This document shows positions 1 to 64,000 of a stretch of DNA of 64,000 nt, piece by piece. The notes beneath the pieces were generated by a model that saw only the letters and a program-made list of their open reading frames with translations, did no database searches and was not told the origin of the DNA. Location: contig OZ253470.1 of assembly GCA_965261735.1 (NCBI GenBank), positions 3,200,001 through 3,264,000 of the forward strand, written 5' to 3'. The translations under genes and the position numbers were made by a program. The DNA is from Alphaproteobacteria bacterium. Lineage in GTDB: Bacteria; Pseudomonadota; Alphaproteobacteria; SHVV01. Each line of letters begins with the position of its first letter. The stretch's first letter is position 1.

Positions 1-565
1 TCTTGTAATGATCGCCGTCGGGCACGGCGCGCGCTGCGAGCGCGCCGATGTCTGAGCCGGCAGCCGGCTCGGTCATGGCCATGGTGCCGGTCCATTCGCC
101 GCTCACCAACTTGGGCAGGTAGCGCTGCCTCAAGGCTGGCGAGCCATGGCTGGCGAGCAGCTCCGCGGCCCCTTGCGTCAGCAGCGGGCACAGGCTCAAC
201 GCGAGATTGGCCGATTCCCACATCTCCGTGACAGCGAGGGCGACGGTGCGCGGCAACCCTTGGCCGCCGACGGTGGGCGCAAAGGTCAGGCTATTCCACC
301 CACCGTCGACGAGCAGGCGGTAGGCCTCGCGGAAGCCGGTCGGCGTGCGCACGCCACCCTCATGGAGGACGCTCTTCTCCGTATCCCCGATGCGGTTGAG
401 CGGCGCCAAAACCTCGGCCGCGAGCCTGCCAGCCTCGCGCAGGATGGCCTCGACCGTCTCCGGCGCCGCCGCCTCGAAGCCCTCGAGCGCGGCCAACCCC
501 TCGAGATCGACGATCTCGTCGAGCACGAAGCGCATGTCCGCCAGGGGTGGCGCATAGTTGGTCAT
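1..565 (-). CDS. Acyl-CoA dehydrogenase, N-terminal part (runs off window)
   Basis: Manual translation from ATG 565: MTNYAPPLADMRFVLDEIV...GGQGLP...YLPKLVSGEWTGTMAMTEPAAGSD, typical ACAD motifs. Confidence 0.9.
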   Translation of the reverse strand, partial: MTNYAPPLADMRFVLDEIVDLEGLAALEGFEAAAPETVEAILREAGRLAAEVLAPLNRIGDTEKSVLHEGGVRTPTGFREAYRLLVDGGWNSLTFAPTVGGQGLPRTVALAVTEMWESANLALSLCPLLTQGAAELLASHGSPALRQRYLPKLVSGEWTGTMAMTEPAAGSDIGALAARAVPDGDHYK

Positions 566-671
566 GGCGCTCCAACTATGGCATTGCTCGCGGGATCAGG
601 CCAAGCAGCGCGATGCGGCGGCCCGCGACCGCGAGCCGCGCAAATTCACCTGGCGCAAACGACCCTGTAGA

Positions 672-1496
672 ATGATCGCTGGATGTCGCCCACATGACTC
701 GCGAGGCGCAGGCGCGGTGGTAGAGAGCAGCAACGACGTAGCCGGCAACACGCTGCCGAGCTGGACATCAACGGTAACCGCAAACCGCCAGAGCCACTAC
801 CATCGCTGCTGCGGCATCGATTCAAGCCTCTACGGCGAGCATGCCGACGTCACGATCCTCGGTGCCGACTGCATGCGGGCCTTGACCGCCGGCCGGATCC
901 CGGTTGACGGACTGGTCACTCGGGCGCAGCACCTCGTGCTACATACGCCGGTTCAGGTCGGCGAGACGCTCGACGCCACGGGGCGGGTCGCCACAGTCGA
1001 GGGCGGGGCCGAGGGCGCTGTGACGACGTGCGTGTTCGAGTTCCGGCGCGGCGAGGAAGCCGCGGTCACCATGGAGATCAGCCTGTTGCGCCCAGACCCT
1101 AGCGCGGGCCGCGACGAGGCTGGCGCGGGCGCTGGGCGCAGCAGCGCACCCGCGGAGTTTCAGCTGGTCGCGCGCAAGCTGTTGACACCGGGGATGGTGG
1201 CGGAGTACGCGAGCGAGGCCGGCAATCGCATCCACCGCGACCCGGCGTTTGCCGCACGCTTCGGCTACCGCGCCCCGCTCGTCAGCAGCCACATGGTGCT
1301 GAGCTATCTCGTCGAGGCGCTGCGCGCCACGAGCGTCCCGGAAAGCCTCGACCTCGAGGCGGTTTTTCTACGTCCTTTGTACTGGGACGACGGGTTCGAC
1401 CTCCTGGCACGCTCGGGTCCCGGCGGAACACCCGTTGCCTTTCAATGCGTCAATCCACGACACGTGCTCGTCATCGAGGCGGCGACCAAGGCCTGA
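672..1496 (+). CDS. MaoC-like double hot-dog dehydratase
   Basis: GNRIHRDPAFAARFGYRAPLV hydratase-2 motif and FLRPLY; start codon uncertain (672 or 717). Confidence 0.7.
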   Translation: MIAGCRPHDSRGAGAVVESSNDVAGNTLPSWTSTVTANRQSHYHRCCGIDSSLYGEHADVTILGADCMRALTAGRIPVDGLVTRAQHLVLHTPVQVGETLDATGRVATVEGGAEGAVTTCVFEFRRGEEAAVTMEISLLRPDPSAGRDEAGAGAGRSSAPAEFQLVARKLLTPGMVAEYASEAGNRIHRDPAFAARFGYRAPLVSSHMVLSYLVEALRATSVPESLDLEAVFLRPLYWDDGFDLLARSGPGGTPVAFQCVNPRHVLVIEAATKA

Positions 1497-1586
1497 TCGC
1501 CGAGGCCGCATCGAACGTTCACCTTAAGCCGCCCTTAATCTCCCGCTGCTAGGGTCGCCCCTTACGCGTGACGACCGGGCGGTACC

Positions 1587-1853
1587 ATGCTGAAAGCCGA
1601 GGAAAGCATCGAGTTCATCCTCTCCCGCGTAGAGACGCTGGGAGAGGGTGCGACACCCCACGAGCGCGCCGCCTACCGCGCACTCATCAACCTGACCCAA
1701 CGCTGGGCCGAACCGACCGACCGCTACATCGACAACGATCTGGAGATGGCGGAGCGCATTGGCCAAGACCTCGCCGACCTGCAGCGCCACTTGACCGACC
1801 TCCAGCACTCGTACATGCGCGCGCTGTTCGGCGACGACGCCAAGGCTGCCTGA
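1587..1853 (+). CDS. Small hypothetical helical protein (88 aa)
   Basis: Natural-looking composition, fits the intergenic space. Confidence 0.6.
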   Translation: MLKAEESIEFILSRVETLGEGATPHERAAYRALINLTQRWAEPTDRYIDNDLEMAERIGQDLADLQRHLTDLQHSYMRALFGDDAKAA

Positions 1854-1950
1854 GCCAGCCTGAGCCAACCCGACAAGTGCCGCGCCACGACGCCGGCGTT
1901 CGGCTAGACTGCAGCGCCTGATCGCCGCCGCCCTCGCCCGTGCGCCGCCC

Positions 1951-2916
1951 GTGCCCAGCACCTTGATCGTTCCGCCGAACGCGGCCAACATTGCCGCCGC
2001 CGCCGCACATTTGCGGGGCGGTGAACTCGTCGCCTTTCCGACGGAAACTGTTTACGGGCTTGGGGGCGACGCAACCAACGAGCGCGCCGTCGCGGCGATC
2101 TACCGGGCCAAGGGGCGGCCCTCGCGCAACCCGCTGATCGTACACGTCGCCGACGCCGCCGCGGCGCGCCGTGTCGCCCGCTTCGACAGCCGCGCCCGCC
2201 GGCTCGCCGAGGCCTTCTGGCCCGGTCCGCTGACGCTGGTGCTACCGCGCAGCGAGCCCTGCGCGGTCGTCCCGCGGGTGAGCGCCGGCCTCGCGACCAT
2301 AGCCGTGCGCGTGCCGAGCCTCGCGCTCGCGCGTGACCTACTCGAAGCGTCGGCAATTCCGGTGGCGGCGCCGAGCGCCAACCCATCGGGCCGCGTCTCC
2401 GCCACGACCGCCCAGCATGTCGCGGAGGCCTTTGGCGACTCGGTGGCGATGATCCTCGACGGCGGGCCCTGCCCGCTCGGCATCGAATCGACCGTGGTCG
2501 GCCTCGCCGGCGATGATCCCTTGTTGTTGCGGCCGGGCGCTGTTTCCGGTGGCGCGATCGAGGCGGTGATCGGCCCGCTCAGGGCACCGCCCGCCGCCGA
2601 GCCTAACACCGGCTTGGCCGCGCCGGGCATGCTCGACCGCCACTACGCGCCGCGGCTGCCGCTCCGCCTCGGGGCCCTTGATGCCGCGGGCGACGAGGGC
2701 CTCCTGTCGTTCGGCGACCATGCGATCACCGGCGTCGCGGCGGAACGCAACCTGAGCCCCGCGGGCGACCTCGACGAGGCAGCCGCCAACCTGTTCCGCA
2801 TGCTGCGCGAGCTCGACCGGCCCGACCATCGCGCTATCGCGGTGACACCGATCCCCGACCACGGCGTCGGCGTGGCCATCAACGATCGCCTGCGCCGCGC
2901 CGCCGGCGGTCGATGA
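1951..2916 (+). CDS. tsaC: L-threonylcarbamoyladenylate synthase (Sua5/TsaC)
   Basis: VAFPTETVYGLG, KGRPSRNPLIVH, AAPSAN and GIESTVV motifs plus Sua5 tail (PGML.RHYAP). Confidence 0.95.
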   Translation: MPSTLIVPPNAANIAAAAAHLRGGELVAFPTETVYGLGGDATNERAVAAIYRAKGRPSRNPLIVHVADAAAARRVARFDSRARRLAEAFWPGPLTLVLPRSEPCAVVPRVSAGLATIAVRVPSLALARDLLEASAIPVAAPSANPSGRVSATTAQHVAEAFGDSVAMILDGGPCPLGIESTVVGLAGDDPLLLRPGAVSGGAIEAVIGPLRAPPAAEPNTGLAAPGMLDRHYAPRLPLRLGALDAAGDEGLLSFGDHAITGVAAERNLSPAGDLDEAAANLFRMLRELDRPDHRAIAVTPIPDHGVGVAINDRLRRAAGGR

Positions 2917-2960
2917 GGCGCCTTGCCGGCGCCTGCGGCTCGCGCTACATCGAGGACGAC

Positions 2961-4382
2961 ATGACGGGCACGGTGGCGCCAGAGACACTCGAGCGCATTA
3001 AGGCGGTGGTCGGCCCCCGCGGCTGGATTGGCGATCCGGCGGGGATCGCGCCTTATCTCGAGGAGCAGCGCGGGCGCTACGATGGCGCTACGCCTCTCGT
3101 CGTGCGCCCCGCGAGCACCGCCGAGGTCGCGTCGGTCGTTCGCGTTTGCGCCGAGACCGGCACGCCCATCGTGCCGCAGGGTGGCAATACGGGGCTGTGC
3201 GGCGGTGCCGTGGCGGGCGTCGCGGCGAGCGAGATCCTGCTCAATCTCGGGCGCCTCAACGCCATCCGGTCCGTCGACCCGTTGGGCGATACGCTCACCG
3301 CCGAGGCCGGCTGCATTCTCGCCGACGTCCAGGCCGCGGCCGCGGCGGTCGGCAGGCTGTTCCCGCTCAGCCTGGCGGCCCAGGGGACGAGCCATATCGG
3401 CGGCAACCTGTCGACCAACGCCGGCGGCACGCAGGTGCTGCGGTACGGCACCGCGCGCGCGCTCGTTCTCGGCCTCGAGGTGGTTTTGCCCGACGGCCGC
3501 GTCTGGGGCGGGCTCCGCGGCTTGCGCAAGGACAACACGGGCTACGACCTCAAGCAGCTCTTTATCGGCGCCGAGGGCACGCTCGGCATCATTACGGCGG
3601 CGGTCCTCAAGCTCTTCGCCACGCCCCGCGAGTCGGTCACCGCGCTGATCGCGGTGCGCGATCCGGCGACGGGCCTCGAGCTGCTCCAGCGCGTCCGTGC
3701 CGCGCTCGGCGAGATCGTCAGTGCCTGGGAATTGCTGCCGCGGATCGGATTCGACTTCACGCTCGCGCATATCCCCGAGGTCGTGGACCCTCTGGACGAG
3801 CCGAGCCCGTGGTACGTGCTCGCGGAACTGGCCTCGGGGAGCGCCGGCGGTGGGGCGCGCCGTGGGCTCGAGGCCGTGCTCGGCGAGGCGCTCGACGAGC
3901 GCCTCGCCGCCGACGCCGTGATCGCGGCGAGCGAGGCCCAAGCCAACGCCCTGTGGCGGCCGCGCGAGAGCTTACCCGAGGCGGAGAAGCGCGAGGGCGG
4001 CGGCCTCAAGCATGACGTCTCGGTGCCGCTCGGCCAGGTCGCCGCCTTCATCGATCGTGCGGACGAGGCGGTACGGCGCGAGGTCGAGGGTGTGCGCGTC
4101 GTCGCCTTCGGCCACCTCGGCGATGGCAACATCCACTTCAACCTGAGCCCGCCGCCGGGCAGTGACGCGACAGCACTGGCGCGACACGGCGGCCGGCTCA
4201 CACGCATCATCCATGACATCGCGGTTTCGCTCGGCGGCAGTATCAGCGCCGAGCATGGTGTCGGCCTGCTCAAGCGCGAGGAGATCCGCCGCTACAAGCC
4301 GGCCGTCGAGATCGACCTGATGCGCACACTTAAATCGGCGCTCGATCCGCACAACATCATGAACCCCGGCAAGGTCGTGTGA
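2961..4382 (+). CDS. FAD-binding oxidoreductase (D-2-hydroxyacid dehydrogenase-like)
   Basis: PQGGNTGL, IGGNLSTNAGG, LRKDNTGYDLKQLFIGAEGTLG, FGHLGDGNIH, SAEHGVG, DPHNIMNPGK. Confidence 0.93.
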   Translation: MTGTVAPETLERIKAVVGPRGWIGDPAGIAPYLEEQRGRYDGATPLVVRPASTAEVASVVRVCAETGTPIVPQGGNTGLCGGAVAGVAASEILLNLGRLNAIRSVDPLGDTLTAEAGCILADVQAAAAAVGRLFPLSLAAQGTSHIGGNLSTNAGGTQVLRYGTARALVLGLEVVLPDGRVWGGLRGLRKDNTGYDLKQLFIGAEGTLGIITAAVLKLFATPRESVTALIAVRDPATGLELLQRVRAALGEIVSAWELLPRIGFDFTLAHIPEVVDPLDEPSPWYVLAELASGSAGGGARRGLEAVLGEALDERLAADAVIAASEAQANALWRPRESLPEAEKREGGGLKHDVSVPLGQVAAFIDRADEAVRREVEGVRVVAFGHLGDGNIHFNLSPPPGSDATALARHGGRLTRIIHDIAVSLGGSISAEHGVGLLKREEIRRYKPAVEIDLMRTLKSALDPHNIMNPGKVV

Positions 4383-4447
4383 TCGCGCCGGCGACCGCGG
4401 CGCACCGGTATTGAAGTATGCTAACGCGATGCGGCGCGGCCAACTCA

Positions 4448-4758
4448 TGGCTGTCGGCGGCGAGAGAGACGCGGAAGTGATGACCGGACCTTCCCCCCCG
4501 TCCGACGATATCGAGACCTCGCGGAATCGCTCCAGCGAATTGTTCCTGCTCGAGCTCGCGGCGTCGAGGCCGAGCTTCGAGCTCGCCGAACCACCGAAGG
4601 CGGCGCTGTCGCATTTGTGGAAATGGGACGACTACTATCCGCTGCTGGTGCGCGCGGCGGCGCAGGTGGACGTCGACGTGGCCTTCCGGCGCAAGCTCGG
4701 TCTCTACCGCGAACACGGTCGCTCCACGGACGGCGGTATTATCGCCATCGAAGAGTGA
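4448..4758 (+). pseudogene. Short ORF resembling the N-terminus of a gentisate 1,2-dioxygenase-type cupin
   Basis: EPPKAALSHLWKWDDYYPLLVRAAAQV..AFRRKL resembles the GDO N-terminal segment; no cupin His motifs follow. Confidence 0.35.
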
Positions 4759-6002
4759 GCCCGCGGGGCGCAGACGAGGCGGAGGCGGCCGGCACGACGC
4801 GCTGGGTGACGGTCTGCGTCGTCGTGCTCGCCGCGGTCGCGGCGACCATGCAGATCGGCAAGGCGCCGCCGGCGCTGCCGGCGATTCGGGCCGATCTCGG
4901 TCTCGGTATGGTTGCCGCGGGCTGGGCGGTTTCGCTGATTACCCTGATCGGCGCGCTCATCGGCGTCGCGACCGGGATCCTTGCCGACCGCCTTGGCCAC
5001 CGCCGCGTCGTCGCCGGTGGGCTCGCCTGTCTGGTGCTCGGTAGCGTAGCGGGCAGCATGGCCGATTCGTCGGACGCGCTGCTCATGACACGCTTTTTCG
5101 AAGGTATCGGCTATGTGGCGGTCGTCGTGGCCGGTACGCCGCTCATCGTGCTCGCGAGCGCGCCTCGCCATCGTCCCTTGACGCTCGGCGTGTGGAGCGC
5201 CTATTTCCCGGCCGGCGTCGGCCTCATGATGGCGCTGTCACCCGCTTTCCTGGAGACGATCGGTTGGCGCGGCCTGTGGCTCGCCAACGCAACCATGTTG
5301 GCGGTGCTCGTACCGGCCTTCCTGATCGCCGCGCCCGCAGACCGCACCGCACCGCCGTTCGCGCCAGCCGGTCCCGGCTGGCGCGACGCCCGCGTTGCCG
5401 CGCTGCACCCCGGGCCGTGGCTGCTCGCGACCATGTTCTTCCTCGCCGCGCTGTCCCTGTTCGCCGTCATGACCTGGCTACCGACCTTTCTCGTCGATGG
5501 CCTCGGCCGCTCGCCGGGCGCGGCCGCGCTGTTGTCGGCCCTGTTCGTGGCCCTGTTCGTTCCCGCCAACATCCTTGGGGGCTGGCTCCTGCGCTGGCGC
5601 GTCAAGTCGTGGCACGTCTTTCTTGTCGGATCGCTGGCCATGGCCGTGCTGCCGATCGGGGTGTTCGCGGCGGATGTGTCCGATACGGCCAAGGTCGCCT
5701 ATGCGGTCACCTTTGCCTTCACCGCCGGACTCCTGCCCGGTGCGATCTTCGCGGCCCTGCCGATCCACACCGCCGCGCCTCGCCACGCCGGAATTGCGGC
5801 CGGCGTGGTGGCCCAGGGATCGAACCTCGGCAATCTGCTCGGTCCGCCCCTCCTCGCCGCCGTGGTCGCGCGCCTCGGCGGCTGGGAGCGCTCCGACGCC
5901 CTGTTCCTTATCGTCGGCGGGCTCGGCGTGGTCACCGCCCTCGCGGTCCGGCGTGCCGAGCTGCGGCTGATACAACCCGCGCCCAACCAACGACAGGAGT
6001 AG
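4755..6002 (+). CDS. MFS transporter (CynX/NimT-like)
   Basis: About 12 hydrophobic segments and MFS motif A (GILADRLGHRR). Confidence 0.9.
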   Translation: MSPRGADEAEAAGTTRWVTVCVVVLAAVAATMQIGKAPPALPAIRADLGLGMVAAGWAVSLITLIGALIGVATGILADRLGHRRVVAGGLACLVLGSVAGSMADSSDALLMTRFFEGIGYVAVVVAGTPLIVLASAPRHRPLTLGVWSAYFPAGVGLMMALSPAFLETIGWRGLWLANATMLAVLVPAFLIAAPADRTAPPFAPAGPGWRDARVAALHPGPWLLATMFFLAALSLFAVMTWLPTFLVDGLGRSPGAAALLSALFVALFVPANILGGWLLRWRVKSWHVFLVGSLAMAVLPIGVFAADVSDTAKVAYAVTFAFTAGLLPGAIFAALPIHTAAPRHAGIAAGVVAQGSNLGNLLGPPLLAAVVARLGGWERSDALFLIVGGLGVVTALAVRRAELRLIQPAPNQRQE

Positions 6003-6004
6003 CC

Positions 6005-6670
6005 ATGAGCGTACGCACGCTGGCGTTGACGGACGCCCTGTACGACTATTTGATCGCGACTTCGCTGCGCGAGCCAGACATCCTGCGGCGGCTACGCGAC
6101 GAGACGGCGCCGATGCCGGTCGCCGGCCTCCAGATCGCGCCGGAGCAGGGCCAGTTCATGGCCCTCTTGGTCGAGTTGATGGGGGTCCGCCGCTACCTCG
6201 AGATCGGGACGTTCACGGGCTACAGCGCGCTTCGGATAGCGCTGGCGATGCCGCCTGAGGGCCGGATCGTCGCCTGCGACATCAATGAGGAGTGGACCGG
6301 TATCGCCCGCCGCTATTGGCGCGAGGCCGGCGTCGACGATCGCATCGACCTGCGCCTGGGGCCGGCGCGCGACACGCTTACCGCCCTCATCGCCGAGGGC
6401 TCCTCGGGGACCTTCGATTTCGCCTTTATCGACGCGGATCGGCCCAACCTCGACGCTTACTTCGAGGCGGCGCTCAGCCTCGTTCGCAGCGGCGGCGTCG
6501 TCGCCGTCGACAACGCCTTCCGCAGGGGCCGTGTCGCGGATCCGTCCGACACCGAAGACGATACCCTGTTCATCCGGGCCCTCGGCACCAAGCTCCACCA
6601 TGACGAGCGGATTACGCTCAGCCTCGTTCCCATCGGCGACGGCCTCACGCTCGCGCGCAAGCGCAACTGA
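6005..6670 (+). CDS. Class I SAM-dependent O-methyltransferase (caffeoyl-CoA OMT-like)
   Basis: LEIGTFTGYSA, FDFAFIDAD, VDN and PIGDGLTLARK. Confidence 0.93.
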   Translation: MSVRTLALTDALYDYLIATSLREPDILRRLRDETAPMPVAGLQIAPEQGQFMALLVELMGVRRYLEIGTFTGYSALRIALAMPPEGRIVACDINEEWTGIARRYWREAGVDDRIDLRLGPARDTLTALIAEGSSGTFDFAFIDADRPNLDAYFEAALSLVRSGGVVAVDNAFRRGRVADPSDTEDDTLFIRALGTKLHHDERITLSLVPIGDGLTLARKRN

Positions 6671-6690
6671 AGAGAGCCGAACCGTCGCAA

Positions 6691-6868
6691 GGCCGTAGCG
6701 TTGGTTGGTTGAACCTAACGAATCGGGCGTAAACGAAAGGTCGACGGAACAAGGTAAGAGAACTCCTGGTTTTCGCGGCGCCGATTCGGGTCCAGGGTAT
6801 TCACAACCGACAGTATTTCTCACGGTGCGAAAGCCCGGTAGGGTTGTATGCGGCCGAGCGCTACGGCT
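6691..6868 (+). ncRNA. Candidate structured non-coding RNA (long rod fold with large internal loop)
   Basis: 5' GGCCGUAGCG-UUGGUUG..AACCU..AUCGGGC pairs with 3' GCCCGGU..GGGUU..CGGCCGA-CGCUACGGCU; many G-U pairs favour the + strand. Confidence 0.4.
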
Positions 6869-6901
6869 CGAAACTTCTCGGCAGGTAGCGGGAGAGCGAA
6901 A

Positions 6902-8419
6902 ATGACGGAAACAAGCGCTGACGAGAGGCCGCACGTGCCGGACCCGGGCCGGCCGAACAGCGGTCGGTACGGTCTCGGCCGCCCGCAGGCGGCTGCACCG
7001 ATCGCTCCAGCCGAGCACGACGCGGGCCCGGCCGGCCCGGGTCCGAACGCGCGCGAAACGGAAAACGAGCGACGCTTTCGCGATTTCGCGGAGAGCAGTG
7101 CCGACTGCCTGTGGGAGTGCGATCTAGATCAACAGCTTACCTATCTGTCCGGGTTTCCAGGGCAGGACGGTTCGGCCGGCGCTATAGGGAGCACGCTCGG
7201 CGGCCTGCTCACGGGCCTTGGCGCCGACGCGGCGATCGCCGATACACTCGCCACCTACATGGCATACGGCGAGGCCTTCCGCGATGTAGAATTCGAGCAA
7301 AGCAAGGACGATTACTCCGGCAATTGGGTGGCTTGGGCACGGATTTCCGGCAAACCAGTCCTCGACGACGAGGGCGGACCGATCGCGTACCGCGGTGCCA
7401 TCCTGGACATCACCGAGCAAAAGCGCGGCGAACAGGCGCTGCGCGATAGCTAGGTCCGGGCGGCGCGCGCGCACTCCCAGCTGGTCGACGCCATCGAGAG
7501 CATATCCGATGGCTTCGCGCTCTATGACGCCGACGACCGTCTCGTGCTGAGCAACACGACGTACCGCGAGTTGCTACCGGTGGTGAAGACCGCGCAACCC
7601 GGCAGATCGTTCGAGGAGCTCCTGCGTGCTGGGGTCACCAGCGGCAACTTGCCCGAAGGGATCGGCGACGAAGAGGCATGGGTACAGAACCGTCTCGCTC
7701 AGCACCGCCATCCCTCCGATCCGACGGTGCAAGAATATAGCAACGCCCTATGCCTGCGGATCGCGGAGCGGCGCACCCAGGACGCGGGCACGGTCGTCGT
7801 CCTGACCGACATCACGGAGTTGATCCACGGCGAGCGCGAGCTCGCCGAAAAGCCGAAGCTGCTGCACGCCACGCTCCACAACATGAGCCAGGGCCTTGCG
7901 GTGTTCGACCGGGATCTGCGCCTCCTCGCCTGGAACAATCGCATGCTGGAGCTGCTGGATCTGGCTCCCGACCTCGTGCACCCCGGTCGTTCCTTCGCCG
8001 GCATCATGGATGCGATCACAACCGAAGGTTGCGGCGACGCGTTAGCCGCCATCGAGCACGCCGTCATGCGCACGCGCGGCGCGCCCACCCACGAGATCAA
8101 GCGCTCAAACGGGACCGTGATCGAGATGCATACCGGCCCCATGCCCGACGGCGGAACCGTCGCTACCTACACCGACATTACGCCCGCCAAGAAGCGCGAG
8201 GCCACGCTGCGGCGCCAGGCCTTGATCTTCGATCGCATGTTCGACGGCGTCGTGGTCGCCAACCTCGAAGGGGAGGTGCTCGACTGGAGCCGCGGCGCGG
8301 AGAAGCTGTTTGGCTACTCGAGGGAAGAGGTGATCGGCCGGCCGCTCCACATGCTGCGCTCCGAAGAGAAGGAGAGCCTAGCGGTACAGGGCCGCTGCAC
8401 CCGCCAGGGCCTCTCTTAA
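6902..8419 (+). pseudogene. Multi-PAS sensor (kinase/cyclase-type) pseudogene
   Basis: PAS/PAC motifs (RFRDFAE..WECD; GLAVFDRDLRLLAWN; WSRGAEKLFGYSREEVIGR); in-frame TAG at 7451-7453 joins ORFs 6848 and 7544; no output domain, cut at the island edge near 8388. Confidence 0.85.
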
Positions 8420-8680
8420 CCCACTGATACACTGATATATTTTTCCACCCTCTGGGAGTTCCGGTAGCGCTCGAATTTGCTCTCCGTCAGCACTCCGGAA
8501 GCGGATGAATTCCAACTGCCGCGTACCCCTGCGCGCGCATGTCGCTCGAATCCGACAGTGCCCGGGTTTTTGAAATTCGGAAATCATACGGCCCCACCGG
8601 ACGTATTGGTTACGCCGAGCCGTGGAATCGTCCGGCCGGCGACTGAGGCCGGCGCGTGCAACCAAGCGCACTCCCCCCTC
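8388..8680. repeat. 293-bp inverted repeat, left copy (partner 54522-54814); putative att/end region
   Basis: Near-identical reverse complement of 54522-54814; contains IHF-like TATCAGTGGGTTA (minus strand) and tandem CACTGATA. Confidence 0.9.
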
Positions 8681-8700
8681 GGGAGCAGGCGCGCCAGCGG

Positions 8701-9117
8701 GCAGCGCTGATCATCGCCCGCGTCAAGACACTGACGCTGTCTCCGGAGGCACTAAAGGTGCTGGCGGACCTGCCGCGCGCTGCGGACAATCCCTGGGTGA
8801 TCGCCAGCCAAAGGCCGGGCAAGCGTCTGTCCAACATCAGCACGCAATGGCACCGCGTGAGAAAACGAGCCGGGCTTGAGGACGTTCGGCTTCACGACCT
8901 CAGACACAGCTGGGCTTCCCGCGCGCTGACGCTCGGCGAGAGCCTGCCCATCATCGGCCGGCTTCTCGGGCATTCTCAGGTGGAGACAACGGCCAGGTAC
9001 GCCCATCTGGCGCACGACTCGATGCACGAGGCTGCGGCCCTGATTGCCGCCAGCATCGGGGCCGATCTCCTGAGCTCCGAAGCCGGGAGCGGCACCGATC
9101 GACCCACACCGCCATGA
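8701..9117 (+). pseudogene. Tyrosine integrase C-terminal remnant
   Basis: VRLHDLRHSWASRALTLGESLPIIGRLLGHSQVETTARYAH; paralog of the integrases at 40780-43182. Confidence 0.88.
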
Positions 9118-9299
9118 CGCCTTCGATGCTGCGATCATTCCAGCGGGGCCAAGCTCCATGCGGGACAGCGCATCGCCACGTGAGCAGACCAGCCGGACTT
9201 CCGGATTCGACAACACATCCGACGGCGGACGTCACGTCCAGCGACTCTTACGCTCGGCGTGACATTGTATTCCTCCGGCCGACGTAGTATGTTTTTGCC

Positions 9300-9587
9300 G
9301 TGATCCGCTCGTGGCGCAACGCGGCCAGTCGTAGGGTCTGGGAAGGAGAGACGCCGAACCGGTTTCGCAGCCTGGACGTCGCGGCCGCCACCGACTTGCT
9401 GCTTGCGCTCAATGCCGCCGACACGCTCCGCGACCTGAGCCCGCTCAAGAGCGTCGGGTTGCACAAGCTCAAGGGGCCGCGCGCAAGTCAATGGGCGATG
9501 ACGGTGAACGGGCCTTGGCGGATTTGCTTCGAGTTTCGGGCAGGTGACGCCTACGAAGTCGAGATTGTCGACTACCACAGGGGATGA
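9300..9587 (+). CDS. higB: HigB-like (RelE/ParE family) toxin
   Basis: MIRSW...LHKLKG...WAMTVNGPWRICFEF..GDAYEVEIVDYH. Confidence 0.9.
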   Translation: MIRSWRNAASRRVWEGETPNRFRSLDVAAATDLLLALNAADTLRDLSPLKSVGLHKLKGPRASQWAMTVNGPWRICFEFRAGDAYEVEIVDYHRG

Positions 9588-9880
9588 AGGCCATGACCCC
9601 GATTTCACACCCCGGCAGTCTGCTGAAGCGCGAACTCGAGGCGAGGGGTCTGAGCGCCAACAGGCTCGCGCTGGACATCGGCGTTCCGTCCGGCCGCGTG
9701 ACGGACATTCTGAACGGCCGCCGGTCGATCACCGCCGACACGGCGGTGCGTCTCGGCCTCTATTTTGGCAACGGCGCGCTATTCTGGATCGGTCTCCAGA
9801 GCCAGTACGACATCGCTCGGGTCGAACGGGAGCGCGGAGCCGAGATCGCTGAACGCGTGCGACCCGCCGACGCCGCGTAA
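9584..9880 (+). CDS. higA: HigA antitoxin (HTH)
   Basis: HPGSLLK..LSANRLA..ILNGRRSITADTAVRLG..FW..LQ..YD. Confidence 0.92.
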   Translation: MKAMTPISHPGSLLKRELEARGLSANRLALDIGVPSGRVTDILNGRRSITADTAVRLGLYFGNGALFWIGLQSQYDIARVERERGAEIAERVRPADAA

Positions 9881-10014
9881 TCTGTCCCGTACCGGGACGC
9901 ATCAGCTCAAATCTTCCACACACCTCTTCAGGAGAGCCGCGTCCGTTGTCAAGTAATGCCTTGCGCTCGTTCTTACCGCGCACAGGCCTCCCGTCCGGCC
10001 TAGGCGCCGAGGCA

Positions 10015-10174
10015 GCGTCTTCGAGTTCGCTATGCTCGAGTTCCGCGTCTGTCCGGTCGTGAAATCGCCGGTCGAGGTCGACGAATCCGATCACGGGCAT
10101 CGGAGCGGTCCGTCATGCGGTGACCTTGTCAATGGGCCAGAATGAACACGGAGTTGGTGTCGCTGCCGCCGGGG
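10015..10174. repeat. About 160-bp inverted repeat (partner about 54172-54331)
   Basis: gcgtcttcgagttcgctatgctcgag...gctgccgccggggc is the reverse complement of 54172-54331. Confidence 0.85.
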
Positions 10175-10726
10175 CAGCCACGAAGTGTGGATTGGCATGC
10201 TGTGGGGCTCCAATGAAGCCAACGACTACTTCCTGGAATCGCATGGCATTACCACGCCGGACGAATTCGTGAAGCTCGTGTACAGCGAAGAGGAACGCAA
10301 GCCGATCCCTTGGCAGCTTCCGAATAGGCCGATTCGCGGCCCGGATCACCATGAGATCGGGATTCCAGATGACCTCCCGTGTCATTCCACCCTCCCCGCT
10401 GACATCGTTTCCGCCTGTTCGAGCACTGTCCGCGCCGCCTTTTCCTGACCGCGACTGGTTTCCTGGATCCGTCGGCAAGCGTATCCCATTTGCACCGGCG
10501 AAAGCGAAGCTGGGCCTCGATTGACCGAATGTCCGGGCGCCGCTCCGGCGTAGGCCGGGAAAATCGACAAATCAACAGGAGGGGTCTGTCTGGATGATCG
10601 AAATTATGGACAAATGGCCTTCCAAACACAGGAAAACCGAAAATCAGGCCATCGGTTGGCTGCGGAGAAAACTCTGTTCGCTCGACGGTGGTACGGGGGT
10701 AGAATTTCTGCAAACTTGGAGGTCAT

Positions 10727-13354
10727 TTGGGAACTGTCGGTTTCAAGACCCTGATCTACGTCCCGGCTCTTTGCCTCCTCTTTGTCGCGGCGGGTTGTGG
10801 TGGCGGAGGGGGTGGTTCTTCGTCAAGCCAGCCACAAGCGACGCCCCAGTCACCGTCGCAGCCACCAGCACCGCCTCCGCAGCAGCAGCCACCGCCGCCG
10901 CCACCAGCACCGCCTCCGGAGCCGCCACCGCCGCCGCCACCAGCACCGCCTCCGCCGCAGCCACCACCAGCACCGCCTCCGCCTCCGCCACCACCAGCAC
11001 CGCCTCCGCCGCCGCCGCCACCAGCACCGCCTCCGCCGCCGCCGCCGCCGCCACCAGCACCGCTGCCAAACTGCATTCAAACCGTCGATTTCGGTTGCAT
11101 TTCGCCGCAGGAGTACCGGGACAAGCGCGACACGATCGAGCAGGATCACGTCGGCCAGGAGGACTTCAAGAACCAGTGGGGATTGACGGCGATCCGGGCG
11201 GACCGGGCCTATGCGCAACTCGAGCTGGAGCACGGTGCCGGCACGGGGCCCGGCAGCGGCCAGACCGTCGGTCTGATCGACACCGGAATCGACACCGGGC
11301 ACGATGTCTTCGCCGGCAAGACCGTGAGCGAGCACTTCTTTTCCGGCGCAACCGACGAGACCGGCGATCGGAATTCCCACGGCACGGCGGTCGCGAGTGT
11401 CATTGTTGGGCGGCCATCTGACGCATTCACCGCCTCGGTGACGGCGGGGCGCGGCGTCGCCCGGGGCGCCGATGTCGCGATGTTCGCCATCCGGGCCGGT
11501 TCAAGCAGCGGCGACTATGTTCCCATATCGCTTGCCGGTCTCAACGGCGGAGACAATCAATGGGCGTCCCGGCTGAATCATGTGATCAACTGGTCGAGCG
11601 GCGGCCGATCAATCGACTTCGTGAACATGAGCGTGGGCTACAATGGGATTATCGATCAATACAGTGCACAGGATTTGCGAGACAATTTCGGCGATACGAT
11701 TGCCGCACTCGCGCAGATGGGCGCGAGCGAAAAGACGGTCTTCGTCTGGGCCGCGGGCAACGCCCACGGAGATCCCTGCGACCCGGCCGACTTTCCGACC
11801 AACCCCGATATCTGCGTGGAAGTAAGCGGGAACAGGCAAGTCGACGCCAGGTCGGCCGATATCCTGGCGGGCTTGCCGGCACGCATCTCCGAGCTGCGCG
11901 GGCATTCGATCGCCGTCGTGGCCGTGGCCCCGGACAGTGACGACGACGGCGATTACGAGATCGCTTCCTTCTCCAACCGCTGCGGGATCGCCGCCGACTG
12001 GTGCCTTGCGGCTCCCGGCGTGCGGGTCCGGGCAGCGTATTTCGGGCCCGACCCCAACGACAGCAGCCCCGGCGCGCGGGGCGCCTACAACGCCAATGGA
12101 ACATCGTTCGCCGCACCCATGGTGACTGGCGGGCTCGTCGTGATGAAGCACTACTTCCGCGACCAGCTTTCCAACACGGCGCTGGTGGCGCGGCTGCTGG
12201 CGACGGCCAACAAACAAGGCATCTATGCCGACCGCGCGATCCTCGGCCAGGGCCTGATGGACCTGGGCGCCGCGACGACGCCGGTCGGCGTCACCAGCGT
12301 CGCGCTCGGCGATCGGGTAGACGGCCGCCCCGGCGACAATCTGGCCGGCACCCGCTTCGCACTCGGCGACCCGCTCGGCGACGGGCTGACGCAATCGCTC
12401 GCCGGGCTGGAGATTGTCGCCTTCGACTCCATGGGTGCGCCTTTCTGGTTCCATCTTGACGATTTCGCCGGCGCCGCGCCCGGCCCCCCGGCAGCCGCGC
12501 GGCTGCGCGCGAGGCTGCGGTCCCTCATGGCGCCGCTGCGGGCGTTCGGGGAGCCCGGCGTCCTGCAGCCCGGCTTCACTTCGCTTACGGCCAATAATCC
12601 GGCCGCCGGCCAGGCCTTGCTGAGCCTGGGAGTTTTCGAAGCGCCGTCGCTTGGCACCGACGGAGGCCATCTCTCGCTCGCCGGACAGGCCCTGGTTCTG
12701 GGCACGGGGGACCGGGACGGTTTGAGCATTGCCGCATTCTCCACCGAAGGGATAGGCGGGCGGGCGCCGGCAACGGGCGCCGCTTTGTCGTGGCGGCCAT
12801 CTAAGGCACCTGTCACTCTGCGGAGCGGCATGGTCGCCGAGCGCGAGACCATGCTCGGCAGCACCGCCGCCGGCGCCTTTGGCCGGATCTCGGCGAATTC
12901 CGCCTTCGCGGGCATTGAGGGCCACGCGCGGATCGGATCGTGGCGGCTCGGCGCCGGCGCCGAACTCGGCACAGTTAGATCGGCGGTGCGAGGCGGGATC
13001 CTCGCCGGAGTCTCTCCCCTGACCACCAGCGCATTCACCCTCCGAGCGGAGAAGAAGTCGGCGGACGAGGACAGTCTGCTGTTCTCTATCTCGCAGTCGC
13101 TCCGCGTGGAAGCCGGGCGCGCCAGGCTGTCGGTTCCGGTCGGGCGCACAAAGGACGGGCAGGTATTGCGCAGCTCCGTCAGCGCCGACCTGGAGCCCAC
13201 GGGCCGGCAGATCGACCTCACTGCGCAGTGGCGCCGGTCTCTGGGGGACGGAAGCGAGCTGCGTCTGGGCGGCGCCTGGACATCGCAACCCGGCCACGAC
13301 GCCTCCGCCGACCCCGGTTTCAGCCTCCTCGCCGGCTGGCGCCATAGCTTTTGA
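10727..13354 (+). CDS. Lipidated S8 subtilisin-like serine protease with Pro-rich linker and C-terminal beta-barrel (autotransporter-like)
   Basis: GGAGG RBS before TTG; lipobox VAAG-C then GGGGGGSSS; triad motifs IDTG, HGT, GTSFAAP; AAGN; C-terminal WRHSF outer-membrane signature. Confidence 0.88.
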   Translation: MGTVGFKTLIYVPALCLLFVAAGCGGGGGGSSSSQPQATPQSPSQPPAPPPQQQPPPPPPAPPPEPPPPPPPAPPPPQPPPAPPPPPPPPAPPPPPPPPAPPPPPPPPPPAPLPNCIQTVDFGCISPQEYRDKRDTIEQDHVGQEDFKNQWGLTAIRADRAYAQLELEHGAGTGPGSGQTVGLIDTGIDTGHDVFAGKTVSEHFFSGATDETGDRNSHGTAVASVIVGRPSDAFTASVTAGRGVARGADVAMFAIRAGSSSGDYVPISLAGLNGGDNQWASRLNHVINWSSGGRSIDFVNMSVGYNGIIDQYSAQDLRDNFGDTIAALAQMGASEKTVFVWAAGNAHGDPCDPADFPTNPDICVEVSGNRQVDARSADILAGLPARISELRGHSIAVVAVAPDSDDDGDYEIASFSNRCGIAADWCLAAPGVRVRAAYFGPDPNDSSPGARGAYNANGTSFAAPMVTGGLVVMKHYFRDQLSNTALVARLLATANKQGIYADRAILGQGLMDLGAATTPVGVTSVALGDRVDGRPGDNLAGTRFALGDPLGDGLTQSLAGLEIVAFDSMGAPFWFHLDDFAGAAPGPPAAARLRARLRSLMAPLRAFGEPGVLQPGFTSLTANNPAAGQALLSLGVFEAPSLGTDGGHLSLAGQALVLGTGDRDGLSIAAFSTEGIGGRAPATGAALSWRPSKAPVTLRSGMVAERETMLGSTAAGAFGRISANSAFAGIEGHARIGSWRLGAGAELGTVRSAVRGGILAGVSPLTTSAFTLRAEKKSADEDSLLFSISQSLRVEAGRARLSVPVGRTKDGQVLRSSVSADLEPTGRQIDLTAQWRRSLGDGSELRLGGAWTSQPGHDASADPGFSLLAGWRHSF
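10850..11068 (+). repeat. Proline-rich tandem repeat (ccaccagcaccgcctccg-based, 27-33 bp units)
   Basis: Visible tandem units encoding PPAPPPPPPP. Confidence 0.9.
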
Positions 13355-13414
13355 GACAGGACGGTTGCGTCCGGCCTCGACCGCCCCGACCGGGCATCGC
13401 GGCAGCGTCGGGAC

Positions 13415-13700
13415 GGGGCGCGCCAACCTTTCGATCGCGACCGACGAAAGTTATCTCGATAAAAACTCGGGCGACAAGGTGGACCGCACCGAGTGGCACC
13501 GCATCGTCACCTTCCAGGGCGGCCTGGTGGAGATGATGGAGAAGCACGCGAAGAAGGGCCGCCTGGTCTACGTCTCGGGCAAGCTGCAGACCCGCAAGTG
13601 GCGCAAGGACGGCGAGGACAGCGACCGGTTCTCGACCGAGATCCTGCTGGTCCCCGGCGGCAGGGTGCAATTTCTCGATAAGCCGAACAGCAACGGCGCG
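13415..13700 (+). pseudogene. ssb: Single-stranded DNA-binding protein fragment (ICE/plasmid type)
   Basis: ANLSIATDE...RTEWHRIV...KGRLVYVSGKLQTRKW...STEI; N-terminus and acidic tail missing. Confidence 0.85.
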
Positions 13701-14283
13701 TCGGCCTGGACATGCGCTGTGGTCTGGTTGCCAACGACGTCGACGTCGCCGTCCAAGTGTTGCCGGTTTGTCGGTTCTCGACCAGCCGACCGGTAGAGAA
13801 GCGCCACCTCCCTGCTTCGCTTGCGTTGCCAGGAAACCGACACGGATATTGGATCACGACATTATGTCGCCGCATGCCCATAATGTCGCCGCACGCCCAT
13901 AACCTGTTGACATCCTTTTTGAAGTTGGCGCTTGCATTCGCTGGGAGGCCTGTGTTTGAGTGTGGCCCACCTGAGCCTTCGGGAACAGGGATATAAGAGG
14001 AATGAGAAATTCGTCGGGCTGGGAGCGCCAAGCTTGGTAGCTCCGCGTCTGGGTCCGAAGCTGGATCACAGTGGGACCACTCGGAAGGATCACTCAGAAT
14101 CCGAGTTTGCTTTATCGGTGAAGTGGCCCACGCGGCAACATCATTTTCCTGTATCGACACAGTGGAGATCGTTCGATAAGCTAGTGGACGTACGGTTGAC
14201 GCTGTACTAAGTTTGACATCATATTGAAGTGTAATGAGGGCCTCGTCTCGGGGCCACTTCTGCGCAAAAGGAGAGCCTCGAAG

Positions 14284-16143
14284 ATGGTTACACAGAAAAA
14301 CTTGATCACGCTGTGCTTCGCGACCGTGTTCGCGCTCGGACTCGCGGCGTGCAGCAGCAGCGACGACGGCAGCACGGCCGACGCGCCGACAGGGACCACC
14401 CCGACAGGGACCACCCCGACCACCCCGCCCGCGGCCTCGCCCGTGGAAGTCATGATGGCCCTGACATTGGGGGCGGCGGAGCAAATGGCGCTCCGGGCGG
14501 TGCTGGGAAAGACCGGCGATTCGGACATGTTGCAGATCGCGGCGGGCGAGTCCGAGACCCGGGCGGGTGTGCCGTTCTCCTGCGAGAGCGCCTATCCCTG
14601 CACGGTCACCCTCACCAACAATCTCGGCGTGATCCTGGCCTCGGTGATGACCTACAAGCTGCCGGACGCCGACGACCCGATGGTCACGGCGATGATCCCC
14701 CTGCCGATGGACCCGCTCCACCCGCGCTATACGCTGAATGCGTCGAATGCGGCGAGTGTCCAAGCCATCATCGACGTGGCGTTTGAGGCAGAGGTCACTT
14801 CCGGCACGCCGCCCACACCCGAAGGTGCCCGCGACAATGCGAGCACCACGATAGGCGGTCTGGATATTGCCGGCTTCGGCGTCCACGACATGAGCAAGAC
14901 GACGCTGACCAGCTCTTTTGACCCGAATGTGGCGGACCATATGCCTGTGGACGGCGAAACTGCGGCAATGGGCGGCTCCACGCTGGCGGTTTCGGACAAC
15001 CCGAAAACCGAAACAATCGACGAAAGCACCGTTGTCACGCTGCACGCGGACAAGACCGCCCTGCCGGGTTGGGCTCACAGCAAGGTGCTCTTCGCCGACT
15101 GGGGTGACAGCCAGACGCCGGACAGAGACGGCGGCTACGAGACGGCAGCGCTGCTCTACTCGAGCCATGAAGGGCCTACGCCCCAACCGCTCGACGACAA
15201 GCTGGCGGCCAAGCTCGCCAACCGCGGGGCGTGGTTCATGTTCACCGCCATGCAAGACTTCGATATGGACGGTACTGCGAACCAGAACGTGATCGCGGTG
15301 GCGGCGTCGGGCGACACTGTTGCTGATCAACGGAAGGGCATGATGGTGACTGTCGAGGCACCGCAGCTCTCGACGCTGGCTACCACGCTACAGGGTATGA
15401 GTCGGCACAAAGGGACCTATTTCGGCGCGCCGGTTACCCTCAAGTGCGGCGGCATGGATTGCACCGTAGCCAGGGCAGAAACCCAGGACACGGCGTTCAC
15501 GGTCACCGGTGGCGCATGGCAGATCCTGCCCGACGCCGGAGCGATGATCATGGTTCCCGATCAGGACTACATGGTCTTCGGCGCATGGCTGACCGTGCCG
15601 GATGACATGTCTGGCGAGCACCGGATCGGCGTGTTCCATGACGGCATGCAGAACTACGGGGACGTCGACGAGGCGCTGACGGGCAAGGCCAAGTACGAGG
15701 GCGGCGCGGCTGGCGTCTATCGTGACCGGACTGCCTCCGGGATGTTCACGGCCCGCGCCGTGCTGGAAGCCAATTTTGGCACCGACATGCTGTCGGGCCG
15801 GATCGACAACTTCGCGAACAGCGCCGGCGTCTACTTGGGTACAGACACAGCCCGCTCCCCCAACGATCCGGCAACGGGCGGGGAGAACGATTGGGTCGTG
15901 ACCCTGATGAGCAGCGCAATCGGCACCGGCGGAGTAGTTGCCGATAACACCATGGTCTCCGGCTCTGCCGATGGCGTGGAATGGGCCAGCGGCCAGTGGG
16001 AGGCCACGTTCTACGGGCCGCCCCTCGACGCGGGAGCCCCGACGGAGCCCAGCGGCGTGGCCGGACAGTTCCGGGCGACGTCCGCAATGCGCGGCGTCGT
16101 AGGTGCGTTCGGCGCGCAATATCAGGCGCCCGCGGCCAACTGA
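14284..16143 (+). CDS. Surface lipoprotein 1, TbpB-like C-terminal barrel (putative Slam/T11SS substrate)
   Basis: Lipobox LGLAA-C; GKAKYEGGAAG, FTARAVLEANFG, WEATFYGP..PSGVAGQF..GAFGA. Confidence 0.85.
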   Translation: MVTQKNLITLCFATVFALGLAACSSSDDGSTADAPTGTTPTGTTPTTPPAASPVEVMMALTLGAAEQMALRAVLGKTGDSDMLQIAAGESETRAGVPFSCESAYPCTVTLTNNLGVILASVMTYKLPDADDPMVTAMIPLPMDPLHPRYTLNASNAASVQAIIDVAFEAEVTSGTPPTPEGARDNASTTIGGLDIAGFGVHDMSKTTLTSSFDPNVADHMPVDGETAAMGGSTLAVSDNPKTETIDESTVVTLHADKTALPGWAHSKVLFADWGDSQTPDRDGGYETAALLYSSHEGPTPQPLDDKLAAKLANRGAWFMFTAMQDFDMDGTANQNVIAVAASGDTVADQRKGMMVTVEAPQLSTLATTLQGMSRHKGTYFGAPVTLKCGGMDCTVARAETQDTAFTVTGGAWQILPDAGAMIMVPDQDYMVFGAWLTVPDDMSGEHRIGVFHDGMQNYGDVDEALTGKAKYEGGAAGVYRDRTASGMFTARAVLEANFGTDMLSGRIDNFANSAGVYLGTDTARSPNDPATGGENDWVVTLMSSAIGTGGVVADNTMVSGSADGVEWASGQWEATFYGPPLDAGAPTEPSGVAGQFRATSAMRGVVGAFGAQYQAPAAN

Positions 16144-16168
16144 CCCGGTAACGTGGGTCCAACGATCT

Positions 16169-16197
16169 GGGGCGGCCCTCGGGCCGCCCCTATTTTT
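16169..16197 (+). terminator. Intrinsic terminator after lipoprotein 1
   Basis: ggggcggccc-tc-gggccgcccc followed by tattttt. Confidence 0.7.
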
Positions 16198-16221
16198 CCC
16201 GACCCGGTTCCAGGCCGTCCA

Positions 16222-16380
16222 ATGAAGTCCTTTCCGCATCGGCGCCTGTTTCGCAAGGGCACGATGGCGGTCGACTCCGCAATGCGGACTCCCGACGAGG
16301 ACGAGCGCGAGGCGAAGCTCGACGAAGCCATAGCCGCCTTCCACGCCATCCTGATCCAGCGCCCCGAGCCACGCGCCGGC
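16222..16380 (+). pseudogene. Slam N-terminal remnant
   Basis: LFRKGTMAV..DEDEREAKLDEAIAAFHAILIQRP aligns with LFKDGMVAV..DEARRDALLDKAIAVFHKMLVAQP of the Slam at 18126. Confidence 0.75.
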
Positions 16381-16430
16381 GCACCCGGCGCGAAGATCGA
16401 ATACGCATCTGGCGAGAATGGAGGAATACG

Positions 16431-18041
16431 ATGAAGAGCAAACTGATAATGGCGGCGGTGATCGTCGGATCGTTCGCGCTCGCCGGCTGCAGCGGCGGCG
16501 GCGGCAACGACACGGCGGAGATGATGTCGACCGATCCGGCGCCGCCGACCGAAGAAGAGGAGCGGATCGCCGAGCTCGAAGAGGACCTCGAAGACGCCCA
16601 GGAAGAGGCCGACGAAGCAAACCGGCTGCGCCAGGCGGCCGAGGCGGATGCCCGGCAAGCGGAGGCGGATCGCCAGCGGCTCGAGGGCGAGGCCGAGGCG
16701 CGCCGGAGGGCGGATGCCGCGGCCGACACCCGGAGGGTGATCGTGGGGCTGAACGCCGGCAACGATGGCGAACTTACCCTGGTCGTCGATCTCCCTAACC
16801 TCAAACATGGCGCGCCGGCGCCCGTAACCGCGCCGACCGGGCCATTCACGACGACGACGAGCAGATCGGGACAATGGTCGAAGACGGCGCACACCGCCAG
16901 CACCGGTGATATGCGTGACATGGTGGAAGTCTACTCCGATGTGGAAGCGCCGACGTCCGTTCCGTTCAAGGACAGTATCTACAATGACGACAATGCCGTT
17001 GTGAATGCGGAGGGCATGGTGCTTCCAGGCGGATTCGAATTGGAAACCGCAAACCGAGATGACGTTGCGTCGGGCTCGTTTGATCGCACGAGCGCGCTAG
17101 CCAAGTCTTTCGATATGATGGATCGTGGGGAACACACGACTGCGCAGCAAAGGACCGAAGCGATCAATTTAGCGCAGACCGCTTTGGATAACGATCCAAC
17201 TAACGCTGACAGAAGAGAAGAGCTTGAGACTGCCAGGGCATCGAGGGTCCGCGACACGGATCGCCATCCTTACCGCTGGACCGCCGAAGCGGGGGGCCGC
17301 CTGGGCGGTGCGTCAGGCACATTCCGGTGCGGCACTATGAATTCTGTGGCGGACACCTCGTGCACCGTACAGAACACCGGCGGCGGCTTTCTCTTTGTCG
17401 GGCCGTGGCGTTTCGTTCCGTCAAGCGGCACAGTTGGCGTCAGGGTTGAAGATTCCGAGCACATGTGGTTCGGGTGGTGGGCTCGGCAGACTGTGGAGCA
17501 TGAAGATCCGGCCCATCCAACCGACGACTGGGCGTTCGAGATGGGCCATGGCGGGAATGCTGCGACGACCTTTATCGGGGCCACCGGCACGGCGACCTAT
17601 CAAGGCCAGGCTGCCGGGCGGTACGCGGTCTTCGAGCCAGCCACGGGAGAGTCCAGCCATGGCAGCTTCACCGCCTCCGCGCGCCTGGAGGCCAACTTCG
17701 GCACCGCCACGGATTGGGGTACTGTCTCCGGGACGATCACGGGGTTCAGCAACGATCCGGACTGGTCACTGGCCCTGAAGCAGGCGGACATCGACCCCTC
17801 TGGCGGGACCGTCGGGCTGGGTTCCACAGCTGACGCGGATGGCGTCACCTGGTCGATCGACGGCGTTCCCGACGATAGCGGACAGTGGGAGGCGGGCTTC
17901 TACTCGAATCTGCCAACAGGTACGACCGGGCTCGCACAGGTTCAGCCGCACGGGATCGCCGGCACGTTCGAGGCCCAGTATGACGGTTCCGGGGTAGGCC
18001 CGACGGCCGCGATGATCGGAGCCTTCGGGGCGCACAGGTAG
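16431..18041 (+). CDS. Surface lipoprotein 2, coiled-coil plus TbpB-like barrel
   Basis: GGAGG RBS; lipobox ALAG-C; E/A/R-rich coil; GTATYQGQAAG, FTASARLEANFG, WEAGFY..GIAGTF..GAFGAHR. Confidence 0.87.
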   Translation: MKSKLIMAAVIVGSFALAGCSGGGGNDTAEMMSTDPAPPTEEEERIAELEEDLEDAQEEADEANRLRQAAEADARQAEADRQRLEGEAEARRRADAAADTRRVIVGLNAGNDGELTLVVDLPNLKHGAPAPVTAPTGPFTTTTSRSGQWSKTAHTASTGDMRDMVEVYSDVEAPTSVPFKDSIYNDDNAVVNAEGMVLPGGFELETANRDDVASGSFDRTSALAKSFDMMDRGEHTTAQQRTEAINLAQTALDNDPTNADRREELETARASRVRDTDRHPYRWTAEAGGRLGGASGTFRCGTMNSVADTSCTVQNTGGGFLFVGPWRFVPSSGTVGVRVEDSEHMWFGWWARQTVEHEDPAHPTDDWAFEMGHGGNAATTFIGATGTATYQGQAAGRYAVFEPATGESSHGSFTASARLEANFGTATDWGTVSGTITGFSNDPDWSLALKQADIDPSGGTVGLGSTADADGVTWSIDGVPDDSGQWEAGFYSNLPTGTTGLAQVQPHGIAGTFEAQYDGSGVGPTAAMIGAFGAHR

Positions 18042-18070
18042 TAGCTCATAGCAGCGAGCCGAGTATCACC

Positions 18071-18107
18071 GGGGCGGCGGCGAGAGCCGCTGCCCCTTCT
18101 CTTTCTT
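18071..18107 (+). terminator. Intrinsic terminator between lipoprotein 2 and Slam
   Basis: ggggcggcggc-gaga-gccgctgcccc followed by ttctctttctt. Confidence 0.7.
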
Positions 18108-18125
18108 CGCCGAAACGCATTCCGC

Positions 18126-19442
18126 ATGAACAAAATCCACGCTGCACCGGTCGTGGGCAAAATTCGTCCACTTGCCCCGGGACTGTTCCTTGCCCTGATC
18201 CTTCTGTTCGCCCCTCCGGCCGCCGCACAGGACATGCGCGCGCTGTTCAAGGACGGCATGGTCGCCGTCGAGCAGGCGACCCGGCAGTCCGACGAAGCCC
18301 GCCGCGACGCGCTGCTCGACAAGGCGATCGCCGTCTTCCACAAGATGCTGGTGGCGCAACCCGGGCTGGTCCGCGTCCGCCTCGAGCTCGCCCGCGCGTT
18401 CTTCCTCAAGGGCGAGGACAAGCTGGCGACGCGGCATTTCGAGCAGGTGCTGGCCGGCAATCCGCCCGCCGGGGTGGCGCTCAACGTCAACCGGTTCCTC
18501 AACCTGATGCGCGCGCGCAAGCGCTGGAGCCTGAACCTCGGCATGGCGCTCGCCCCCGACACCAATATCGGCGCCGGCTCGGACGAACGGATCATCTATA
18601 TCGACGTCGGGGGCCAGCTATTGCCCTTCCGCCGCGACGCCGACGAGCTCACCACCTCCGGCATCGGCGTCTCCGCCTGGCTGGGCGGGGAGTACCAGTA
18701 CCCGCTGGGCGAACTCGGAGCGGGGTCCGGGGCAAGCCCCTGGCGGTTGCGCGCCGGCGGCAATCTGTCGCGCAGGGAATACCGGGAGAGCCAGTTCGAC
18801 CAGATGACGCTGACCGGCCATGTCGGGCCGCGCTGGCTGATCGGCCGGACCAGCGAGGCGAGCCTGCTGCTGAGCGGGCTGCATCACTGGACCGGATCGG
18901 GGATCGAGCAGCCCTCGCATCACGATATCGGCTTCCGCGTCGAGGGACGCCACCGGATGGGCCCGCGGACGACGCTGAACGCGCGGCTGTCGTGGCACCG
19001 CCGGAAATACGTCGAGCAGGAGGGTCGCGACGGGCCGATCGCCGATATCTCGGTGGGCGCGGGCTGGCTGGCGTCGCAGACGCTGCGCATCGACGCGAGC
19101 CTCGGCTGGGGGCGCGAGCGGACCGAGACGGAGCGCTGGCGCAACTCACGCCGCTCGGTGCGGCTCGGCGCGACGGCGGTGCTGCCCTGGGGCTTCACCG
19201 TCGGCGGCTCGGGCGCGCTGCGCTGGACCGCGTATGAGGGCAACTGGGCCCCCTTCGTGCCGGACGGCGGGGAGCGCAGCGACCTGACCCGCACCATCCG
19301 CCTGTTCGCGCATAACCGGGCGCTGACCCTCGAAGGGTTCAGCCCGCAGATCTCGGTGACCCAGGAACAGCGCACCACCAACGCCCAGCTCCACGACTAC
19401 GAGCGCATCTCCGGCGAGCTCCGCTTCGTCCGCCTGTTCTGA
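18126..19442 (+). CDS. Surface lipoprotein assembly modifier (Slam/DUF560; type XI secretion translocon)
   Basis: Signal peptide; TPR motif VRVRLELARAFF; barrel starting WSL..LAPDTNI; terminal GELRFVRLF; downstream of a TbpB-like gene. Confidence 0.88.
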   Translation: MNKIHAAPVVGKIRPLAPGLFLALILLFAPPAAAQDMRALFKDGMVAVEQATRQSDEARRDALLDKAIAVFHKMLVAQPGLVRVRLELARAFFLKGEDKLATRHFEQVLAGNPPAGVALNVNRFLNLMRARKRWSLNLGMALAPDTNIGAGSDERIIYIDVGGQLLPFRRDADELTTSGIGVSAWLGGEYQYPLGELGAGSGASPWRLRAGGNLSRREYRESQFDQMTLTGHVGPRWLIGRTSEASLLLSGLHHWTGSGIEQPSHHDIGFRVEGRHRMGPRTTLNARLSWHRRKYVEQEGRDGPIADISVGAGWLASQTLRIDASLGWGRERTETERWRNSRRSVRLGATAVLPWGFTVGGSGALRWTAYEGNWAPFVPDGGERSDLTRTIRLFAHNRALTLEGFSPQISVTQEQRTTNAQLHDYERISGELRFVRLF

Positions 19443-19548
19443 GGGGGGGGTCCGACGATGCGCCCCGGATCGAGTCCGGGGCTACTCGGGATAAGGGGGG
19501 CGGGCGTTCCTCGGGGCAGGCTCCGCGGCGCATTGAAGGGCTTGCGGC

Positions 19549-20031
19549 GTGCCGGGTCCCCAACTCGAAGGCATACGCATTCTGGGCAAGGGCCGGCGCG
19601 ATCGCGAACTGCCGCTGTGGAAGGAAACGAAGGCTGTTCTCAATGAGTGGCTCGACGTCCGGCCGCCGGTCAACAACCGCTACCTCTTCCTCAACGCACG
19701 GGGACGGGTGATGAGCCCGGACGGCTTCGCGTACATCCTCAGCCAGCATGTCGCCAGGGCTATGCTGGCGGTTCCATCGCTCAAGACCAAGCGGGTAACC
19801 CCGCATGTAATCCGTCACTCGACCGCAATGACGATCCTGCATGCCACCGGGGACGTCCGGAAGGTCTCGATCTGGCTCGGCCACGCAGACCTCAAGACCA
19901 CCGAAGTGTACCTCCATGCCAGCCCGGCCGAGAAACTGGAAATCCTTGCGGTCAACGCGCCGCCATCGATCCGGCCCGGGGCCTTCCCTGGTGCAAAGGA
20001 CAGTCTGATGAGCATCCTCGGCGGCAAGTGA
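19549..20031 (+). pseudogene. RIT-type XerD-like recombinase C-terminal fragment (RitC-like)
   Basis: GKGRRDR..TPHVIRHSTA..WLGHADLKTTEVY, followed by a TAATGCCG palindromic end. Confidence 0.8.
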
Positions 20032-20040
20032 CGACACAGG

Positions 20041-20126
20041 ATTAATGCCGAGTGAATCTGTCGAAAATCCGCGTAGATCCGCAGATTCCTGGAGGTCACT
20101 CGGCATTAAACACTTCTCGGCATTAC
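20041..20126. repeat. RIT-like terminal palindrome (copy at 47227-47310)
   Basis: ttaatgccgagtga...tcactcggcattaa-acacttctcggcatta. Confidence 0.7.
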
Positions 20127-20276
20127 CGTAAAGGATGCCGGCCGACTTGGCCTTCGCGCATCTTGCGCGCTCTGCCTTGCGCCGCTTTTCGCCGCAGTGC
20201 CGGCACAAGGTGCGGTCGGGCGCGGGCCTCGCCTTCCCGCACCTCGGACAAAGCCCGCTGGTAATGCGGTCGGCGG

Positions 20277-23189
20277 TGTCCGTCGTCAAAACATTTGGGA
20301 CTGTTGAGTCTGTTTCATAAGGGAGGATCTGGCTCATCTTGGATTGATGTAAGCCGCTTGTTGTTGATGGTTCAAGCGGCGGTGTTGGATAGTCAGTTTC
20401 TTGATCCTGTTCCTCCTTTCAATGATGGCGGTATCGCGCCCGAAGTAGGCATCGGCGGGGGTTACATTCGCGAGGCTCTCGTGGTAGCGGCGGTTGTTGT
20501 AGTGATCGACGAAAGCGCCGATCTGGTTTTCGAGATCGCCTGGTAGATAATAGTTTTCCAGCAGGATCCAGTTCTTCAGCGTTTGATGCCAGCGCTCGAT
20601 CTTGCCCTGGGTTTGCGGGTGATACGGTGCGCCCCGAACGTGATCCATACCGTGGTCCTCGAGCCATTCCGCGAGATCACCGGAGATATAGGACGAGCCG
20701 TTGTCGCTGAGCAGCCTCGGCTTGTGGACGACATTGGCGCGGTTGCAGCCTGAGGCTTCTAGCGCCAACTTCAGTGTTGCCGTCACATCGTCCGCCGTCA
20801 TGTTGGTGCAGAGCTTCCAAGCAATGATGTAGCGGGAATAGTCGTCCAGGATGGTCGACAGGTAAAACCAGCCCCAGCCGATGACCTTGAGATAGGTGAA
20901 GTCGGTCTGCCACAGCTGGTTCGGCGCCGTGGTCTTGTCGCGGAACTCATCGGCTGCCTTGATGACCACGAAAGCGGGGCTGGTGATCAGGTCGTGGGCC
21001 TTGAGAAGCCGGCAAACCGAGGCTTCCGAGACAAAATAGCCCCTGGTGTCCGTAAACCTGACGGCCAGTTCCCGGGGCGACAGTTGCGTCTCCTCCAGGG
21101 CAAGATCGATGATCTGCCCCCGGACATCATCCGGGATACGGTTCCACACCCGGCCTGGGCTGCTGTTGCGATCCTCAAGACCGGCGTCGCCAAAGGCCAG
21201 AAAGCGATCGTACCAGCGATAAAAGGTGGTCTTCGGAATGCCCAGCTTGTCCAAAGTGGACCCGACGCCCAGGTGGGACTGCTCGACCAGGCGAATGATC
21301 TCCAGCTTCTCGGATGCGGGATACCTCATTCCTCGTCTCCCCCATCCGCGATCATGCTTTTTTTGAAAAGCCGGTTCTCCAGCGAAAGTTCGGCGACCAA
21401 CTCCTTCAAGTCGCGCATCTCCTGGCGCAGAACTTTAACCTCGCCCGAGGTCGCTTGGCGCCCGGTGTCGCCGGCGAGCCGCTTCTTGCCCGCTTCCAAA
21501 AACTCTTTCGACCAGCTGTAATACAGACCCTCGGCGATGCCCTCGCGGCGGCACAAGGCGGCGATGCTCTCCTCGCCGCGCAGGCCCGACACCACAATCC
21601 GGATCTTCTCGGCTGTGTCTCGAAAGTGGTGGAAATTTGAGGATGGCGTAATCTCCGGGTGACAAGACAACCACCCAATCGGCGGCTAGCACCGCCAAGG
21701 AGATCACGCCATGAAGAACACTACCGAGACTTCCGCGCTTTCGCTACTGGCCAATGACGCCGGCTATGATCCGATCGAGGACCGGCTGCGGGAGAACATC
21801 AGATCCACGATCGAGGCCGTTTTTGAGGAGGAACTTGCGCAGTTTCTCGGGCGCTGCCGATACGGTCGAGAGGACGCGCTTCGGCAAGGGTATCGGAACG
21901 GGCACCGGGAGCGGCAACTGACGGGGACATTCGGGACCGAGAGGGTGAGCGTGCCGCGTGCGCGGATCGTTGAGGAAGACGGTCGGGCGTCGGAATGGCG
22001 TTCGCGGGCGCTGCCGCGCTACCAGCGGCTGACCAGAAAGGCCGAGGCGCTGATCGCTTCGGTGTATCTGTCCGGAACCAACACGCGGCGGGTGAAACGC
22101 GCGCTGTTCGGGCTCTTCCGGGGTGCTGTGAGCAAGGACGTTGTGAGCCGGGCGTGGCGCAAGGTGAAGGTCGATTGGGACGCCTGGTGCAGCCGTGGCC
22201 TCGCGGATGAGGATATCGTTCGGCTGATCCTTGACGGCACTGTGATCAAGACCCGACTGGACCGCAAGGCCACCAACATCTCGGTTCTCGCGGCTATAGG
22301 GGTGCGCCGGGATGGCCAGAAGGTCTTGCTTTCGATCGGGAATATGGGCGGAGAAAGCCAGGCGGCGTGGCGCCAGTTCCTCGACGACCTTGATGCGCGT
22401 GGACTGAAACGGCCCGGGTTTGTCATCGTCGATGGCGCGCCGGGACTGGAGGCGGCTCTGTCGGCGCTTTGGGGCGATGACCTTCCCGTTCAACGCTGCA
22501 CCGTGCACAAGCACCGCAACCTTCTGGGTCATGCTCCCAAACACATGCATGACGAGCTGAGCGAAGATTACCGCGATATGATCTATGCCGACACTGCCTC
22601 CGAGGTGGAAACCCGCCGCAAGGCGTTTGTCCGCAAGTGGCGGCTGAAATGCAGGGCCGTCGCGGACAGCCTCGCAGAAGCGGGCGACAAGCTCTTTACC
22701 TTCACGCGCCTGTCCAAGAGCCAATGGAAATCAGCCCGAACGACCAACGCCATTGAGCGTCTCAACGAGGAGTTCAAGCGCCGGATCAAAACACAGACCG
22801 TGCTGCCGTGTCCCGAAACAGTGCCGATGCTCCTCTGGGCACTCCTCGCTTCCGGCCAAATCCAGATGCGCAAAGTCGATGGATGGGAAACCCTCGATCA
22901 GCTAATCGCCGACGAAACCCTTGACCGCGCAGCCTGACCGCCGCAAAACTCAACCCGCTCGGAGAGGCGCCAAAACCAATTTCCACCACTTTCGAGACAC
23001 AACCATCTTCTCCTCAGCCGAATACTGCTTGCGTGTCTTGCGGCGAATATCCCGAACAGCTCTCTCCGCCGGGTCGTTCTTGCTCATTGATTTCTGTCTC
23101 ATCTTCGTTCCCTTCGGTCACTACGATGAGCCAGAAATCCTCCGTTATGCAATTACCTCAATTTGTCCCAAAGGCGCTGACGTCAGACA
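20277..23189 (-). mobile_element. IS3-family element (orfA 23102-21326, orfB 21329-20334) with orfA interrupted by IS256
   Basis: Imperfect IRs tgtccgtcgtca..tttgggac / tgtctgacgtca..tttgggac; DDE motifs WQTDFT, LSDNG, GKIERWH; no TSD. Confidence 0.9.
21611..23004 (+). mobile_element. IS256-family element A, copy 1 (transposase 21711-22937)
   Basis: IRs ggctgtgtctcgaaagtggtggaaatt; 8-bp TSD atcttctc; motifs QRCTVH and TTNAIERLN. Confidence 0.95.
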
Positions 23190-23672
23190 AGCTGGTCGAC
23201 GGCCGTGCCGCAGGTGACGCTGTCTTCCTCGACAGGCGCCGACAACCGTTCACCCGGTTCGGCGTCTACTAGGTCGTCGAGCGCTGCGCGGCCCAAGTGC
23301 CGGCGTTGGCCGGGAGAAAAATAACGCCCCATGTGCTGAGGCATACGACCGCCTGCCACCTGGTGTTCGCCGGCGTGGACATCAACACTGTGCGTGCGTG
23401 GCTCGGGCATTCCTCCATCGATACCACCAACATCTATGCCGAAATCAACCTCAAGATGAAAGCCGAGGCGATGGCACTGTGCGATGTCGCGGAACCCGCC
23501 CCGGGGCGCCCCTGGAAGGAGGACAAAGACTTGATGGCGTTCCTGAACTCCTATTGAGCACACCAGATTATGTTGCGGCGATCCGAACTCCTTCTCCAGC
23601 AAACTCAAGGAACCGGCGGTAGCTCATCGAAGGATCCGTCAGCGCCGCAACATATGACCCCAGACAGCATAA
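23190..23672 (+). pseudogene. Right half of mini-RIT (recombinase C-terminus plus right IR), copy 1
   Basis: TPHVLRH..WLGHSSIDTTNIY; IR cgccgcaacatatgaccccagacagcataa; in-frame TAG upstream. Confidence 0.8.
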
Positions 23673-24193
23673 GATCCCCAATACTGAATGCCGGAGCCGG
23701 CGATCTTCACGCCGGTGCAGACGATGATCTCGTCCCGCTCGGGCCGCATCCGCTGCACGGCCCCGAGCGACATGACCTGGCGCGGTTGCTTGCGGGTCTT
23801 CGACTTGCCCTTGCCGGGCCAACGGACGATCTCGCCGTCGAACGTCGACTTGTACCGCTCCACCACATAGCGGTTATCGTCGAGACCGCGCCTGAACATA
23901 TGGATAAGAAAGGTGCGCGCGTTGGCGCCGGGCGCCGTGACTGTCTGCATGATGCCGCCTCCCCTGGGATCGGTAGTTGCGAGCGGCGGGGACGCTCTCC
24001 GGGCCATCCATCCGCCGCCCTGCTCCCGGCCAGCCTCGGCCTCTTCATGGCGCGCCGGCGTGAAAGTGGCTTGTGATGGGGACATGGCGCAACGCAGGCC
24101 AGCTGCCCTGGCGCCCAGAGTCGGCACGGGTCTGTAATATATTCGGAGATTCCGAGTATACTAGGGGCGCAAGGTGATTTTATATTTTGGGCC

Positions 24194-24697
24194 ATGTCAG
24201 AGTCAGCGCTCATATTCGACACTCACGAGGACATCCAGGAACTGGTGAAGTCCGGCATGCCGGAACCCCAGGCTGAAACCGTGGTGCGTCAGCGTGTCCG
24301 GCTGCTGGAACGCAACCTCGCCACCAAGGCTGATATCGCAGCAACCAACGCCGATATCGAGACGCTGCGGTTGGAGACCAAGGCTGATATTGCAGCAACC
24401 AACGCCAATATCGAGACGCTGCGGCAGGAGACCAAGGCCGATATCGCGGCAACCAACGCCAATATCGAGACGCTGCGGCAGGAGACCAAGGCCGATATCG
24501 CGGCAACCAACGCCAATATCGAGACGCTGCGGCAGGAGACCAAGGCCGATATCGCGGCAACCAACGCCAATATCGAGACGCTGCGGCAGGAGACCGAAAA
24601 GCTGATAGCTCTCGGCAAGAACGATATTATCAAGTGGGTTGTCGGCGCCAATCTCGGGGTCGCCGCCTTGATCGTGGCCGCAATCAAACTCCTCTAA
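24194..24697 (+). CDS. DUF1640/CCDC90-like membrane-anchored coiled-coil protein, copy 1 (5 x 18-aa repeats)
   Basis: FDTH..L..SGMPEPQAE head, LATKADI, 54-bp tandem repeats, C-terminal TM IIKWVVG..AAIKLL. Confidence 0.82.
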   Translation: MSESALIFDTHEDIQELVKSGMPEPQAETVVRQRVRLLERNLATKADIAATNADIETLRLETKADIAATNANIETLRQETKADIAATNANIETLRQETKADIAATNANIETLRQETKADIAATNANIETLRQETEKLIALGKNDIIKWVVGANLGVAALIVAAIKLL

Positions 24698-24716
24698 TCG
24701 CCGGCCTGGATCACGC

Positions 24717-24895
24717 TCAGTCAGCATCCAGCGTGGCGCCCGCGGGCAGTATGTCCGCGCCGATGCTGGCGGCGACCCTGACCGCCGATAGCTTGATGGA
24801 ATCGCGCGCGAGATGGGCGTAGCGGACCGTCGTCTGGATTTTGGTGTGCCCGAGCAGCTTCCCGATCATGCTCAGGCTCTCGCCGAGCGCCAGGG
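24717..24895 (-). pseudogene. Tyrosine integrase extreme 3' remnant (also at 39586-39764 and 49796-49862)
   Basis: LALGESLSMIGKLLGHTKIQTTVRYAHLARDS..SIGADILP. Confidence 0.8.
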
Positions 24896-25271
24896 TACCA
24901 CGATGAGGCCTCCAGACCCCAACACGACCTCCACAAGATATGGTTGAAAAACGCCTCGCGGGCGACCAAGCCAAACCGGTGCCGTCGACAGCGCCTCTGG
25001 CTGGATCGATGTCGAAACCACCCTGGGCGGGGCGCCACGACCGGCACACCAAACGCGCCCAGCCCAAAAAGAACATCCGGCTCCGGCCCCTCAGAAAGAC
25101 CGGAAGCGAATTCTCAATCAGTGAATCTACGCCGCGACCGGCGGGTTCGAGATGACTGCCTCAGTCAAATTGGGGGCGTGCCCGCCGCAGACTCGCGCCT
25201 CTCTACACGGCACCACCAAATCTGGACCCGAACGGCCGCTGACGAATTCCGACGACAAACGCGCGCCCGGA
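24896..25271. repeat. Non-coding dispersed repeat D, copy 1 (also 39765-40210 and 56873-57460)
   Basis: Near-identical block starting taccacgatgaggcctccagacccc. Confidence 0.9.
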
Positions 25272-26738
25272 GGCGGCGGCGGTTCGATGACCAGCATGAT
25301 GGACGGCAATGGTGGGCCCCCTGGAGAGCCGCCTGCGCCGGGCCCGGCGTGTGCCACATCGGCAACGTCTCAGGCTTGCGTGGACGACAAGAAGATGGTC
25401 ATGGACGAGGCCAAGAAGGCGCTCGACGCTGCGAAGGCCGACGAGAACTCGACCCAGAAGCAGATCGCGGACGCTCAGAAGGCGTATGACGACGCCAAGA
25501 TGGCGCACATGACCGCGATGGAGGGCCGGGCCACGTACCTCGCCATGCAGGCGCCGATGTACGACATGAAGGCCATGGCCAAGGCGATCATGACACCGGG
25601 CGATACTGATCCTGTTGTGATTGATGGCGGCATGCCGCCGATGGGCGACAAGGCTTATGCCAAGGCGACATGGCCGGTCGGCGACGTGGCCGGCTTCGCA
25701 GAGGCCGTTTATGAGGACGCTTCAGAGGGCACGGCCATCATCACCCACACCAACAAGCAGGCCGCGAAGGGAGTAACCTACAAGAAGCTGCTGATGCCCA
25801 ACACCGCTCCTAACGCCCCGGCCGGGTATATCTATATGACCCGCGCGGCCATGGGGATTGATGGCGATTCCTTAGCCGGTGTGCTCACGCTGTTGGAGAA
25901 CGTGCCGCCGACTGCGATGATCTCGTTCGCCCATGATGCCGGCATCGGCGCGGTGAGGACGTTCAGTGACGTTGATGCCACCACCGATGTGGATGAAAGC
26001 GTGGTGTCGATTATGGGCACCTTCCACGGTGTGCAGGGGACCTATGCATGCGGCACTGCGGGGGAACAAAACAATGCATGCATGGCAGGTACCGATGAGA
26101 AGGGTGAGCTTATCACGCTCAGTGCAGATTGGACCTTCACGCCAGCCAAGGGGGCGGAGGCCGGAATCATCGCCGGCGCACAGACGGACGTCGAATACCT
26201 CGACTTCGGCTATTGGGTGACCACTTCAGACGATCCGACATCGTATTCGGTGGGCATGTTCGCCAAGGGCATGGGAACAATGAGTACCGGCAATTTTGGT
26301 ATTCTCACCGGTGACCAGGACGCAGCAATCTCGGCAACCTACAAGGGCGGCGCCGCTGGTCTGTACGCGAAACGTGAGTACAGCGGCACCAGCGATGGTG
26401 ACTTGCTTGGCGCAGGCCGCTTCACGGCAACGGCAGAGCTGAAGGCCTACTTCGGCACCGGTGACCACACCGCCAACGACGACCAAAACACGATCAGCGG
26501 CATGATCAGCAGCTTCATGGATGACGGTTCGCCGATCGACGCCACATGGCGGGTGAAACTTGAGGCGCTCGACTTCGACACAGACAACGATGGCTCCTTC
26601 GGAGGAGGCACCGATGATTCATGGTCCGGTCAGTTCTTCGGTGGCAGCGCAACGGCGGCACCAACCGCTGTCACTGGCGAGTTCACGCACGATTTCGACA
26701 ATGGCGAAGTGATCGGCGCGTTCGGGGCGACCCGCTAG
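25272..26738 (+). pseudogene. Surface lipoprotein 3, TbpB-like, lacking signal peptide and lipobox
   Basis: Starts at GGGGSMTSMMD fused to repeat D; YLDFGYW, ATYKGGAAG, FTATAELKAYFG, WSGQFFG..GAFGATR. Confidence 0.8.
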
Positions 26739-26812
26739 GTGGTAGCAGCCTGACCGGACGGGGACGGGTTCCACCTGCAGGTACCCGGCCTCTCCGGCCC
26801 GGCGTTTCAGCG

Positions 26813-26847
26813 AAGGGGGTGGCAGAGATGTCATCCCCTTTTTCTTT
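26813..26847 (+). terminator. Intrinsic terminator between lipoprotein 3 and Slam
   Basis: aagggggtggca-gaga-tgtcatcccctt followed by tttcttt. Confidence 0.7.
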
Positions 26848-26875
26848 GCATCCGATACCGCCGCACGGATTCATA

Positions 26876-28255
26876 ATGCCGTTCGTCCCGCTCTGCCGCC
26901 TGCTTGCGCTTTGCGCCTGCCTCATGCTTGCCGCCCCGGCCTGGAGCGCCGAGGAACTGTCTGCTCCGGCCTCATCCCCCCAAGTTGGCAGTGTGGCCGA
27001 CGCACGGGCGCTGATCGATGTCGGCCGGTTCATCGACGCGCTGGCGGTGCTGGGCCCGCTGCTCGAGGCGGATGCGATCGAGGCGAACGCGCTCTTCCTC
27101 TACGGCCTGGCAGCGACGGGAGCGTCGCAGAGGCCCGACGTTCCCGACGACGCACGCGAGGCGCTGCTGGACGAGGCCATCGCCGCCTTCCGCGCCATGC
27201 TGGTCAACGCGCCGGGTCTGGTGCGCGTACGGCTGGAGCTTGCGCGCGCCTTCTTTCTCAAGGGCGAGAACGATCTGGCGCGGCGCCACTTCGAGCTTGT
27301 TCTGGCGGGCGAGCCGCCTGCGGAAGTGGCTGCCAAGGTGCGGCGCTTTCTGAACGAGATCAGGGCGCGCAAGCGCTGGAGCTTCAGCGTGAGCTTCGCG
27401 CTTGCGCCGGACAGCAACATCGGCGGCACCTCGGACGAGCGGACCATCTACATCTTCAACCTGCCCTTCCAGAGGGATGCACAGGAGCTGACCACCTCGG
27501 GCGTGGGGGTCTCGGTGTGGGGCGGTGCGGAGTACCAGGTGCCCGTGAGCGACGGTCTGCGCCTCCGCGCCGGCGCGCAGGCGGCGCGGAGGGAGTATAA
27601 GCGCTCCCAGTTCGATCAGCTCTTCCTCGCGGGCCATATGGGGCCGCGCTGGCTTGTGGACCGCAACACGGAGCTGAGTATTCTTGCGAGCGCGCGGCAG
27701 CGCTGGCTCGGCACCGTACCCGATCATCGCGATCTCGGCACCCGTTTCGAGGCGGGGCACCGTGTGAGCCCGCAGGTGACGCTCTTCGCGCAGGCGTCCT
27801 GGCACGGGCGGCGCTACCGCACGCAGGCGCGGTCCCGTCTGGACGGGCCCGTCTGGGACGCGTCGCTGCGCGGGGCGTGGGTCGTCACGCCGACGGTGCG
27901 GGTGGAGCTCTCCGGCGGCTACACGCGGGATCGGCCGCGGCTTCGGTGCGAGCGGAACCGGAGCCGGTGGCTGGGTACGGGGGTGTCCGTGAACCTGCCT
28001 CTGGGCTTCACCGTGGGCGGCGGGGGCGAGGTGAGGTGGACGGACTACGAGTGGGGCTGGTTTCCCTTCGTGTCGGACGGCAGCGCGCGCGAGGACCGCA
28101 CCCTCAGCTTGCGGGCCTCGGTGCACAACCGGGCCTTCACGTTGCTGGGCTTCAGCCCGGAGCTGGTGGTGGTGCAGGAGGAGCGTGAGAGCAACGCGCA
28201 GCTGCATGGCTACGGGCGCACGCGGGGCGAGCTCCGCTTCGTGCAACAGTTCTGA
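26876..28255 (+). CDS. Slam/DUF560 translocon, second intact copy
   Basis: Signal peptide ..AAPAWS-A; VRVRLELARAFF; APDSNIGG; terminal GELRFVQQF. Confidence 0.87.
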   Translation: MPFVPLCRLLALCACLMLAAPAWSAEELSAPASSPQVGSVADARALIDVGRFIDALAVLGPLLEADAIEANALFLYGLAATGASQRPDVPDDAREALLDEAIAAFRAMLVNAPGLVRVRLELARAFFLKGENDLARRHFELVLAGEPPAEVAAKVRRFLNEIRARKRWSFSVSFALAPDSNIGGTSDERTIYIFNLPFQRDAQELTTSGVGVSVWGGAEYQVPVSDGLRLRAGAQAARREYKRSQFDQLFLAGHMGPRWLVDRNTELSILASARQRWLGTVPDHRDLGTRFEAGHRVSPQVTLFAQASWHGRRYRTQARSRLDGPVWDASLRGAWVVTPTVRVELSGGYTRDRPRLRCERNRSRWLGTGVSVNLPLGFTVGGGGEVRWTDYEWGWFPFVSDGSAREDRTLSLRASVHNRAFTLLGFSPELVVVQEERESNAQLHGYGRTRGELRFVQQF

Positions 28256-28353
28256 ACCGGCCGGAGAGGCGCGGCATGGGCGGGGAGCGCGTTGGCGAGA
28301 CGAGGGCGGTCCCGTCTGCGCCCTGCCGGCCGCTGTCAATCGGCGTTCAATAT

Positions 28354-28610
28354 TGATGGAGTGGACGCCTCCTCCCGACGGCATCGCAGTGTGCCAAGGT
28401 GGTGGTGAGACCAACCCCCGGAGGAGGAGGTGTCCATGGAACAGGTCAACATCATCGGGATGGATCTGGCGAATCGCAGCTTTCAGCTTCACGGTGCTCG
28501 GTCGGACGGTTCGGTCGCGTTCCGCAGGAAGCTTAGTCGGGAGCTGACGGACTTCCTCGCCTCGCAGCCGCGCTACGTGATGGCGATGGAGGCCTGTGCG
28601 AGCGCTCAGG
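28354..28610 (+). mobile_element. Truncated IS110/IS1111 left end and transposase N-terminus, abutting an IS21-like IR (28334-28356)
   Basis: tgatgga-GTGGACGCCTCC end; IIGMDLA..FQLHG..MEACASA. Confidence 0.75.
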
Positions 28611-28714
28611 ATGCGCGAGCCGAGGTTGAACCTCGCCTACGGTCGCGGACCTATCGCCGAGAAGATTGTCGCAAACTGGGCTGAACGGAACGGTGTCGGA
28701 TCAGGGCTGCGATC

Positions 28715-30010
28715 GGGAGTATCCGGAATTTTGTGCTTTGGGCCATAGTGATGAAAAAGAAAGGAGCATCCTATGGCAATCGAGAAGGAACTATTGGACC
28801 AGCTGTTGGAGGGGCGTGATCCGGAAACGGTATTCACCCAGGACGGTCTGCTTGACGAGTTGAAGAAAGGGCTGTCGGAACGTGTCCTGAATGCGGAGCT
28901 CGACGCGCATCTCGATGCGGAAACGGCGGATGGAAAAACCAATCGCCATAACGGCCGATCGCAGAAGACGGTCCTCACGGGTACGTCGAAGGTGACGCTG
29001 GATATTCCACGTGACCGGGCCGGCACCTTCGATCCGCAGCTGATCGCTAAATACCAGCGCCGGTTCCCGGACTTCGACGAGAAGATCATCTCCATGTATG
29101 CCCGCGGCATGACGGTCCGCGAGATCCGCGGTCACCTTCAGGAGCTGTACGGTATAGAGGTCTCACCGGACCTGATCTCAACGGTCACCGATGCCGTTCT
29201 CGAGGAGGTGAGCGAATGGCAGAACCGGCCGCTGGATGCCTGCTACGCCATCGTTTTCTTCGACGCCATCCGGGTCAAGATCCGCGACGAGGGGTTCGTT
29301 CGCAACAAGGCGGTGTATATCGCCCTCGCCATTCTTCCCGATGGCACCAAGGAGATCCTCGGTCTGTGGATCGAGCAGACCGAAGGCGCCAAGTTCTGGC
29401 TGCGCGTCATGAATGAGCTCAAGAACCGGGGCGTGCAGGACATCCTGCTCGCCGTCGTCGATGGTCTCAAGGGCTTCCCCGAGGCGATCAACGCCACCTT
29501 CCCCGAGACTGTGGTTCAGACCTGTATCGTCCACCTGATCCGCCATTCCATGAATTTTGCGTCATGGAAGGATCGAAAACATGTGGCCAAGGCGCTCAGG
29601 GACGTATACCGGGCCAAGGACGCCGATGCCGGCCTGGCGGCGCTGGATGCCTTCGAGGCCGGCCCCTGGGGCGAGAAATATTCGGCCATCGCACAGAGCT
29701 GGCGGCGCAACTGGGAACACGTCTCGCCCTTCTTTGTCTTCCCCGAGGCGGTACGCAGGATTGTCTACACCACAAACGCCATCGAGTCGCTCAACGCCAA
29801 GATCCGGCGCGCTGTCCGCACCCGCGGCCACTTCCCCAGTGACGAGGCCGCCTCGAAGTTGTTATATCTCGTTCTCGATCATGCGGCCGAGGCGTGGAAA
29901 CGTCCGCCGCGGGAATGGTTCGAGGCCAAAACACAGTTCGCCGTCATCTTCGGCGAAAGGTTCGTCAATGTCTGACAAAACGGCCCGAGCACAAATCTTC
30001 TGACACTCCC
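28715..30010 (+). mobile_element. IS256-family element B (transposase 28773-29975)
   Basis: IRs gggagt..; 8-bp TSD ctgcgatc; motifs VQTCIVH and YTTNAIESLN. Confidence 0.95.
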
Positions 30011-30052
30011 CTGCGATCGCACGGTGCGGATCGTTATCAACTCAGTATCCGG

Positions 30053-30400
30053 TCAACCTTTGAGAAGCCGGATCAACATATGGCGAACATGGTCCTGCCC
30101 GCCGAAGAACACCGCCAGAACCCGTACTGTCTGACGTGCGTCATCAATATCGAACCAATAGATCGCCCGGTCGATCGTCAGATGCCTCAGACCCGGCAGG
30201 ATATTGGCGTGGCTTTCGCCGCGATATGGGGCGGCCAGAATGCGTTCCGCAGTCTCTCGAACGTCCAGAACCCGCGCTTCGGCATGGTCAAGCGCCGCCT
30301 CCACACTCTCGCCGAAGCTCCGGTAGCTCTCGAAGAGATGGTCGAAGATCAGCTCGAAATCACGCTCGGCTTCGACCGAAAACTCAAGACGAAAGGCCAT
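30053..30400 (-). CDS. RelE/ParE-family toxin
   Basis: FSVEAERDFELIF..P.RG..PGLRH..VRVLAVF. Confidence 0.82.
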   Translation of the reverse strand: MAFRLEFSVEAERDFELIFDHLFESYRSFGESVEAALDHAEARVLDVRETAERILAAPYRGESHANILPGLRHLTIDRAIYWFDIDDARQTVRVLAVFFGGQDHVRHMLIRLLKG

Positions 30401-30665
30401 GCGCGCGGCGCTTCGCGGCGATCAACTCGGCCAGCTGGCCGCCCATCCGCGCCGCGCTGACGAATTTGCCTTCCCGGCGCCGGGCCAGAACCTCACGCAG
30501 TGCCTCGCGTTCCAGTTCTTCGGCGTCCATCCGTCCACGAAGCAGGTCAATGCCCTGTTGCAACACGGCGCTGACGCTGGAATAGCGCCCGGCCTCCACC
30601 AGCGCCCTGGCAAAGGCGTGTTGCTCGTCCGTGAGCGAGACCGAAGACTTGATAGTCATAGGCAT
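30384..30665 (-). CDS. ParD-like (RHH) antitoxin
   Basis: SVSLTDEQ..LVEAGRYSSVSAVLQ; overlaps the toxin start. Confidence 0.85.
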   Translation of the reverse strand: MPMTIKSSVSLTDEQHAFARALVEAGRYSSVSAVLQQGIDLLRGRMDAEELEREALREVLARRREGKFVSAARMGGQLAELIAAKRRAHGLSS

Positions 30666-30947
30666 TTCTCCTCAGCCTCAAGGTAATACCCGGTAGTACC
30701 GACGTCAACTTCGGTGCTCTCGGAGGCATGTGCGCTGTGGCGTTTTTCGAGCGCGAACGGCGAGCTGGATGCGGCCAGGAGCCCCGCGTGAGACGAGGCT
30801 AGCGCAATACGGTTTAAGCATTGCCGAGGTGCCCAGGCGGACCGAGACCGTGGAGCGGAAGGCGATTGCTTGGCCATCTCAAGCCGGCGCGGAGGTGGCG
30901 CTACCTGTACGCGAGCAGAGTCCGCGAGTCCGTGATTGGCCGGCGAC

Positions 30948-32192
30948 TTACATTCGCATGCTCATGTGCCGGCCCTTGCTCTGCTGCTTGCCGGCCTTGC
31001 GCTCGGCGCGCTGTTGCCGCAACTCCCGGAGCTTCTCCGGATCGTCGAGCAGACGGGCGACGCGCTCCTCGCGCATCCGGAGGCTCTCGCCCTCGCGTTG
31101 CCCTGCCAGGGTCGCCGCGAGGTGCCGGTCGTCGTCTTCAAGCACTTCGCGCACGCGCGAGAGCGCCGACCCGAGGCTCTCCTCCCGGAGCTCGAGGCAA
31201 TCGAGGTGGATACCGTAATTCCCCCGGTCGTCCATGAGTCCCTCGCAACGATCCACCGCAAAGTCGGTCACGTCCCGCCATGTGTCGTAGTCCTCATGGC
31301 CGGGAACCGCCACGCCCCGCTCGGCCGCCTTGGCCTCCAGCGCCTCGCGGCGGTCCATCTGGCTCGCCATGTATTCGCGGCAACTGTCGAAGTAGTTGCG
31401 GTTCGACACTGCCTTGCCGAGCTGAGCGAGCACGGCGCCTATCTCCGATTTGACGCCGCGATCCAGGAGCATGTCTTTGGAGACGGTGTCCATCTCCTTG
31501 TGCAGACGGTCGTAGCCATCCGTATAGATGACATGGACACCCTCCTCCGCGGCACGCTCCACCTGGCGGTTCCAATCCCGCTTCAGCACCTCCGAGCGCT
31601 CCAGGACCTCCCGCGCGAAGGTCGCGGTCCGCAGCCGATCGTGGTAGTCCTGACCGCCGACAAGGTAGCCGATGGCGCGGCCAAAGCGGGAGAGCGCCGC
31701 TCGTACAGGCACACCGCCGCTGGACATGGCCTGCGCCCGGTCAGGTGTGTCGCCGTCATCCGATGCGAACCGAGGACCGACCCAGTGGCGGTTTTGCAGG
31801 CGCCGCAGCTCGCGCGCCTCCCGTTCGGCCAGCTCCTTGTCATCATCCCGGATCACCCCGCGAAGCGCCGAGAGCGCCATTATCATGTGGGTCTTGGCTT
31901 CCACGATCCTGTCAAGATGGGCATCATATGTTTCTTTGCCGGAGAGGATGGCCTCGCCCGCCGCCGTCAGGCGCTCGGCCTCCTGCCGCCAGTCCGGGTA
32001 GGCCGGAACCCCGGTCAGCTCGATTTCTCGATTAACCGCAACGTCTTGGAGAGAGGCGCGTGCCTCCATGTGCCGTTGAGCTTCGCCTGGATACTCCAGG
32101 ATATGTTTTCGGGTCGAGAGATAGCGCTGGTGATTCTCAAGCACCTGGATCAAGGGCGCCCGTGACTTGGCCGGGATATCCGGGTTTTCCAT
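30948..32192 (-). pseudogene. C-terminal portion of a large helical protein, probably a TraA/MobA-type relaxase tail (copy 1)
   Basis: E/R-rich helical sequence ending QQSKGRHMSMRM, like relaxase tails; no HUH or helicase motif retained; paralog at 63404-64000. Confidence 0.5.
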
Positions 32193-32445
32193 CAGCTCCC
32201 TCCCGGATGACGTGGCGCAGCCGCGATAACTCCCGTTCCACGCGCGCCTTGCCGCTTTCCAGATTGTCGAGATGGGCTCCATACGTCTCGCCGTCCGCGA
32301 GGATGGTCTCAGGCCGCGGGCTACCTCGTGTAGCGCTGCATTACTGGCGAATGGTCAGCGGCATCGCTGGCAACGTGTCCATTGTAATGTCATGAGCATG
32401 CCGTTGCACGGTTTCGGGCCGGTTGACTGGACATAGCCGGGGACA

Positions 32446-33498
32446 CTACGGCCTCCAGCGGATAGCGGCATGCAGGCCGATATCGGGCGCGCCGCGGTGC
32501 AGGCCGTCATCTTCGGTAACGGCGATCTCAAGCGTCGCGTGCTCGCTGAGTCGCAACGCGCCGCCGAGACCGATCATGACACCAGGATCGGCGAGCGGCG
32601 CGACATCCGATGCACCATAGGGCGAGGAATGGGCATTGATCTGCGCCGTCAGGCTCAGATGGTCGAGGGGCCGCCAGGTCGCGCCAAGATGTCCGAAGGC
32701 AATAAATCGGTTGCCAAGGTCCGGAAGTCCGCGCGGCGCCTCCCCGGCAAGCGCTCCCAGGCTCGCACTGTATAACCAGCTGCGTGTGCCGGCGGATCCT
32801 GGCAGCGCGCCTGAGGTCTCCGCCCACAGCGAGGCCGAACGACCGCCGGAACCGGCCAGCGAGGCCTCATCGCCGGCCGGAAGCTTGACACTGCCCCGGA
32901 TCACAAGGCCGTCGTTCGGAAAGGGCCAATGCGGCACCGCATAGCCAACCCCGAGGCTGATATCCCCGAGCGAAGAAACACTCCGGCCGATATCGTAGTA
33001 GGTTCTCCCGCCGTTGGCGTAGAACAGCGCGAGGCGGTCGCGTGGCGCGCGGTCCCTGTCGCCCTGGGGCAGGTGGAACACGTCATGCCAGGTCTCGATG
33101 AACCCGTCGAACGCGCCGGCGCGGTGGGAGAGGGCGGAGACCTCGAACAGATATTCCCAGCCCTCCCCGAACCCGTGTCTCAGGGCGAGTCCCTGCCTGT
33201 GGGTCTCGCCGTCGATCAGGACCCGCTCCGCGCTTGAGTTGGCCTCGATCAGGTGTGACGCCATATCCATCGAGGCGATCAGTTCGGACGAGCCCCGCGT
33301 CATCACGCGGGCACCCAGCGAACCGGGCACACCGTAGAGGAGCTGAAACGGGTTCAGGTTGACGATGCGCAGCGGCGTGGCAACATCACCCCAGGCCAAC
33401 TCGCCGGTGGTGCCGGCACCCGGCCACAAGACCGAGAAAGCGAGCGCGCAAACAAGGCCAAGTCCCGGCCTGCCGGCCCGGCCAGGCACAGGCTTCAT
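32446..33498 (-). CDS. DUF3187-like outer-membrane beta-barrel protein
   Basis: Signal peptide; PLRIVNLNPF, IDGET, FDGFIETWHDVFHLPQG, KLPAGD, VTED..APD motifs. Confidence 0.75.
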   Translation of the reverse strand: MKPVPGRAGRPGLGLVCALAFSVLWPGAGTTGELAWGDVATPLRIVNLNPFQLLYGVPGSLGARVMTRGSSELIASMDMASHLIEANSSAERVLIDGETHRQGLALRHGFGEGWEYLFEVSALSHRAGAFDGFIETWHDVFHLPQGDRDRAPRDRLALFYANGGRTYYDIGRSVSSLGDISLGVGYAVPHWPFPNDGLVIRGSVKLPAGDEASLAGSGGRSASLWAETSGALPGSAGTRSWLYSASLGALAGEAPRGLPDLGNRFIAFGHLGATWRPLDHLSLTAQINAHSSPYGASDVAPLADPGVMIGLGGALRLSEHATLEIAVTEDDGLHRGAPDIGLHAAIRWRP

Positions 33499-33649
33499 TG
33501 GGACGCGGCGGGGCACCGGGGTGTTTCGCATGCGATCGGCAGGTACGGTTGGTTTACGCGGTTCAAGGACATCGACGGTGGGCTGGGACTCCGGCGCGGT
33601 TGCAAGCATGACAGCAAAGAAGATGCTGGCACGTGATCGCCCTGTGGCG

Positions 33650-34007
33650 TCAGAAAAGGCGCACGAAGCGCAATTCGCCGCCGGTGCGCTTGTAGTCGTA
33701 GAGCTGTGCATTGGTCGTCCGCACCTCGTGCACCAGCGACAGTTGCGGGCTGAAGCCCTTCCACGCGAAGACCCGGTTGTGCACCGAGGCCCGTAAGGAA
33801 CGGGTCCGGTCCTCCCGGGGCTCGCCGGTGGTCGTGAACGGGAACCAGTTGCCCTCGTAGTCCGTCCAGCGCAACTCGCCGCTGCCGCCCACGGCGAAGC
33901 CCCGCGGCAGGATAACCGAGGCGCCCAGTCGCAGCCACCGGCTGTCATGGCGCCATCTCTCCCTCTTCGGCTGTTCCCGCCCCCAGCCCAGCGTGGCATC
34001 CGCCCGT
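33650..34007 (-). pseudogene. Slam C-terminal remnant
   Basis: GFAVGGSGELRWTDYEGNW..HNR..GFSPQ..GELRFVRLF. Confidence 0.88.
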
Positions 34008-34312
34008 ATAGACCTTCCCGCTGCTGGGATAGACGCGGATGCCAATGCGGTACAAACCACCGCGCCCTTCCTCGACTCTACCGAGGCCATTTTTATCGCT
34101 GGATTTGCGATCTACTGGGCGGGTCTGAGTGGCGGTGTGTCGAGGTTGTGTTTTCTGTTGGTACAAAGTGGGCAGGGCCGCGTAGCTGGGTTCGGAAATG
34201 GATTGGCTTCGTTGATTTTGGGTATGAGGGAAGTTTCGCCTGCTGGGACGTCTTGGCCTTTTTCGGTAACCGCAATTCAATCCGGTGGGAATTGGGCCGA
34301 CCGCGATCGGGG

Positions 34313-34747
34313 TCAAGGCAATGTCTCGAAGGGGTCTGCCGCCTCGATGCCGAGCGGCACGAAGTGGCGTAAATTGCGCGTCAGGATGGTCAGGCCCCGG
34401 CTGCCGGCGGTGGCCGCGATGGCTACATCGGCAAAGCCCGGCGTGTGCCCGGCGGCACGGGCCTTGTCCGTCAGCTCCCCCGCCAGGCGTGCCGCGGATA
34501 CATCGAATGGCAGCACTCGCTCGCCATAGAGATGGAGCACGACCTCAAGCCAATCGCCGAGACCGGCGGCGCGGGAAGCGGATCCAGTCCGTTGCATCTT
34601 GGCGATGCCGCCGGAGACCTCGGCGACAGTCACTGCCGACAGGAAGAGCGCATCGGAGTGCGTGTCCATCCAGTCGATCAACTCGGTAGAGCGCTCGCGC
34701 CGGCCGGGCGCCCCGACCGACAGCACGTCGGTATCAACCAGGTACAG
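34313..34747 (-). CDS. vapC: VapC PIN-domain toxin
   Basis: YLVDTDVLS..SAVTVAE..D..IAATA..TRNLRHF; apparent CTG start after AGGAG. Confidence 0.88.
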   Translation of the reverse strand: MYLVDTDVLSVGAPGRRERSTELIDWMDTHSDALFLSAVTVAEVSGGIAKMQRTGSASRAAGLGDWLEVVLHLYGERVLPFDVSAARLAGELTDKARAAGHTPGFADVAIAATAGSRGLTILTRNLRHFVPLGIEAADPFETLP

Positions 34748-34756
34748 GAGACGCTC

Positions 34757-34999
34757 CTAGAGTGCGATGTCCCGTGATGGGCTCATGTCGCGCGGCGGCA
34801 GGTCTCCTTCCTCCAGCGGGGCGGCAACCAACAGCCGGCCGAAGGAAGGAACATCTCGGAGGCGGTTCCATTCATCGACCCCGACGATGACGGCGCGGGG
34901 TTTGCCGTGGCGGGTGATGACGGAGGTCTCTCCGTGCGCTGCCTCCTCTACCAGCGCTGATAGCGTCGCCTTGGCCTCCCGCAACTGAATCTTTCGCAT
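34757..34999 (-). CDS. Phd/YefM antitoxin
   Basis: EAKATLSALVEEA..GE..ITRHGKPRAV. Confidence 0.9.
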   Translation of the reverse strand: MRKIQLREAKATLSALVEEAAHGETSVITRHGKPRAVIVGVDEWNRLRDVPSFGRLLVAAPLEEGDLPPRDMSPSRDIAL

Positions 35000-35151
35000 G
35001 ACGACCTCCTCAAACGAACCAATGTAGTCAGTCTAGATCAACGTCCGCAATGGGACAATGCATATCGCGATCGGAATTCGTGCCGGGCGAGAAACTGGCA
35101 CCGGGCCACCCTGGTTTTATATGCCAACTCACATGGCGAATCGAACACACG

Positions 35152-35542
35152 CGCTGCGCGGCCCAAGTGCCGGCGTTGGCCGGGAGAAAAATAACGCCCC
35201 ATGTGCTGAGGCATACGACCGCCTGCCACCTGGTGTTCGCCGGCGTGGACATCAACACTGTGCGTGCGTGGCTCGGGCATTCCTCCATCGATACCACCAA
35301 CATCTATGCCGAAATCAACCTCAAGATGAGAACCGAGGCGATGGCACTGTGCGATGTCGCGGAACCCGCCCCGGGGCGCCCCAGGAAGGAGGACAAAGAC
35401 TTGATGGCGTTCCTGAACTCCTATTGAGCACACCAGATTATGTTGCGGCGAACCGAACTCCTTCTCCAGCAAACTCAAGGAACCGGCGGTAGCTCATCGA
35501 ACGATCCGTCAGCGCCGCAACATATGACCCCAGACAGCATAA
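35152..35542 (+). pseudogene. Right half of mini-RIT, copy 2
   Basis: Near-identical to about 23282-23672. Confidence 0.8.
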
Positions 35543-35831
35543 GAACCCCAATACTGAATGCCGGAGCCGGCGATCTTCACGCCGGTGCAGACGATGATCT
35601 CGTCCCGCTCGGGCCGCATGCGCTGCACGGCCCCGAGCGACATGACCTGGCGCGGTTGCTTGCGGGTCTTCGACTTGCCCTTGCCGGGCCAACGGACGAT
35701 CTCGCCGTCGAACGTCGACTTGTACCGCTCCACCACATAGCGGTTATCGTCGAGACCGCGCCTGAACATATGGATAAGAAAGGTGCGCGCGTTGGCGCCG
35801 GGCGCCGTGACTGTCTGCATGATGCCGCCTC

Positions 35832-38800
35832 GGCTGTGTCTCGAAAGTGGTGGAAATTTGAGGATGGCGTAATCTCCGGGTGACAAGACAACCACCCAAT
35901 CGGCGGCTAGGAGCGTGCGCCGTAGAAGTTTTGATGTTGGGCGATTGGCGCGCGGCCGCCGGAGAGGTGGGATTTTGGCCCGAGTGTGGATATCTGGCCC
36001 GCCCGACTCTGGGATGGAAATCCCAGACCGGAAGGCCGGAAGGGAAGAGATTCGCGTTTCATACGCGGTCGATGGGCACTGCGCGCCCCGGATCAAGTGC
36101 GTTGGCAGGCCAGCACCTGCCTCAGCACGTGGCCACCGTCCCCATCCGCTTGATGTTCAACGCCAAGCACACGAGGTCCCACTCGCCGCGCACCTTCGCC
36201 AAGCCTCGCAGGCTGAATCGTCGGAATCCGAGCACCTCCTTGATCCACCCGTTCGGCGCCTCCGAGAGCCACTTGCGTTGCGCGTACCGGGCTTTGCCCG
36301 CGGGGCTCGCCAGTTTCTCACCCATGCGGTGCGTGGCAGGGAGCCGGGCCGGGTCGACCGCCACCTGGGACTTGCCTTCACGCCCCAGCGCTACGTGCGC
36401 GTCGATGCCGCGATCTTCCAGCTCCAACAGATCCGGCTCGTTGCAGTAGCCCGCATCGGCCAGTACCACCGCAGGCTCGACCCCAAACGTCTCGTTGATC
36501 TCGTCGAGCATCCCCACCAGCTGACCCTGGTCGCTGGCCTGTGGCCCCACCTGAGTCGCGACGATGATCTGGTGCTCCCCATCGACCGCCATCTGCGCGT
36601 TGTAGCACTGCTGGAACCCCTCGCTGCTGGTCTTCATGATCTGGCTCTCGGGATCGGTGAAATTGCTCTGCGCCTTCGGCTCGGGCTCGCCGTAGGCCCG
36701 CTTGTAAGGCCGCCCGCCCCGGGGATTGCGGTCCTGCCCCGGCTCGCGCCCGCGCTCATCGTCGCGCCCGCGTTGCGCCGCCTCCAAACGCGCTTTGGCT
36801 GCCTGGATCGCCGCCAGGCGCTTCTCCCTGCGTTGCAACTCCTCGGGCAACTCGTCGCCCCGGAAATCCTCGCCCCAACGCTCGTCTTCTTCGGCGTCCA
36901 CCATCCCCGCCGTCGTCAGCAGCGCCTCGATCTCCGCCTGCAAGCGAGCCGCCTCTTTGCCCATCCGCTCATAGCTCATCGCCTTGCGCTTGCTCGCGTT
37001 CGCTCGCACCTTCGTCCCGTCGACCGAGAGCTTGCCGAACCGCGCCAGTCCCATCTCGCGCGCCACCTGCACCACCCCCACAAACAGCTCGCTGAACTCC
37101 GCCAGATGTCGGCGTCGGAACTCACATACCGTGCGATGTTGCGGGAAGTTGCCCGCCGCGAGCATCCTAAACGCTACATCCTCCTCCAGCTTCCTCGCCA
37201 CCGCGCGCGAGGAGAATGTGCCCGTCGCGTAGGCATAGATCAGCACCTTGACCATCATCGACGGCTCGTAGGGGGCGTTGCGTCGACCGTCCCCCTCGTA
37301 GGGCGCATAGAACGCCGTCAAGTCCAGTGCATCGACCACATCGCTGACGTGATGAGCCAGGTGCCCTGGGGAAACCCACTCCTGCAAGTCCGGCGGCAAA
37401 AGCAAGGGTTGGTCCGGCTGGTAGGCACGAAACGTGGTCGGCATCGGGAGTTCCCACACGCAACTGGCGTATCGGATCATACTTCCCCCTGCGCAAATCC
37501 ACCCACAACCCGTCCGCTATCAACTTTGCCGCGCGGACCTTTCTGCGGCGCACGCTCCTAGCACCGCCAAGGAGATCACGCCATGAAGAACACTACCGAG
37601 ACTTCCGCGCTTTCGCTACTGGCCAATGACGCCGGCTATGATCCGCTCGAGGACCGGCTGCGGGAGAACATCAGATCCACGATCGAGGCCGTTTTTGAGG
37701 AGGAACTTGCGCAGTTTCTCGGGCGCTGCCGATACGGTCGAGAGGACGCGCTTCGGCAAGGGTATCGGAACGGGCACCGGGAGCGGCAACTGACGGGGAC
37801 ATTCGGGACCGAGAGGGTGAGCGTGCCGCGTGCGCGGATCGTTGAGGAAGACGGTCGGGCGTCGGAATGGCGTTCGCGGGCGCTGCCGCGCTACCAGCGG
37901 CTGACCAGAAAGGCCGAGGCGCTGATCGCTTCGGTGTATCTGTCCGGAACCAACACGCGGCGGGTGAAACGCGCGCTGTTCGGGCTCTTCCGGGGTGCTG
38001 TGAGCAAGGACGTTGTGAGCCGGGCGTGGCGCAAGGTGAAGGTCGATTGGGACGCCTGGTGCAGCCGTGGCCTCGCGGATGAGGATATCGTTCGGCTGAT
38101 CCTTGACGGCACTGTGATCAAGACCCGACTGGACCGCAAGGCCACCAACATCTCGGTTCTCGCGGCTATAGGGGTGCGCCGGGATGGCCAGAAGGTCTTG
38201 CTTTCGATCGGGAATATGGGCGGAGAAAGCCAGGCGGCGTGGCGCCAGTTCCTCGACGACCTTGATGCGCGTGGACTGAAACGGCCCGGGTTTGTCATCG
38301 TCGATGGCGCGCCGGGACTGGAGGCGGCTCTGTCGGCGCTTTGGGGCGATGACCTTCCCGTTCAACACTGCACCGTGCACAAGCACCGCAACCTTCTGGG
38401 TCATGCTCCCAAACACATGCATGACGAGCTGAGCGAAGATTACCGCGATATGATCTATGCCGACACTGCCTCCGAGGTGGAAACCCGCCGCAAGGCGTTT
38501 GTCCGCAAGTGGCGGCTGAAATGCAGGGCCGTCGCGGACAGCCTCGCAGAAGCGGGCGACAAGCTCTTTACCTTCACGCGCCTGTCCAAGAGCCAATGGA
38601 AATCAGCCCGAACGACCAACGCCATTGAGCGTCTCAACGAGGAGTTCAAGCGCCGGATCAAAACACAGACCGTGCTGCCGTGTCCCGAAACAGTGCCGAT
38701 GCTCCTCTGGGCACTCCTCGCTTCCGGCCAAATCCAGATGCGCAAAGTCGATGGATGGGAAACCCTCGATCAGCTAATCGCCGACGAAACCCTTGACCGC

Positions 38801-38876
38801 GCAGCCTGACCGCCGCAAAACTCAACCCGCTCGGAGAGGCGCCAAAACCAATTTCCACCACTTTCGAGACACAACC
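35832..38876 (+). mobile_element. IS256-family element A, copy 2 (transposase 37583-38809) carrying a nested IS1182
   Basis: Same IRs as copy 1; TSD gccgcctc; 1394 bp after removing the nested IS and one CTAG. Confidence 0.95.
35911..37557 (-). mobile_element. IS1182-family element (transposase about 36122-37444)
   Basis: IR gagcgtgcgccg(t/c)agaa; CTAG duplication; VDGTKVRANASK, NFTDPES, YNAQ, LADAGY. Confidence 0.93.
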
Positions 38877-39116
38877 GCCGCCTCCCCTGGGATCGGTAGT
38901 TGCGAGCGGCGGGGACGCTCTCCGGGCCATCCATCCGCCGCCCTGCTCCCGGCCAGCCTCGGCCTCTTCATGGCGCGCCGGCGTGAAAGTGGCTTGTGAT
39001 GGGGACATGGTGCAACGCAGGCCAGCTGCCCTGGCGCCCAGAGTCGGCACGGGTCTGTAATATATTCGGAGATTCCGAGTATACTAGGGGCGCAAGGTGA
39101 TTTTATATTTTGGGCC

Positions 39117-39566
39117 ATGTCAGAGTCAGCGCTCATATTCGACACTCACGAGGACATCCAGGAACTGGTGAAGTCCGGCATGCCGGAACCCCAGGCTGAA
39201 ACCGTGGTGCGTCAGCGTGTCCGGCTGCTGGAACGCAACCTCGCCACCAAGGCTGATATCGCAGCAACCAACGCCGATATCGAGACGCTGCGGCTGGAGA
39301 CCAAGGCCGATATTGCAGCAACCAACGCCAATATCGAGACGCTGCGGTTGGAGACCAAGGCTGATATTGCAGCAACCAACGCCAATATCGAGACGCTGCG
39401 GCTGGAGACCAGGGCCGATATCGCGGCAACCAACGCCAATATCGAGACGCTGCGGCAGGAGACCGAAAAGCTGATAGCTCTCGGCAAGAACGATATTATC
39501 AAGTGGGTTGTTGGCGCCAATCTCGGGGTCGCCGCCTTGATCGTGGCCGCAATCAAACTCCTCTAA
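39117..39566 (+). CDS. DUF1640-like coiled-coil protein, copy 2 (4 repeats)
   Basis: As copy 1 with one 54-bp unit fewer. Confidence 0.82.
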   Translation: MSESALIFDTHEDIQELVKSGMPEPQAETVVRQRVRLLERNLATKADIAATNADIETLRLETKADIAATNANIETLRLETKADIAATNANIETLRLETRADIAATNANIETLRQETEKLIALGKNDIIKWVVGANLGVAALIVAAIKLL

Positions 39567-40779
39567 TCGCCGGCCTGGATCACGCTCAGTCAGCATCCAG
39601 CGTGGCGCCCGCGGGCAGTATGTCCGCGCCGATGCTGGCGGCGACCCTGGCCGCCGATAGCTTGATGGAATCGCGCGCGAGATGGGCGTAGCGGACCGTC
39701 GTCTGGATTTTGGTGTGCCCGAGCAGCTTCCCGATCATGCTCAGGCTCTCGCCGAGCGCCAGGGTACCACGATGAGGCCTCCAGACCCCAACACGACCTC
39801 CACAAGATATGGTTGAAAAACGCCTCGCGGGCGACCAAGCCAAACCGGTGCCGTCGACAGCGCCTCTGGCTGGATCGATGTCGAAACCACCCTGGGCGGG
39901 GCGCCACGACCGGCACACCAAACGCGCCCAGCCCAAAAAGAACATCCGGCTCCGGCCCCTCAGAAAGACCGGAAGCGAATTCTCAATCAGTGAATCTACG
40001 CCGCGACCGGCGGGTTCGAGATGACTGCCTCAGTCAAATTGGGGGCGTGCCCGCCGCAGACTCGCGCCTCTCTACACGGCACCACCAAATCTGGACCCGA
40101 ACGGCCGCTGACGAATTCCGACGACAAACGCGCGCCCGGATGCCCTGGAGTTGGATTCAATCCGCTTTCGGCTTGATTACGGCACGCCCCGCCGGATCCT
40201 GCGGACGGCACCAGAAGGATAAACTTTTCTTTAAGAAAATCAGAAAGCTAAGGGAAAAGCTTGGGAAAGAGGATTAGCCCCTATACTCAGGCTCTCCTCT
40301 CGTAGGTTGAGCGGTGGCCCCGAGACGAGGCCTGCGACTTAATCTCGTACAGCGTCAAGCGCGCTTCGGCAAGCATATAAAAACCTCTCCGCCGTGTCGA
40401 TACCGGCAACGCTCTTCCGCGTCATTTGCTTTGGAGATGAGCATCCTCGGACACGACGCGCTCCCTACCGTCCAGTCGAACAGTCAGGCCAGCGCACGTA
40501 ACCACAACTCCCGAATCAGTTCAAGCGTCGAATTTCAATGACAAGTCAATCCGTTGCCAGTCGTGGCCGACGGGCACCGCAACCCAAAAATGCCCTCCTT
40601 CTCCGGCGGCGCGGCAGCGGAAGACTTGGCCGAGCCTGCCGCATTGCGCGGCATGCGGCGACACACCGGCAAGCGCAATCCGGGCGAGATCGATCCGGCG
40701 CGCCATTTTCCCCCGTGCTTAGGCCCTTGCGAATCGGCCCCTAGGGCGGAGCCGTCGCATCGATACCCTTGGCGGAGCT

Positions 40780-41955
40780 TTAAGGCAGTATGTCCGCGCC
40801 GATGCTGGCGGCAACCCGGGCCGCCGATTCCTGCACCGAATCTCGCGCGAGATGGGCGTAGCGGGCCGTCGTCTGGATCTTGCTGTGACCGAGCAGCTTG
40901 CCGATCGTCGGCAGGCTCTCGCCCAGCGCCAGGGCACGTGAGGCGAAGCTGTGGCGGAGGTCATGGATGCGTACGTCGTCGAGCTCCGCGCCCTCCCGCA
41001 CCCGATACCAGTAATAGATAATGTGGGAGAGGCGGCTGCCCGGTTTGCGTCCGGCTATCACCCAAGGGTTGCCGGCGTCACGCGGCAGGTCCGCCAGAAC
41101 TCTCGCCGCCCCCGGCGACAGCGGAACCACGCGCGGGCCGGTCTTGCTGTCGCGGAGCCGGATCTCCTTTGCCTCCAGATCCACGTCCTCCCAGCGCAGG
41201 GTCGTGATCTCGCCACACCGGCACCCGGTAAGCATCAGCAGCCGCAGCGCCGCCGCCGCATGCACCGGGAGCCGGCCTTCCGCCTCCAGCGTGTCCAGCA
41301 CCTGCCCGAGACGGCGAAACTCTTCCTCCGTCAGGAACCGCTCCAGCCTGCGCGTTCTGTACTTGGCCACAACGCGGCAGGGATTGCCGCCGCGCGGAAC
41401 CAGACCCCAGGCTTCGGCCTGATCGAGCATCCGTGACAGCGCGCCGATAGCGTTGTTCGCCGCGGTCGGCGTCTTGCGCAGCCTGTAATGCAGGCCGGCC
41501 ACATGCTCTCGTCCGAGCGCGGTAACGGCCAGCTTGCCGTACACCGGCAATATGTGCTTTCCAATCACCTTCCTATACGCTCTCGCCGTGTTCGGCTTGC
41601 AGTGCACCGCCACGTGCTCCGAAAGATATCTCTCGGCGAGCTCGGCCACCGTCGGCCCCGCGGCCGCGGGCACGCTGGGGGGCGGTTTCGGTTCATCGCC
41701 CGCCTTGATGCGGGCGATGATTGACGCCGCCCGCCGCCGGGCCCGGTCGGCGGATATCACGCCATGGCGACCCAGGGTGACGCGCTTCGACCCGCCCGGC
41801 CCGCGACTTTGGACAAGATATACCTTGGCTCCGGAGGGATAGACCCGTACCCCGAAGCCTTGGAGCTCCCGATCCCAGAAGATGATGTCCTTGCCGTCGC
41901 CGGACAGTCCGTCGACGGTGCGCATCGACAGTGACCGGTATTGCAGCTTCGCCAT
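40780..41955 (-). CDS. Tyrosine integrase with N-terminal arm-binding domain (intact)
   Basis: WDRELQGFGVRV; LTGCRCGEI; SKTG; HDLRH; LGH..TTARY. Confidence 0.93.
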   Translation of the reverse strand: MAKLQYRSLSMRTVDGLSGDGKDIIFWDRELQGFGVRVYPSGAKVYLVQSRGPGGSKRVTLGRHGVISADRARRRAASIIARIKAGDEPKPPPSVPAAAGPTVAELAERYLSEHVAVHCKPNTARAYRKVIGKHILPVYGKLAVTALGREHVAGLHYRLRKTPTAANNAIGALSRMLDQAEAWGLVPRGGNPCRVVAKYRTRRLERFLTEEEFRRLGQVLDTLEAEGRLPVHAAAALRLLMLTGCRCGEITTLRWEDVDLEAKEIRLRDSKTGPRVVPLSPGAARVLADLPRDAGNPWVIAGRKPGSRLSHIIYYWYRVREGAELDDVRIHDLRHSFASRALALGESLPTIGKLLGHSKIQTTARYAHLARDSVQESAARVAASIGADILP

Positions 41956-41985
41956 GCCTCCGCTCCCTTTCCACGAATCCGCCTG

Positions 41986-43182
41986 TTACGCCTCGGCTCT
42001 CTGCGCGGCGCTCTCCGTCCGCAGGATGTCGGCCTCGATGCTGTCGCCCACCTTGGCCGCCGCGACCTTCTCCGCATCCCGAACGAGATGAACGTAACGC
42101 GCCGTGCTCGCGACATCCGTGTGGCCGAGCAGCCGCCCGATCATGTTCAGGCTCTCGCCGAGCGCCAGGGCGCGCGACGCGAAGCTGTGACGCAAATCGT
42201 GGATCCGCACATCCTCCAGCCCGCAGCGCCCCCGCGCGTGGCGCCAGTAGCTGGAGAGCTGCGACAGATGCCTGTCCGGTGTAACCCCAGCGAACACCCA
42301 AGGGCTGCGCGGGGCGCGGGCGATCCCCGCGAGCACCGCCGTCGCCGTGGGCGTCAGCGGTACCATCCGTGCGCCCGTCTTGGCGTCGCGCAACCGCAGC
42401 TCTCGAGCCTTTCGGTCCACATCGTCCCATCGCAGGGTCAGAATCTCGTTGAGCCGGCACCCGGTCAGCATCAACAACCGCAATGCCGCCGCCGCGCGCG
42501 CCGATAACGGGCCACCGGCATCGAGGGAACACAACACCCGGCCCAACCGCCGGTACTCGTCCGGTGTGAGGAACCGCTCGCGCATGCCTTCCTTGTACTT
42601 GCGCACGAAACGGCAGGGGTTGCCGCCAGCCGGAGCCAGCCCCCAGTCCTCGGCCAACGAGAACATCTTGGACAGCACCATGAGCGCCCGGTTGGCCGCG
42701 CGGGGGGTGTCGCGAAGCCCGTAGTGCAGCGCCGCCGCCTCCGGCGGGCCAACCGAGGTGATCGGCATCGCTCCCAGTGCCGGCAGGATGTGGTTGTCGA
42801 GCGATCCGCGGTAGATCCCCGCAGTGTGCGCGTTGCAGTTCACCGCCACGTGCGTCTCCAGGTAGCGCTGTGCCAGATCGGCCACGGTGAACGCGGGCTC
42901 CGGCGGTGCCGCCACCGGGTTCTCGCCCCTCTTGATGCGGTCGATGACGGCAACCGCCTGTTTGCGCGCCTGCTCGACGGTGAGCTCGCCATGCCGGCCG
43001 AGGGTAATGCGCTTCGATCCGCCCGGGCCGCGGCTCTGCACGACATAGATCTTGCGCCCGGACGGATAGACGCGGACCCCGAAGCCCGGGAGTTCGCGAT
43101 CCCAGAAGACGGCGTCCTTTGCTTCGACGGACAGCCCGTCGACGGTTCGTTTGGAGATTGTGAGCTCGGCTCGTCTTGGCAT
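41986..43182 (-). CDS. Second tandem tyrosine integrase with arm-binding domain (intact)
   Basis: WDRELPGFGVRV; LTGCRLNEI; AKTG; HDLRH; LGH..STARY. Confidence 0.93.
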   Translation of the reverse strand: MPRRAELTISKRTVDGLSVEAKDAVFWDRELPGFGVRVYPSGRKIYVVQSRGPGGSKRITLGRHGELTVEQARKQAVAVIDRIKRGENPVAAPPEPAFTVADLAQRYLETHVAVNCNAHTAGIYRGSLDNHILPALGAMPITSVGPPEAAALHYGLRDTPRAANRALMVLSKMFSLAEDWGLAPAGGNPCRFVRKYKEGMRERFLTPDEYRRLGRVLCSLDAGGPLSARAAAALRLLMLTGCRLNEILTLRWDDVDRKARELRLRDAKTGARMVPLTPTATAVLAGIARAPRSPWVFAGVTPDRHLSQLSSYWRHARGRCGLEDVRIHDLRHSFASRALALGESLNMIGRLLGHTDVASTARYVHLVRDAEKVAAAKVGDSIEADILRTESAAQRAEA

Positions 43183-43436
43183 CGGATCGGGTCCCCGTTC
43201 CCCGTTCGAAACCGTTCGCTTCTCGCTGCCGATCGCCGTCTTCGGTATAGTAAGCACTACGGAAGCGATCGGGATCAAACGCGTGCGCATTGGAGCACGT
43301 GTTTGGCGCGGGGTCAATGGATCAGAGAAGAAATCAACCTATTGTAATACCGTCATTTATCATAGCTCTGCGTATGTTTGCGCACGTGTGTCGCCGAAAG
43401 TCAGTTTTGTATTGTGTATTAAGGAAAGCCTCGAAG

Positions 43437-45437
43437 ATGTCTACACAGAAAAACTTGATCACGCTCTGCATCGCGACCGTGTTCACGCTCGGGCTCGCGG
43501 CGTGCGGCGGCGGCGGCGATGCACCGGTGACCAGCATGATGGACACCACCACCACCCTTCCGACGACGATCGCGGGCAAGACCGTTCCGTCCGGAACGAC
43601 AATCACATTGCCAGCAGGCACTGACGCTCCAACAGTCACATTCAGTGCCGTTATGGACGAAACGATTACTGTCGAAGATATTGGCACCTTTACGTGTGTC
43701 AGCGCTGATGGCTGCTCGGTTGCTGTGGCGGATGACGTAGTAACGACTACCGGCGATATTCTGGTGGTATCAGTAGAAGGCGGTGTTGCTGCCCTGATAG
43801 CTGCTGCGCTGCCTCCGGAGCCGGCTGAGCTGAATGAGCTTGAAACCGCTCAAGCAGATGCAGCGGCAGCAGCGACGGCCGCGATGACGGCAGCGGGCAA
43901 CGCGGAGACATCGGCCACGGCAGCCACGGAAGCGGTGGCGAATCTCGCGACCGTGCAGACCGGCGAAACGTCGCGCGGTCTGGCCACGAAGGCCGGCGAA
44001 CAGGCCGCCCTGGCGCATGCCGCGTATATGACCGCCAAGACGGCATCCGACGCTGCTGAGGCGGCGATGGATGTGACGGCCGCGGTGCGGGCGCAGGTCG
44101 ATGCCGAGAATGCCCTGGCGGACGCCACGGCCGCCGAAACCATGGCCGGCGAGTATGGCCAAATGGCGATGGATGCCGCTGGCAATGAGCTGATGATCGT
44201 CGACACGGCCAAGACCGTCGGCGGTACGTCTCTCGATGCCATGGCCGGGTCTAGCGTGGTGACCACTGACGGCAATACGGTGGAGACAGGTCTGTTGCCC
44301 AAGGGTGACCAGCCCATGGACACGGTCATCGCGAGTGAAGGGGTACCGGGTGCAGTAGGCACGGAGGAAGACCCAAGTCTGTTTAAGGCGACCACGGCAG
44401 GTGCGGCAGAACGTAAGTTCCCCATTGGCAAGTTGGTTGATTCAGCCGACGACATGGCTCGCCTGATGATCGTTACCCAATATGCTGGCTCCAAGACGGT
44501 GAAGGTGTATGCCACGGATGGCAACACGACGGTGATGACCATGAAAGCGGGTTATCTCACCATTGATGATGACGTAGTAAACAATGGGGCCGGAGAAAGT
44601 GGGGCCGACCTGAACAACGTGGCTCTCAAGTCCGAGGGTTCCTACTATCTTGCTGGAACGAACGGCACCATTGAACCTACTGACTCAGTCGCTGCCACCG
44701 CCAAAGCAGTGGAAGTGTTCTCCTACGTCGATCCCAACGAAACCGATAATGCGGCTGGGGATAAGACATACGTGGTGTGGACGAGCGCTTTGGATCAAGG
44801 TACGACCACCACCACCACCTATACGCAAGTCAACATCCATGTCACGCTCGACCGCGATGGCGATAGCGAGACTGCAGATGACGACGTGGAGGTGACGGCC
44901 AAGATCCCCGAGGCGACGGACTACAAGCACATCCACTTCGGTGTCTGGGCTGCTCTCGGGGCAGCTGAGATGGACGGTTCCCAGGAACTCTCCGATCTCG
45001 GTATTGGCTTCGTCCAGAGCATCGGTGACGGCCTGACCGGCGCCGATATGCCGAACAACGGCGGTGCCATGTACAGTGGAAACTGGGTTGGTGCCGTGCA
45101 GAGGGCGGACGAGGACGGCAACGGCGACATTTCGCTGGTAAACAACGCCGCGACGTTGGACGCGGACTTCGACAAGGCCACGATCACAGCGACCCTGACC
45201 GGCTTAGCCACGCTTGAAGGTGCCATTGACACGAACACCTTCTCCGGGACGAAGGCAACGGTTGGGGCAGGGGCAGGTAACATGTATAACCTTGACTCCA
45301 CTGGTGAGTTCATGGGCTCATTCAGTGGCGGGTTCTACGGATCCAAGGCTGCGGAAGCCGGTGGTGTCTTCGACTTCACGTCGGAAGACAACGAGGCCGG
45401 TGCTTTCCGCGGTGCCTTCGGCGCCGACAGGAACTAG
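43437..45437 (+). CDS. Surface lipoprotein 4, Ala-rich stalk plus TbpB-like barrel
   Basis: Lipobox LGLAA-C; HIHFGVW; YSGNWVG; LDADFDK; FSGGFYGSKAAEAGGVF..GAFGADRN. Confidence 0.9.
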   Translation: MSTQKNLITLCIATVFTLGLAACGGGGDAPVTSMMDTTTTLPTTIAGKTVPSGTTITLPAGTDAPTVTFSAVMDETITVEDIGTFTCVSADGCSVAVADDVVTTTGDILVVSVEGGVAALIAAALPPEPAELNELETAQADAAAAATAAMTAAGNAETSATAATEAVANLATVQTGETSRGLATKAGEQAALAHAAYMTAKTASDAAEAAMDVTAAVRAQVDAENALADATAAETMAGEYGQMAMDAAGNELMIVDTAKTVGGTSLDAMAGSSVVTTDGNTVETGLLPKGDQPMDTVIASEGVPGAVGTEEDPSLFKATTAGAAERKFPIGKLVDSADDMARLMIVTQYAGSKTVKVYATDGNTTVMTMKAGYLTIDDDVVNNGAGESGADLNNVALKSEGSYYLAGTNGTIEPTDSVAATAKAVEVFSYVDPNETDNAAGDKTYVVWTSALDQGTTTTTTYTQVNIHVTLDRDGDSETADDDVEVTAKIPEATDYKHIHFGVWAALGAAEMDGSQELSDLGIGFVQSIGDGLTGADMPNNGGAMYSGNWVGAVQRADEDGNGDISLVNNAATLDADFDKATITATLTGLATLEGAIDTNTFSGTKATVGAGAGNMYNLDSTGEFMGSFSGGFYGSKAAEAGGVFDFTSEDNEAGAFRGAFGADRN

Positions 45438-45467
45438 GTCTGCTTACCTGACCTGCTGATCACAGCA

Positions 45468-45508
45468 GGGCGCCCGATCCGTCGCCGGATCGGGCGCCTT
45501 TTTCTTTT
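45468..45508 (+). terminator. Intrinsic terminator after lipoprotein 4
   Basis: ggcgcccgatccg-tcgc-cggatcgggcgcc followed by tttttctttt. Confidence 0.85.
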
Positions 45509-45535
45509 CCCTTTACAGCTCAACCGGATCGAGTC

Positions 45536-45640
45536 ATGCGCAGGTACACCAGACCGTTCGGGGCCGTGCTGGTGGCGCTGGTTCTCGCATTTGCCGTCGC
45601 GGTCGAAGCGGCGGAGACGCAAGCGCCGCCGCGCCCGCCA
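45536..45640 (+). pseudogene. Signal-peptide-only remnant, probably the 5' end of a Slam gene
   Basis: MRRYTRPFGAVLVALVLAFAVAVEA-A at the Slam position after lipoprotein and terminator, then fused to a recombinase fragment. Confidence 0.5.
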
Positions 45641-46051
45641 ATCGCCGCGCAACCGCTCGAGGAACCCCTCAAGGAGACGCAGGTTGTCGTCGAGATCGCC
45701 GGGAGTTTCGATTCTCCCCGTCCGCTCGAGGAAGCGGATGAAGCGCATGAGCTCGGGTGAAGTACGACGCTTGCGCCACGGGTGCAGCCGGACAGACGCC
45801 GGGACTGCGTCACAACAGTCGCAATCGTGCTGCAGAAAGCGATCGATCGCTGTGCTCTCGACCGCTTCGAGCGGAATGCCACAGTGCGCAAGCCAGATCA
45901 GAAAGTGACGTGCAAGGCCGCGATAGTGACGGACGCGGCCTTCGGCAATCTCCCCACGGAGACGGAGATCGTCGATGAACGCAAGGATGATCGGGTCGAA
46001 GCCAACCAGTGCTGTGGTCGCCAGAAGCGGGCGTTTGGGTATCGAAGACAT
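45640..46051 (-). pseudogene. RitA-like recombinase N-terminal fragment
   Basis: GGAGG RBS; F...L..Y...ARHFLIWL...G.....IDRFLQHDCDC SAM-like domain. Confidence 0.6.
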
Positions 46052-46087
46052 TTGTCGTCCTCCAACTCTTGAAAAGGGAGAACGACA

Positions 46088-47192
46088 CTTGCCTATCCGG
46101 TTTACACCCACACCCACTAGGGCTTGAATGGGCGCAAACCGGATATAGGGGAGCGCGCCATGGATGTTCTCGACCGCGCCGATCTCCCATTCCCGCATTC
46201 GCTACCCGAGTTCCAGCGACTTTTCCCCGATGATGCGGCCTGCGCCGCCTACCTGGAGAAAGCCCGCTGGGGAGACGGCTTTGCCTGCCCGCACTGCGGC
46301 ACGGCGGGAGAGCCGTTCCACTTTGAAAACCGCCCTGGCGTCCTGCGCTGCCGCAAGTGCCGCCAGAACACCGGGCTGACGGTGGGAACAGTGATGGAGC
46401 GTAGCCACACTCCGCTGAACGTCTGGTTCTGGGCCGCTTATCTGGTCGCCAGTCAGACGCCCGGCATGTCCGCCGTGCAGTTTCAGCGGCAACTTGGTCT
46501 TTCGCGCTACGAGACGGCCTTTCAAATTCTCCACAAGCTCCGCTCGGGCATGGTGCGGCCCAACCAAGACAGGATCGGTGGACAGCCCAAGAACCATGTT
46601 GAGGTGGACGAAACCTGGGTTGGCGGGCGAACGCGTGGGGAAGGCCGTGGTGTTCACCACAAGGTTCCCGTCTCCTGTGCCATCGAGGTGCGTCATCGAA
46701 AGCCGGGCACCAAGCTCGACAACCGGAAAGACGGACGCTATGCCGGACGCGTTCGGCTCGCCGTCGTGCTCGACCGTAGCGCCGAGTCGCTCTGTGGGTT
46801 CGTCGAGAGCACCGTCGCGCCGCGATCGCTGATCGTTACTGACGATTGGAGCGGCTATGCTGGCCTCGGTAAGCGCGGCTATGAGCACTTCGCTGTTGCC
46901 GAGTGTGGTGATCCAGAGGTTGCCGAGCAATACCTGCCGATCATCCATCTGGTTTTCGCCAACCTGAAGACGTGGCTGATCGGTATCCACCACGGCGTTA
47001 GCCACCAGCACCTACAAGCCTACCTCAACGAGTTCACCTTCCGCTTCAACAGGCGGTTCTACCCGTTCAACGCCTTCCGCTCATTGCTCGGCATCGCGGG
47101 CGACACCTCTGCTCCAACCTATGCCGAGCTTTACTCGGGAGAGTGGCGGCACCCTACATGTAGCGGTCATGGGCGTTAACCGGATAGGCAAG
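46088..47192 (+). mobile_element. IS1595-family element (transposase about 46160-47179)
   Basis: IR cttgcctatccggtt; 8-bp TSD gaacgaca; Zn ribbon CPHC..CRKC; VEVDETWVGG; YLNEFTFRFNRR. Confidence 0.94.
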
Positions 47193-47307
47193 GAACGACA
47201 ATACCGGCGGCAAGTAACGGCCAGGATTAATGCCGAGTGAATCTGTCGAAAACCCGCGTGGATCCGCAGATTCCTGGAGGTCACTCGGCATTAAACACTT
47301 CTCGGCA

Positions 47308-47522
47308 TTACCGTAAAGGATGCCGGCCGACTTGGCCTTCGCGCATCTTGCGCGCTCGGCCTTGCGCCGCTTTTCGCCGCAGTGCCGGCACAAGGTGCGG
47401 TCGGGCGCGGGCCTCGCCTTCCCGCACCTCGGACAAAGCCCGCTGGTAATGCGGTCGGCGGTAATGCGTTCATAACGGCGCCGCCCGCATGCACGTTCTT
47501 TCTCGGGATCTTTGTAGGGCAT
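47308..47522 (-). pseudogene. Cys-rich (CxxC) small protein cut by a RIT end (partial copy at 20127-20276)
   Basis: MPYKDPEKER..GLCPRCGK..LCRHCGEK. Confidence 0.55.
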
Positions 47523-47635
47523 GTTCCTCCCTTCCGCGGTTGTGGTCCGGGCGAAGGACGACCGGCCGCACATCGCAGGGGATCGCCGGTCAGCGATACC
47601 TGGCGTTCACGAACAGGCCCGTCGTTCGATCACCC

Positions 47636-48751
47636 TTATGCTGTCTGGGGTCATTTGTTGCGGCGATGACCTATCCATCTGTTTTCCTTGGAGTTGAGTG
47701 GGTAATAGCCAACATAATTGTCTCCGCGGCGCGTGACGGACATCATCGTGGCTCCCACAACGAGGAGACACGTCGTGTTCGAAGAGCTGTTCACAAAACC
47801 AAGCACTATCGAGAGGTACCGGGCTGCGCCGCTGATCGAACCGCGAGAGCGATACCTTCGGCACCTCGCAGAGTCCGGCGCCAGACGACTTACGTTGCGA
47901 CAAATCGCGTAGGATCAGGTTCGCCTGCTTCATGTTCTGGACCTGCGCGAGGGCGGGAAGGTCGCCGTTGCCCGGATCGAGGCCACAGCCCCGGAATGGG
48001 ACCGCACGCGGCGGCACAAACTCGGCCGCAGGCCACGGACTTCACGGAAATCAACGAAGCGTGCGTTGAGCAGGGTCACTCGGTGGCTACGCGATCCTGC
48101 TGTTCCTCTACAAGACCGGAGCGCGTGTATCGGAAGCCACGCAACTGCGAGTGGGCGACCTGCAGATCGGGCGCCGCGATGGCGGCCACGCACTCGTCAC
48201 CCTGCACGGAAAGGGTGGAAAGGTACGCCAATGCCCATTGCGGCCGGAAATCGAACGCGTCCTAGTGGAGCTAGTCGACGGCCGTGCCGCAGATGAAGCT
48301 GTCTTCCTCGACAGGCGCCGACAACCGTTCACCCGGTTCGGCGTCTACTGGGTCGTCGAGCGCTGCGCGGCCCAAGTGCCGGCGTTGGCCGGGAGGAAAA
48401 TAACGCCCCATGTGCTGAGACATACGTCCGCCTCCCACTTGGTGTTCGCCGGCGTGGACATCAACACTGTGCGTGCGTGGCTCGGGCATTCCTCCATCGA
48501 TACCACCAACATCTATGCCGAAATCAACCTCAAGATGAAAGCCGAGGCGATGGCACTGTGCGATGTCGCGGAACCCGCCCCGGGGCGCCCCTGGAAGGAG
48601 GACAAAGACTTGATGGCGTTCCTGAACTCCTATTGAGCACACCAGATTATGTTGCGGCGATCCGAACTCCTTCTCCAGCAAACTCAAGGAACCGGCGGTA
48701 GCTCATCGAAGGATCCGTCAGCGCCGCAACATATGACCCCAGACAGCATAA
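47636..48751 (+). mobile_element. Internally deleted RIT element (mini-RIT)
   Basis: 30-bp IRs ttatgctgtctggggtcat(t/a)tgttgcggcg; RitA-like start (FEELF..AAPLIEPRERYLRHL) fused to a recombinase C-terminus. Confidence 0.75.
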
Positions 48752-49272
48752 GATCCCCAATACTGAATGCCGGAGCCGGCGATCTTCACGCCGGTGCAGA
48801 CGATGATCTCGTCCCGCTCGGGCCGCATCCGCTGCACGGCCCCGAGCGACATGACCTGGCGCGGTTGCTTGCCGGTCTTCGACTTGCCCTTGCCGGGCCA
48901 ACGGACGATCTCGCCGTCGAACGTCGACTTGTACCGCTCCACCACATAGCGGTTATCGTCGAGACCGCGCCTGAACATATGGATGAGAAAGGTGCGCGCG
49001 TTGGCGCCGGGCGCCGTGACTGTCTGCATGATGCCGCCTCCCCTGGGATCGGTAGTTGCGAGCGGCGGGGACGCTCTCCGGGCCATCCATCCGCCGCCCT
49101 GCTCCCGGCCAGCCTCGGCCTCTTCATGGCGCGCCGGCGTGAAAGTGGCTTGTGATGGGGACATGGCGCAACGCAGGCCAGCTGCCCTGGCGCCCAGGGT
49201 CGGCACGGGTTTGTAATATATTCGGAGATTCCGAGTATACTAGGGGCGCAAGGTGATTTTATATTTTGGGCC

Positions 49273-49776
49273 ATGTCAGAGTCAGCGCTCATATTCGACA
49301 CTCACGAGGACATCCAGGAACTGGTGAAGTCCGGCATGCCGGAACCCCAGGCTGAAACCGTGGTGCGTCAGCGTGTCCGGCTGCTGGAACGCAACCTCGC
49401 CACCAAGGCTGATATCGCAGCAACCAACGCCGATATCGAGACGCTGCGGCTGGAGACCAAGGCCGATATTGCAGCAACCAACGCCAATATCGAGACGCTG
49501 CGGTTGGAGACCAAGGCTGATATTGCAGCAACCAACGCCAATATCGAGACGCTGCGGCTGGAGACCAAGGCCGATATCGCGGCAACCAACGCCAATATCG
49601 AGACGCTGCGGCAGGAGACCAAGGCCGATATCGCGGCAACCAACGCCAATATCGAGACGCTGCGGCAGGAGACCGAAAAGCTGATAGCTCTCGGCAAGAA
49701 CGATATTATCAAGTGGGTTGTCGGCGCCAATCTCGGGGTCGCCGCCTTGATCGTGGCCGCAATCAAACTCCTCTAA
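49273..49776 (+). CDS. DUF1640-like coiled-coil protein, copy 3 (5 repeats)
   Basis: As copy 1 with a different repeat-type order. Confidence 0.82.
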   Translation: MSESALIFDTHEDIQELVKSGMPEPQAETVVRQRVRLLERNLATKADIAATNADIETLRLETKADIAATNANIETLRLETKADIAATNANIETLRLETKADIAATNANIETLRQETKADIAATNANIETLRQETEKLIALGKNDIIKWVVGANLGVAALIVAAIKLL

Positions 49777-50134
49777 TCGCCGGCCTGGATCACGCTCAGT
49801 CAGCATCCAGCGTGGCGCCCGCAGGCAGTATGTCCGCGCCGATGCTGGCGGCGACCCTGGCCGTGCCCGGAACCTTCTCCGGCGCAAAAGACGACCTGAT
49901 GAGGGTTCTTTGCGGGAAGTGACGCTCAGAATTAATGCCGCACGACGCCTATCGAGCAGCCAGCGTACCGCCATCCGTTCAGCCCCATTCAATTCGCCGG
50001 ATCGGGTTGAGGCACCCGCCGGATTGGTCCATTCTGTCGTCTGGGAGACATGAAGCCGCCACGCTTCCGCTCTCCGTCCTGTTGCGCGCCGGGGGCGATG
50101 GTTCCGAAAGGCGCGCGGCGTCGCGCGCGAGGAC

Positions 50135-52678
50135 ATGACCATGTCCAGATCGATGATCCTGCCGTGCATCGCGGGGCTTTTGGTGGCTGCGGCGCTGGCC
50201 CTGCCCGCTTCGGCCGCCCAACGGGTGACGCTGGTGATCGGGAACGCTGCGTACTCGCACGGGCCCCGACTGGCGAACCCGCTGAACGACTCCAACGACA
50301 TCAGTGCTGCGTTGGACCGCGGCCAGTACCGCGATGGCAGCAAGCACGGCCGGGGCAACGTCGTGTGGCCCGACGGCCGCCGCTATGAGGGAGAGTGGCG
50401 CCAAGCCAAGGAGCACGGCAAAGGCGCCGCCGCCGGAACCCGCTACGAGGGCGAAACCCGGGATGGCAAGCCGCACGGCCGCGGCACCTACGTATTCTCG
50501 GATGGCGGCCACTACGAAGGGCAGTGGCGGGCTGGCAAGCTGCACGGTCAGGGAATTCGGACGTGGCTCGACGGCGACCGCTACGAGGGCGAATTCCGGG
50601 ATGGCAAGCGGCACGGCCGTGGCACCTACGTATTCTCGGATGGCGGCCACTACGAAGGCGACTGGCAGGCCGGCAAGCGGCACGGTCGCGGGGGCTACAC
50701 GTGGCCCAGTGGCAACCGCTACGAGGGTGAATTCCGGGATGGCAAGCGGCACGGCCACGGCACCTACACATTCTCCGAGGGTGGCCGCTACGAAGGCGAG
50801 TGGCAGGCCGGCAGTTTTCATGGTCAGGGAATTCGGACGTGGCCCAATGGCAACCGCTACGAGGGCGAATTCCGGGACGGCGAGCGGCACGGCCACGGCA
50901 CCTACACATTCTCCGAGGGTGGCCGCTACGAAGGCGAGTTGCGGGCCGACAGTTTTCATGGTCAGGGAGTTCGCACGTGGCCCGACGGCAACCGCTACGA
51001 GGGTGAATTCCGGGACGGCAAGCGGCACGGCCACGGCACCTACACATTCTCCACCGGCGGCCGCTACGAAGGCGAGTGGCAGGCCGGCGGTTTTCATGGT
51101 CAGGGAATTCGGACGTGGCCCGACGGCAACCGCTACGAGGGCGAATTCCGGGACGGCGAGCGACACGGCCACGGCACCTACGCATTCTCCGCCGGCGGCC
51201 GCTACGAAGGCGAGTGGCGGGCCGGCAGTTTTCATGGTCAGGGAATTCGCACGTGGCCCGACGGCAACCGCTACGAGGGCGAATTCCGGGACGGCGAGCT
51301 GCACGGTCACGGCACCTACATATTCTCCGCCGCCGGCCGCTACGAAGGCGAGTTACGGGCTGGCGGTTTTCATGGTCAGGGAGTTCGGACGTGGCCCAGT
51401 GGCAACCGCTACGAGGGCGAATTCCGGGATGGCAAGCGGCACGGCCACGGCACCTACACATTCTCCGACGGTGGCCGCTACGAAGGCGAGTGGCAGGCCG
51501 GCGAGCGGCACGGTCACGGCACCTACGCATTCTCCGCCGGCGGTCACTACGAAGGCGAATGGCGGGCCGACAAAATCCACGGCCCTGGGGTCTATTTCAA
51601 CAAATCCGGTGAGAGGGTTGCGGGGCAGTGGCGGGCTGGCAAGCTGCACGGTCAGGGAATTCGGACGTGGCCCGACGGCGACCGCTACGAGGGCGAATTC
51701 CGGGATGGCAAGCGGCACGGCCGCGGCACCTACGTATTCTCGGATGGCGGCCACTACGAAGGCGACTGGCAGGCCGGCAAGCGGCACGGTCGCGGGGGCT
51801 ACACGTGGCCCAGTGGCAACCGCTACGAGGGTGAATTCCGGGATGGCAAGCGGCACGGCCACGGCACCTACACATTCTCCGAGGGTGGCCGCTACGAAGG
51901 CGAGTGGCAGGCCGGCAGTTTTCATGGTCAGGGAATTCGGACGTGGCCCAATGGCAACCGCTACGAGGGCGAATTCCGGGACGGCGAGCGGCACGGCCAC
52001 GGCACCTACACATTCTCCGAGGGTGGCCGCTACGAAGGCGAGTTGCGGGCCGACAGTTTTCATGGTCAGGGAGTTCGCACGTGGCCCGACGGCAACCGCT
52101 ACGAGGGTGAATTCCGGGACGGCAAGCGGCACGGCCACGGCACCTACACATTCTCCGCCGGCGGCCGCTACGAAGGCGAGTGGCAGGCCGGCAGTTTTCA
52201 TGGTCAGGGAATTCGCACGTGGCCCGACGGCAACCGCTACGAGGGCGAATTCCGGGACGGCGAGCGGCACGGCCACGGCACCTACGCATTCTCCGCCGGC
52301 GGCCGCTACGAAGGCGAGTGGCGGGCCGGCGGTTTTCATGGTCAGGGAATTCGGACGTGGCCCATTGGCAACCGCTACGAGGGCGAATTCCGGGATGGCA
52401 AGCGGTACGGCCACGGCACCTACACATTCTCCGACGGTGGCCGCTACGAAGGCGAGTGGCAGGCCGGCGAGCGGCACGGTCACGGCACCTACGCATTCTC
52501 CGCCGGCGGCCGCTACGAAGGCGAATGGCGGGCCGACAAAATCCACGGCCCTGGGGTCTATTTCAACAAATCCGGTGAGAGGGTTGCGGCGGGCAGGGCG
52601 ACCGACGGCTGCTTCGGGAAACAAGATGGTTATTGGTTTGCTTTGGGTAAGAGCGCGAAGGCCTGCGGGTTCGAATAG
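50135..52678 (+). CDS. Secreted MORN-repeat protein (about 30 or more repeats) with a truncated caspase/C14-like N-terminus
   Basis: Signal peptide ..LPASA-A; RVTLVIGNAAY..LANPLND; 23-aa units YEGEFRDGKRHGHGTYTFSDGGR. Confidence 0.9.
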   Translation: MTMSRSMILPCIAGLLVAAALALPASAAQRVTLVIGNAAYSHGPRLANPLNDSNDISAALDRGQYRDGSKHGRGNVVWPDGRRYEGEWRQAKEHGKGAAAGTRYEGETRDGKPHGRGTYVFSDGGHYEGQWRAGKLHGQGIRTWLDGDRYEGEFRDGKRHGRGTYVFSDGGHYEGDWQAGKRHGRGGYTWPSGNRYEGEFRDGKRHGHGTYTFSEGGRYEGEWQAGSFHGQGIRTWPNGNRYEGEFRDGERHGHGTYTFSEGGRYEGELRADSFHGQGVRTWPDGNRYEGEFRDGKRHGHGTYTFSTGGRYEGEWQAGGFHGQGIRTWPDGNRYEGEFRDGERHGHGTYAFSAGGRYEGEWRAGSFHGQGIRTWPDGNRYEGEFRDGELHGHGTYIFSAAGRYEGELRAGGFHGQGVRTWPSGNRYEGEFRDGKRHGHGTYTFSDGGRYEGEWQAGERHGHGTYAFSAGGHYEGEWRADKIHGPGVYFNKSGERVAGQWRAGKLHGQGIRTWPDGDRYEGEFRDGKRHGRGTYVFSDGGHYEGDWQAGKRHGRGGYTWPSGNRYEGEFRDGKRHGHGTYTFSEGGRYEGEWQAGSFHGQGIRTWPNGNRYEGEFRDGERHGHGTYTFSEGGRYEGELRADSFHGQGVRTWPDGNRYEGEFRDGKRHGHGTYTFSAGGRYEGEWQAGSFHGQGIRTWPDGNRYEGEFRDGERHGHGTYAFSAGGRYEGEWRAGGFHGQGIRTWPIGNRYEGEFRDGKRYGHGTYTFSDGGRYEGEWQAGERHGHGTYAFSAGGRYEGEWRADKIHGPGVYFNKSGERVAAGRATDGCFGKQDGYWFALGKSAKACGFE

Positions 52679-53485
52679 GTTTGCGACCAACCTGAACGGG
52701 GCAAGCCTCCGTGAGCGCAAAGGTGGCCAGCCCTCCGTCGAGCTGGTTTTCCTTGGGTGTCAATCGGCTTTGAAGTTTGATCCCCGATTGGAGTGGGCCC
52801 CTGGGGTTGGACAGGCGGCCTGAAATGACTTGACCGGCGCACTGGGCATTCGAAGGATCGACGCCCATGGCCAAGATGCCGTAATGGGGCTCGGCGCTCA
52901 CCGGCTACGTTTGAGCTATTGTCGATAGCGGAGATTCGGGTGTCGTTGCCCTTGCACGCGTAGCGTGTTCATGGGGTCTTGCCGAAAGGCGCGGCCCATA
53001 TCCTGGACAGGAAAGGGTATAATGGAATGGACGCCTCCCACCCCTGATGTTGGCCGACGGGAGGGTTGAGTTGGACCCTCGCGATCGCCGAGAGCCTCTA
53101 CTACATCTATGGACGGCTCTCCCGTTGCAAGGGATGTTGATCTGAGCGACGTGGGTCAGTTGCAAACATCTATCCGGCATCACCCGTGACGGGGTGCCTA
53201 AATGGGGAATCCAAATACCTGACCGCGGAAGATGCCGCGATCCTCGTGCAGGCTCGACTTCTACGCCGGCGGCGGCTATCCGCGGCGCCACGACTGGCCG
53301 GAGGGCGAAGAGCTGATCGGCCTGGTCCGCGGTCAGGGCCTGGGCGTCGCGGTCCTTCGTCGCGCCGTGCAGCATACTGTCCGGGCCGCGCTTCAGAGCC
53401 CGAGGTCGCGGCGGCCTCTCCCCGGGTCACGGAAATATATAAGGCAATACTTGACAAACCCACCACGCGCCTTCACCTTGCGGTC

Positions 53486-53764
53486 ATGATCGGAAGCATT
53501 CGGCACAAGGCGCTTCGCAACTACTGGACCAAGGGCCGGCGAAGGGTCTGAGCCGAGTGGACACGGAAGCTGCGCCGAATTCTCTCGGCGCTCGAAGCCG
53601 CGGACAGGCCGGAGCAGATGAACTATCCCGGATCGTGCTTTCATCCCCTGAAGGGCGACCGGGCGCGCCGATACGCCGTTCGCCTGACGGCCAACTTCCG
53701 CGTCACCTTCAGATGGGATGACGACGGCGCGGCGGATGTGGACATAGAGGACTATCACCGATGA
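53486..53764 (+). pseudogene. higB: HigB-like toxin pseudogene
   Basis: MIGSIRHKAL..TGA at 53549-53551, then in frame AEWTRKL..FHPLKGDR..ANFRVTF..DIEDYH. Confidence 0.85.
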
Positions 53765-54066
53765 TCGAGAGACATCCTTCCATAGACCCGGTACATCCCG
53801 GGGAGATCCTGCGCGAGGATATCCTGCCCGCGCTTTCCATGAGCAAGACGGCCGTGGCCGATGCGCTCGGGATATCCCGGCAGACGCTTTACGACATCCT
53901 CAACGAGAAGCAGCCGGTCACCGCCGAGATGGCGGTTCGTTTCGGCAAGCTGTTCGGCAACGGCGCCGGCTTCTGGGTAAACCTGCAACGCATTCACGAC
54001 CTGGCGCTTGCAGAACGCACGGTGGACGTCTCCGGAATACCAACCCTCGAAGCGCGGGCCGGTTGA
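53761..54066 (+). CDS. higA: HigA antitoxin
   Basis: HPGEILRED..LGISRQTL..VTAEMAVR..FWVNLQ. Confidence 0.92.
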   Translation: MIERHPSIDPVHPGEILREDILPALSMSKTAVADALGISRQTLYDILNEKQPVTAEMAVRFGKLFGNGAGFWVNLQRIHDLALAERTVDVSGIPTLEARAG

Positions 54067-54521
54067 GTGACCGGAGCGGGCGAGAATGTTTCGAAGCTCG
54101 ATGACGCCCTCATGGGTCCCTCGACACATATCGGGTCCATAGCGTCAATGGAAGCCGAACAAGCGGCACCAGCCCCGGCGGCAGCGACACCAACTCCGTG
54201 TTGATTCTGGCCCATTGACAAGGTCACCGCATGACGGACCGCTCCGATGCCCGTGATCGGATTCGTCGACCTCGACCGGCGATTTCGCGACCGGACAGAC
54301 GCGGAACTCGAGCATAGCGAACTCGAAGACGCCGAGACTTTCGCTTCCCTGGATGGGCTGGGGCTTGGCTCGAGCATTGGCTGGACGGCGCTCCTCGAAC
54401 ACGCCCGGGTCGTCCTTCCGTGATCCGCTCGTGGCGCAACGCGGCCAGTCGTAAGGTCTGGGAAGGAGAGACGCCGAACCGGTTTCGCGGCCTGCACGGG
54501 TGAAGGTAATAAGCGGCCACT

Positions 54522-54814
54522 GAGGGGGGAGTGCGGTTGGTTGCACGCGCCGGCCTCAGTCGCCGGCCGGACGATTCCACGGCTCGGCGTTACCAATACG
54601 TCCGGTGGGGGCGTATGATTTCCGAATCTCAAAAACCCGGGCACTGTCGGATTCGAGCGACATGCGCGCGCAGGGATACGCGGCAGTTGGAATTCATCCG
54701 CTTCCGGAGTGCTGACGGAGAGCAAATTCGAGCGCTACCGGAACTCCCAGAGGGTGGAAAAATATATCAGTATATCAGTGGGTTAGGAGAGGCCCTGGCG
54801 GGCGCAGCGGCCCT
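54522..54814. repeat. 293-bp inverted repeat, right copy
   Basis: Reverse complement of 8388-8680. Confidence 0.9.
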
Positions 54815-54825
54815 CAAAAGAACTT

Positions 54826-55233
54826 ATGGAGAAGGTGCCCGCCTGGCCCGATTTCATCAGGTCGATCACGCGCTGGGATCGAGTTGAACCAGGAACACTA
54901 ACACTCGATAACGTCCAGCCCCTCCCTGGCCCAGCGCTCCGGAGCGTAGATAGCCTTGGTGTGGAGCCTAACGACATTTTCAATGATTACGTTGCGCAAT
55001 ACGCGGATTTCCTGCATCACCGCCGTGGCGAGCGTCGTTTCTATGGTGCCATCGCGCGCGCAGGCGGTTGCAGCCACGTTGCGGCCATAAGCCAGCAGAT
55101 AACGCCAGCGAAGGAGGACCGTCTTGAGGTCTATTCCGACGCGAAACTACGGGACGTTTTACAGATTTCGACCAGTAATGTGGTTGAGGTTGACGTTTTC
55201 AACAAGGCAGATTGGTCGGAGATCACCAAGTAG
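54826..55233 (+). CDS. DUF120/CTP-dependent riboflavin-kinase-like protein, probably N-truncated
   Basis: PGTLTL and LEVYSDAKLRDVLQI...VEVDV resemble the PGTLN and LE..A..KLR..L..GD.V motifs. Confidence 0.45.
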   Translation: MEKVPAWPDFIRSITRWDRVEPGTLTLDNVQPLPGPALRSVDSLGVEPNDIFNDYVAQYADFLHHRRGERRFYGAIARAGGCSHVAAISQQITPAKEDRLEVYSDAKLRDVLQISTSNVVEVDVFNKADWSEITK

Positions 55234-55573
55234 GGATCACGAACTGGGTGAGCCACGGCGTGGTGGCGTGTCATTAAAACCCGAACAAGGGATTGGCGAG
55301 TCGTCAACAAACCAAAGACCGTATCTATACCACCCGAGATTGCTCGGCAGGCGACAGTACGCCGCGTCTGGTTCGGCAGCGGCCATGATCTGAAGATCAA
55401 GGCCCTCACTGTCTGCCGCGATCACCGGTGCGGACGACAAGCTTCGGGCCGCCAGCGAAATCGCCCTTGACCGATGCGGGCGCGTGCCAAGTTGCGCGGG
55501 GCGTCTCGCAGGACAGCCGGAAGGGCCCTTTTGCGTCTTCGTCAGCCATTGCAATTGGACCGCTCCACGGTCT

Positions 55574-56740
55574 TCATTGCCCCGCGAGGAGCGACGCCAA
55601 CTCGCCCAGGCCAATCACCTCGATTCCTTCGCCCTTGGGATACCGATCGTCGCCCGAATACACGACGAAGGAGCGCTCTGGATTGAGGTCTTCCCGCGCG
55701 TGGTGGAATCCCTTGTCGAGTCTCGGCGCGAGACCGCGCTTGATTTCGACCGCCCACAGCTTTCCGCCCGGCATCTCCAGCAACAGGTCGATTTCGGCGC
55801 CGGCGGCCGTTCGGTAAAACCATGTCTTCACCCGCTCCGGTGCCGCGCCGACCAGGTTTTCCAGTACGAACCCTTCCCAGCTTCCGCCGGCGACGGGATG
55901 ACCCAGCACCGCTTCCCGGTCATCGAGGCCGAGCAGCGTGTGCACGATGCCGCTGTCGCGCACATAGACCTTCGGGGATTTCACCAAGCGCTTGCCGACA
56001 TTGGCGTGGAAGGGAGACAGGCGCCGCACCAGCAGGAGATCGACAAGCAGGTCGAGATAGCGGGAGACCGTCTTGCCGTCGACGCCGAGGCCGCGCGCGA
56101 GCTGAGCCGCGTTGAGCGTGCCGCTTTGCAGATGGGCCAGCATGGTCCAGAAGCGGCGTAACGTTTCCGCCGGCACGCGCGGCCCGAGCAGCGGGATGTC
56201 GCGTTCCAGGTATGTGCGGATAAAATTCTCCCGCCAGACTGCGCTGGCTCTGTCGCTCTCCGGGAGAAAGCTGTCGGGGAACCCGCCCCTGGTCCAAAGT
56301 TTCTCGCGCGCGTCGCCATCTACCTCGAGAACGTTGAATGGCCCCAACTCGACATAGGCAATGCGACCAGCCAAGGATTCGCCTGACTGCTTGAGCAGGT
56401 CAATCGACGCCGAGCCCAGCAGCAGGAATCGGCCCACCCGGATGTCGCGGCGGCGGCCCTTGTCGATGAGGCCGCGAAGCGTCTGGAACAGCTCCGGCAT
56501 TCGCTGGACCTCATCCAGGATCACCAGCTTGTCTTCATGGCCGGACAGGTAAAGCGCGGCATCGGTCAGTTTCTCGCGGTCCGCCGCGTCCTCAAGGTCG
56601 AGATAGACGCTCGGTCGGTCTTCGACGACAAGCTCGGCCAGTGTTGTCTTGCCCACCTGGCGAGGTCCGAGCAGTGCCACCGCCGGAAACTGGTTCAGCC
56701 GGGCGCTAACGAGCTGCGATTTATGGCGCGGTATCATCAT
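55574..56740 (-). CDS. AAA_14 ATPase with DUF4143 domain
   Basis: GPRQVGKTT, ILDEVQR, LLGSAS, ESLAGR, GGFP, KSPKVY.DSG, EIDL..VEIK. Confidence 0.92.
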   Translation of the reverse strand: MMIPRHKSQLVSARLNQFPAVALLGPRQVGKTTLAELVVEDRPSVYLDLEDAADREKLTDAALYLSGHEDKLVILDEVQRMPELFQTLRGLIDKGRRRDIRVGRFLLLGSASIDLLKQSGESLAGRIAYVELGPFNVLEVDGDAREKLWTRGGFPDSFLPESDRASAVWRENFIRTYLERDIPLLGPRVPAETLRRFWTMLAHLQSGTLNAAQLARGLGVDGKTVSRYLDLLVDLLLVRRLSPFHANVGKRLVKSPKVYVRDSGIVHTLLGLDDREAVLGHPVAGGSWEGFVLENLVGAAPERVKTWFYRTAAGAEIDLLLEMPGGKLWAVEIKRGLAPRLDKGFHHAREDLNPERSFVVYSGDDRYPKGEGIEVIGLGELASLLAGQ

Positions 56741-57199
56741 TACAAATGTGGTATTCTATACCAGAAATACAAGGATAAATGAGGAGCAGCTCCCACCTAT
56801 CCTAGCAAATTCGCCATTTGCAAGGATCCAGCGGGCTACGCCAAGCGTGATCGCGGGCTGCAGATGTCAGGATACCACGATGAGGCCTCCAGACCCCAAC
56901 ACGACCTCCACAAGATATGGTTGAAAAACGCCTCGCGGGCGACCAAGCCAAACCGGTGCCGTCTACAGCGCCTCTGGCTGGATCGATGTCGAAACCACCC
57001 TGGGCGGGGCGCCACGACCGGCACACCAAACGCGCCCAGCCCAAAAAGAACATCCGGCTCCGGCCCCTCAGAAAGACCGGAAGCGAATTCTCAATCAGTG
57101 AATCTACGCCGCGACCGGCGGGTTCGAGATGACTGCCTCAGTCAACTTGGGGGCGTGCCCGCCGCAGACTCGCGCCTCTCTACACGGCACCACCAAATC

Positions 57200-57334
57200 G
57201 TATCCGTTCGGCGAAGCCGTGATGGTCAGGGCGGACGGAGGCGGTGAACGGCCGCCTTGGCGGGAAATCGGCCGGCTGCGCGCTCCGACCTCTCGCGCCA
57301 GCCAGACGGTTCCACGGCTTGAACGAACGGATAC
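57200..57334. mobile_element. 135-bp MITE inserted in repeat D
   Basis: 11-bp IR gtatccgttcg/cgaacggatac; ccaaatc duplicated; empty site present in the other two copies of repeat D. Confidence 0.85.
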
Positions 57335-57460
57335 CCAAATCTGGACCCGAACGGCCGCTGACGGATTCCGACGACAAACGCGCGCCCGGATGCCCTGGAG
57401 TTGGATTCAATCCGCTTTCGGCTTGATTACGGCACGCCCTACCGGGTCCTGCGGACGGCA

Positions 57461-57988
57461 CGCCGCAAGGCGTTTGTCCGCAAGTGACGGCTGAAATGCA
57501 GGGCCGTCGCGGACAGCCTCGCAGAAGCGGGCGACAAGCTCTTTACCTTCACGCGCCTGTCCAAGAGCCAATGGAAATCAGCCCGAACGACCAACGCCAT
57601 TGAGCGTCTCAACGAGGAGTTCAAGCGCCGGATCAAAACACAGACCGTGCTGCCGTGTCCCGAAACAGTGCCGATACTCCTCTGGGCGCTCCTCGCTTCC
57701 GGCCAAATCCAGATGCGCAAAGTCGATGGATGGGAAACCCTCGATCAGCTAATCGCCGACGAAACCCTTGACCGCGCGGCCTGACCGCCGCAAAACTCAA
57801 CCCGCTCGGAGAGGCGCCAAAACCAATTTCCACCACTTTCGAGACACAACCCATCGATGAGGTCTACAACTCACGACGTCTCCACTCCGCGCTCGGATAT
57901 CTGAGCCCGGTACAGTTCGAGGATCAACATGCCCGGCATACGGTCAAGGCCGCCGAGTGATCCTGTCCGGACATAGGGGCGCACTCCA
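57461..57988 (+). mobile_element. 3' fragment of IS256-A (57461-57851) adjoining an IS3-family 3' end
   Basis: Matches about 22614-23004 with a TGA; then [17 protein letters not shown] and an IR ending ggggcgcactcca. Confidence 0.85.
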
Positions 57989-58051
57989 ATTGACACCAAC
58001 CCGGCTATAGCACCACGCCCAATGCAGGCCCGGTCTTAGCCAGCCGGGGAA

Positions 58052-58987
58052 CTACTGGCGTGTCGCGCCGAACGCACCGAGTATCTGGCTATGCTCGAAG
58101 ACCCCGCCGGCTTCCTCGTGGTTAGGACCGTAAAATTTACCCTCGATCACGTTTCCCTCTGATCCTGTTTTGAAACCGCCATCCGTCACCGGGAGGGCAC
58201 TCCAGGTAATGTCGGCGCGCTGGCTATGGTCATCAAGATCGAAGATATTGGTGAAAGAAATGCTGACCATCGGGTTCGCAAAATCTACGATGGTGATCTC
58301 GGCATCGCCCTGGATCTTATGACCACGCGCCACCGTAGCGCTCACGTCCGCGCCGACAACGACGCCGGTCCAGGTGCCGCTTCCGCCTTCTGCAATCGGG
58401 TTGGTACCCGTCGCATCGCCGACCGAGTAGCTGTGGCCGAACGCCGTGCCCTGAAGGATGCCTCCGTTGATCTCGTCAGTCTCGGAGATGAAAAAGCTGT
58501 GCTCAAGCCAGCCGCCATAGCCAAAGTAGTCAAACGAAGTGCCAGCAATCCGGCCCTTCCCACGGCCTTGGGCAAGAGACACACCACGATGACTTGAAAC
58601 GGCTTGATATTCGATGCCCGAACCTCGGAAATCCAAGTTCGAGAAGGTCAGGGACAGCCCGGTAGCTAAAAAACTTGACGTGCATTCGGCACCGCTGCAA
58701 AAGCTCTTGCCGCGAGAGGGAGAGCCAACATTAACGAAAACAAGAAGATCGCTCAAAAGCAACGAATCCGCGGCCCGAATTAATCGGTCCACGTTCGGGC
58801 CAACGTCCGCTCTGGAAAAGGCAGGAAGTTCCCCACCGACGAGCGACCGCACCGTCGCTGGGTTCAATGGCCAGGCAATATGGGAGACCGGCGCAACGTC
58901 GCCGCTGCCTCCACCACCACCGCTGCAAGCGGCGAGAAGCAGCAGGACAGAACCGGCGAACGTGGAACACAGAAAAATGCGGGGCAC
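58052..58987 (-). CDS. Surface lipoprotein 5, compact TbpB-like barrel protein
   Basis: AGGAG RBS before GTG; LLAA-C-SGGGGG; GTWTGVVVG; IEGKFYGPNHEEAGGVF..GAFGATRQ. Confidence 0.88.
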   Translation of the reverse strand: MPRIFLCSTFAGSVLLLLAACSGGGGGSGDVAPVSHIAWPLNPATVRSLVGGELPAFSRADVGPNVDRLIRAADSLLLSDLLVFVNVGSPSRGKSFCSGAECTSSFLATGLSLTFSNLDFRGSGIEYQAVSSHRGVSLAQGRGKGRIAGTSFDYFGYGGWLEHSFFISETDEINGGILQGTAFGHSYSVGDATGTNPIAEGGSGTWTGVVVGADVSATVARGHKIQGDAEITIVDFANPMVSISFTNIFDLDDHSQRADITWSALPVTDGGFKTGSEGNVIEGKFYGPNHEEAGGVFEHSQILGAFGATRQ

Positions 58988-59502
58988 GAAAACGCTCCTA
59001 TTATAACTGCCTCGACCACCTCGGCCGTGCTTCCACTACCGAAACCATTGCACATGCGGATTTTAGTGATTGCGGACAGTGATTTCACAAAGTCCCGGAC
59101 AGTTCTGACTGAGGGGACCTTGTTACTGACAACCTTGATTGTCTTCGGGTTTGGTTGTTTGGGTCAAGTCTGTTGTGGATTTTTAGGTGCGCAGGATAGG
59201 GGTCTGGTCATCGCGCGAGGTGCCATCGCGGGTGAACGACCCTGCGACGGTCGTCAGATCGTGCCCGCGGCAGAGTTGCGTGCGCAATTGACACAACTCC
59301 CGCTCCGTCGGACGGTGATCCTCCCCCATTGGATTGGTCCATCCTTAGGTTTGGGAATGAGGAGGACCAGCGATGGCAAGGAAGCGTTACAAGCCGGAGG
59401 ACATCGTCAGCCTGCTGCGGCAGGCGGAGGTTCTGCACGGCCAGGGCATGTCGATGGTGGACGCGATCTGACAGCTGGGAATCAGCGAGGTCACGTATTA
59501 CC

Positions 59503-62203
59503 TCTATGGACGGCTCTCCCGTTGCATCTATGGACGGCTCTCCCGTTGCAAGGGATGTTGATCTGAGCGACGTGGGTCAGTTGCAAACATCTATCCGGCA
59601 TCACCCATAGTGGGGTGCCCAAATGGGGAATCCGCGCGCACCCGCCTCTACAGCTGGTAGGCCTCAGAGGCCTCGATAATAGTCAGGCTCGTGGCGCGCC
59701 GGTCCGACCTGTGCAGCTCATTTCGTCATCGTCTCGCAACCTCGTAGTGGGCCCTCAGCCAGCGGCGCGGTAGGCTCCGCCGCTCCGAAGCACGGCCCAG
59801 ATGATCCGTGCGTTCTTGTTGGCGACGGCCACCGTGGCCCGGTTGAAGCCACGCCGCCGGTGAAGCTGGTTGACCCAGGTGTTGAAGGGATCCGCCTTTC
59901 CTGCCGCCGTGCGGACGACGGATCGGGCGCCATGCACGAGCAGGGATCTCAGGTGCTGGCTGCCGCGTTTGGAGATGCCGAGCAGGACGGTGCGCTGACC
60001 GCTGGAGTGCTGGCGTGGGACAAGCCCGACCCAAGCGGCGAGGTGGCGGCCGTTCTTGAACTCCGTACCATCGCCGATGGCGGCGATGACCGCGGTGGCG
60101 GTCTTGGGCCCCACCCCCTTGATGCGGGCGATCCGCTGGCAGTCCTCCGACGCGCGGAACACTCGCTCGATCTTCTTGTCGAAGCTGGCGATCCTGAGAT
60201 CCAGGTCCCTGAACAGGTCGTGGAGTTCGCCGATCGCCTCGCGGGCCAGGGCGGTCAACTCGTTCTCCTCATCGGTGAGGATCTCCGGAATCATCCGACG
60301 CGCCCTGGTGATGCTCTTTGGGAAGGCGATGCCGCGATCGAGCAGGAGCCCGCGGATCTGACTGACCACGGCGGTGCGGTGGTTGACCATGCGCTGACGA
60401 GCCCGATGCAGAGCCTGGATGTCCTGCTGCTCGATCGACTTCTTCGGCACGAAGCGCATGTGCGCCTGTCGGGCTTCTGGCGCCGCACGAAGGGCTTCAC
60501 GTATTGGGGGCTGATAATCTTCACCTTGTGCCCGAGCTCCTCGAACTTCCGTTGCCAATAAAAGGCCCCGGTGCAGGCTTCGATGGCGATGGTGCAGGGC
60601 TCGATCTGGACGATGACCTGGAGCAGCTGGTCGCGCATCACGCGACGCTTCAGAATGAGGCGGCCGTTACGGTGGTTGTGTCTCGAAAGTGGTGGAAATT
60701 GGTTTTGGCGCCTCTCCGAGCGGGTTGAGTTTTGCGGCGGTCAGGCTGCGCGGTCAAGGGTTTCGTCGGCGATTAGCTGATCGAGGGTTTCCCATCCATC
60801 GACTTTGCGCATCTGGATTTGGCCGGAAGCGAGGAGTGCCCAGAGGAGCATCGGCACTGTTTCGGGACACGGCAGCACGGTCTGTGTTTTGATCCGGCGC
60901 TTGAACTCCTCGTTGAGACGCTCAATGGCGTTGGTCGTTCGGGCTGATTTCCATTGGCTCTTGGACAGGCGCGTGAAGGTAAAGAGCTTGTCGCCCGCTT
61001 CTGCGAGGCTGTCCGCGACGGCCCTGCATTTCAGCCGCCACTTGCGGACAAACGCCTTGCGGCGGGTTTCCACCTCGGAGGCAGTGTCGGCATAGATCAT
61101 ATCGCGGTAATCTTCGCTCAGCTCGTCATGCATGTGTTTGGGAGCATGACCCAGAAGGTTGCGGTGCTTGTGCACGGTGCAGCGTTGAACGGGAAGGTCA
61201 TCGCCCCAAAGCGCCGACAGAGCCGCCTCCAGTCCCGGCGCGCCATCGACGATGACAAACCCGGGCCGTTTCAGTCCACGCGCATCAAGGTCGTCGAGGA
61301 ACTGGCGCCACGCCGCCTGGCTTTCTCCGCCCATATTCCCGATCGAAAGCAAGACCTTCTGGCCATCCCGGCGCACCCCTATAGCCGCGAGAACCGAGAT
61401 GTTGGTGGCCTTGCGGTCCAGTCGGGTCTTGATCACAGTGCCGTCAAGGATCAGCCGAACGATATCCTCATCCGCGAGGCCACGGCTGCACCAGGCGTCC
61501 CAATCGACCTTCACCTTGCGCCACGCCCGGCTCACAACGTCCTTGCTCACAGCACCCCGGAAGAGCCCGAACAGCGCGCGTTTCACCCGCCGCGTGTTGG
61601 TTCCGGACAGATACACCGAAGCGATCAGCGCCTCGGCCTTTCTGGTCAGCCGCTGGTAGCGCGGCAGCGCCCGCGAACGCCATTCCGACGCCCGACCGTC
61701 TTCCTCAACGATCCGCGCACGCGGCACGCTCACCCTCTCGGTCCCGAATGTCCCCGTCAGTTGCCGCTCCCGGTGCCCGTTCCGATACCCTTGCCGAAGC
61801 GCGTCCTCTCGACCGTATCGGCAGCGCCCGAGAAACTGCGCAAGTTCCTCCTCAAAAACGGCCTCGATCGTGGATCTGATGTTCTCCCGCAGCCGGTCCT
61901 CGAGCGGATCATAGCCGGCGTCATTGGCCAGTAGCGAAAGCGCGGAAGTCTCGGTAGTGTTCTTCATGGCGTGATCTCCTTGGCGGTGCTAGCCGCCGAT
62001 TGGGTGGTTGTCTTGTCACCCGGAGATTACGCCATCCTCAAATTTCCACCACTTTCGAGACACAGCCGTTACGGTTGACGCCATGGAGTTGGAACACAGT
62101 CTTGGCGATATCGATGCCGAGTGTCTCGATGGTCATGGTCTCCTCCTCGATACGTTCAGGCCCTCAGGATGAAGCGGTGGAGGGAGAGCCGTCCATCCCA
62201 TTA
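59503..62203 (-). mobile_element. IS110/IS1111 element (transposase 62136-59755, frameshifted and split by IS256)
   Basis: Sub-terminal IR atggacggctctccc 7 nt and 3 nt from the ends; no TSD; LGIDIAK, IEAC, GVGPKTA, SSG, NKNAR. Confidence 0.9.
60674..62067 (-). mobile_element. IS256-family element A, copy 3 (transposase 61967-60741)
   Basis: Same IRs as copy 1; TSD gttacggt; 1394 bp. Confidence 0.95.
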
Positions 62204-62764
62204 GCTGGCGCAAGGAGTACGGCGGGATGAGCGGCGATCAGCGTCGCCGCCTCAAGGAGCTTGAGAAGGAGAACGAGCGGCTGCGCCGCGCGGTCTCGGA
62301 CCTGACGCTGAACAAGCAGATTCTCAAGGAGGCGGCCCGGGGAAACTTGTGAGCCCCTCGCGTCGTCGCCAGTGCATCGACCATGTCCGTGGCCGGCTCG
62401 GGATCTCGGAACGGTGTGCCTGCCGGGTGCTGGGGCAGCACCGCTCGACCCAGCGCCGTATCCCGCGCGGCCACGACGACGAGGATCGTCTGGTCGCGGA
62501 CATGATCGAGCTGGCTCGCCGCTATGGCCGTTACGGCTATCGCCGGATCGCGGCTCTGCTGCGCGACACCGGCTGGCAGGTCAAACGACAAGCGGGTCGA
62601 ACGCCTGTGGCGGCGCGAGGGGCTGAAGGTGCCCGGCAAGCAACCGAAGCGGGGCCGGCTCTGGCTCAACGACGTATCCTGCGTCCGGCTCCGCGCCGAG
62701 CGGGCCGACCATGTCTGATCCTATGACTTTGTGCATCACCGGACCCATGATGGCCGGGCCTTTC

Positions 62765-62960
62765 GTATCCGAGATAGTGGTAGCGGGCGACGAACTCGTT
62801 CCAGAGCTTGCTCTCCCGGGTGCCGCGCACGACGGGGCGCAGGTCGAGCGGACGGACCTCGCCGAGGGTCGTCGGGGCCGGGAACAGCGGCGGTTCGGTG
62901 TCCAGCCCGAAGACGATCGGCCCGGGCCGGTTCTGCTGTCCCTGCGGCGCCGGCAGGGCG
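62765..62960 (-). pseudogene. DUF4338 (DruA-like) fragment
   Basis: LDLRPV...SKLWNEFVARYHYLG motif. Confidence 0.6.
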
Positions 62961-62992
62961 ATCAGACCGTCCCTGTGCATGGCCAGCATGGC

Positions 62993-63154
62993 GGCCTGAC
63001 GCGCTCGTTCCGGCTCAACGCCTACAATCGCGCCTTCACGGTGGAGGGGTTCAGCCCGCAGGTCTCCGTTGTGCAGGAGGAGCGGACCTCGAACGCGCAG
63101 CTTCACGACTACAAGCGCATCTACGGCGAGCTGAGATTCGTGCGCCTGTTCTGA
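62993..63154 (+). pseudogene. Slam C-terminal remnant
   Basis: LTRSFRLNAYNRAFTVEGFSPQ..NAQLHDYKRIYGELRFVRLF. Confidence 0.88.
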
Positions 63155-63403
63155 CGCCATAGGACAGCGTAAGCCGGTCTTTCGGAGACCACCCAGCCCT
63201 TGGGAGGCGCGGCAAGCCTCCGCTCCCGTCGTGGCATGGGAACGCCGCGATGCCCTAGCGCAATACGGTTTAAGCATTGCCGAGGTGCCCAGGCGCACGG
63301 AGACCGTGGAGCGGAAGGCGATTGCTTGGCCATCTCAAGCCGGCGCGGAGGTGGCGCTACCTGTACGCAAGCAGAGCCTGCGAGTCCGTGATTGGCCGGC
63401 GAC

Positions 63404-64000
63404 TTACATTCGCATGCTCCAATGCCGGCCCTTGCTCTGCTGCTGCTTTTCGGCCTTGCGCTCGGCGCGCTGTTGCCGCAACTCCCGGAGCTTGTCCGGA
63501 TCGTCGAGCAGACGGGCGACGCGCTCCTCGTGCATTCGGAGGCTCTCACCCTCGCGTTACCCTGCCAGGGTCGCCGCGAGATGGCGGTCGTCGTCTTCTA
63601 GCACTTCGCGCACCCGCGCGAGCGCTGAGCCGAGGCTCTCTTGCGCGTGCGCGATGTAATCGAGGTGGATGCCGTAATTACCCGGGTCGTCCATGAGTTC
63701 CTCGCAGCGGCCCACCGCAATGTCAGTCAAGTCCCGCCATGTGTCGTAGTCCTCATGGCCGGGAACCGCCACGCCCCGCTCGGCCGCCTCGGCCACCAGC
63801 GCCTCGCGGCGGTTCAGCCGGCCCGCCATGTATTCGCGGCAACTGTCGAAATAGTTGCGGTTCGACACTGCCTTGCCGAGCTGAGCGAGCACAGCGCTTA
63901 TCTCCGATTCGACGCCGCGATCCAGGAGCATGTTCTTGGAGACGGAGTCCAAATCCCCGTGCAGACGGTCGTAGCCATCCGTGTAGATGACATGGACGCC
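63404..64000 (-). pseudogene. Relaxase-tail-like gene, copy 2 (premature TAA at 63557-63559; runs off window)
   Basis: Homologous to about 30948-31540 with a CAA to TAA change. Confidence 0.6.

Follow-up and report, generated by a model that had tools for sequence, protein, structure and literature searches.

Slam translocons and barrel-ended lipoproteins in a probable pile-up of decayed integrative elements of an uncultured alphaproteobacterium

Slam/T11SS translocons are known mostly from a few animal pathogens, where the cargo of a given translocon is a small, fixed set of proteins. The described pairs include Slam1 and Slam2 of Neisseria with TbpB, LbpB, fHbp and HpuA, and HsmA of Acinetobacter with HphA. 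In the accretion model developed for ICESt1/ICESt3, integrative elements accumulate by tandem accretion, and their decay leaves cis-mobilizable remnants. A literature search for an integrative element carrying Slam yielded only general statements. Here, we analysed a window (the whole stretch of 64,000 nucleotides under study) from the genome of an uncultured alphaproteobacterium. An earlier note, made from the letters alone, had taken its arrangement to be as yet undescribed for T11SS. This is partly true; passages of Grossman et al. 2025 (PMC12282271) already propose that T11SS genes sit on mobile islands, judging from their co-occurrence with transposases, and describe Pls-like cargo with TepS, in which a long N-terminal alpha-helix, charged and rich in repeats, is combined with a TbpB-type barrel at the C-terminus. 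Our analyses indicated that the window probably represents several piled-up and decayed copies of elements of a single family, integrative and likely mobilizable, from an uncultured clade of Alphaproteobacteria. The features considered are listed in Table 1.

Table 1. Positions of the genes, remnants, hairpins, repeats and insertion sequences discussed in the text
Feature	Position	Strand	Remarks
P4-type integrase C-terminal fragment	8656..9117	+	near the island's left edge; Phage_integrase 2.9e-14; 68% identical to int1 residues 275-390
SSB fragment, element backbone	13365..13796	+	stub match 13422-13748; Pfam SSB 2e-16; 83% identical to SSB of the G002 unit
lp1	14284..16143	+	619 aa; lipobox, GAFGA tail; row of profile A1
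Terminator-like hairpin after lp1	16169..16190	+	9 GC pairs, then T-rich tail
Slam N-terminal (TPR) stub	16240..16431	+	~60 aa; tblastn 44-50% identity; Slam HMM E 4.6e-9
lp2	16431..18041	+	536 aa; long helix, beta domains, C-terminal barrel
Terminator-like hairpin after lp2	18071..18096	+	GC stem, T-rich tail
SlamA, intact	18126..19442	+	438 aa, own signal peptide; PF04575 3.3e-13, 50.2 bits
Second-type tyrosine recombinase fragment	19549..20031	+	Pfam Phage_integrase 2.5e-17
rve-type insertion sequence	20334..21670	-	HTH_Tnp_1 ORF and rve ORF
IS256-family element	21610..23005	+	Pfam Transposase_mut; 1 of 39 genome copies
Repeated backbone piece	23190..25274	.	recombinase C-fragment, 162-aa ORF, CCDC90-like ORF, int1 3' end
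lp3	25275..26738	+	lipoprotein body without signal peptide; 5' end swapped for repeat
Terminator-like hairpin after lp3	26812..26841	+	GC stem, T-rich tail
SlamB, intact	26876..28255	+	459 aa from signal-peptide Met; PF04575 4.5e-18, 66.2 bits, full profile length
Second IS256-family transposase	28773..29975	+	
TrwC-type relaxase-helicase C-terminal remnant	30948..32334	-	444-aa ORF 30948-32282
DUF3187 protein, follows Slam in relatives	32449..33600	-	Pfam 2e-38; ~90% nucleotide identity to G002 copies
Slam C-terminal remnant	33653..34093	-	147 aa; PF04575 41.8 bits (33653-34090)
IS5-type transposase	36122..37480	-	17 genome copies
IS256-family copy	37558..38876	+	
Further backbone-piece copies	35151-35831, 38877-40143, 48269-49863, 56868-57461		
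int1, intact P4-type integrase	40783..41955	-	Pfam Phage_integrase, Arm-DNA-bind_3 and SAM-like domains
int2, intact P4-type integrase	41989..43182	-	59% identical to int1; ORF readable up to 43317
int2-lp4 divergent intergenic region	43183..43436	.	conserved across genomes; motif at 43285-43298
lp4	43437..45437	+	666 aa; TbpB_B_D 6.9e-15
Perfect 13-bp hairpin after lp4	45469..45498	+	
Possible sixth Slam stub, weak	45536..45757	+	signal-peptide region only; HMM E 0.93
IS1595-family element	46088..47200	+	165 genome copies
Second-type tyrosine recombinase	47489..48636	+	split over two reading frames
lp5	58052..58987	-	311 aa; lipobox; TbpB_B_D 1e-6, 29.7 bits; no adjoining Slam
IS110-family transposase fragment	59755..60558	-	
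IS256-family copy	60673..62068	-	
Slam C-terminal remnant	62969..63151	+	61 aa; tblastn, Slam HMM
Second TrwC C-terminal remnant	63407..64000	-	runs past window end

Lipoprotein and Slam genes of the window

The window contains five mutually divergent lipoprotein genes, each ending in a TbpB/fHbp-type barrel, as the earlier note had claimed, and the motif GAFGA followed by 2–8 residues closes all five proteins. Four of them (lp1, lp2, lp4 and lp5) carry a lipobox cysteine at the end of their signal peptides, in the form LAAC or LAGC. The position at which the earlier note began the third gene, 25272, is not a start codon; the open reading frame of lp3 extends over 25152–26738 (+) and lacks a signal peptide. 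Position 25272 is the end point of a repeat common to 40021–40149 and 57129–57206, which indicates that lp3 was cut at its 5′ end.

The Pfam profile TbpB_B_D matched lp4 (56.1 bits) and lp5 above the cut-off of 26 bits, reached only an E-value of 0.08 on lp3, and did not match lp1 or lp2. For lp1, lp2 and lp3, a C-terminal eight-stranded barrel of the TbpB_B_D type is predicted by profile–profile comparison: the profile of their C-termini (A1) aligned to the lp4-type profile with 95.4% probability (E 1.9e-8). A search of PDB sequences with the lp1/2/3 profile returned nothing up to an E-value of 1, and Pfam gave weak TbpB_B_D matches in 4 of 10 of its members (best E 0.011). The prediction for lp2 is also consistent with its AlphaFold model (pLDDT 89.6), which has a helix at residues 41–108 and fold matches in the PDB to fHbp, hemophilin (HphA), NHBA, HpuA and LbpB; a first model of its C-terminus, built from 10 sequences only, was discarded (pLDDT 43.2). 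The N-terminal region of lp4 is Ala-rich.

Six Slam loci had been counted in the earlier note. The two intact genes and three of the remnants are clear, whereas the fourth remnant (45536–45757) is weak; BLASTP aligned it at an E-value of 0.004 with the N-terminal end of the Slam found after lp4-like genes in a related genome, G002. The intact genes scored above the cut-off of Pfam SlipAM PF04575 (22 bits), whereas TPR_Slam PF24575 gave 21.7 bits for SlamA and 22.1 bits for SlamB against a cut-off of 35.2, with the aligned region present. HMM search and structure prediction together thus matched Slam, TbpB_B_D (lp4 and lp5) and the fold of lp2, and the assignment of these genes to Slam/T11SS translocons with TbpB-barrel cargo, made in the earlier note, was upheld by Pfam, profile and fold evidence. 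In a genome-wide count, every close Slam homologue in the 5.03-Mb genome fell inside the window, and one distant homologue (28% identity) lay at 863 kb.

The order lipoprotein, hairpin, Slam recurs in the window, as previously noted, and in relatives, with hairpins after lp1, lp2, lp3 and lp4. Their folding energies are similar to those of random 150-nt pieces of GC-rich DNA (control mean −20.5, sd 4.2), and the hairpins are argued for by form (GC stem, T-rich tail) and position only, not by energy. The pair lp1 and lp2 with SlamA is the sole module in the window that looks fully usable. Neither lp4 nor lp5 has a Slam of its own, and lp4 is the only lipoprotein gene in the window that still adjoins its integrase pair.

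Recombinases, repeats and the integrity of the assembly

Nine tyrosine-recombinase loci lie among the modules, in agreement with the flanking described in the earlier note; two are intact and seven are fragments or split genes. The same note had invoked RIT elements (three adjacent tyrosine recombinases of distinct subfamilies), but the window contains none, only the tandem pair int1/int2 and fragments, never three recombinases in a row. It had further proposed that the local integrases reshuffle cassettes. As a dedicated system, this would mean that tyrosine recombinases capture, excise and reorder single lipoprotein–Slam units at specific sites, as in integrons or shufflons. Most modules adjoin recombinase genes or recombinase ends, and the conserved lipoprotein 5′ ends (14268–14366 vs. 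43421–43519, 89%) and 3′ barrel could anchor exchange. However, self-comparison of the window revealed no repeated recombination site at module borders, a search that very short or degenerate sites could escape, and the similarity shared by Slam 3′ ends stopped at the stop codon. The conserved integrase–lipoprotein intergenic motif occurs once in the window, against 0.38 occurrences expected by chance. Furthermore, the recombinase ends at 24744–24893 and 39613–39762 are not borders but what normally follows the repeated backbone piece on its 3′ side, and in G002 a single conserved block comprises both integrases, the intergenic region and the 5′ end of the lipoprotein gene. We therefore regard such a cassette system as highly improbable; the moving unit seems to be a whole element of ~28 kb with its relaxase.

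Remnants of this element's backbone are scattered through the window. The 444-aa ORF at 30948 is 75% identical to residues 1415–1830 (the last 416) of the 1832-aa TrwC of G002, and pieces homologous to the repeated backbone piece are also found in G002. Within the window, the backbone repeats are 92%–99% identical to each other, suggesting that part of the multiplicity reflects recent within-genome duplication rather than separate arrival. Additional backbone copies without Slam at ~270, 1905, 3332 and 3469 kb of G000 suggested that the element family is active genome-wide. Scrambling in the window is found beside insertion sequences and repeated backbone pieces. The density of insertion sequences was considered as a hallmark of an island and rejected, as the window holds 3 of 39 IS256, 1 of 165 IS1595 and 1 of 17 IS5 genome copies. 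An Rfam search of the window gave no match.

Repeats and remnants of this kind might also be produced by errors in assembling a metagenome-derived genome. The region is rich in repeats of 98%–100% identity, and contigs assembled from public runs contained many odd joints, though mostly short-sided. In contrast, the genome is a single 5.03-Mb contig, and a contig of 3720 letters from run X1 spans 14417–18136 (lp1, the Slam stub, lp2 and the start of SlamA) with 0 differences, although X1 may be the source sample and its agreement is then not independent. Another contig of 1336 letters covers lp3 with 0 differences, and separately assembled relatives show the same kinds of array. Misassembly is thus an extremely remote explanation. 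Two other uses of public runs were rejected: contig joints as evidence of rearrangement, their sides being mostly < 30 letters or repeat-derived, and contigs of the RNA run X19, which cover parts of the region, as proof of lipoprotein or Slam transcription.

The element in related genomes

In relatives, the lipoprotein–Slam pair is the fixed cargo of a ~28-kb element, in which a tandem pair of P4-type integrases is divergent from the lipoprotein gene, Slam comes next, and both face genes for a TrwC relaxase, YAcAr and SSB. Loci with a full 10-kb upstream flank were counted by eye (33 loci in 21 other assemblies); as these loci are kin and some overlap, the counts overstate independence. A lipoprotein match lay immediately 5′ of Slam in 26 of the 33 loci. 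The tandem integrase pair was present within 10 kb upstream in 17 (13 divergent and 4 on the same strand, in 11 of the 21 assemblies) and absent in 16, and TrwC, YAcAr or SSB lay 3′ of Slam in at least nine. The association with tyrosine integrases therefore reaches beyond the window. In 12 aligned copies, the spacing between the integrase pair and the lipoprotein gene was ~200–270 bp.

The layout was clearest in G002, whose units encode Phage_integrase twice, TrwC with AAA_30 (1832 aa), SSB, YAcAr, SlipAM and TbpB_B_D by Pfam. This genome had 11 Slam matches in two regions, and its TrwC backbone block and its block of Slam plus lipoprotein 3′ end each occurred five times with 84%–91% nucleotide identity, interspersed with integrase pairs, of which three are closely related and one is distant. 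Integrases and relaxase were found on one unit in G002 and, in a compact layout, at locus L062, whereas the window retains two intact integrases and only C-terminal stubs of the relaxase. Five assemblies chosen for several hits had 7, 6, 3, 3 and 1 full-length Slam matches, mostly clustered; the seven of G041 lie within 99 kb. The single ortholog in G001 had neither integrase nor TrwC in the 30 kb examined. An lp4-like gene precedes a type-1 Slam at L046, L047, L048 and L053, so that lipoprotein types and Slam types are not strictly paired. Module order and orientation vary widely among related loci, as would be expected of shuffled cassettes, but the conserved unit seems to be the element of integrases, lipoprotein, Slam and relaxase, not a cassette.

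An old chromosomal Slam–lipoprotein family might instead have grown by local duplication and divergence, with the integrases, relaxase pieces and insertion sequences as unrelated debris. The genome does carry dozens of P4-type integrase copies or fragments and at least 220 insertion sequence copies, and both the 16 loci without a nearby integrase pair and the near-identical backbone repeats would fit this reading. The divergent arrangement of integrase pair and lipoprotein gene nevertheless recurs in many assemblies, even though only about three such pairs exist in the 5-Mb genome of G000, and in several genomes Slam and the relaxase gene are oriented towards each other. The Slam tree set SlamB apart from both SlamA and remnant C with a branch support of 98; it nested remnant C among G002 copies (support 99) and gave SlamA a long branch. 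Because the three placeable Slams of the window fall into at least two clades common to other genomes, the tree favours separate arrival, which would make local duplication unlikely as the main source. The "mobile, accreting repertoire" of the earlier note is accordingly a fair description, as the genes are located on mobile DNA and their copies appear to have been acquired separately.

Accretion and decay of mobile elements is therefore our preferred explanation. An intact element would consist of tandem P4-type tyrosine integrases, a conserved intergenic region and a divergent surface-lipoprotein gene, whose Slam comes next after a terminator-like hairpin; some copies would add a DUF3187 gene and a second lipoprotein gene. 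This block would face the TrwC-type relaxase-helicase, YAcAr (SLOG) and SSB genes, the remainder being variable cargo. Each incoming element would deliver an exporter of its own together with a lipoprotein whose signal peptide and barrel are conserved but whose body differs; Slam could then display this lipoprotein on the cell surface. Copies would presumably accumulate near one another by tandem accretion and later be disrupted, both by insertion sequences and by recombination among the repeated pieces of backbone. In a periodic array, the lipoprotein–Slam block may belong with the adjoining integrases in a single element or may form the distal end of the neighbouring element. The element ends were not found: a scan of the window and of 36 related loci for tRNA genes as integration sites gave none, and no flanking direct (att) repeat was identified, so that integration is proposed from gene content alone. 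No excised or empty-site form was seen. VirB4 was not found in the genome of the window; thus, any transfer by mobilization would need a helper.

It is quite doubtful, although conceivable, that the lipoprotein–Slam block is part of the element's own life cycle rather than passive cargo. The lipoprotein is encoded at a fixed place between the integrases and the relaxase of the element. If so, a hypervariable lipoprotein displayed by the element could serve in recognising recipients, in stabilising mating pairs or in excluding sibling elements; siblings with different lipoprotein bodies would represent a diversified exclusion or recognition code, and display would be coupled to excision through the control region that int2 shares with the lipoprotein gene.

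Comparison with known systems

As in Neisseria and Acinetobacter, a DUF560/SlipAM barrel protein with a signal peptide is encoded here directly after its cargo, and the cargo resembles known Slam substrates in its lipobox, its C-terminal barrel ending in GAFGA and, for lp2, its modelled fold. Unlike the known Slam systems, no TonB-dependent receptor adjoins the genes of the window, the host is an uncultured alphaproteobacterium, and its relatives carry up to 7–11 Slam genes per genome in arrays. The lp2 helix, the Ala-rich region of lp4 and the C-terminal barrel recall Pls, as described in passages of the TepS study, in architecture. A defined element, an integrase pair, a relaxase and a multi-copy array, as found here, do not appear in those passages of PMC12282271.

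The combination of tyrosine integrases with a relaxase but without a full mating-pore set, the related copies side by side and the truncated copies retaining some modules are shared with accreting IMEs and ICEs. In contrast to that model, the integrases are a tandem paralogue pair, and the cargo that stays fixed consists of a secretion translocon and a hypervariable surface lipoprotein. A row of varied surface-related genes beside tyrosine recombinases also resembles integron arrays and shufflons; however, self-comparison revealed no attC-like or sfx-like repeated sites at the module borders, and the repeated unit is the whole element. The window itself is of lesser value, because most of its modules are broken. 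The element family, in which translocon and cargo ride together on one mobile element, provides a concrete vehicle for the published idea that T11SS spreads on mobile islands and a natural set of translocon–cargo pairs for studying the determinants of Slam specificity. Genomes of one uncultured clade collect up to 7–11 translocons, their lipoprotein bodies varying while signal peptide and barrel are kept. This suggests element accretion, a testable route to a varied surface-protein repertoire, as the way in which these bacteria gather varied surface proteins.

Lipoprotein and Slam genes of the window

The genome holding the window (G000, positions 3200001–3264000 of contig C1) is a single 5.03-Mb contig with a G+C content of about 65%, and genes in the window were called by ORF and GC3 heuristics. 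Five candidate lipoprotein genes (lp1–lp5) were recognised, all ending in translation with GAFGA plus 2–8 residues. The earlier note had claimed five such genes, and as candidates all five stood; the position 25272 that it gave for the third, however, was a junction and not a start. The first 43 codons of the lp3 ORF are part of a repeat that also occurs at 40021–40149 and 57129–57206 and stops at about 25274; the 5′ end of lp3 is therefore cut, and the gene is dead unless another start serves. The last 240–300 residues of lp1, lp2 and lp3 were about 30–33% identical, with nothing in common before them, and lp4 and lp5 were still further away in sequence. A stretch of 99 nt around the signal peptide was common to lp1 and lp4 (89% identity).

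Coordinates of features in the window
Feature	Position	Strand	Remarks
lp1	14284–16143	+	Signal peptide with terminal lipobox, GAFGA tail (translation)
lp2	16431–18041	+	As lp1
lp3	ORF 25152–26738	+	GAFGA tail; without signal peptide
lp4	43437–45437	+	As lp1
lp5	58987–58052	-	As lp1
Hairpin after lp1	16169–16190		GC-rich stem, T-rich tail
Hairpin after lp2	18071–18096		GC-rich stem, T-rich tail
Hairpin after lp3	26812–26841		GC-rich stem, T-rich tail
Hairpin after lp4	45469–45498		Perfect 13-bp stem
SlamA	18126–19442	+	PF04575 above cut-off; 438 aa, own signal peptide
SlamB	ORF 26621–28255; signal-peptide Met at 26876	+	PF04575 above cut-off; 459 aa from that Met
Slam N-terminal remnant, between lp1 and lp2	16240–16431	+	About 60 aa; tblastn and Slam HMM
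Remnant C (Slam C-terminal)	33653–34093	-	147 aa; tblastn and Slam HMM
Slam C-terminal remnant	62969–63151	+	61 aa; tblastn and Slam HMM
Possible sixth Slam	45536–45757	+	Signal-peptide-like start about 100 nt past lp4; weak scores
int1	40783–41955	-	Intact P4-type integrase
int2	41989–43182	-	Intact P4-type integrase, 59% identical to int1
P4-type integrase fragments	8656–9117, 24744–24893, 39613–39762
Second-type recombinase	47489–48636		Split over two frames
Further second-type recombinase loci	19549–20031, 23297–23557, 35050–35427
TrwC-like ORF	30948–32282	-	444 aa
Second TrwC stub	63407–64000		Match to TrwC of relative G002
SSB stub	13422–13748		Match to SSB of relative G002
IS256-family element	21610–23005, 37558–38876, 60673–62068
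Left edge of island	8388–8680, 9298–9378, 10015–10175
Duplicate of left edge	54172–54814		Inverted order, 96–99% identity
CCDC90-like ORF	24194–24697, 39117–39566, 49273–49776
MORN-repeat gene	50135–52678	+	847 aa
Toxin-antitoxin pairs	9300–9877, 30056–30665, 34316–34999		Type II
Subtilase (Peptidase_S8)	10727–13354	+	875 aa
DUF3187 protein	32449–33600	-
int2–lp4 intergenic region	43183–43436

Pfam TbpB_B_D (cut-off 26) matched lp4 with 56.1 bits and lp5 with 29.7 bits, reached E 0.08 at best on lp3 and gave no match on lp1 or lp2. In a profile–profile comparison, C-termini of the lp1/lp2/lp3 type (10 rows) matched those of the lp4 type (6 rows) with 95.4% probability (E 1.9e-8). Among 5.8 billion proteins, the lp2 C-terminus had 94 matches. 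Almost all are metagenome proteins without a name, and the two that have one are hypothetical proteins of Rhodospirillales-type MAGs. The AlphaFold model of lp2 (90 aligned rows) was confident (pLDDT 89.6, pTM 0.76), with a long helix (41–108), beta domains and a C-terminal barrel. When it was compared with the PDB using Foldseek, 44 matches were obtained at E up to 0.001, with fHbp on top and hemophilin/HphA, the NHBA C-domain, HpuA and LbpB also included; all of these proteins are Slam cargo.

Close Slam homologues in G000 all lay inside the window. Where two intact Slam genes and four remnants had been proposed, both intact genes (SlamA and SlamB) were retained by Pfam PF04575, and three clear remnants by tblastn and a Slam HMM with 11 copies as its source. 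The candidate fourth remnant gave only weak scores, namely HMM E 0.93 and BLASTP E 0.004 against the N-terminus of the Slam following lp4-like genes in G002. Together with SlamA, lp1 and lp2 look usable by prediction, and loss by deletion of the Slam between them would have produced one operon with two cargo genes. In the case of lp4, the integrase pair is kept and its own Slam is down to a candidate stub, while lp5 stands alone. A pattern search found a GAFGA-tailed ORF at most 900 nt upstream in 31 of 46 Slam matches of related loci, and a similar stem with a T-rich tail, differing in sequence, was seen by eye in at least 17 of those 31; by folding energy alone, the post-lipoprotein hairpins were no better than the control. 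Outside the island, a distant Slam homologue (28% identity to SlamB) lies at about 863002–864069 in G000, and copies of IS256 and IS1595 are no more than about 2 kb away. The subtilase just 5′ of the SSB stub and lp1 is possibly element cargo.

Recombinases, insertion sequences and repeats

The window contains nine tyrosine-recombinase loci, of the P4 type and a second type, and P4-type integrase copies, fragments included, number dozens in G000. Recombinase-in-trio (RIT) elements, to which reshuffling had been partly attributed, were absent, since there were never three recombinases in a row among the nine loci. Insertion sequences (ISs) in the window comprised three IS256 copies and a fragment, a second IS256-type, an rve-type IS, IS5, IS1595 and an IS110 fragment. 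Because ISs are abundant genome-wide (39 IS256, 165 IS1595 and 17 IS5 copies), their density was ruled out as a special mark of the region. Between genomes the IS256-family element hardly varied: in G000, G001 and G002, each from a different genus, it was 99.5–99.9% identical.

A piece of 1.6–2 kb is present five times at 92–99% identity, and comparison with G002 identified it as the backbone genes adjoining int1. Within it, a small CCDC90-like coiled-coil ORF carries internal 54-bp tandem repeats, the number of which varied between copies. A second copy of the island's left edge (PAS-domain gene 3′ end included) lies about 45 kb away, and its arrangement suggests a possible large inversion or duplication. 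The island also contains a protein that consists nearly entirely of MORN repeats (31 matched stretches, E 1.5e-221), encoded by strongly self-repetitive DNA, and, among element remnants, three toxin-antitoxin pairs (HigB with an HTH protein, ParD with ParE, and Phd with a PIN protein).

In public sequencing run X1, which may be the source sample, a contig of 3720 letters covered 14417–18136 without differences, and another of 1336 letters covered lp3. Across public runs, IS bins had a depth of about 900–6400 versus about 10 for the lipoprotein genes, which reflects the abundance of IS copies in the community; the IS256-family element reached about 900–1600 versus about 10 for neighbouring unique genes. 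A form lacking the IS256 copy at 21610–23005 occurred in three runs, its empty site joined with 8 shared letters.

The putative carrying element in relatives

SlamB matches were found in 11 of 41 genomes searched, G000 included. G002 (same family, another genus) had 11 Slam matches in two regions and the relative G001 one ortholog; 215 kb and 30 kb of these genomes, respectively, were analysed. A 135-kb region of G002 contained five TrwC blocks and five blocks of Slam with the lipoprotein 3′ end (84–91% nucleotide identity). Four integrase pairs, three of them close to one another and the fourth distant, lie among these blocks, and about 600 bp within the lipoprotein gene had no detectable similarity between copies. 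Pfam analysis of 36 ORFs, corresponding to one and a half units, revealed two P4-type integrases and variable cargo (AbiEii, a DruA-like gene, NYN and OmpA), next SSB, YAcAr and an 1832-aa TrwC relaxase with an AAA_30 helicase, and, opposite and facing the relaxase, Slam and a TbpB_B_D lipoprotein. Besides the SSB and second TrwC stubs, the window holds an ORF 75% identical to TrwC residues 1415–1830, and Slam-less backbone copies occur elsewhere in G000 near 270, 1905, 3332 (full-length TrwC) and 3469 kb.

When one genome of each species was scanned, 43 loci came up; by record title, almost all belong to Alphaproteobacteria or Rhodospirillales MAGs. The upstream flank was complete over 10 kb at 33 loci (21 assemblies; kin, partly overlapping, counted by eye from a tblastn map). 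Of these, 26 had a lipoprotein match directly 5′ of Slam, at least nine had TrwC, YAcAr or SSB downstream, and 17, in 11 of the 21 assemblies, had two integrases in tandem upstream (divergent from the lipoprotein gene in 13, same-strand in four); the other 16 had no pair. Gene order and orientation differed considerably, with one locus (L062) showing a compact form in which two integrases precede lipoprotein and Slam, which face TrwC, YAcAr and SSB. Five assemblies picked for several hits contained 7 (all within 99 kb), 6, 3, 3 and 1 (two remnants adjoining) full-length Slam matches. The int2–lipoprotein intergenic region (about 200–270 bp) was kept across genomes with the motif GCGYATTGGAGCRY, which occurs once in the window, 5′ of lp4. 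Several short motifs kept in this divergent region, including that one and repeated CAGCG-like words, could be operator or integrase arm sites. In several relatives, a DUF3187 protein lies directly 3′ of Slam, followed by a second lipoprotein gene (G002 loci L009, L010 and L012), and may act as a third, so far uncharacterised, component alongside its Slam type.

Judged from sequence, the window is best read as a set of integrative and probably mobilizable elements, each with Slam and cargo, that accreted in tandem and decayed. This whole-element reading is preferred to the cassette array of the earlier note. The window does not read as an integron-like array.

Origin of the Slam copies and known systems

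In a Slam tree of 57 rows (quick search, SH-aLRT support), SlamB grouped with two related loci, L022 and L023 (support 87–89), in a clade of 38 rows. Both SlamA, whose branch is long (1.08), and remnant C fell within an 11-row clade (support 98), and remnant C belonged to a clade of 7 rows together with copies from G002 (support 99). The window's Slam copies are thus not all nearest kin, and the position of SlamB outside the clade of SlamA and remnant C speaks for separate arrival, or for paralogy of great age, rather than for a recent duplication in place. Near-identical backbone repeats show some recent duplication in the window. In G002, a distinct Slam type stands after each of the five lp4-like genes; it is 33% identical to SlamB and forms its own clade (support 100). 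At four other loci an lp4-like gene was paired with a type-1 Slam, so the match between cargo type and Slam type is not a fixed one.

The literature searches turned up no account of a defined integrative element that carries Slam. One study reports that transposases and tRNA-synthetase genes co-occur with T11SS genes of cluster 1 (PMC12282271). The same study defines a Pls-like cargo group by a helical N-terminus and a barrel (PMC12282271), and lp2 is alike in architecture to this T11SS cargo.
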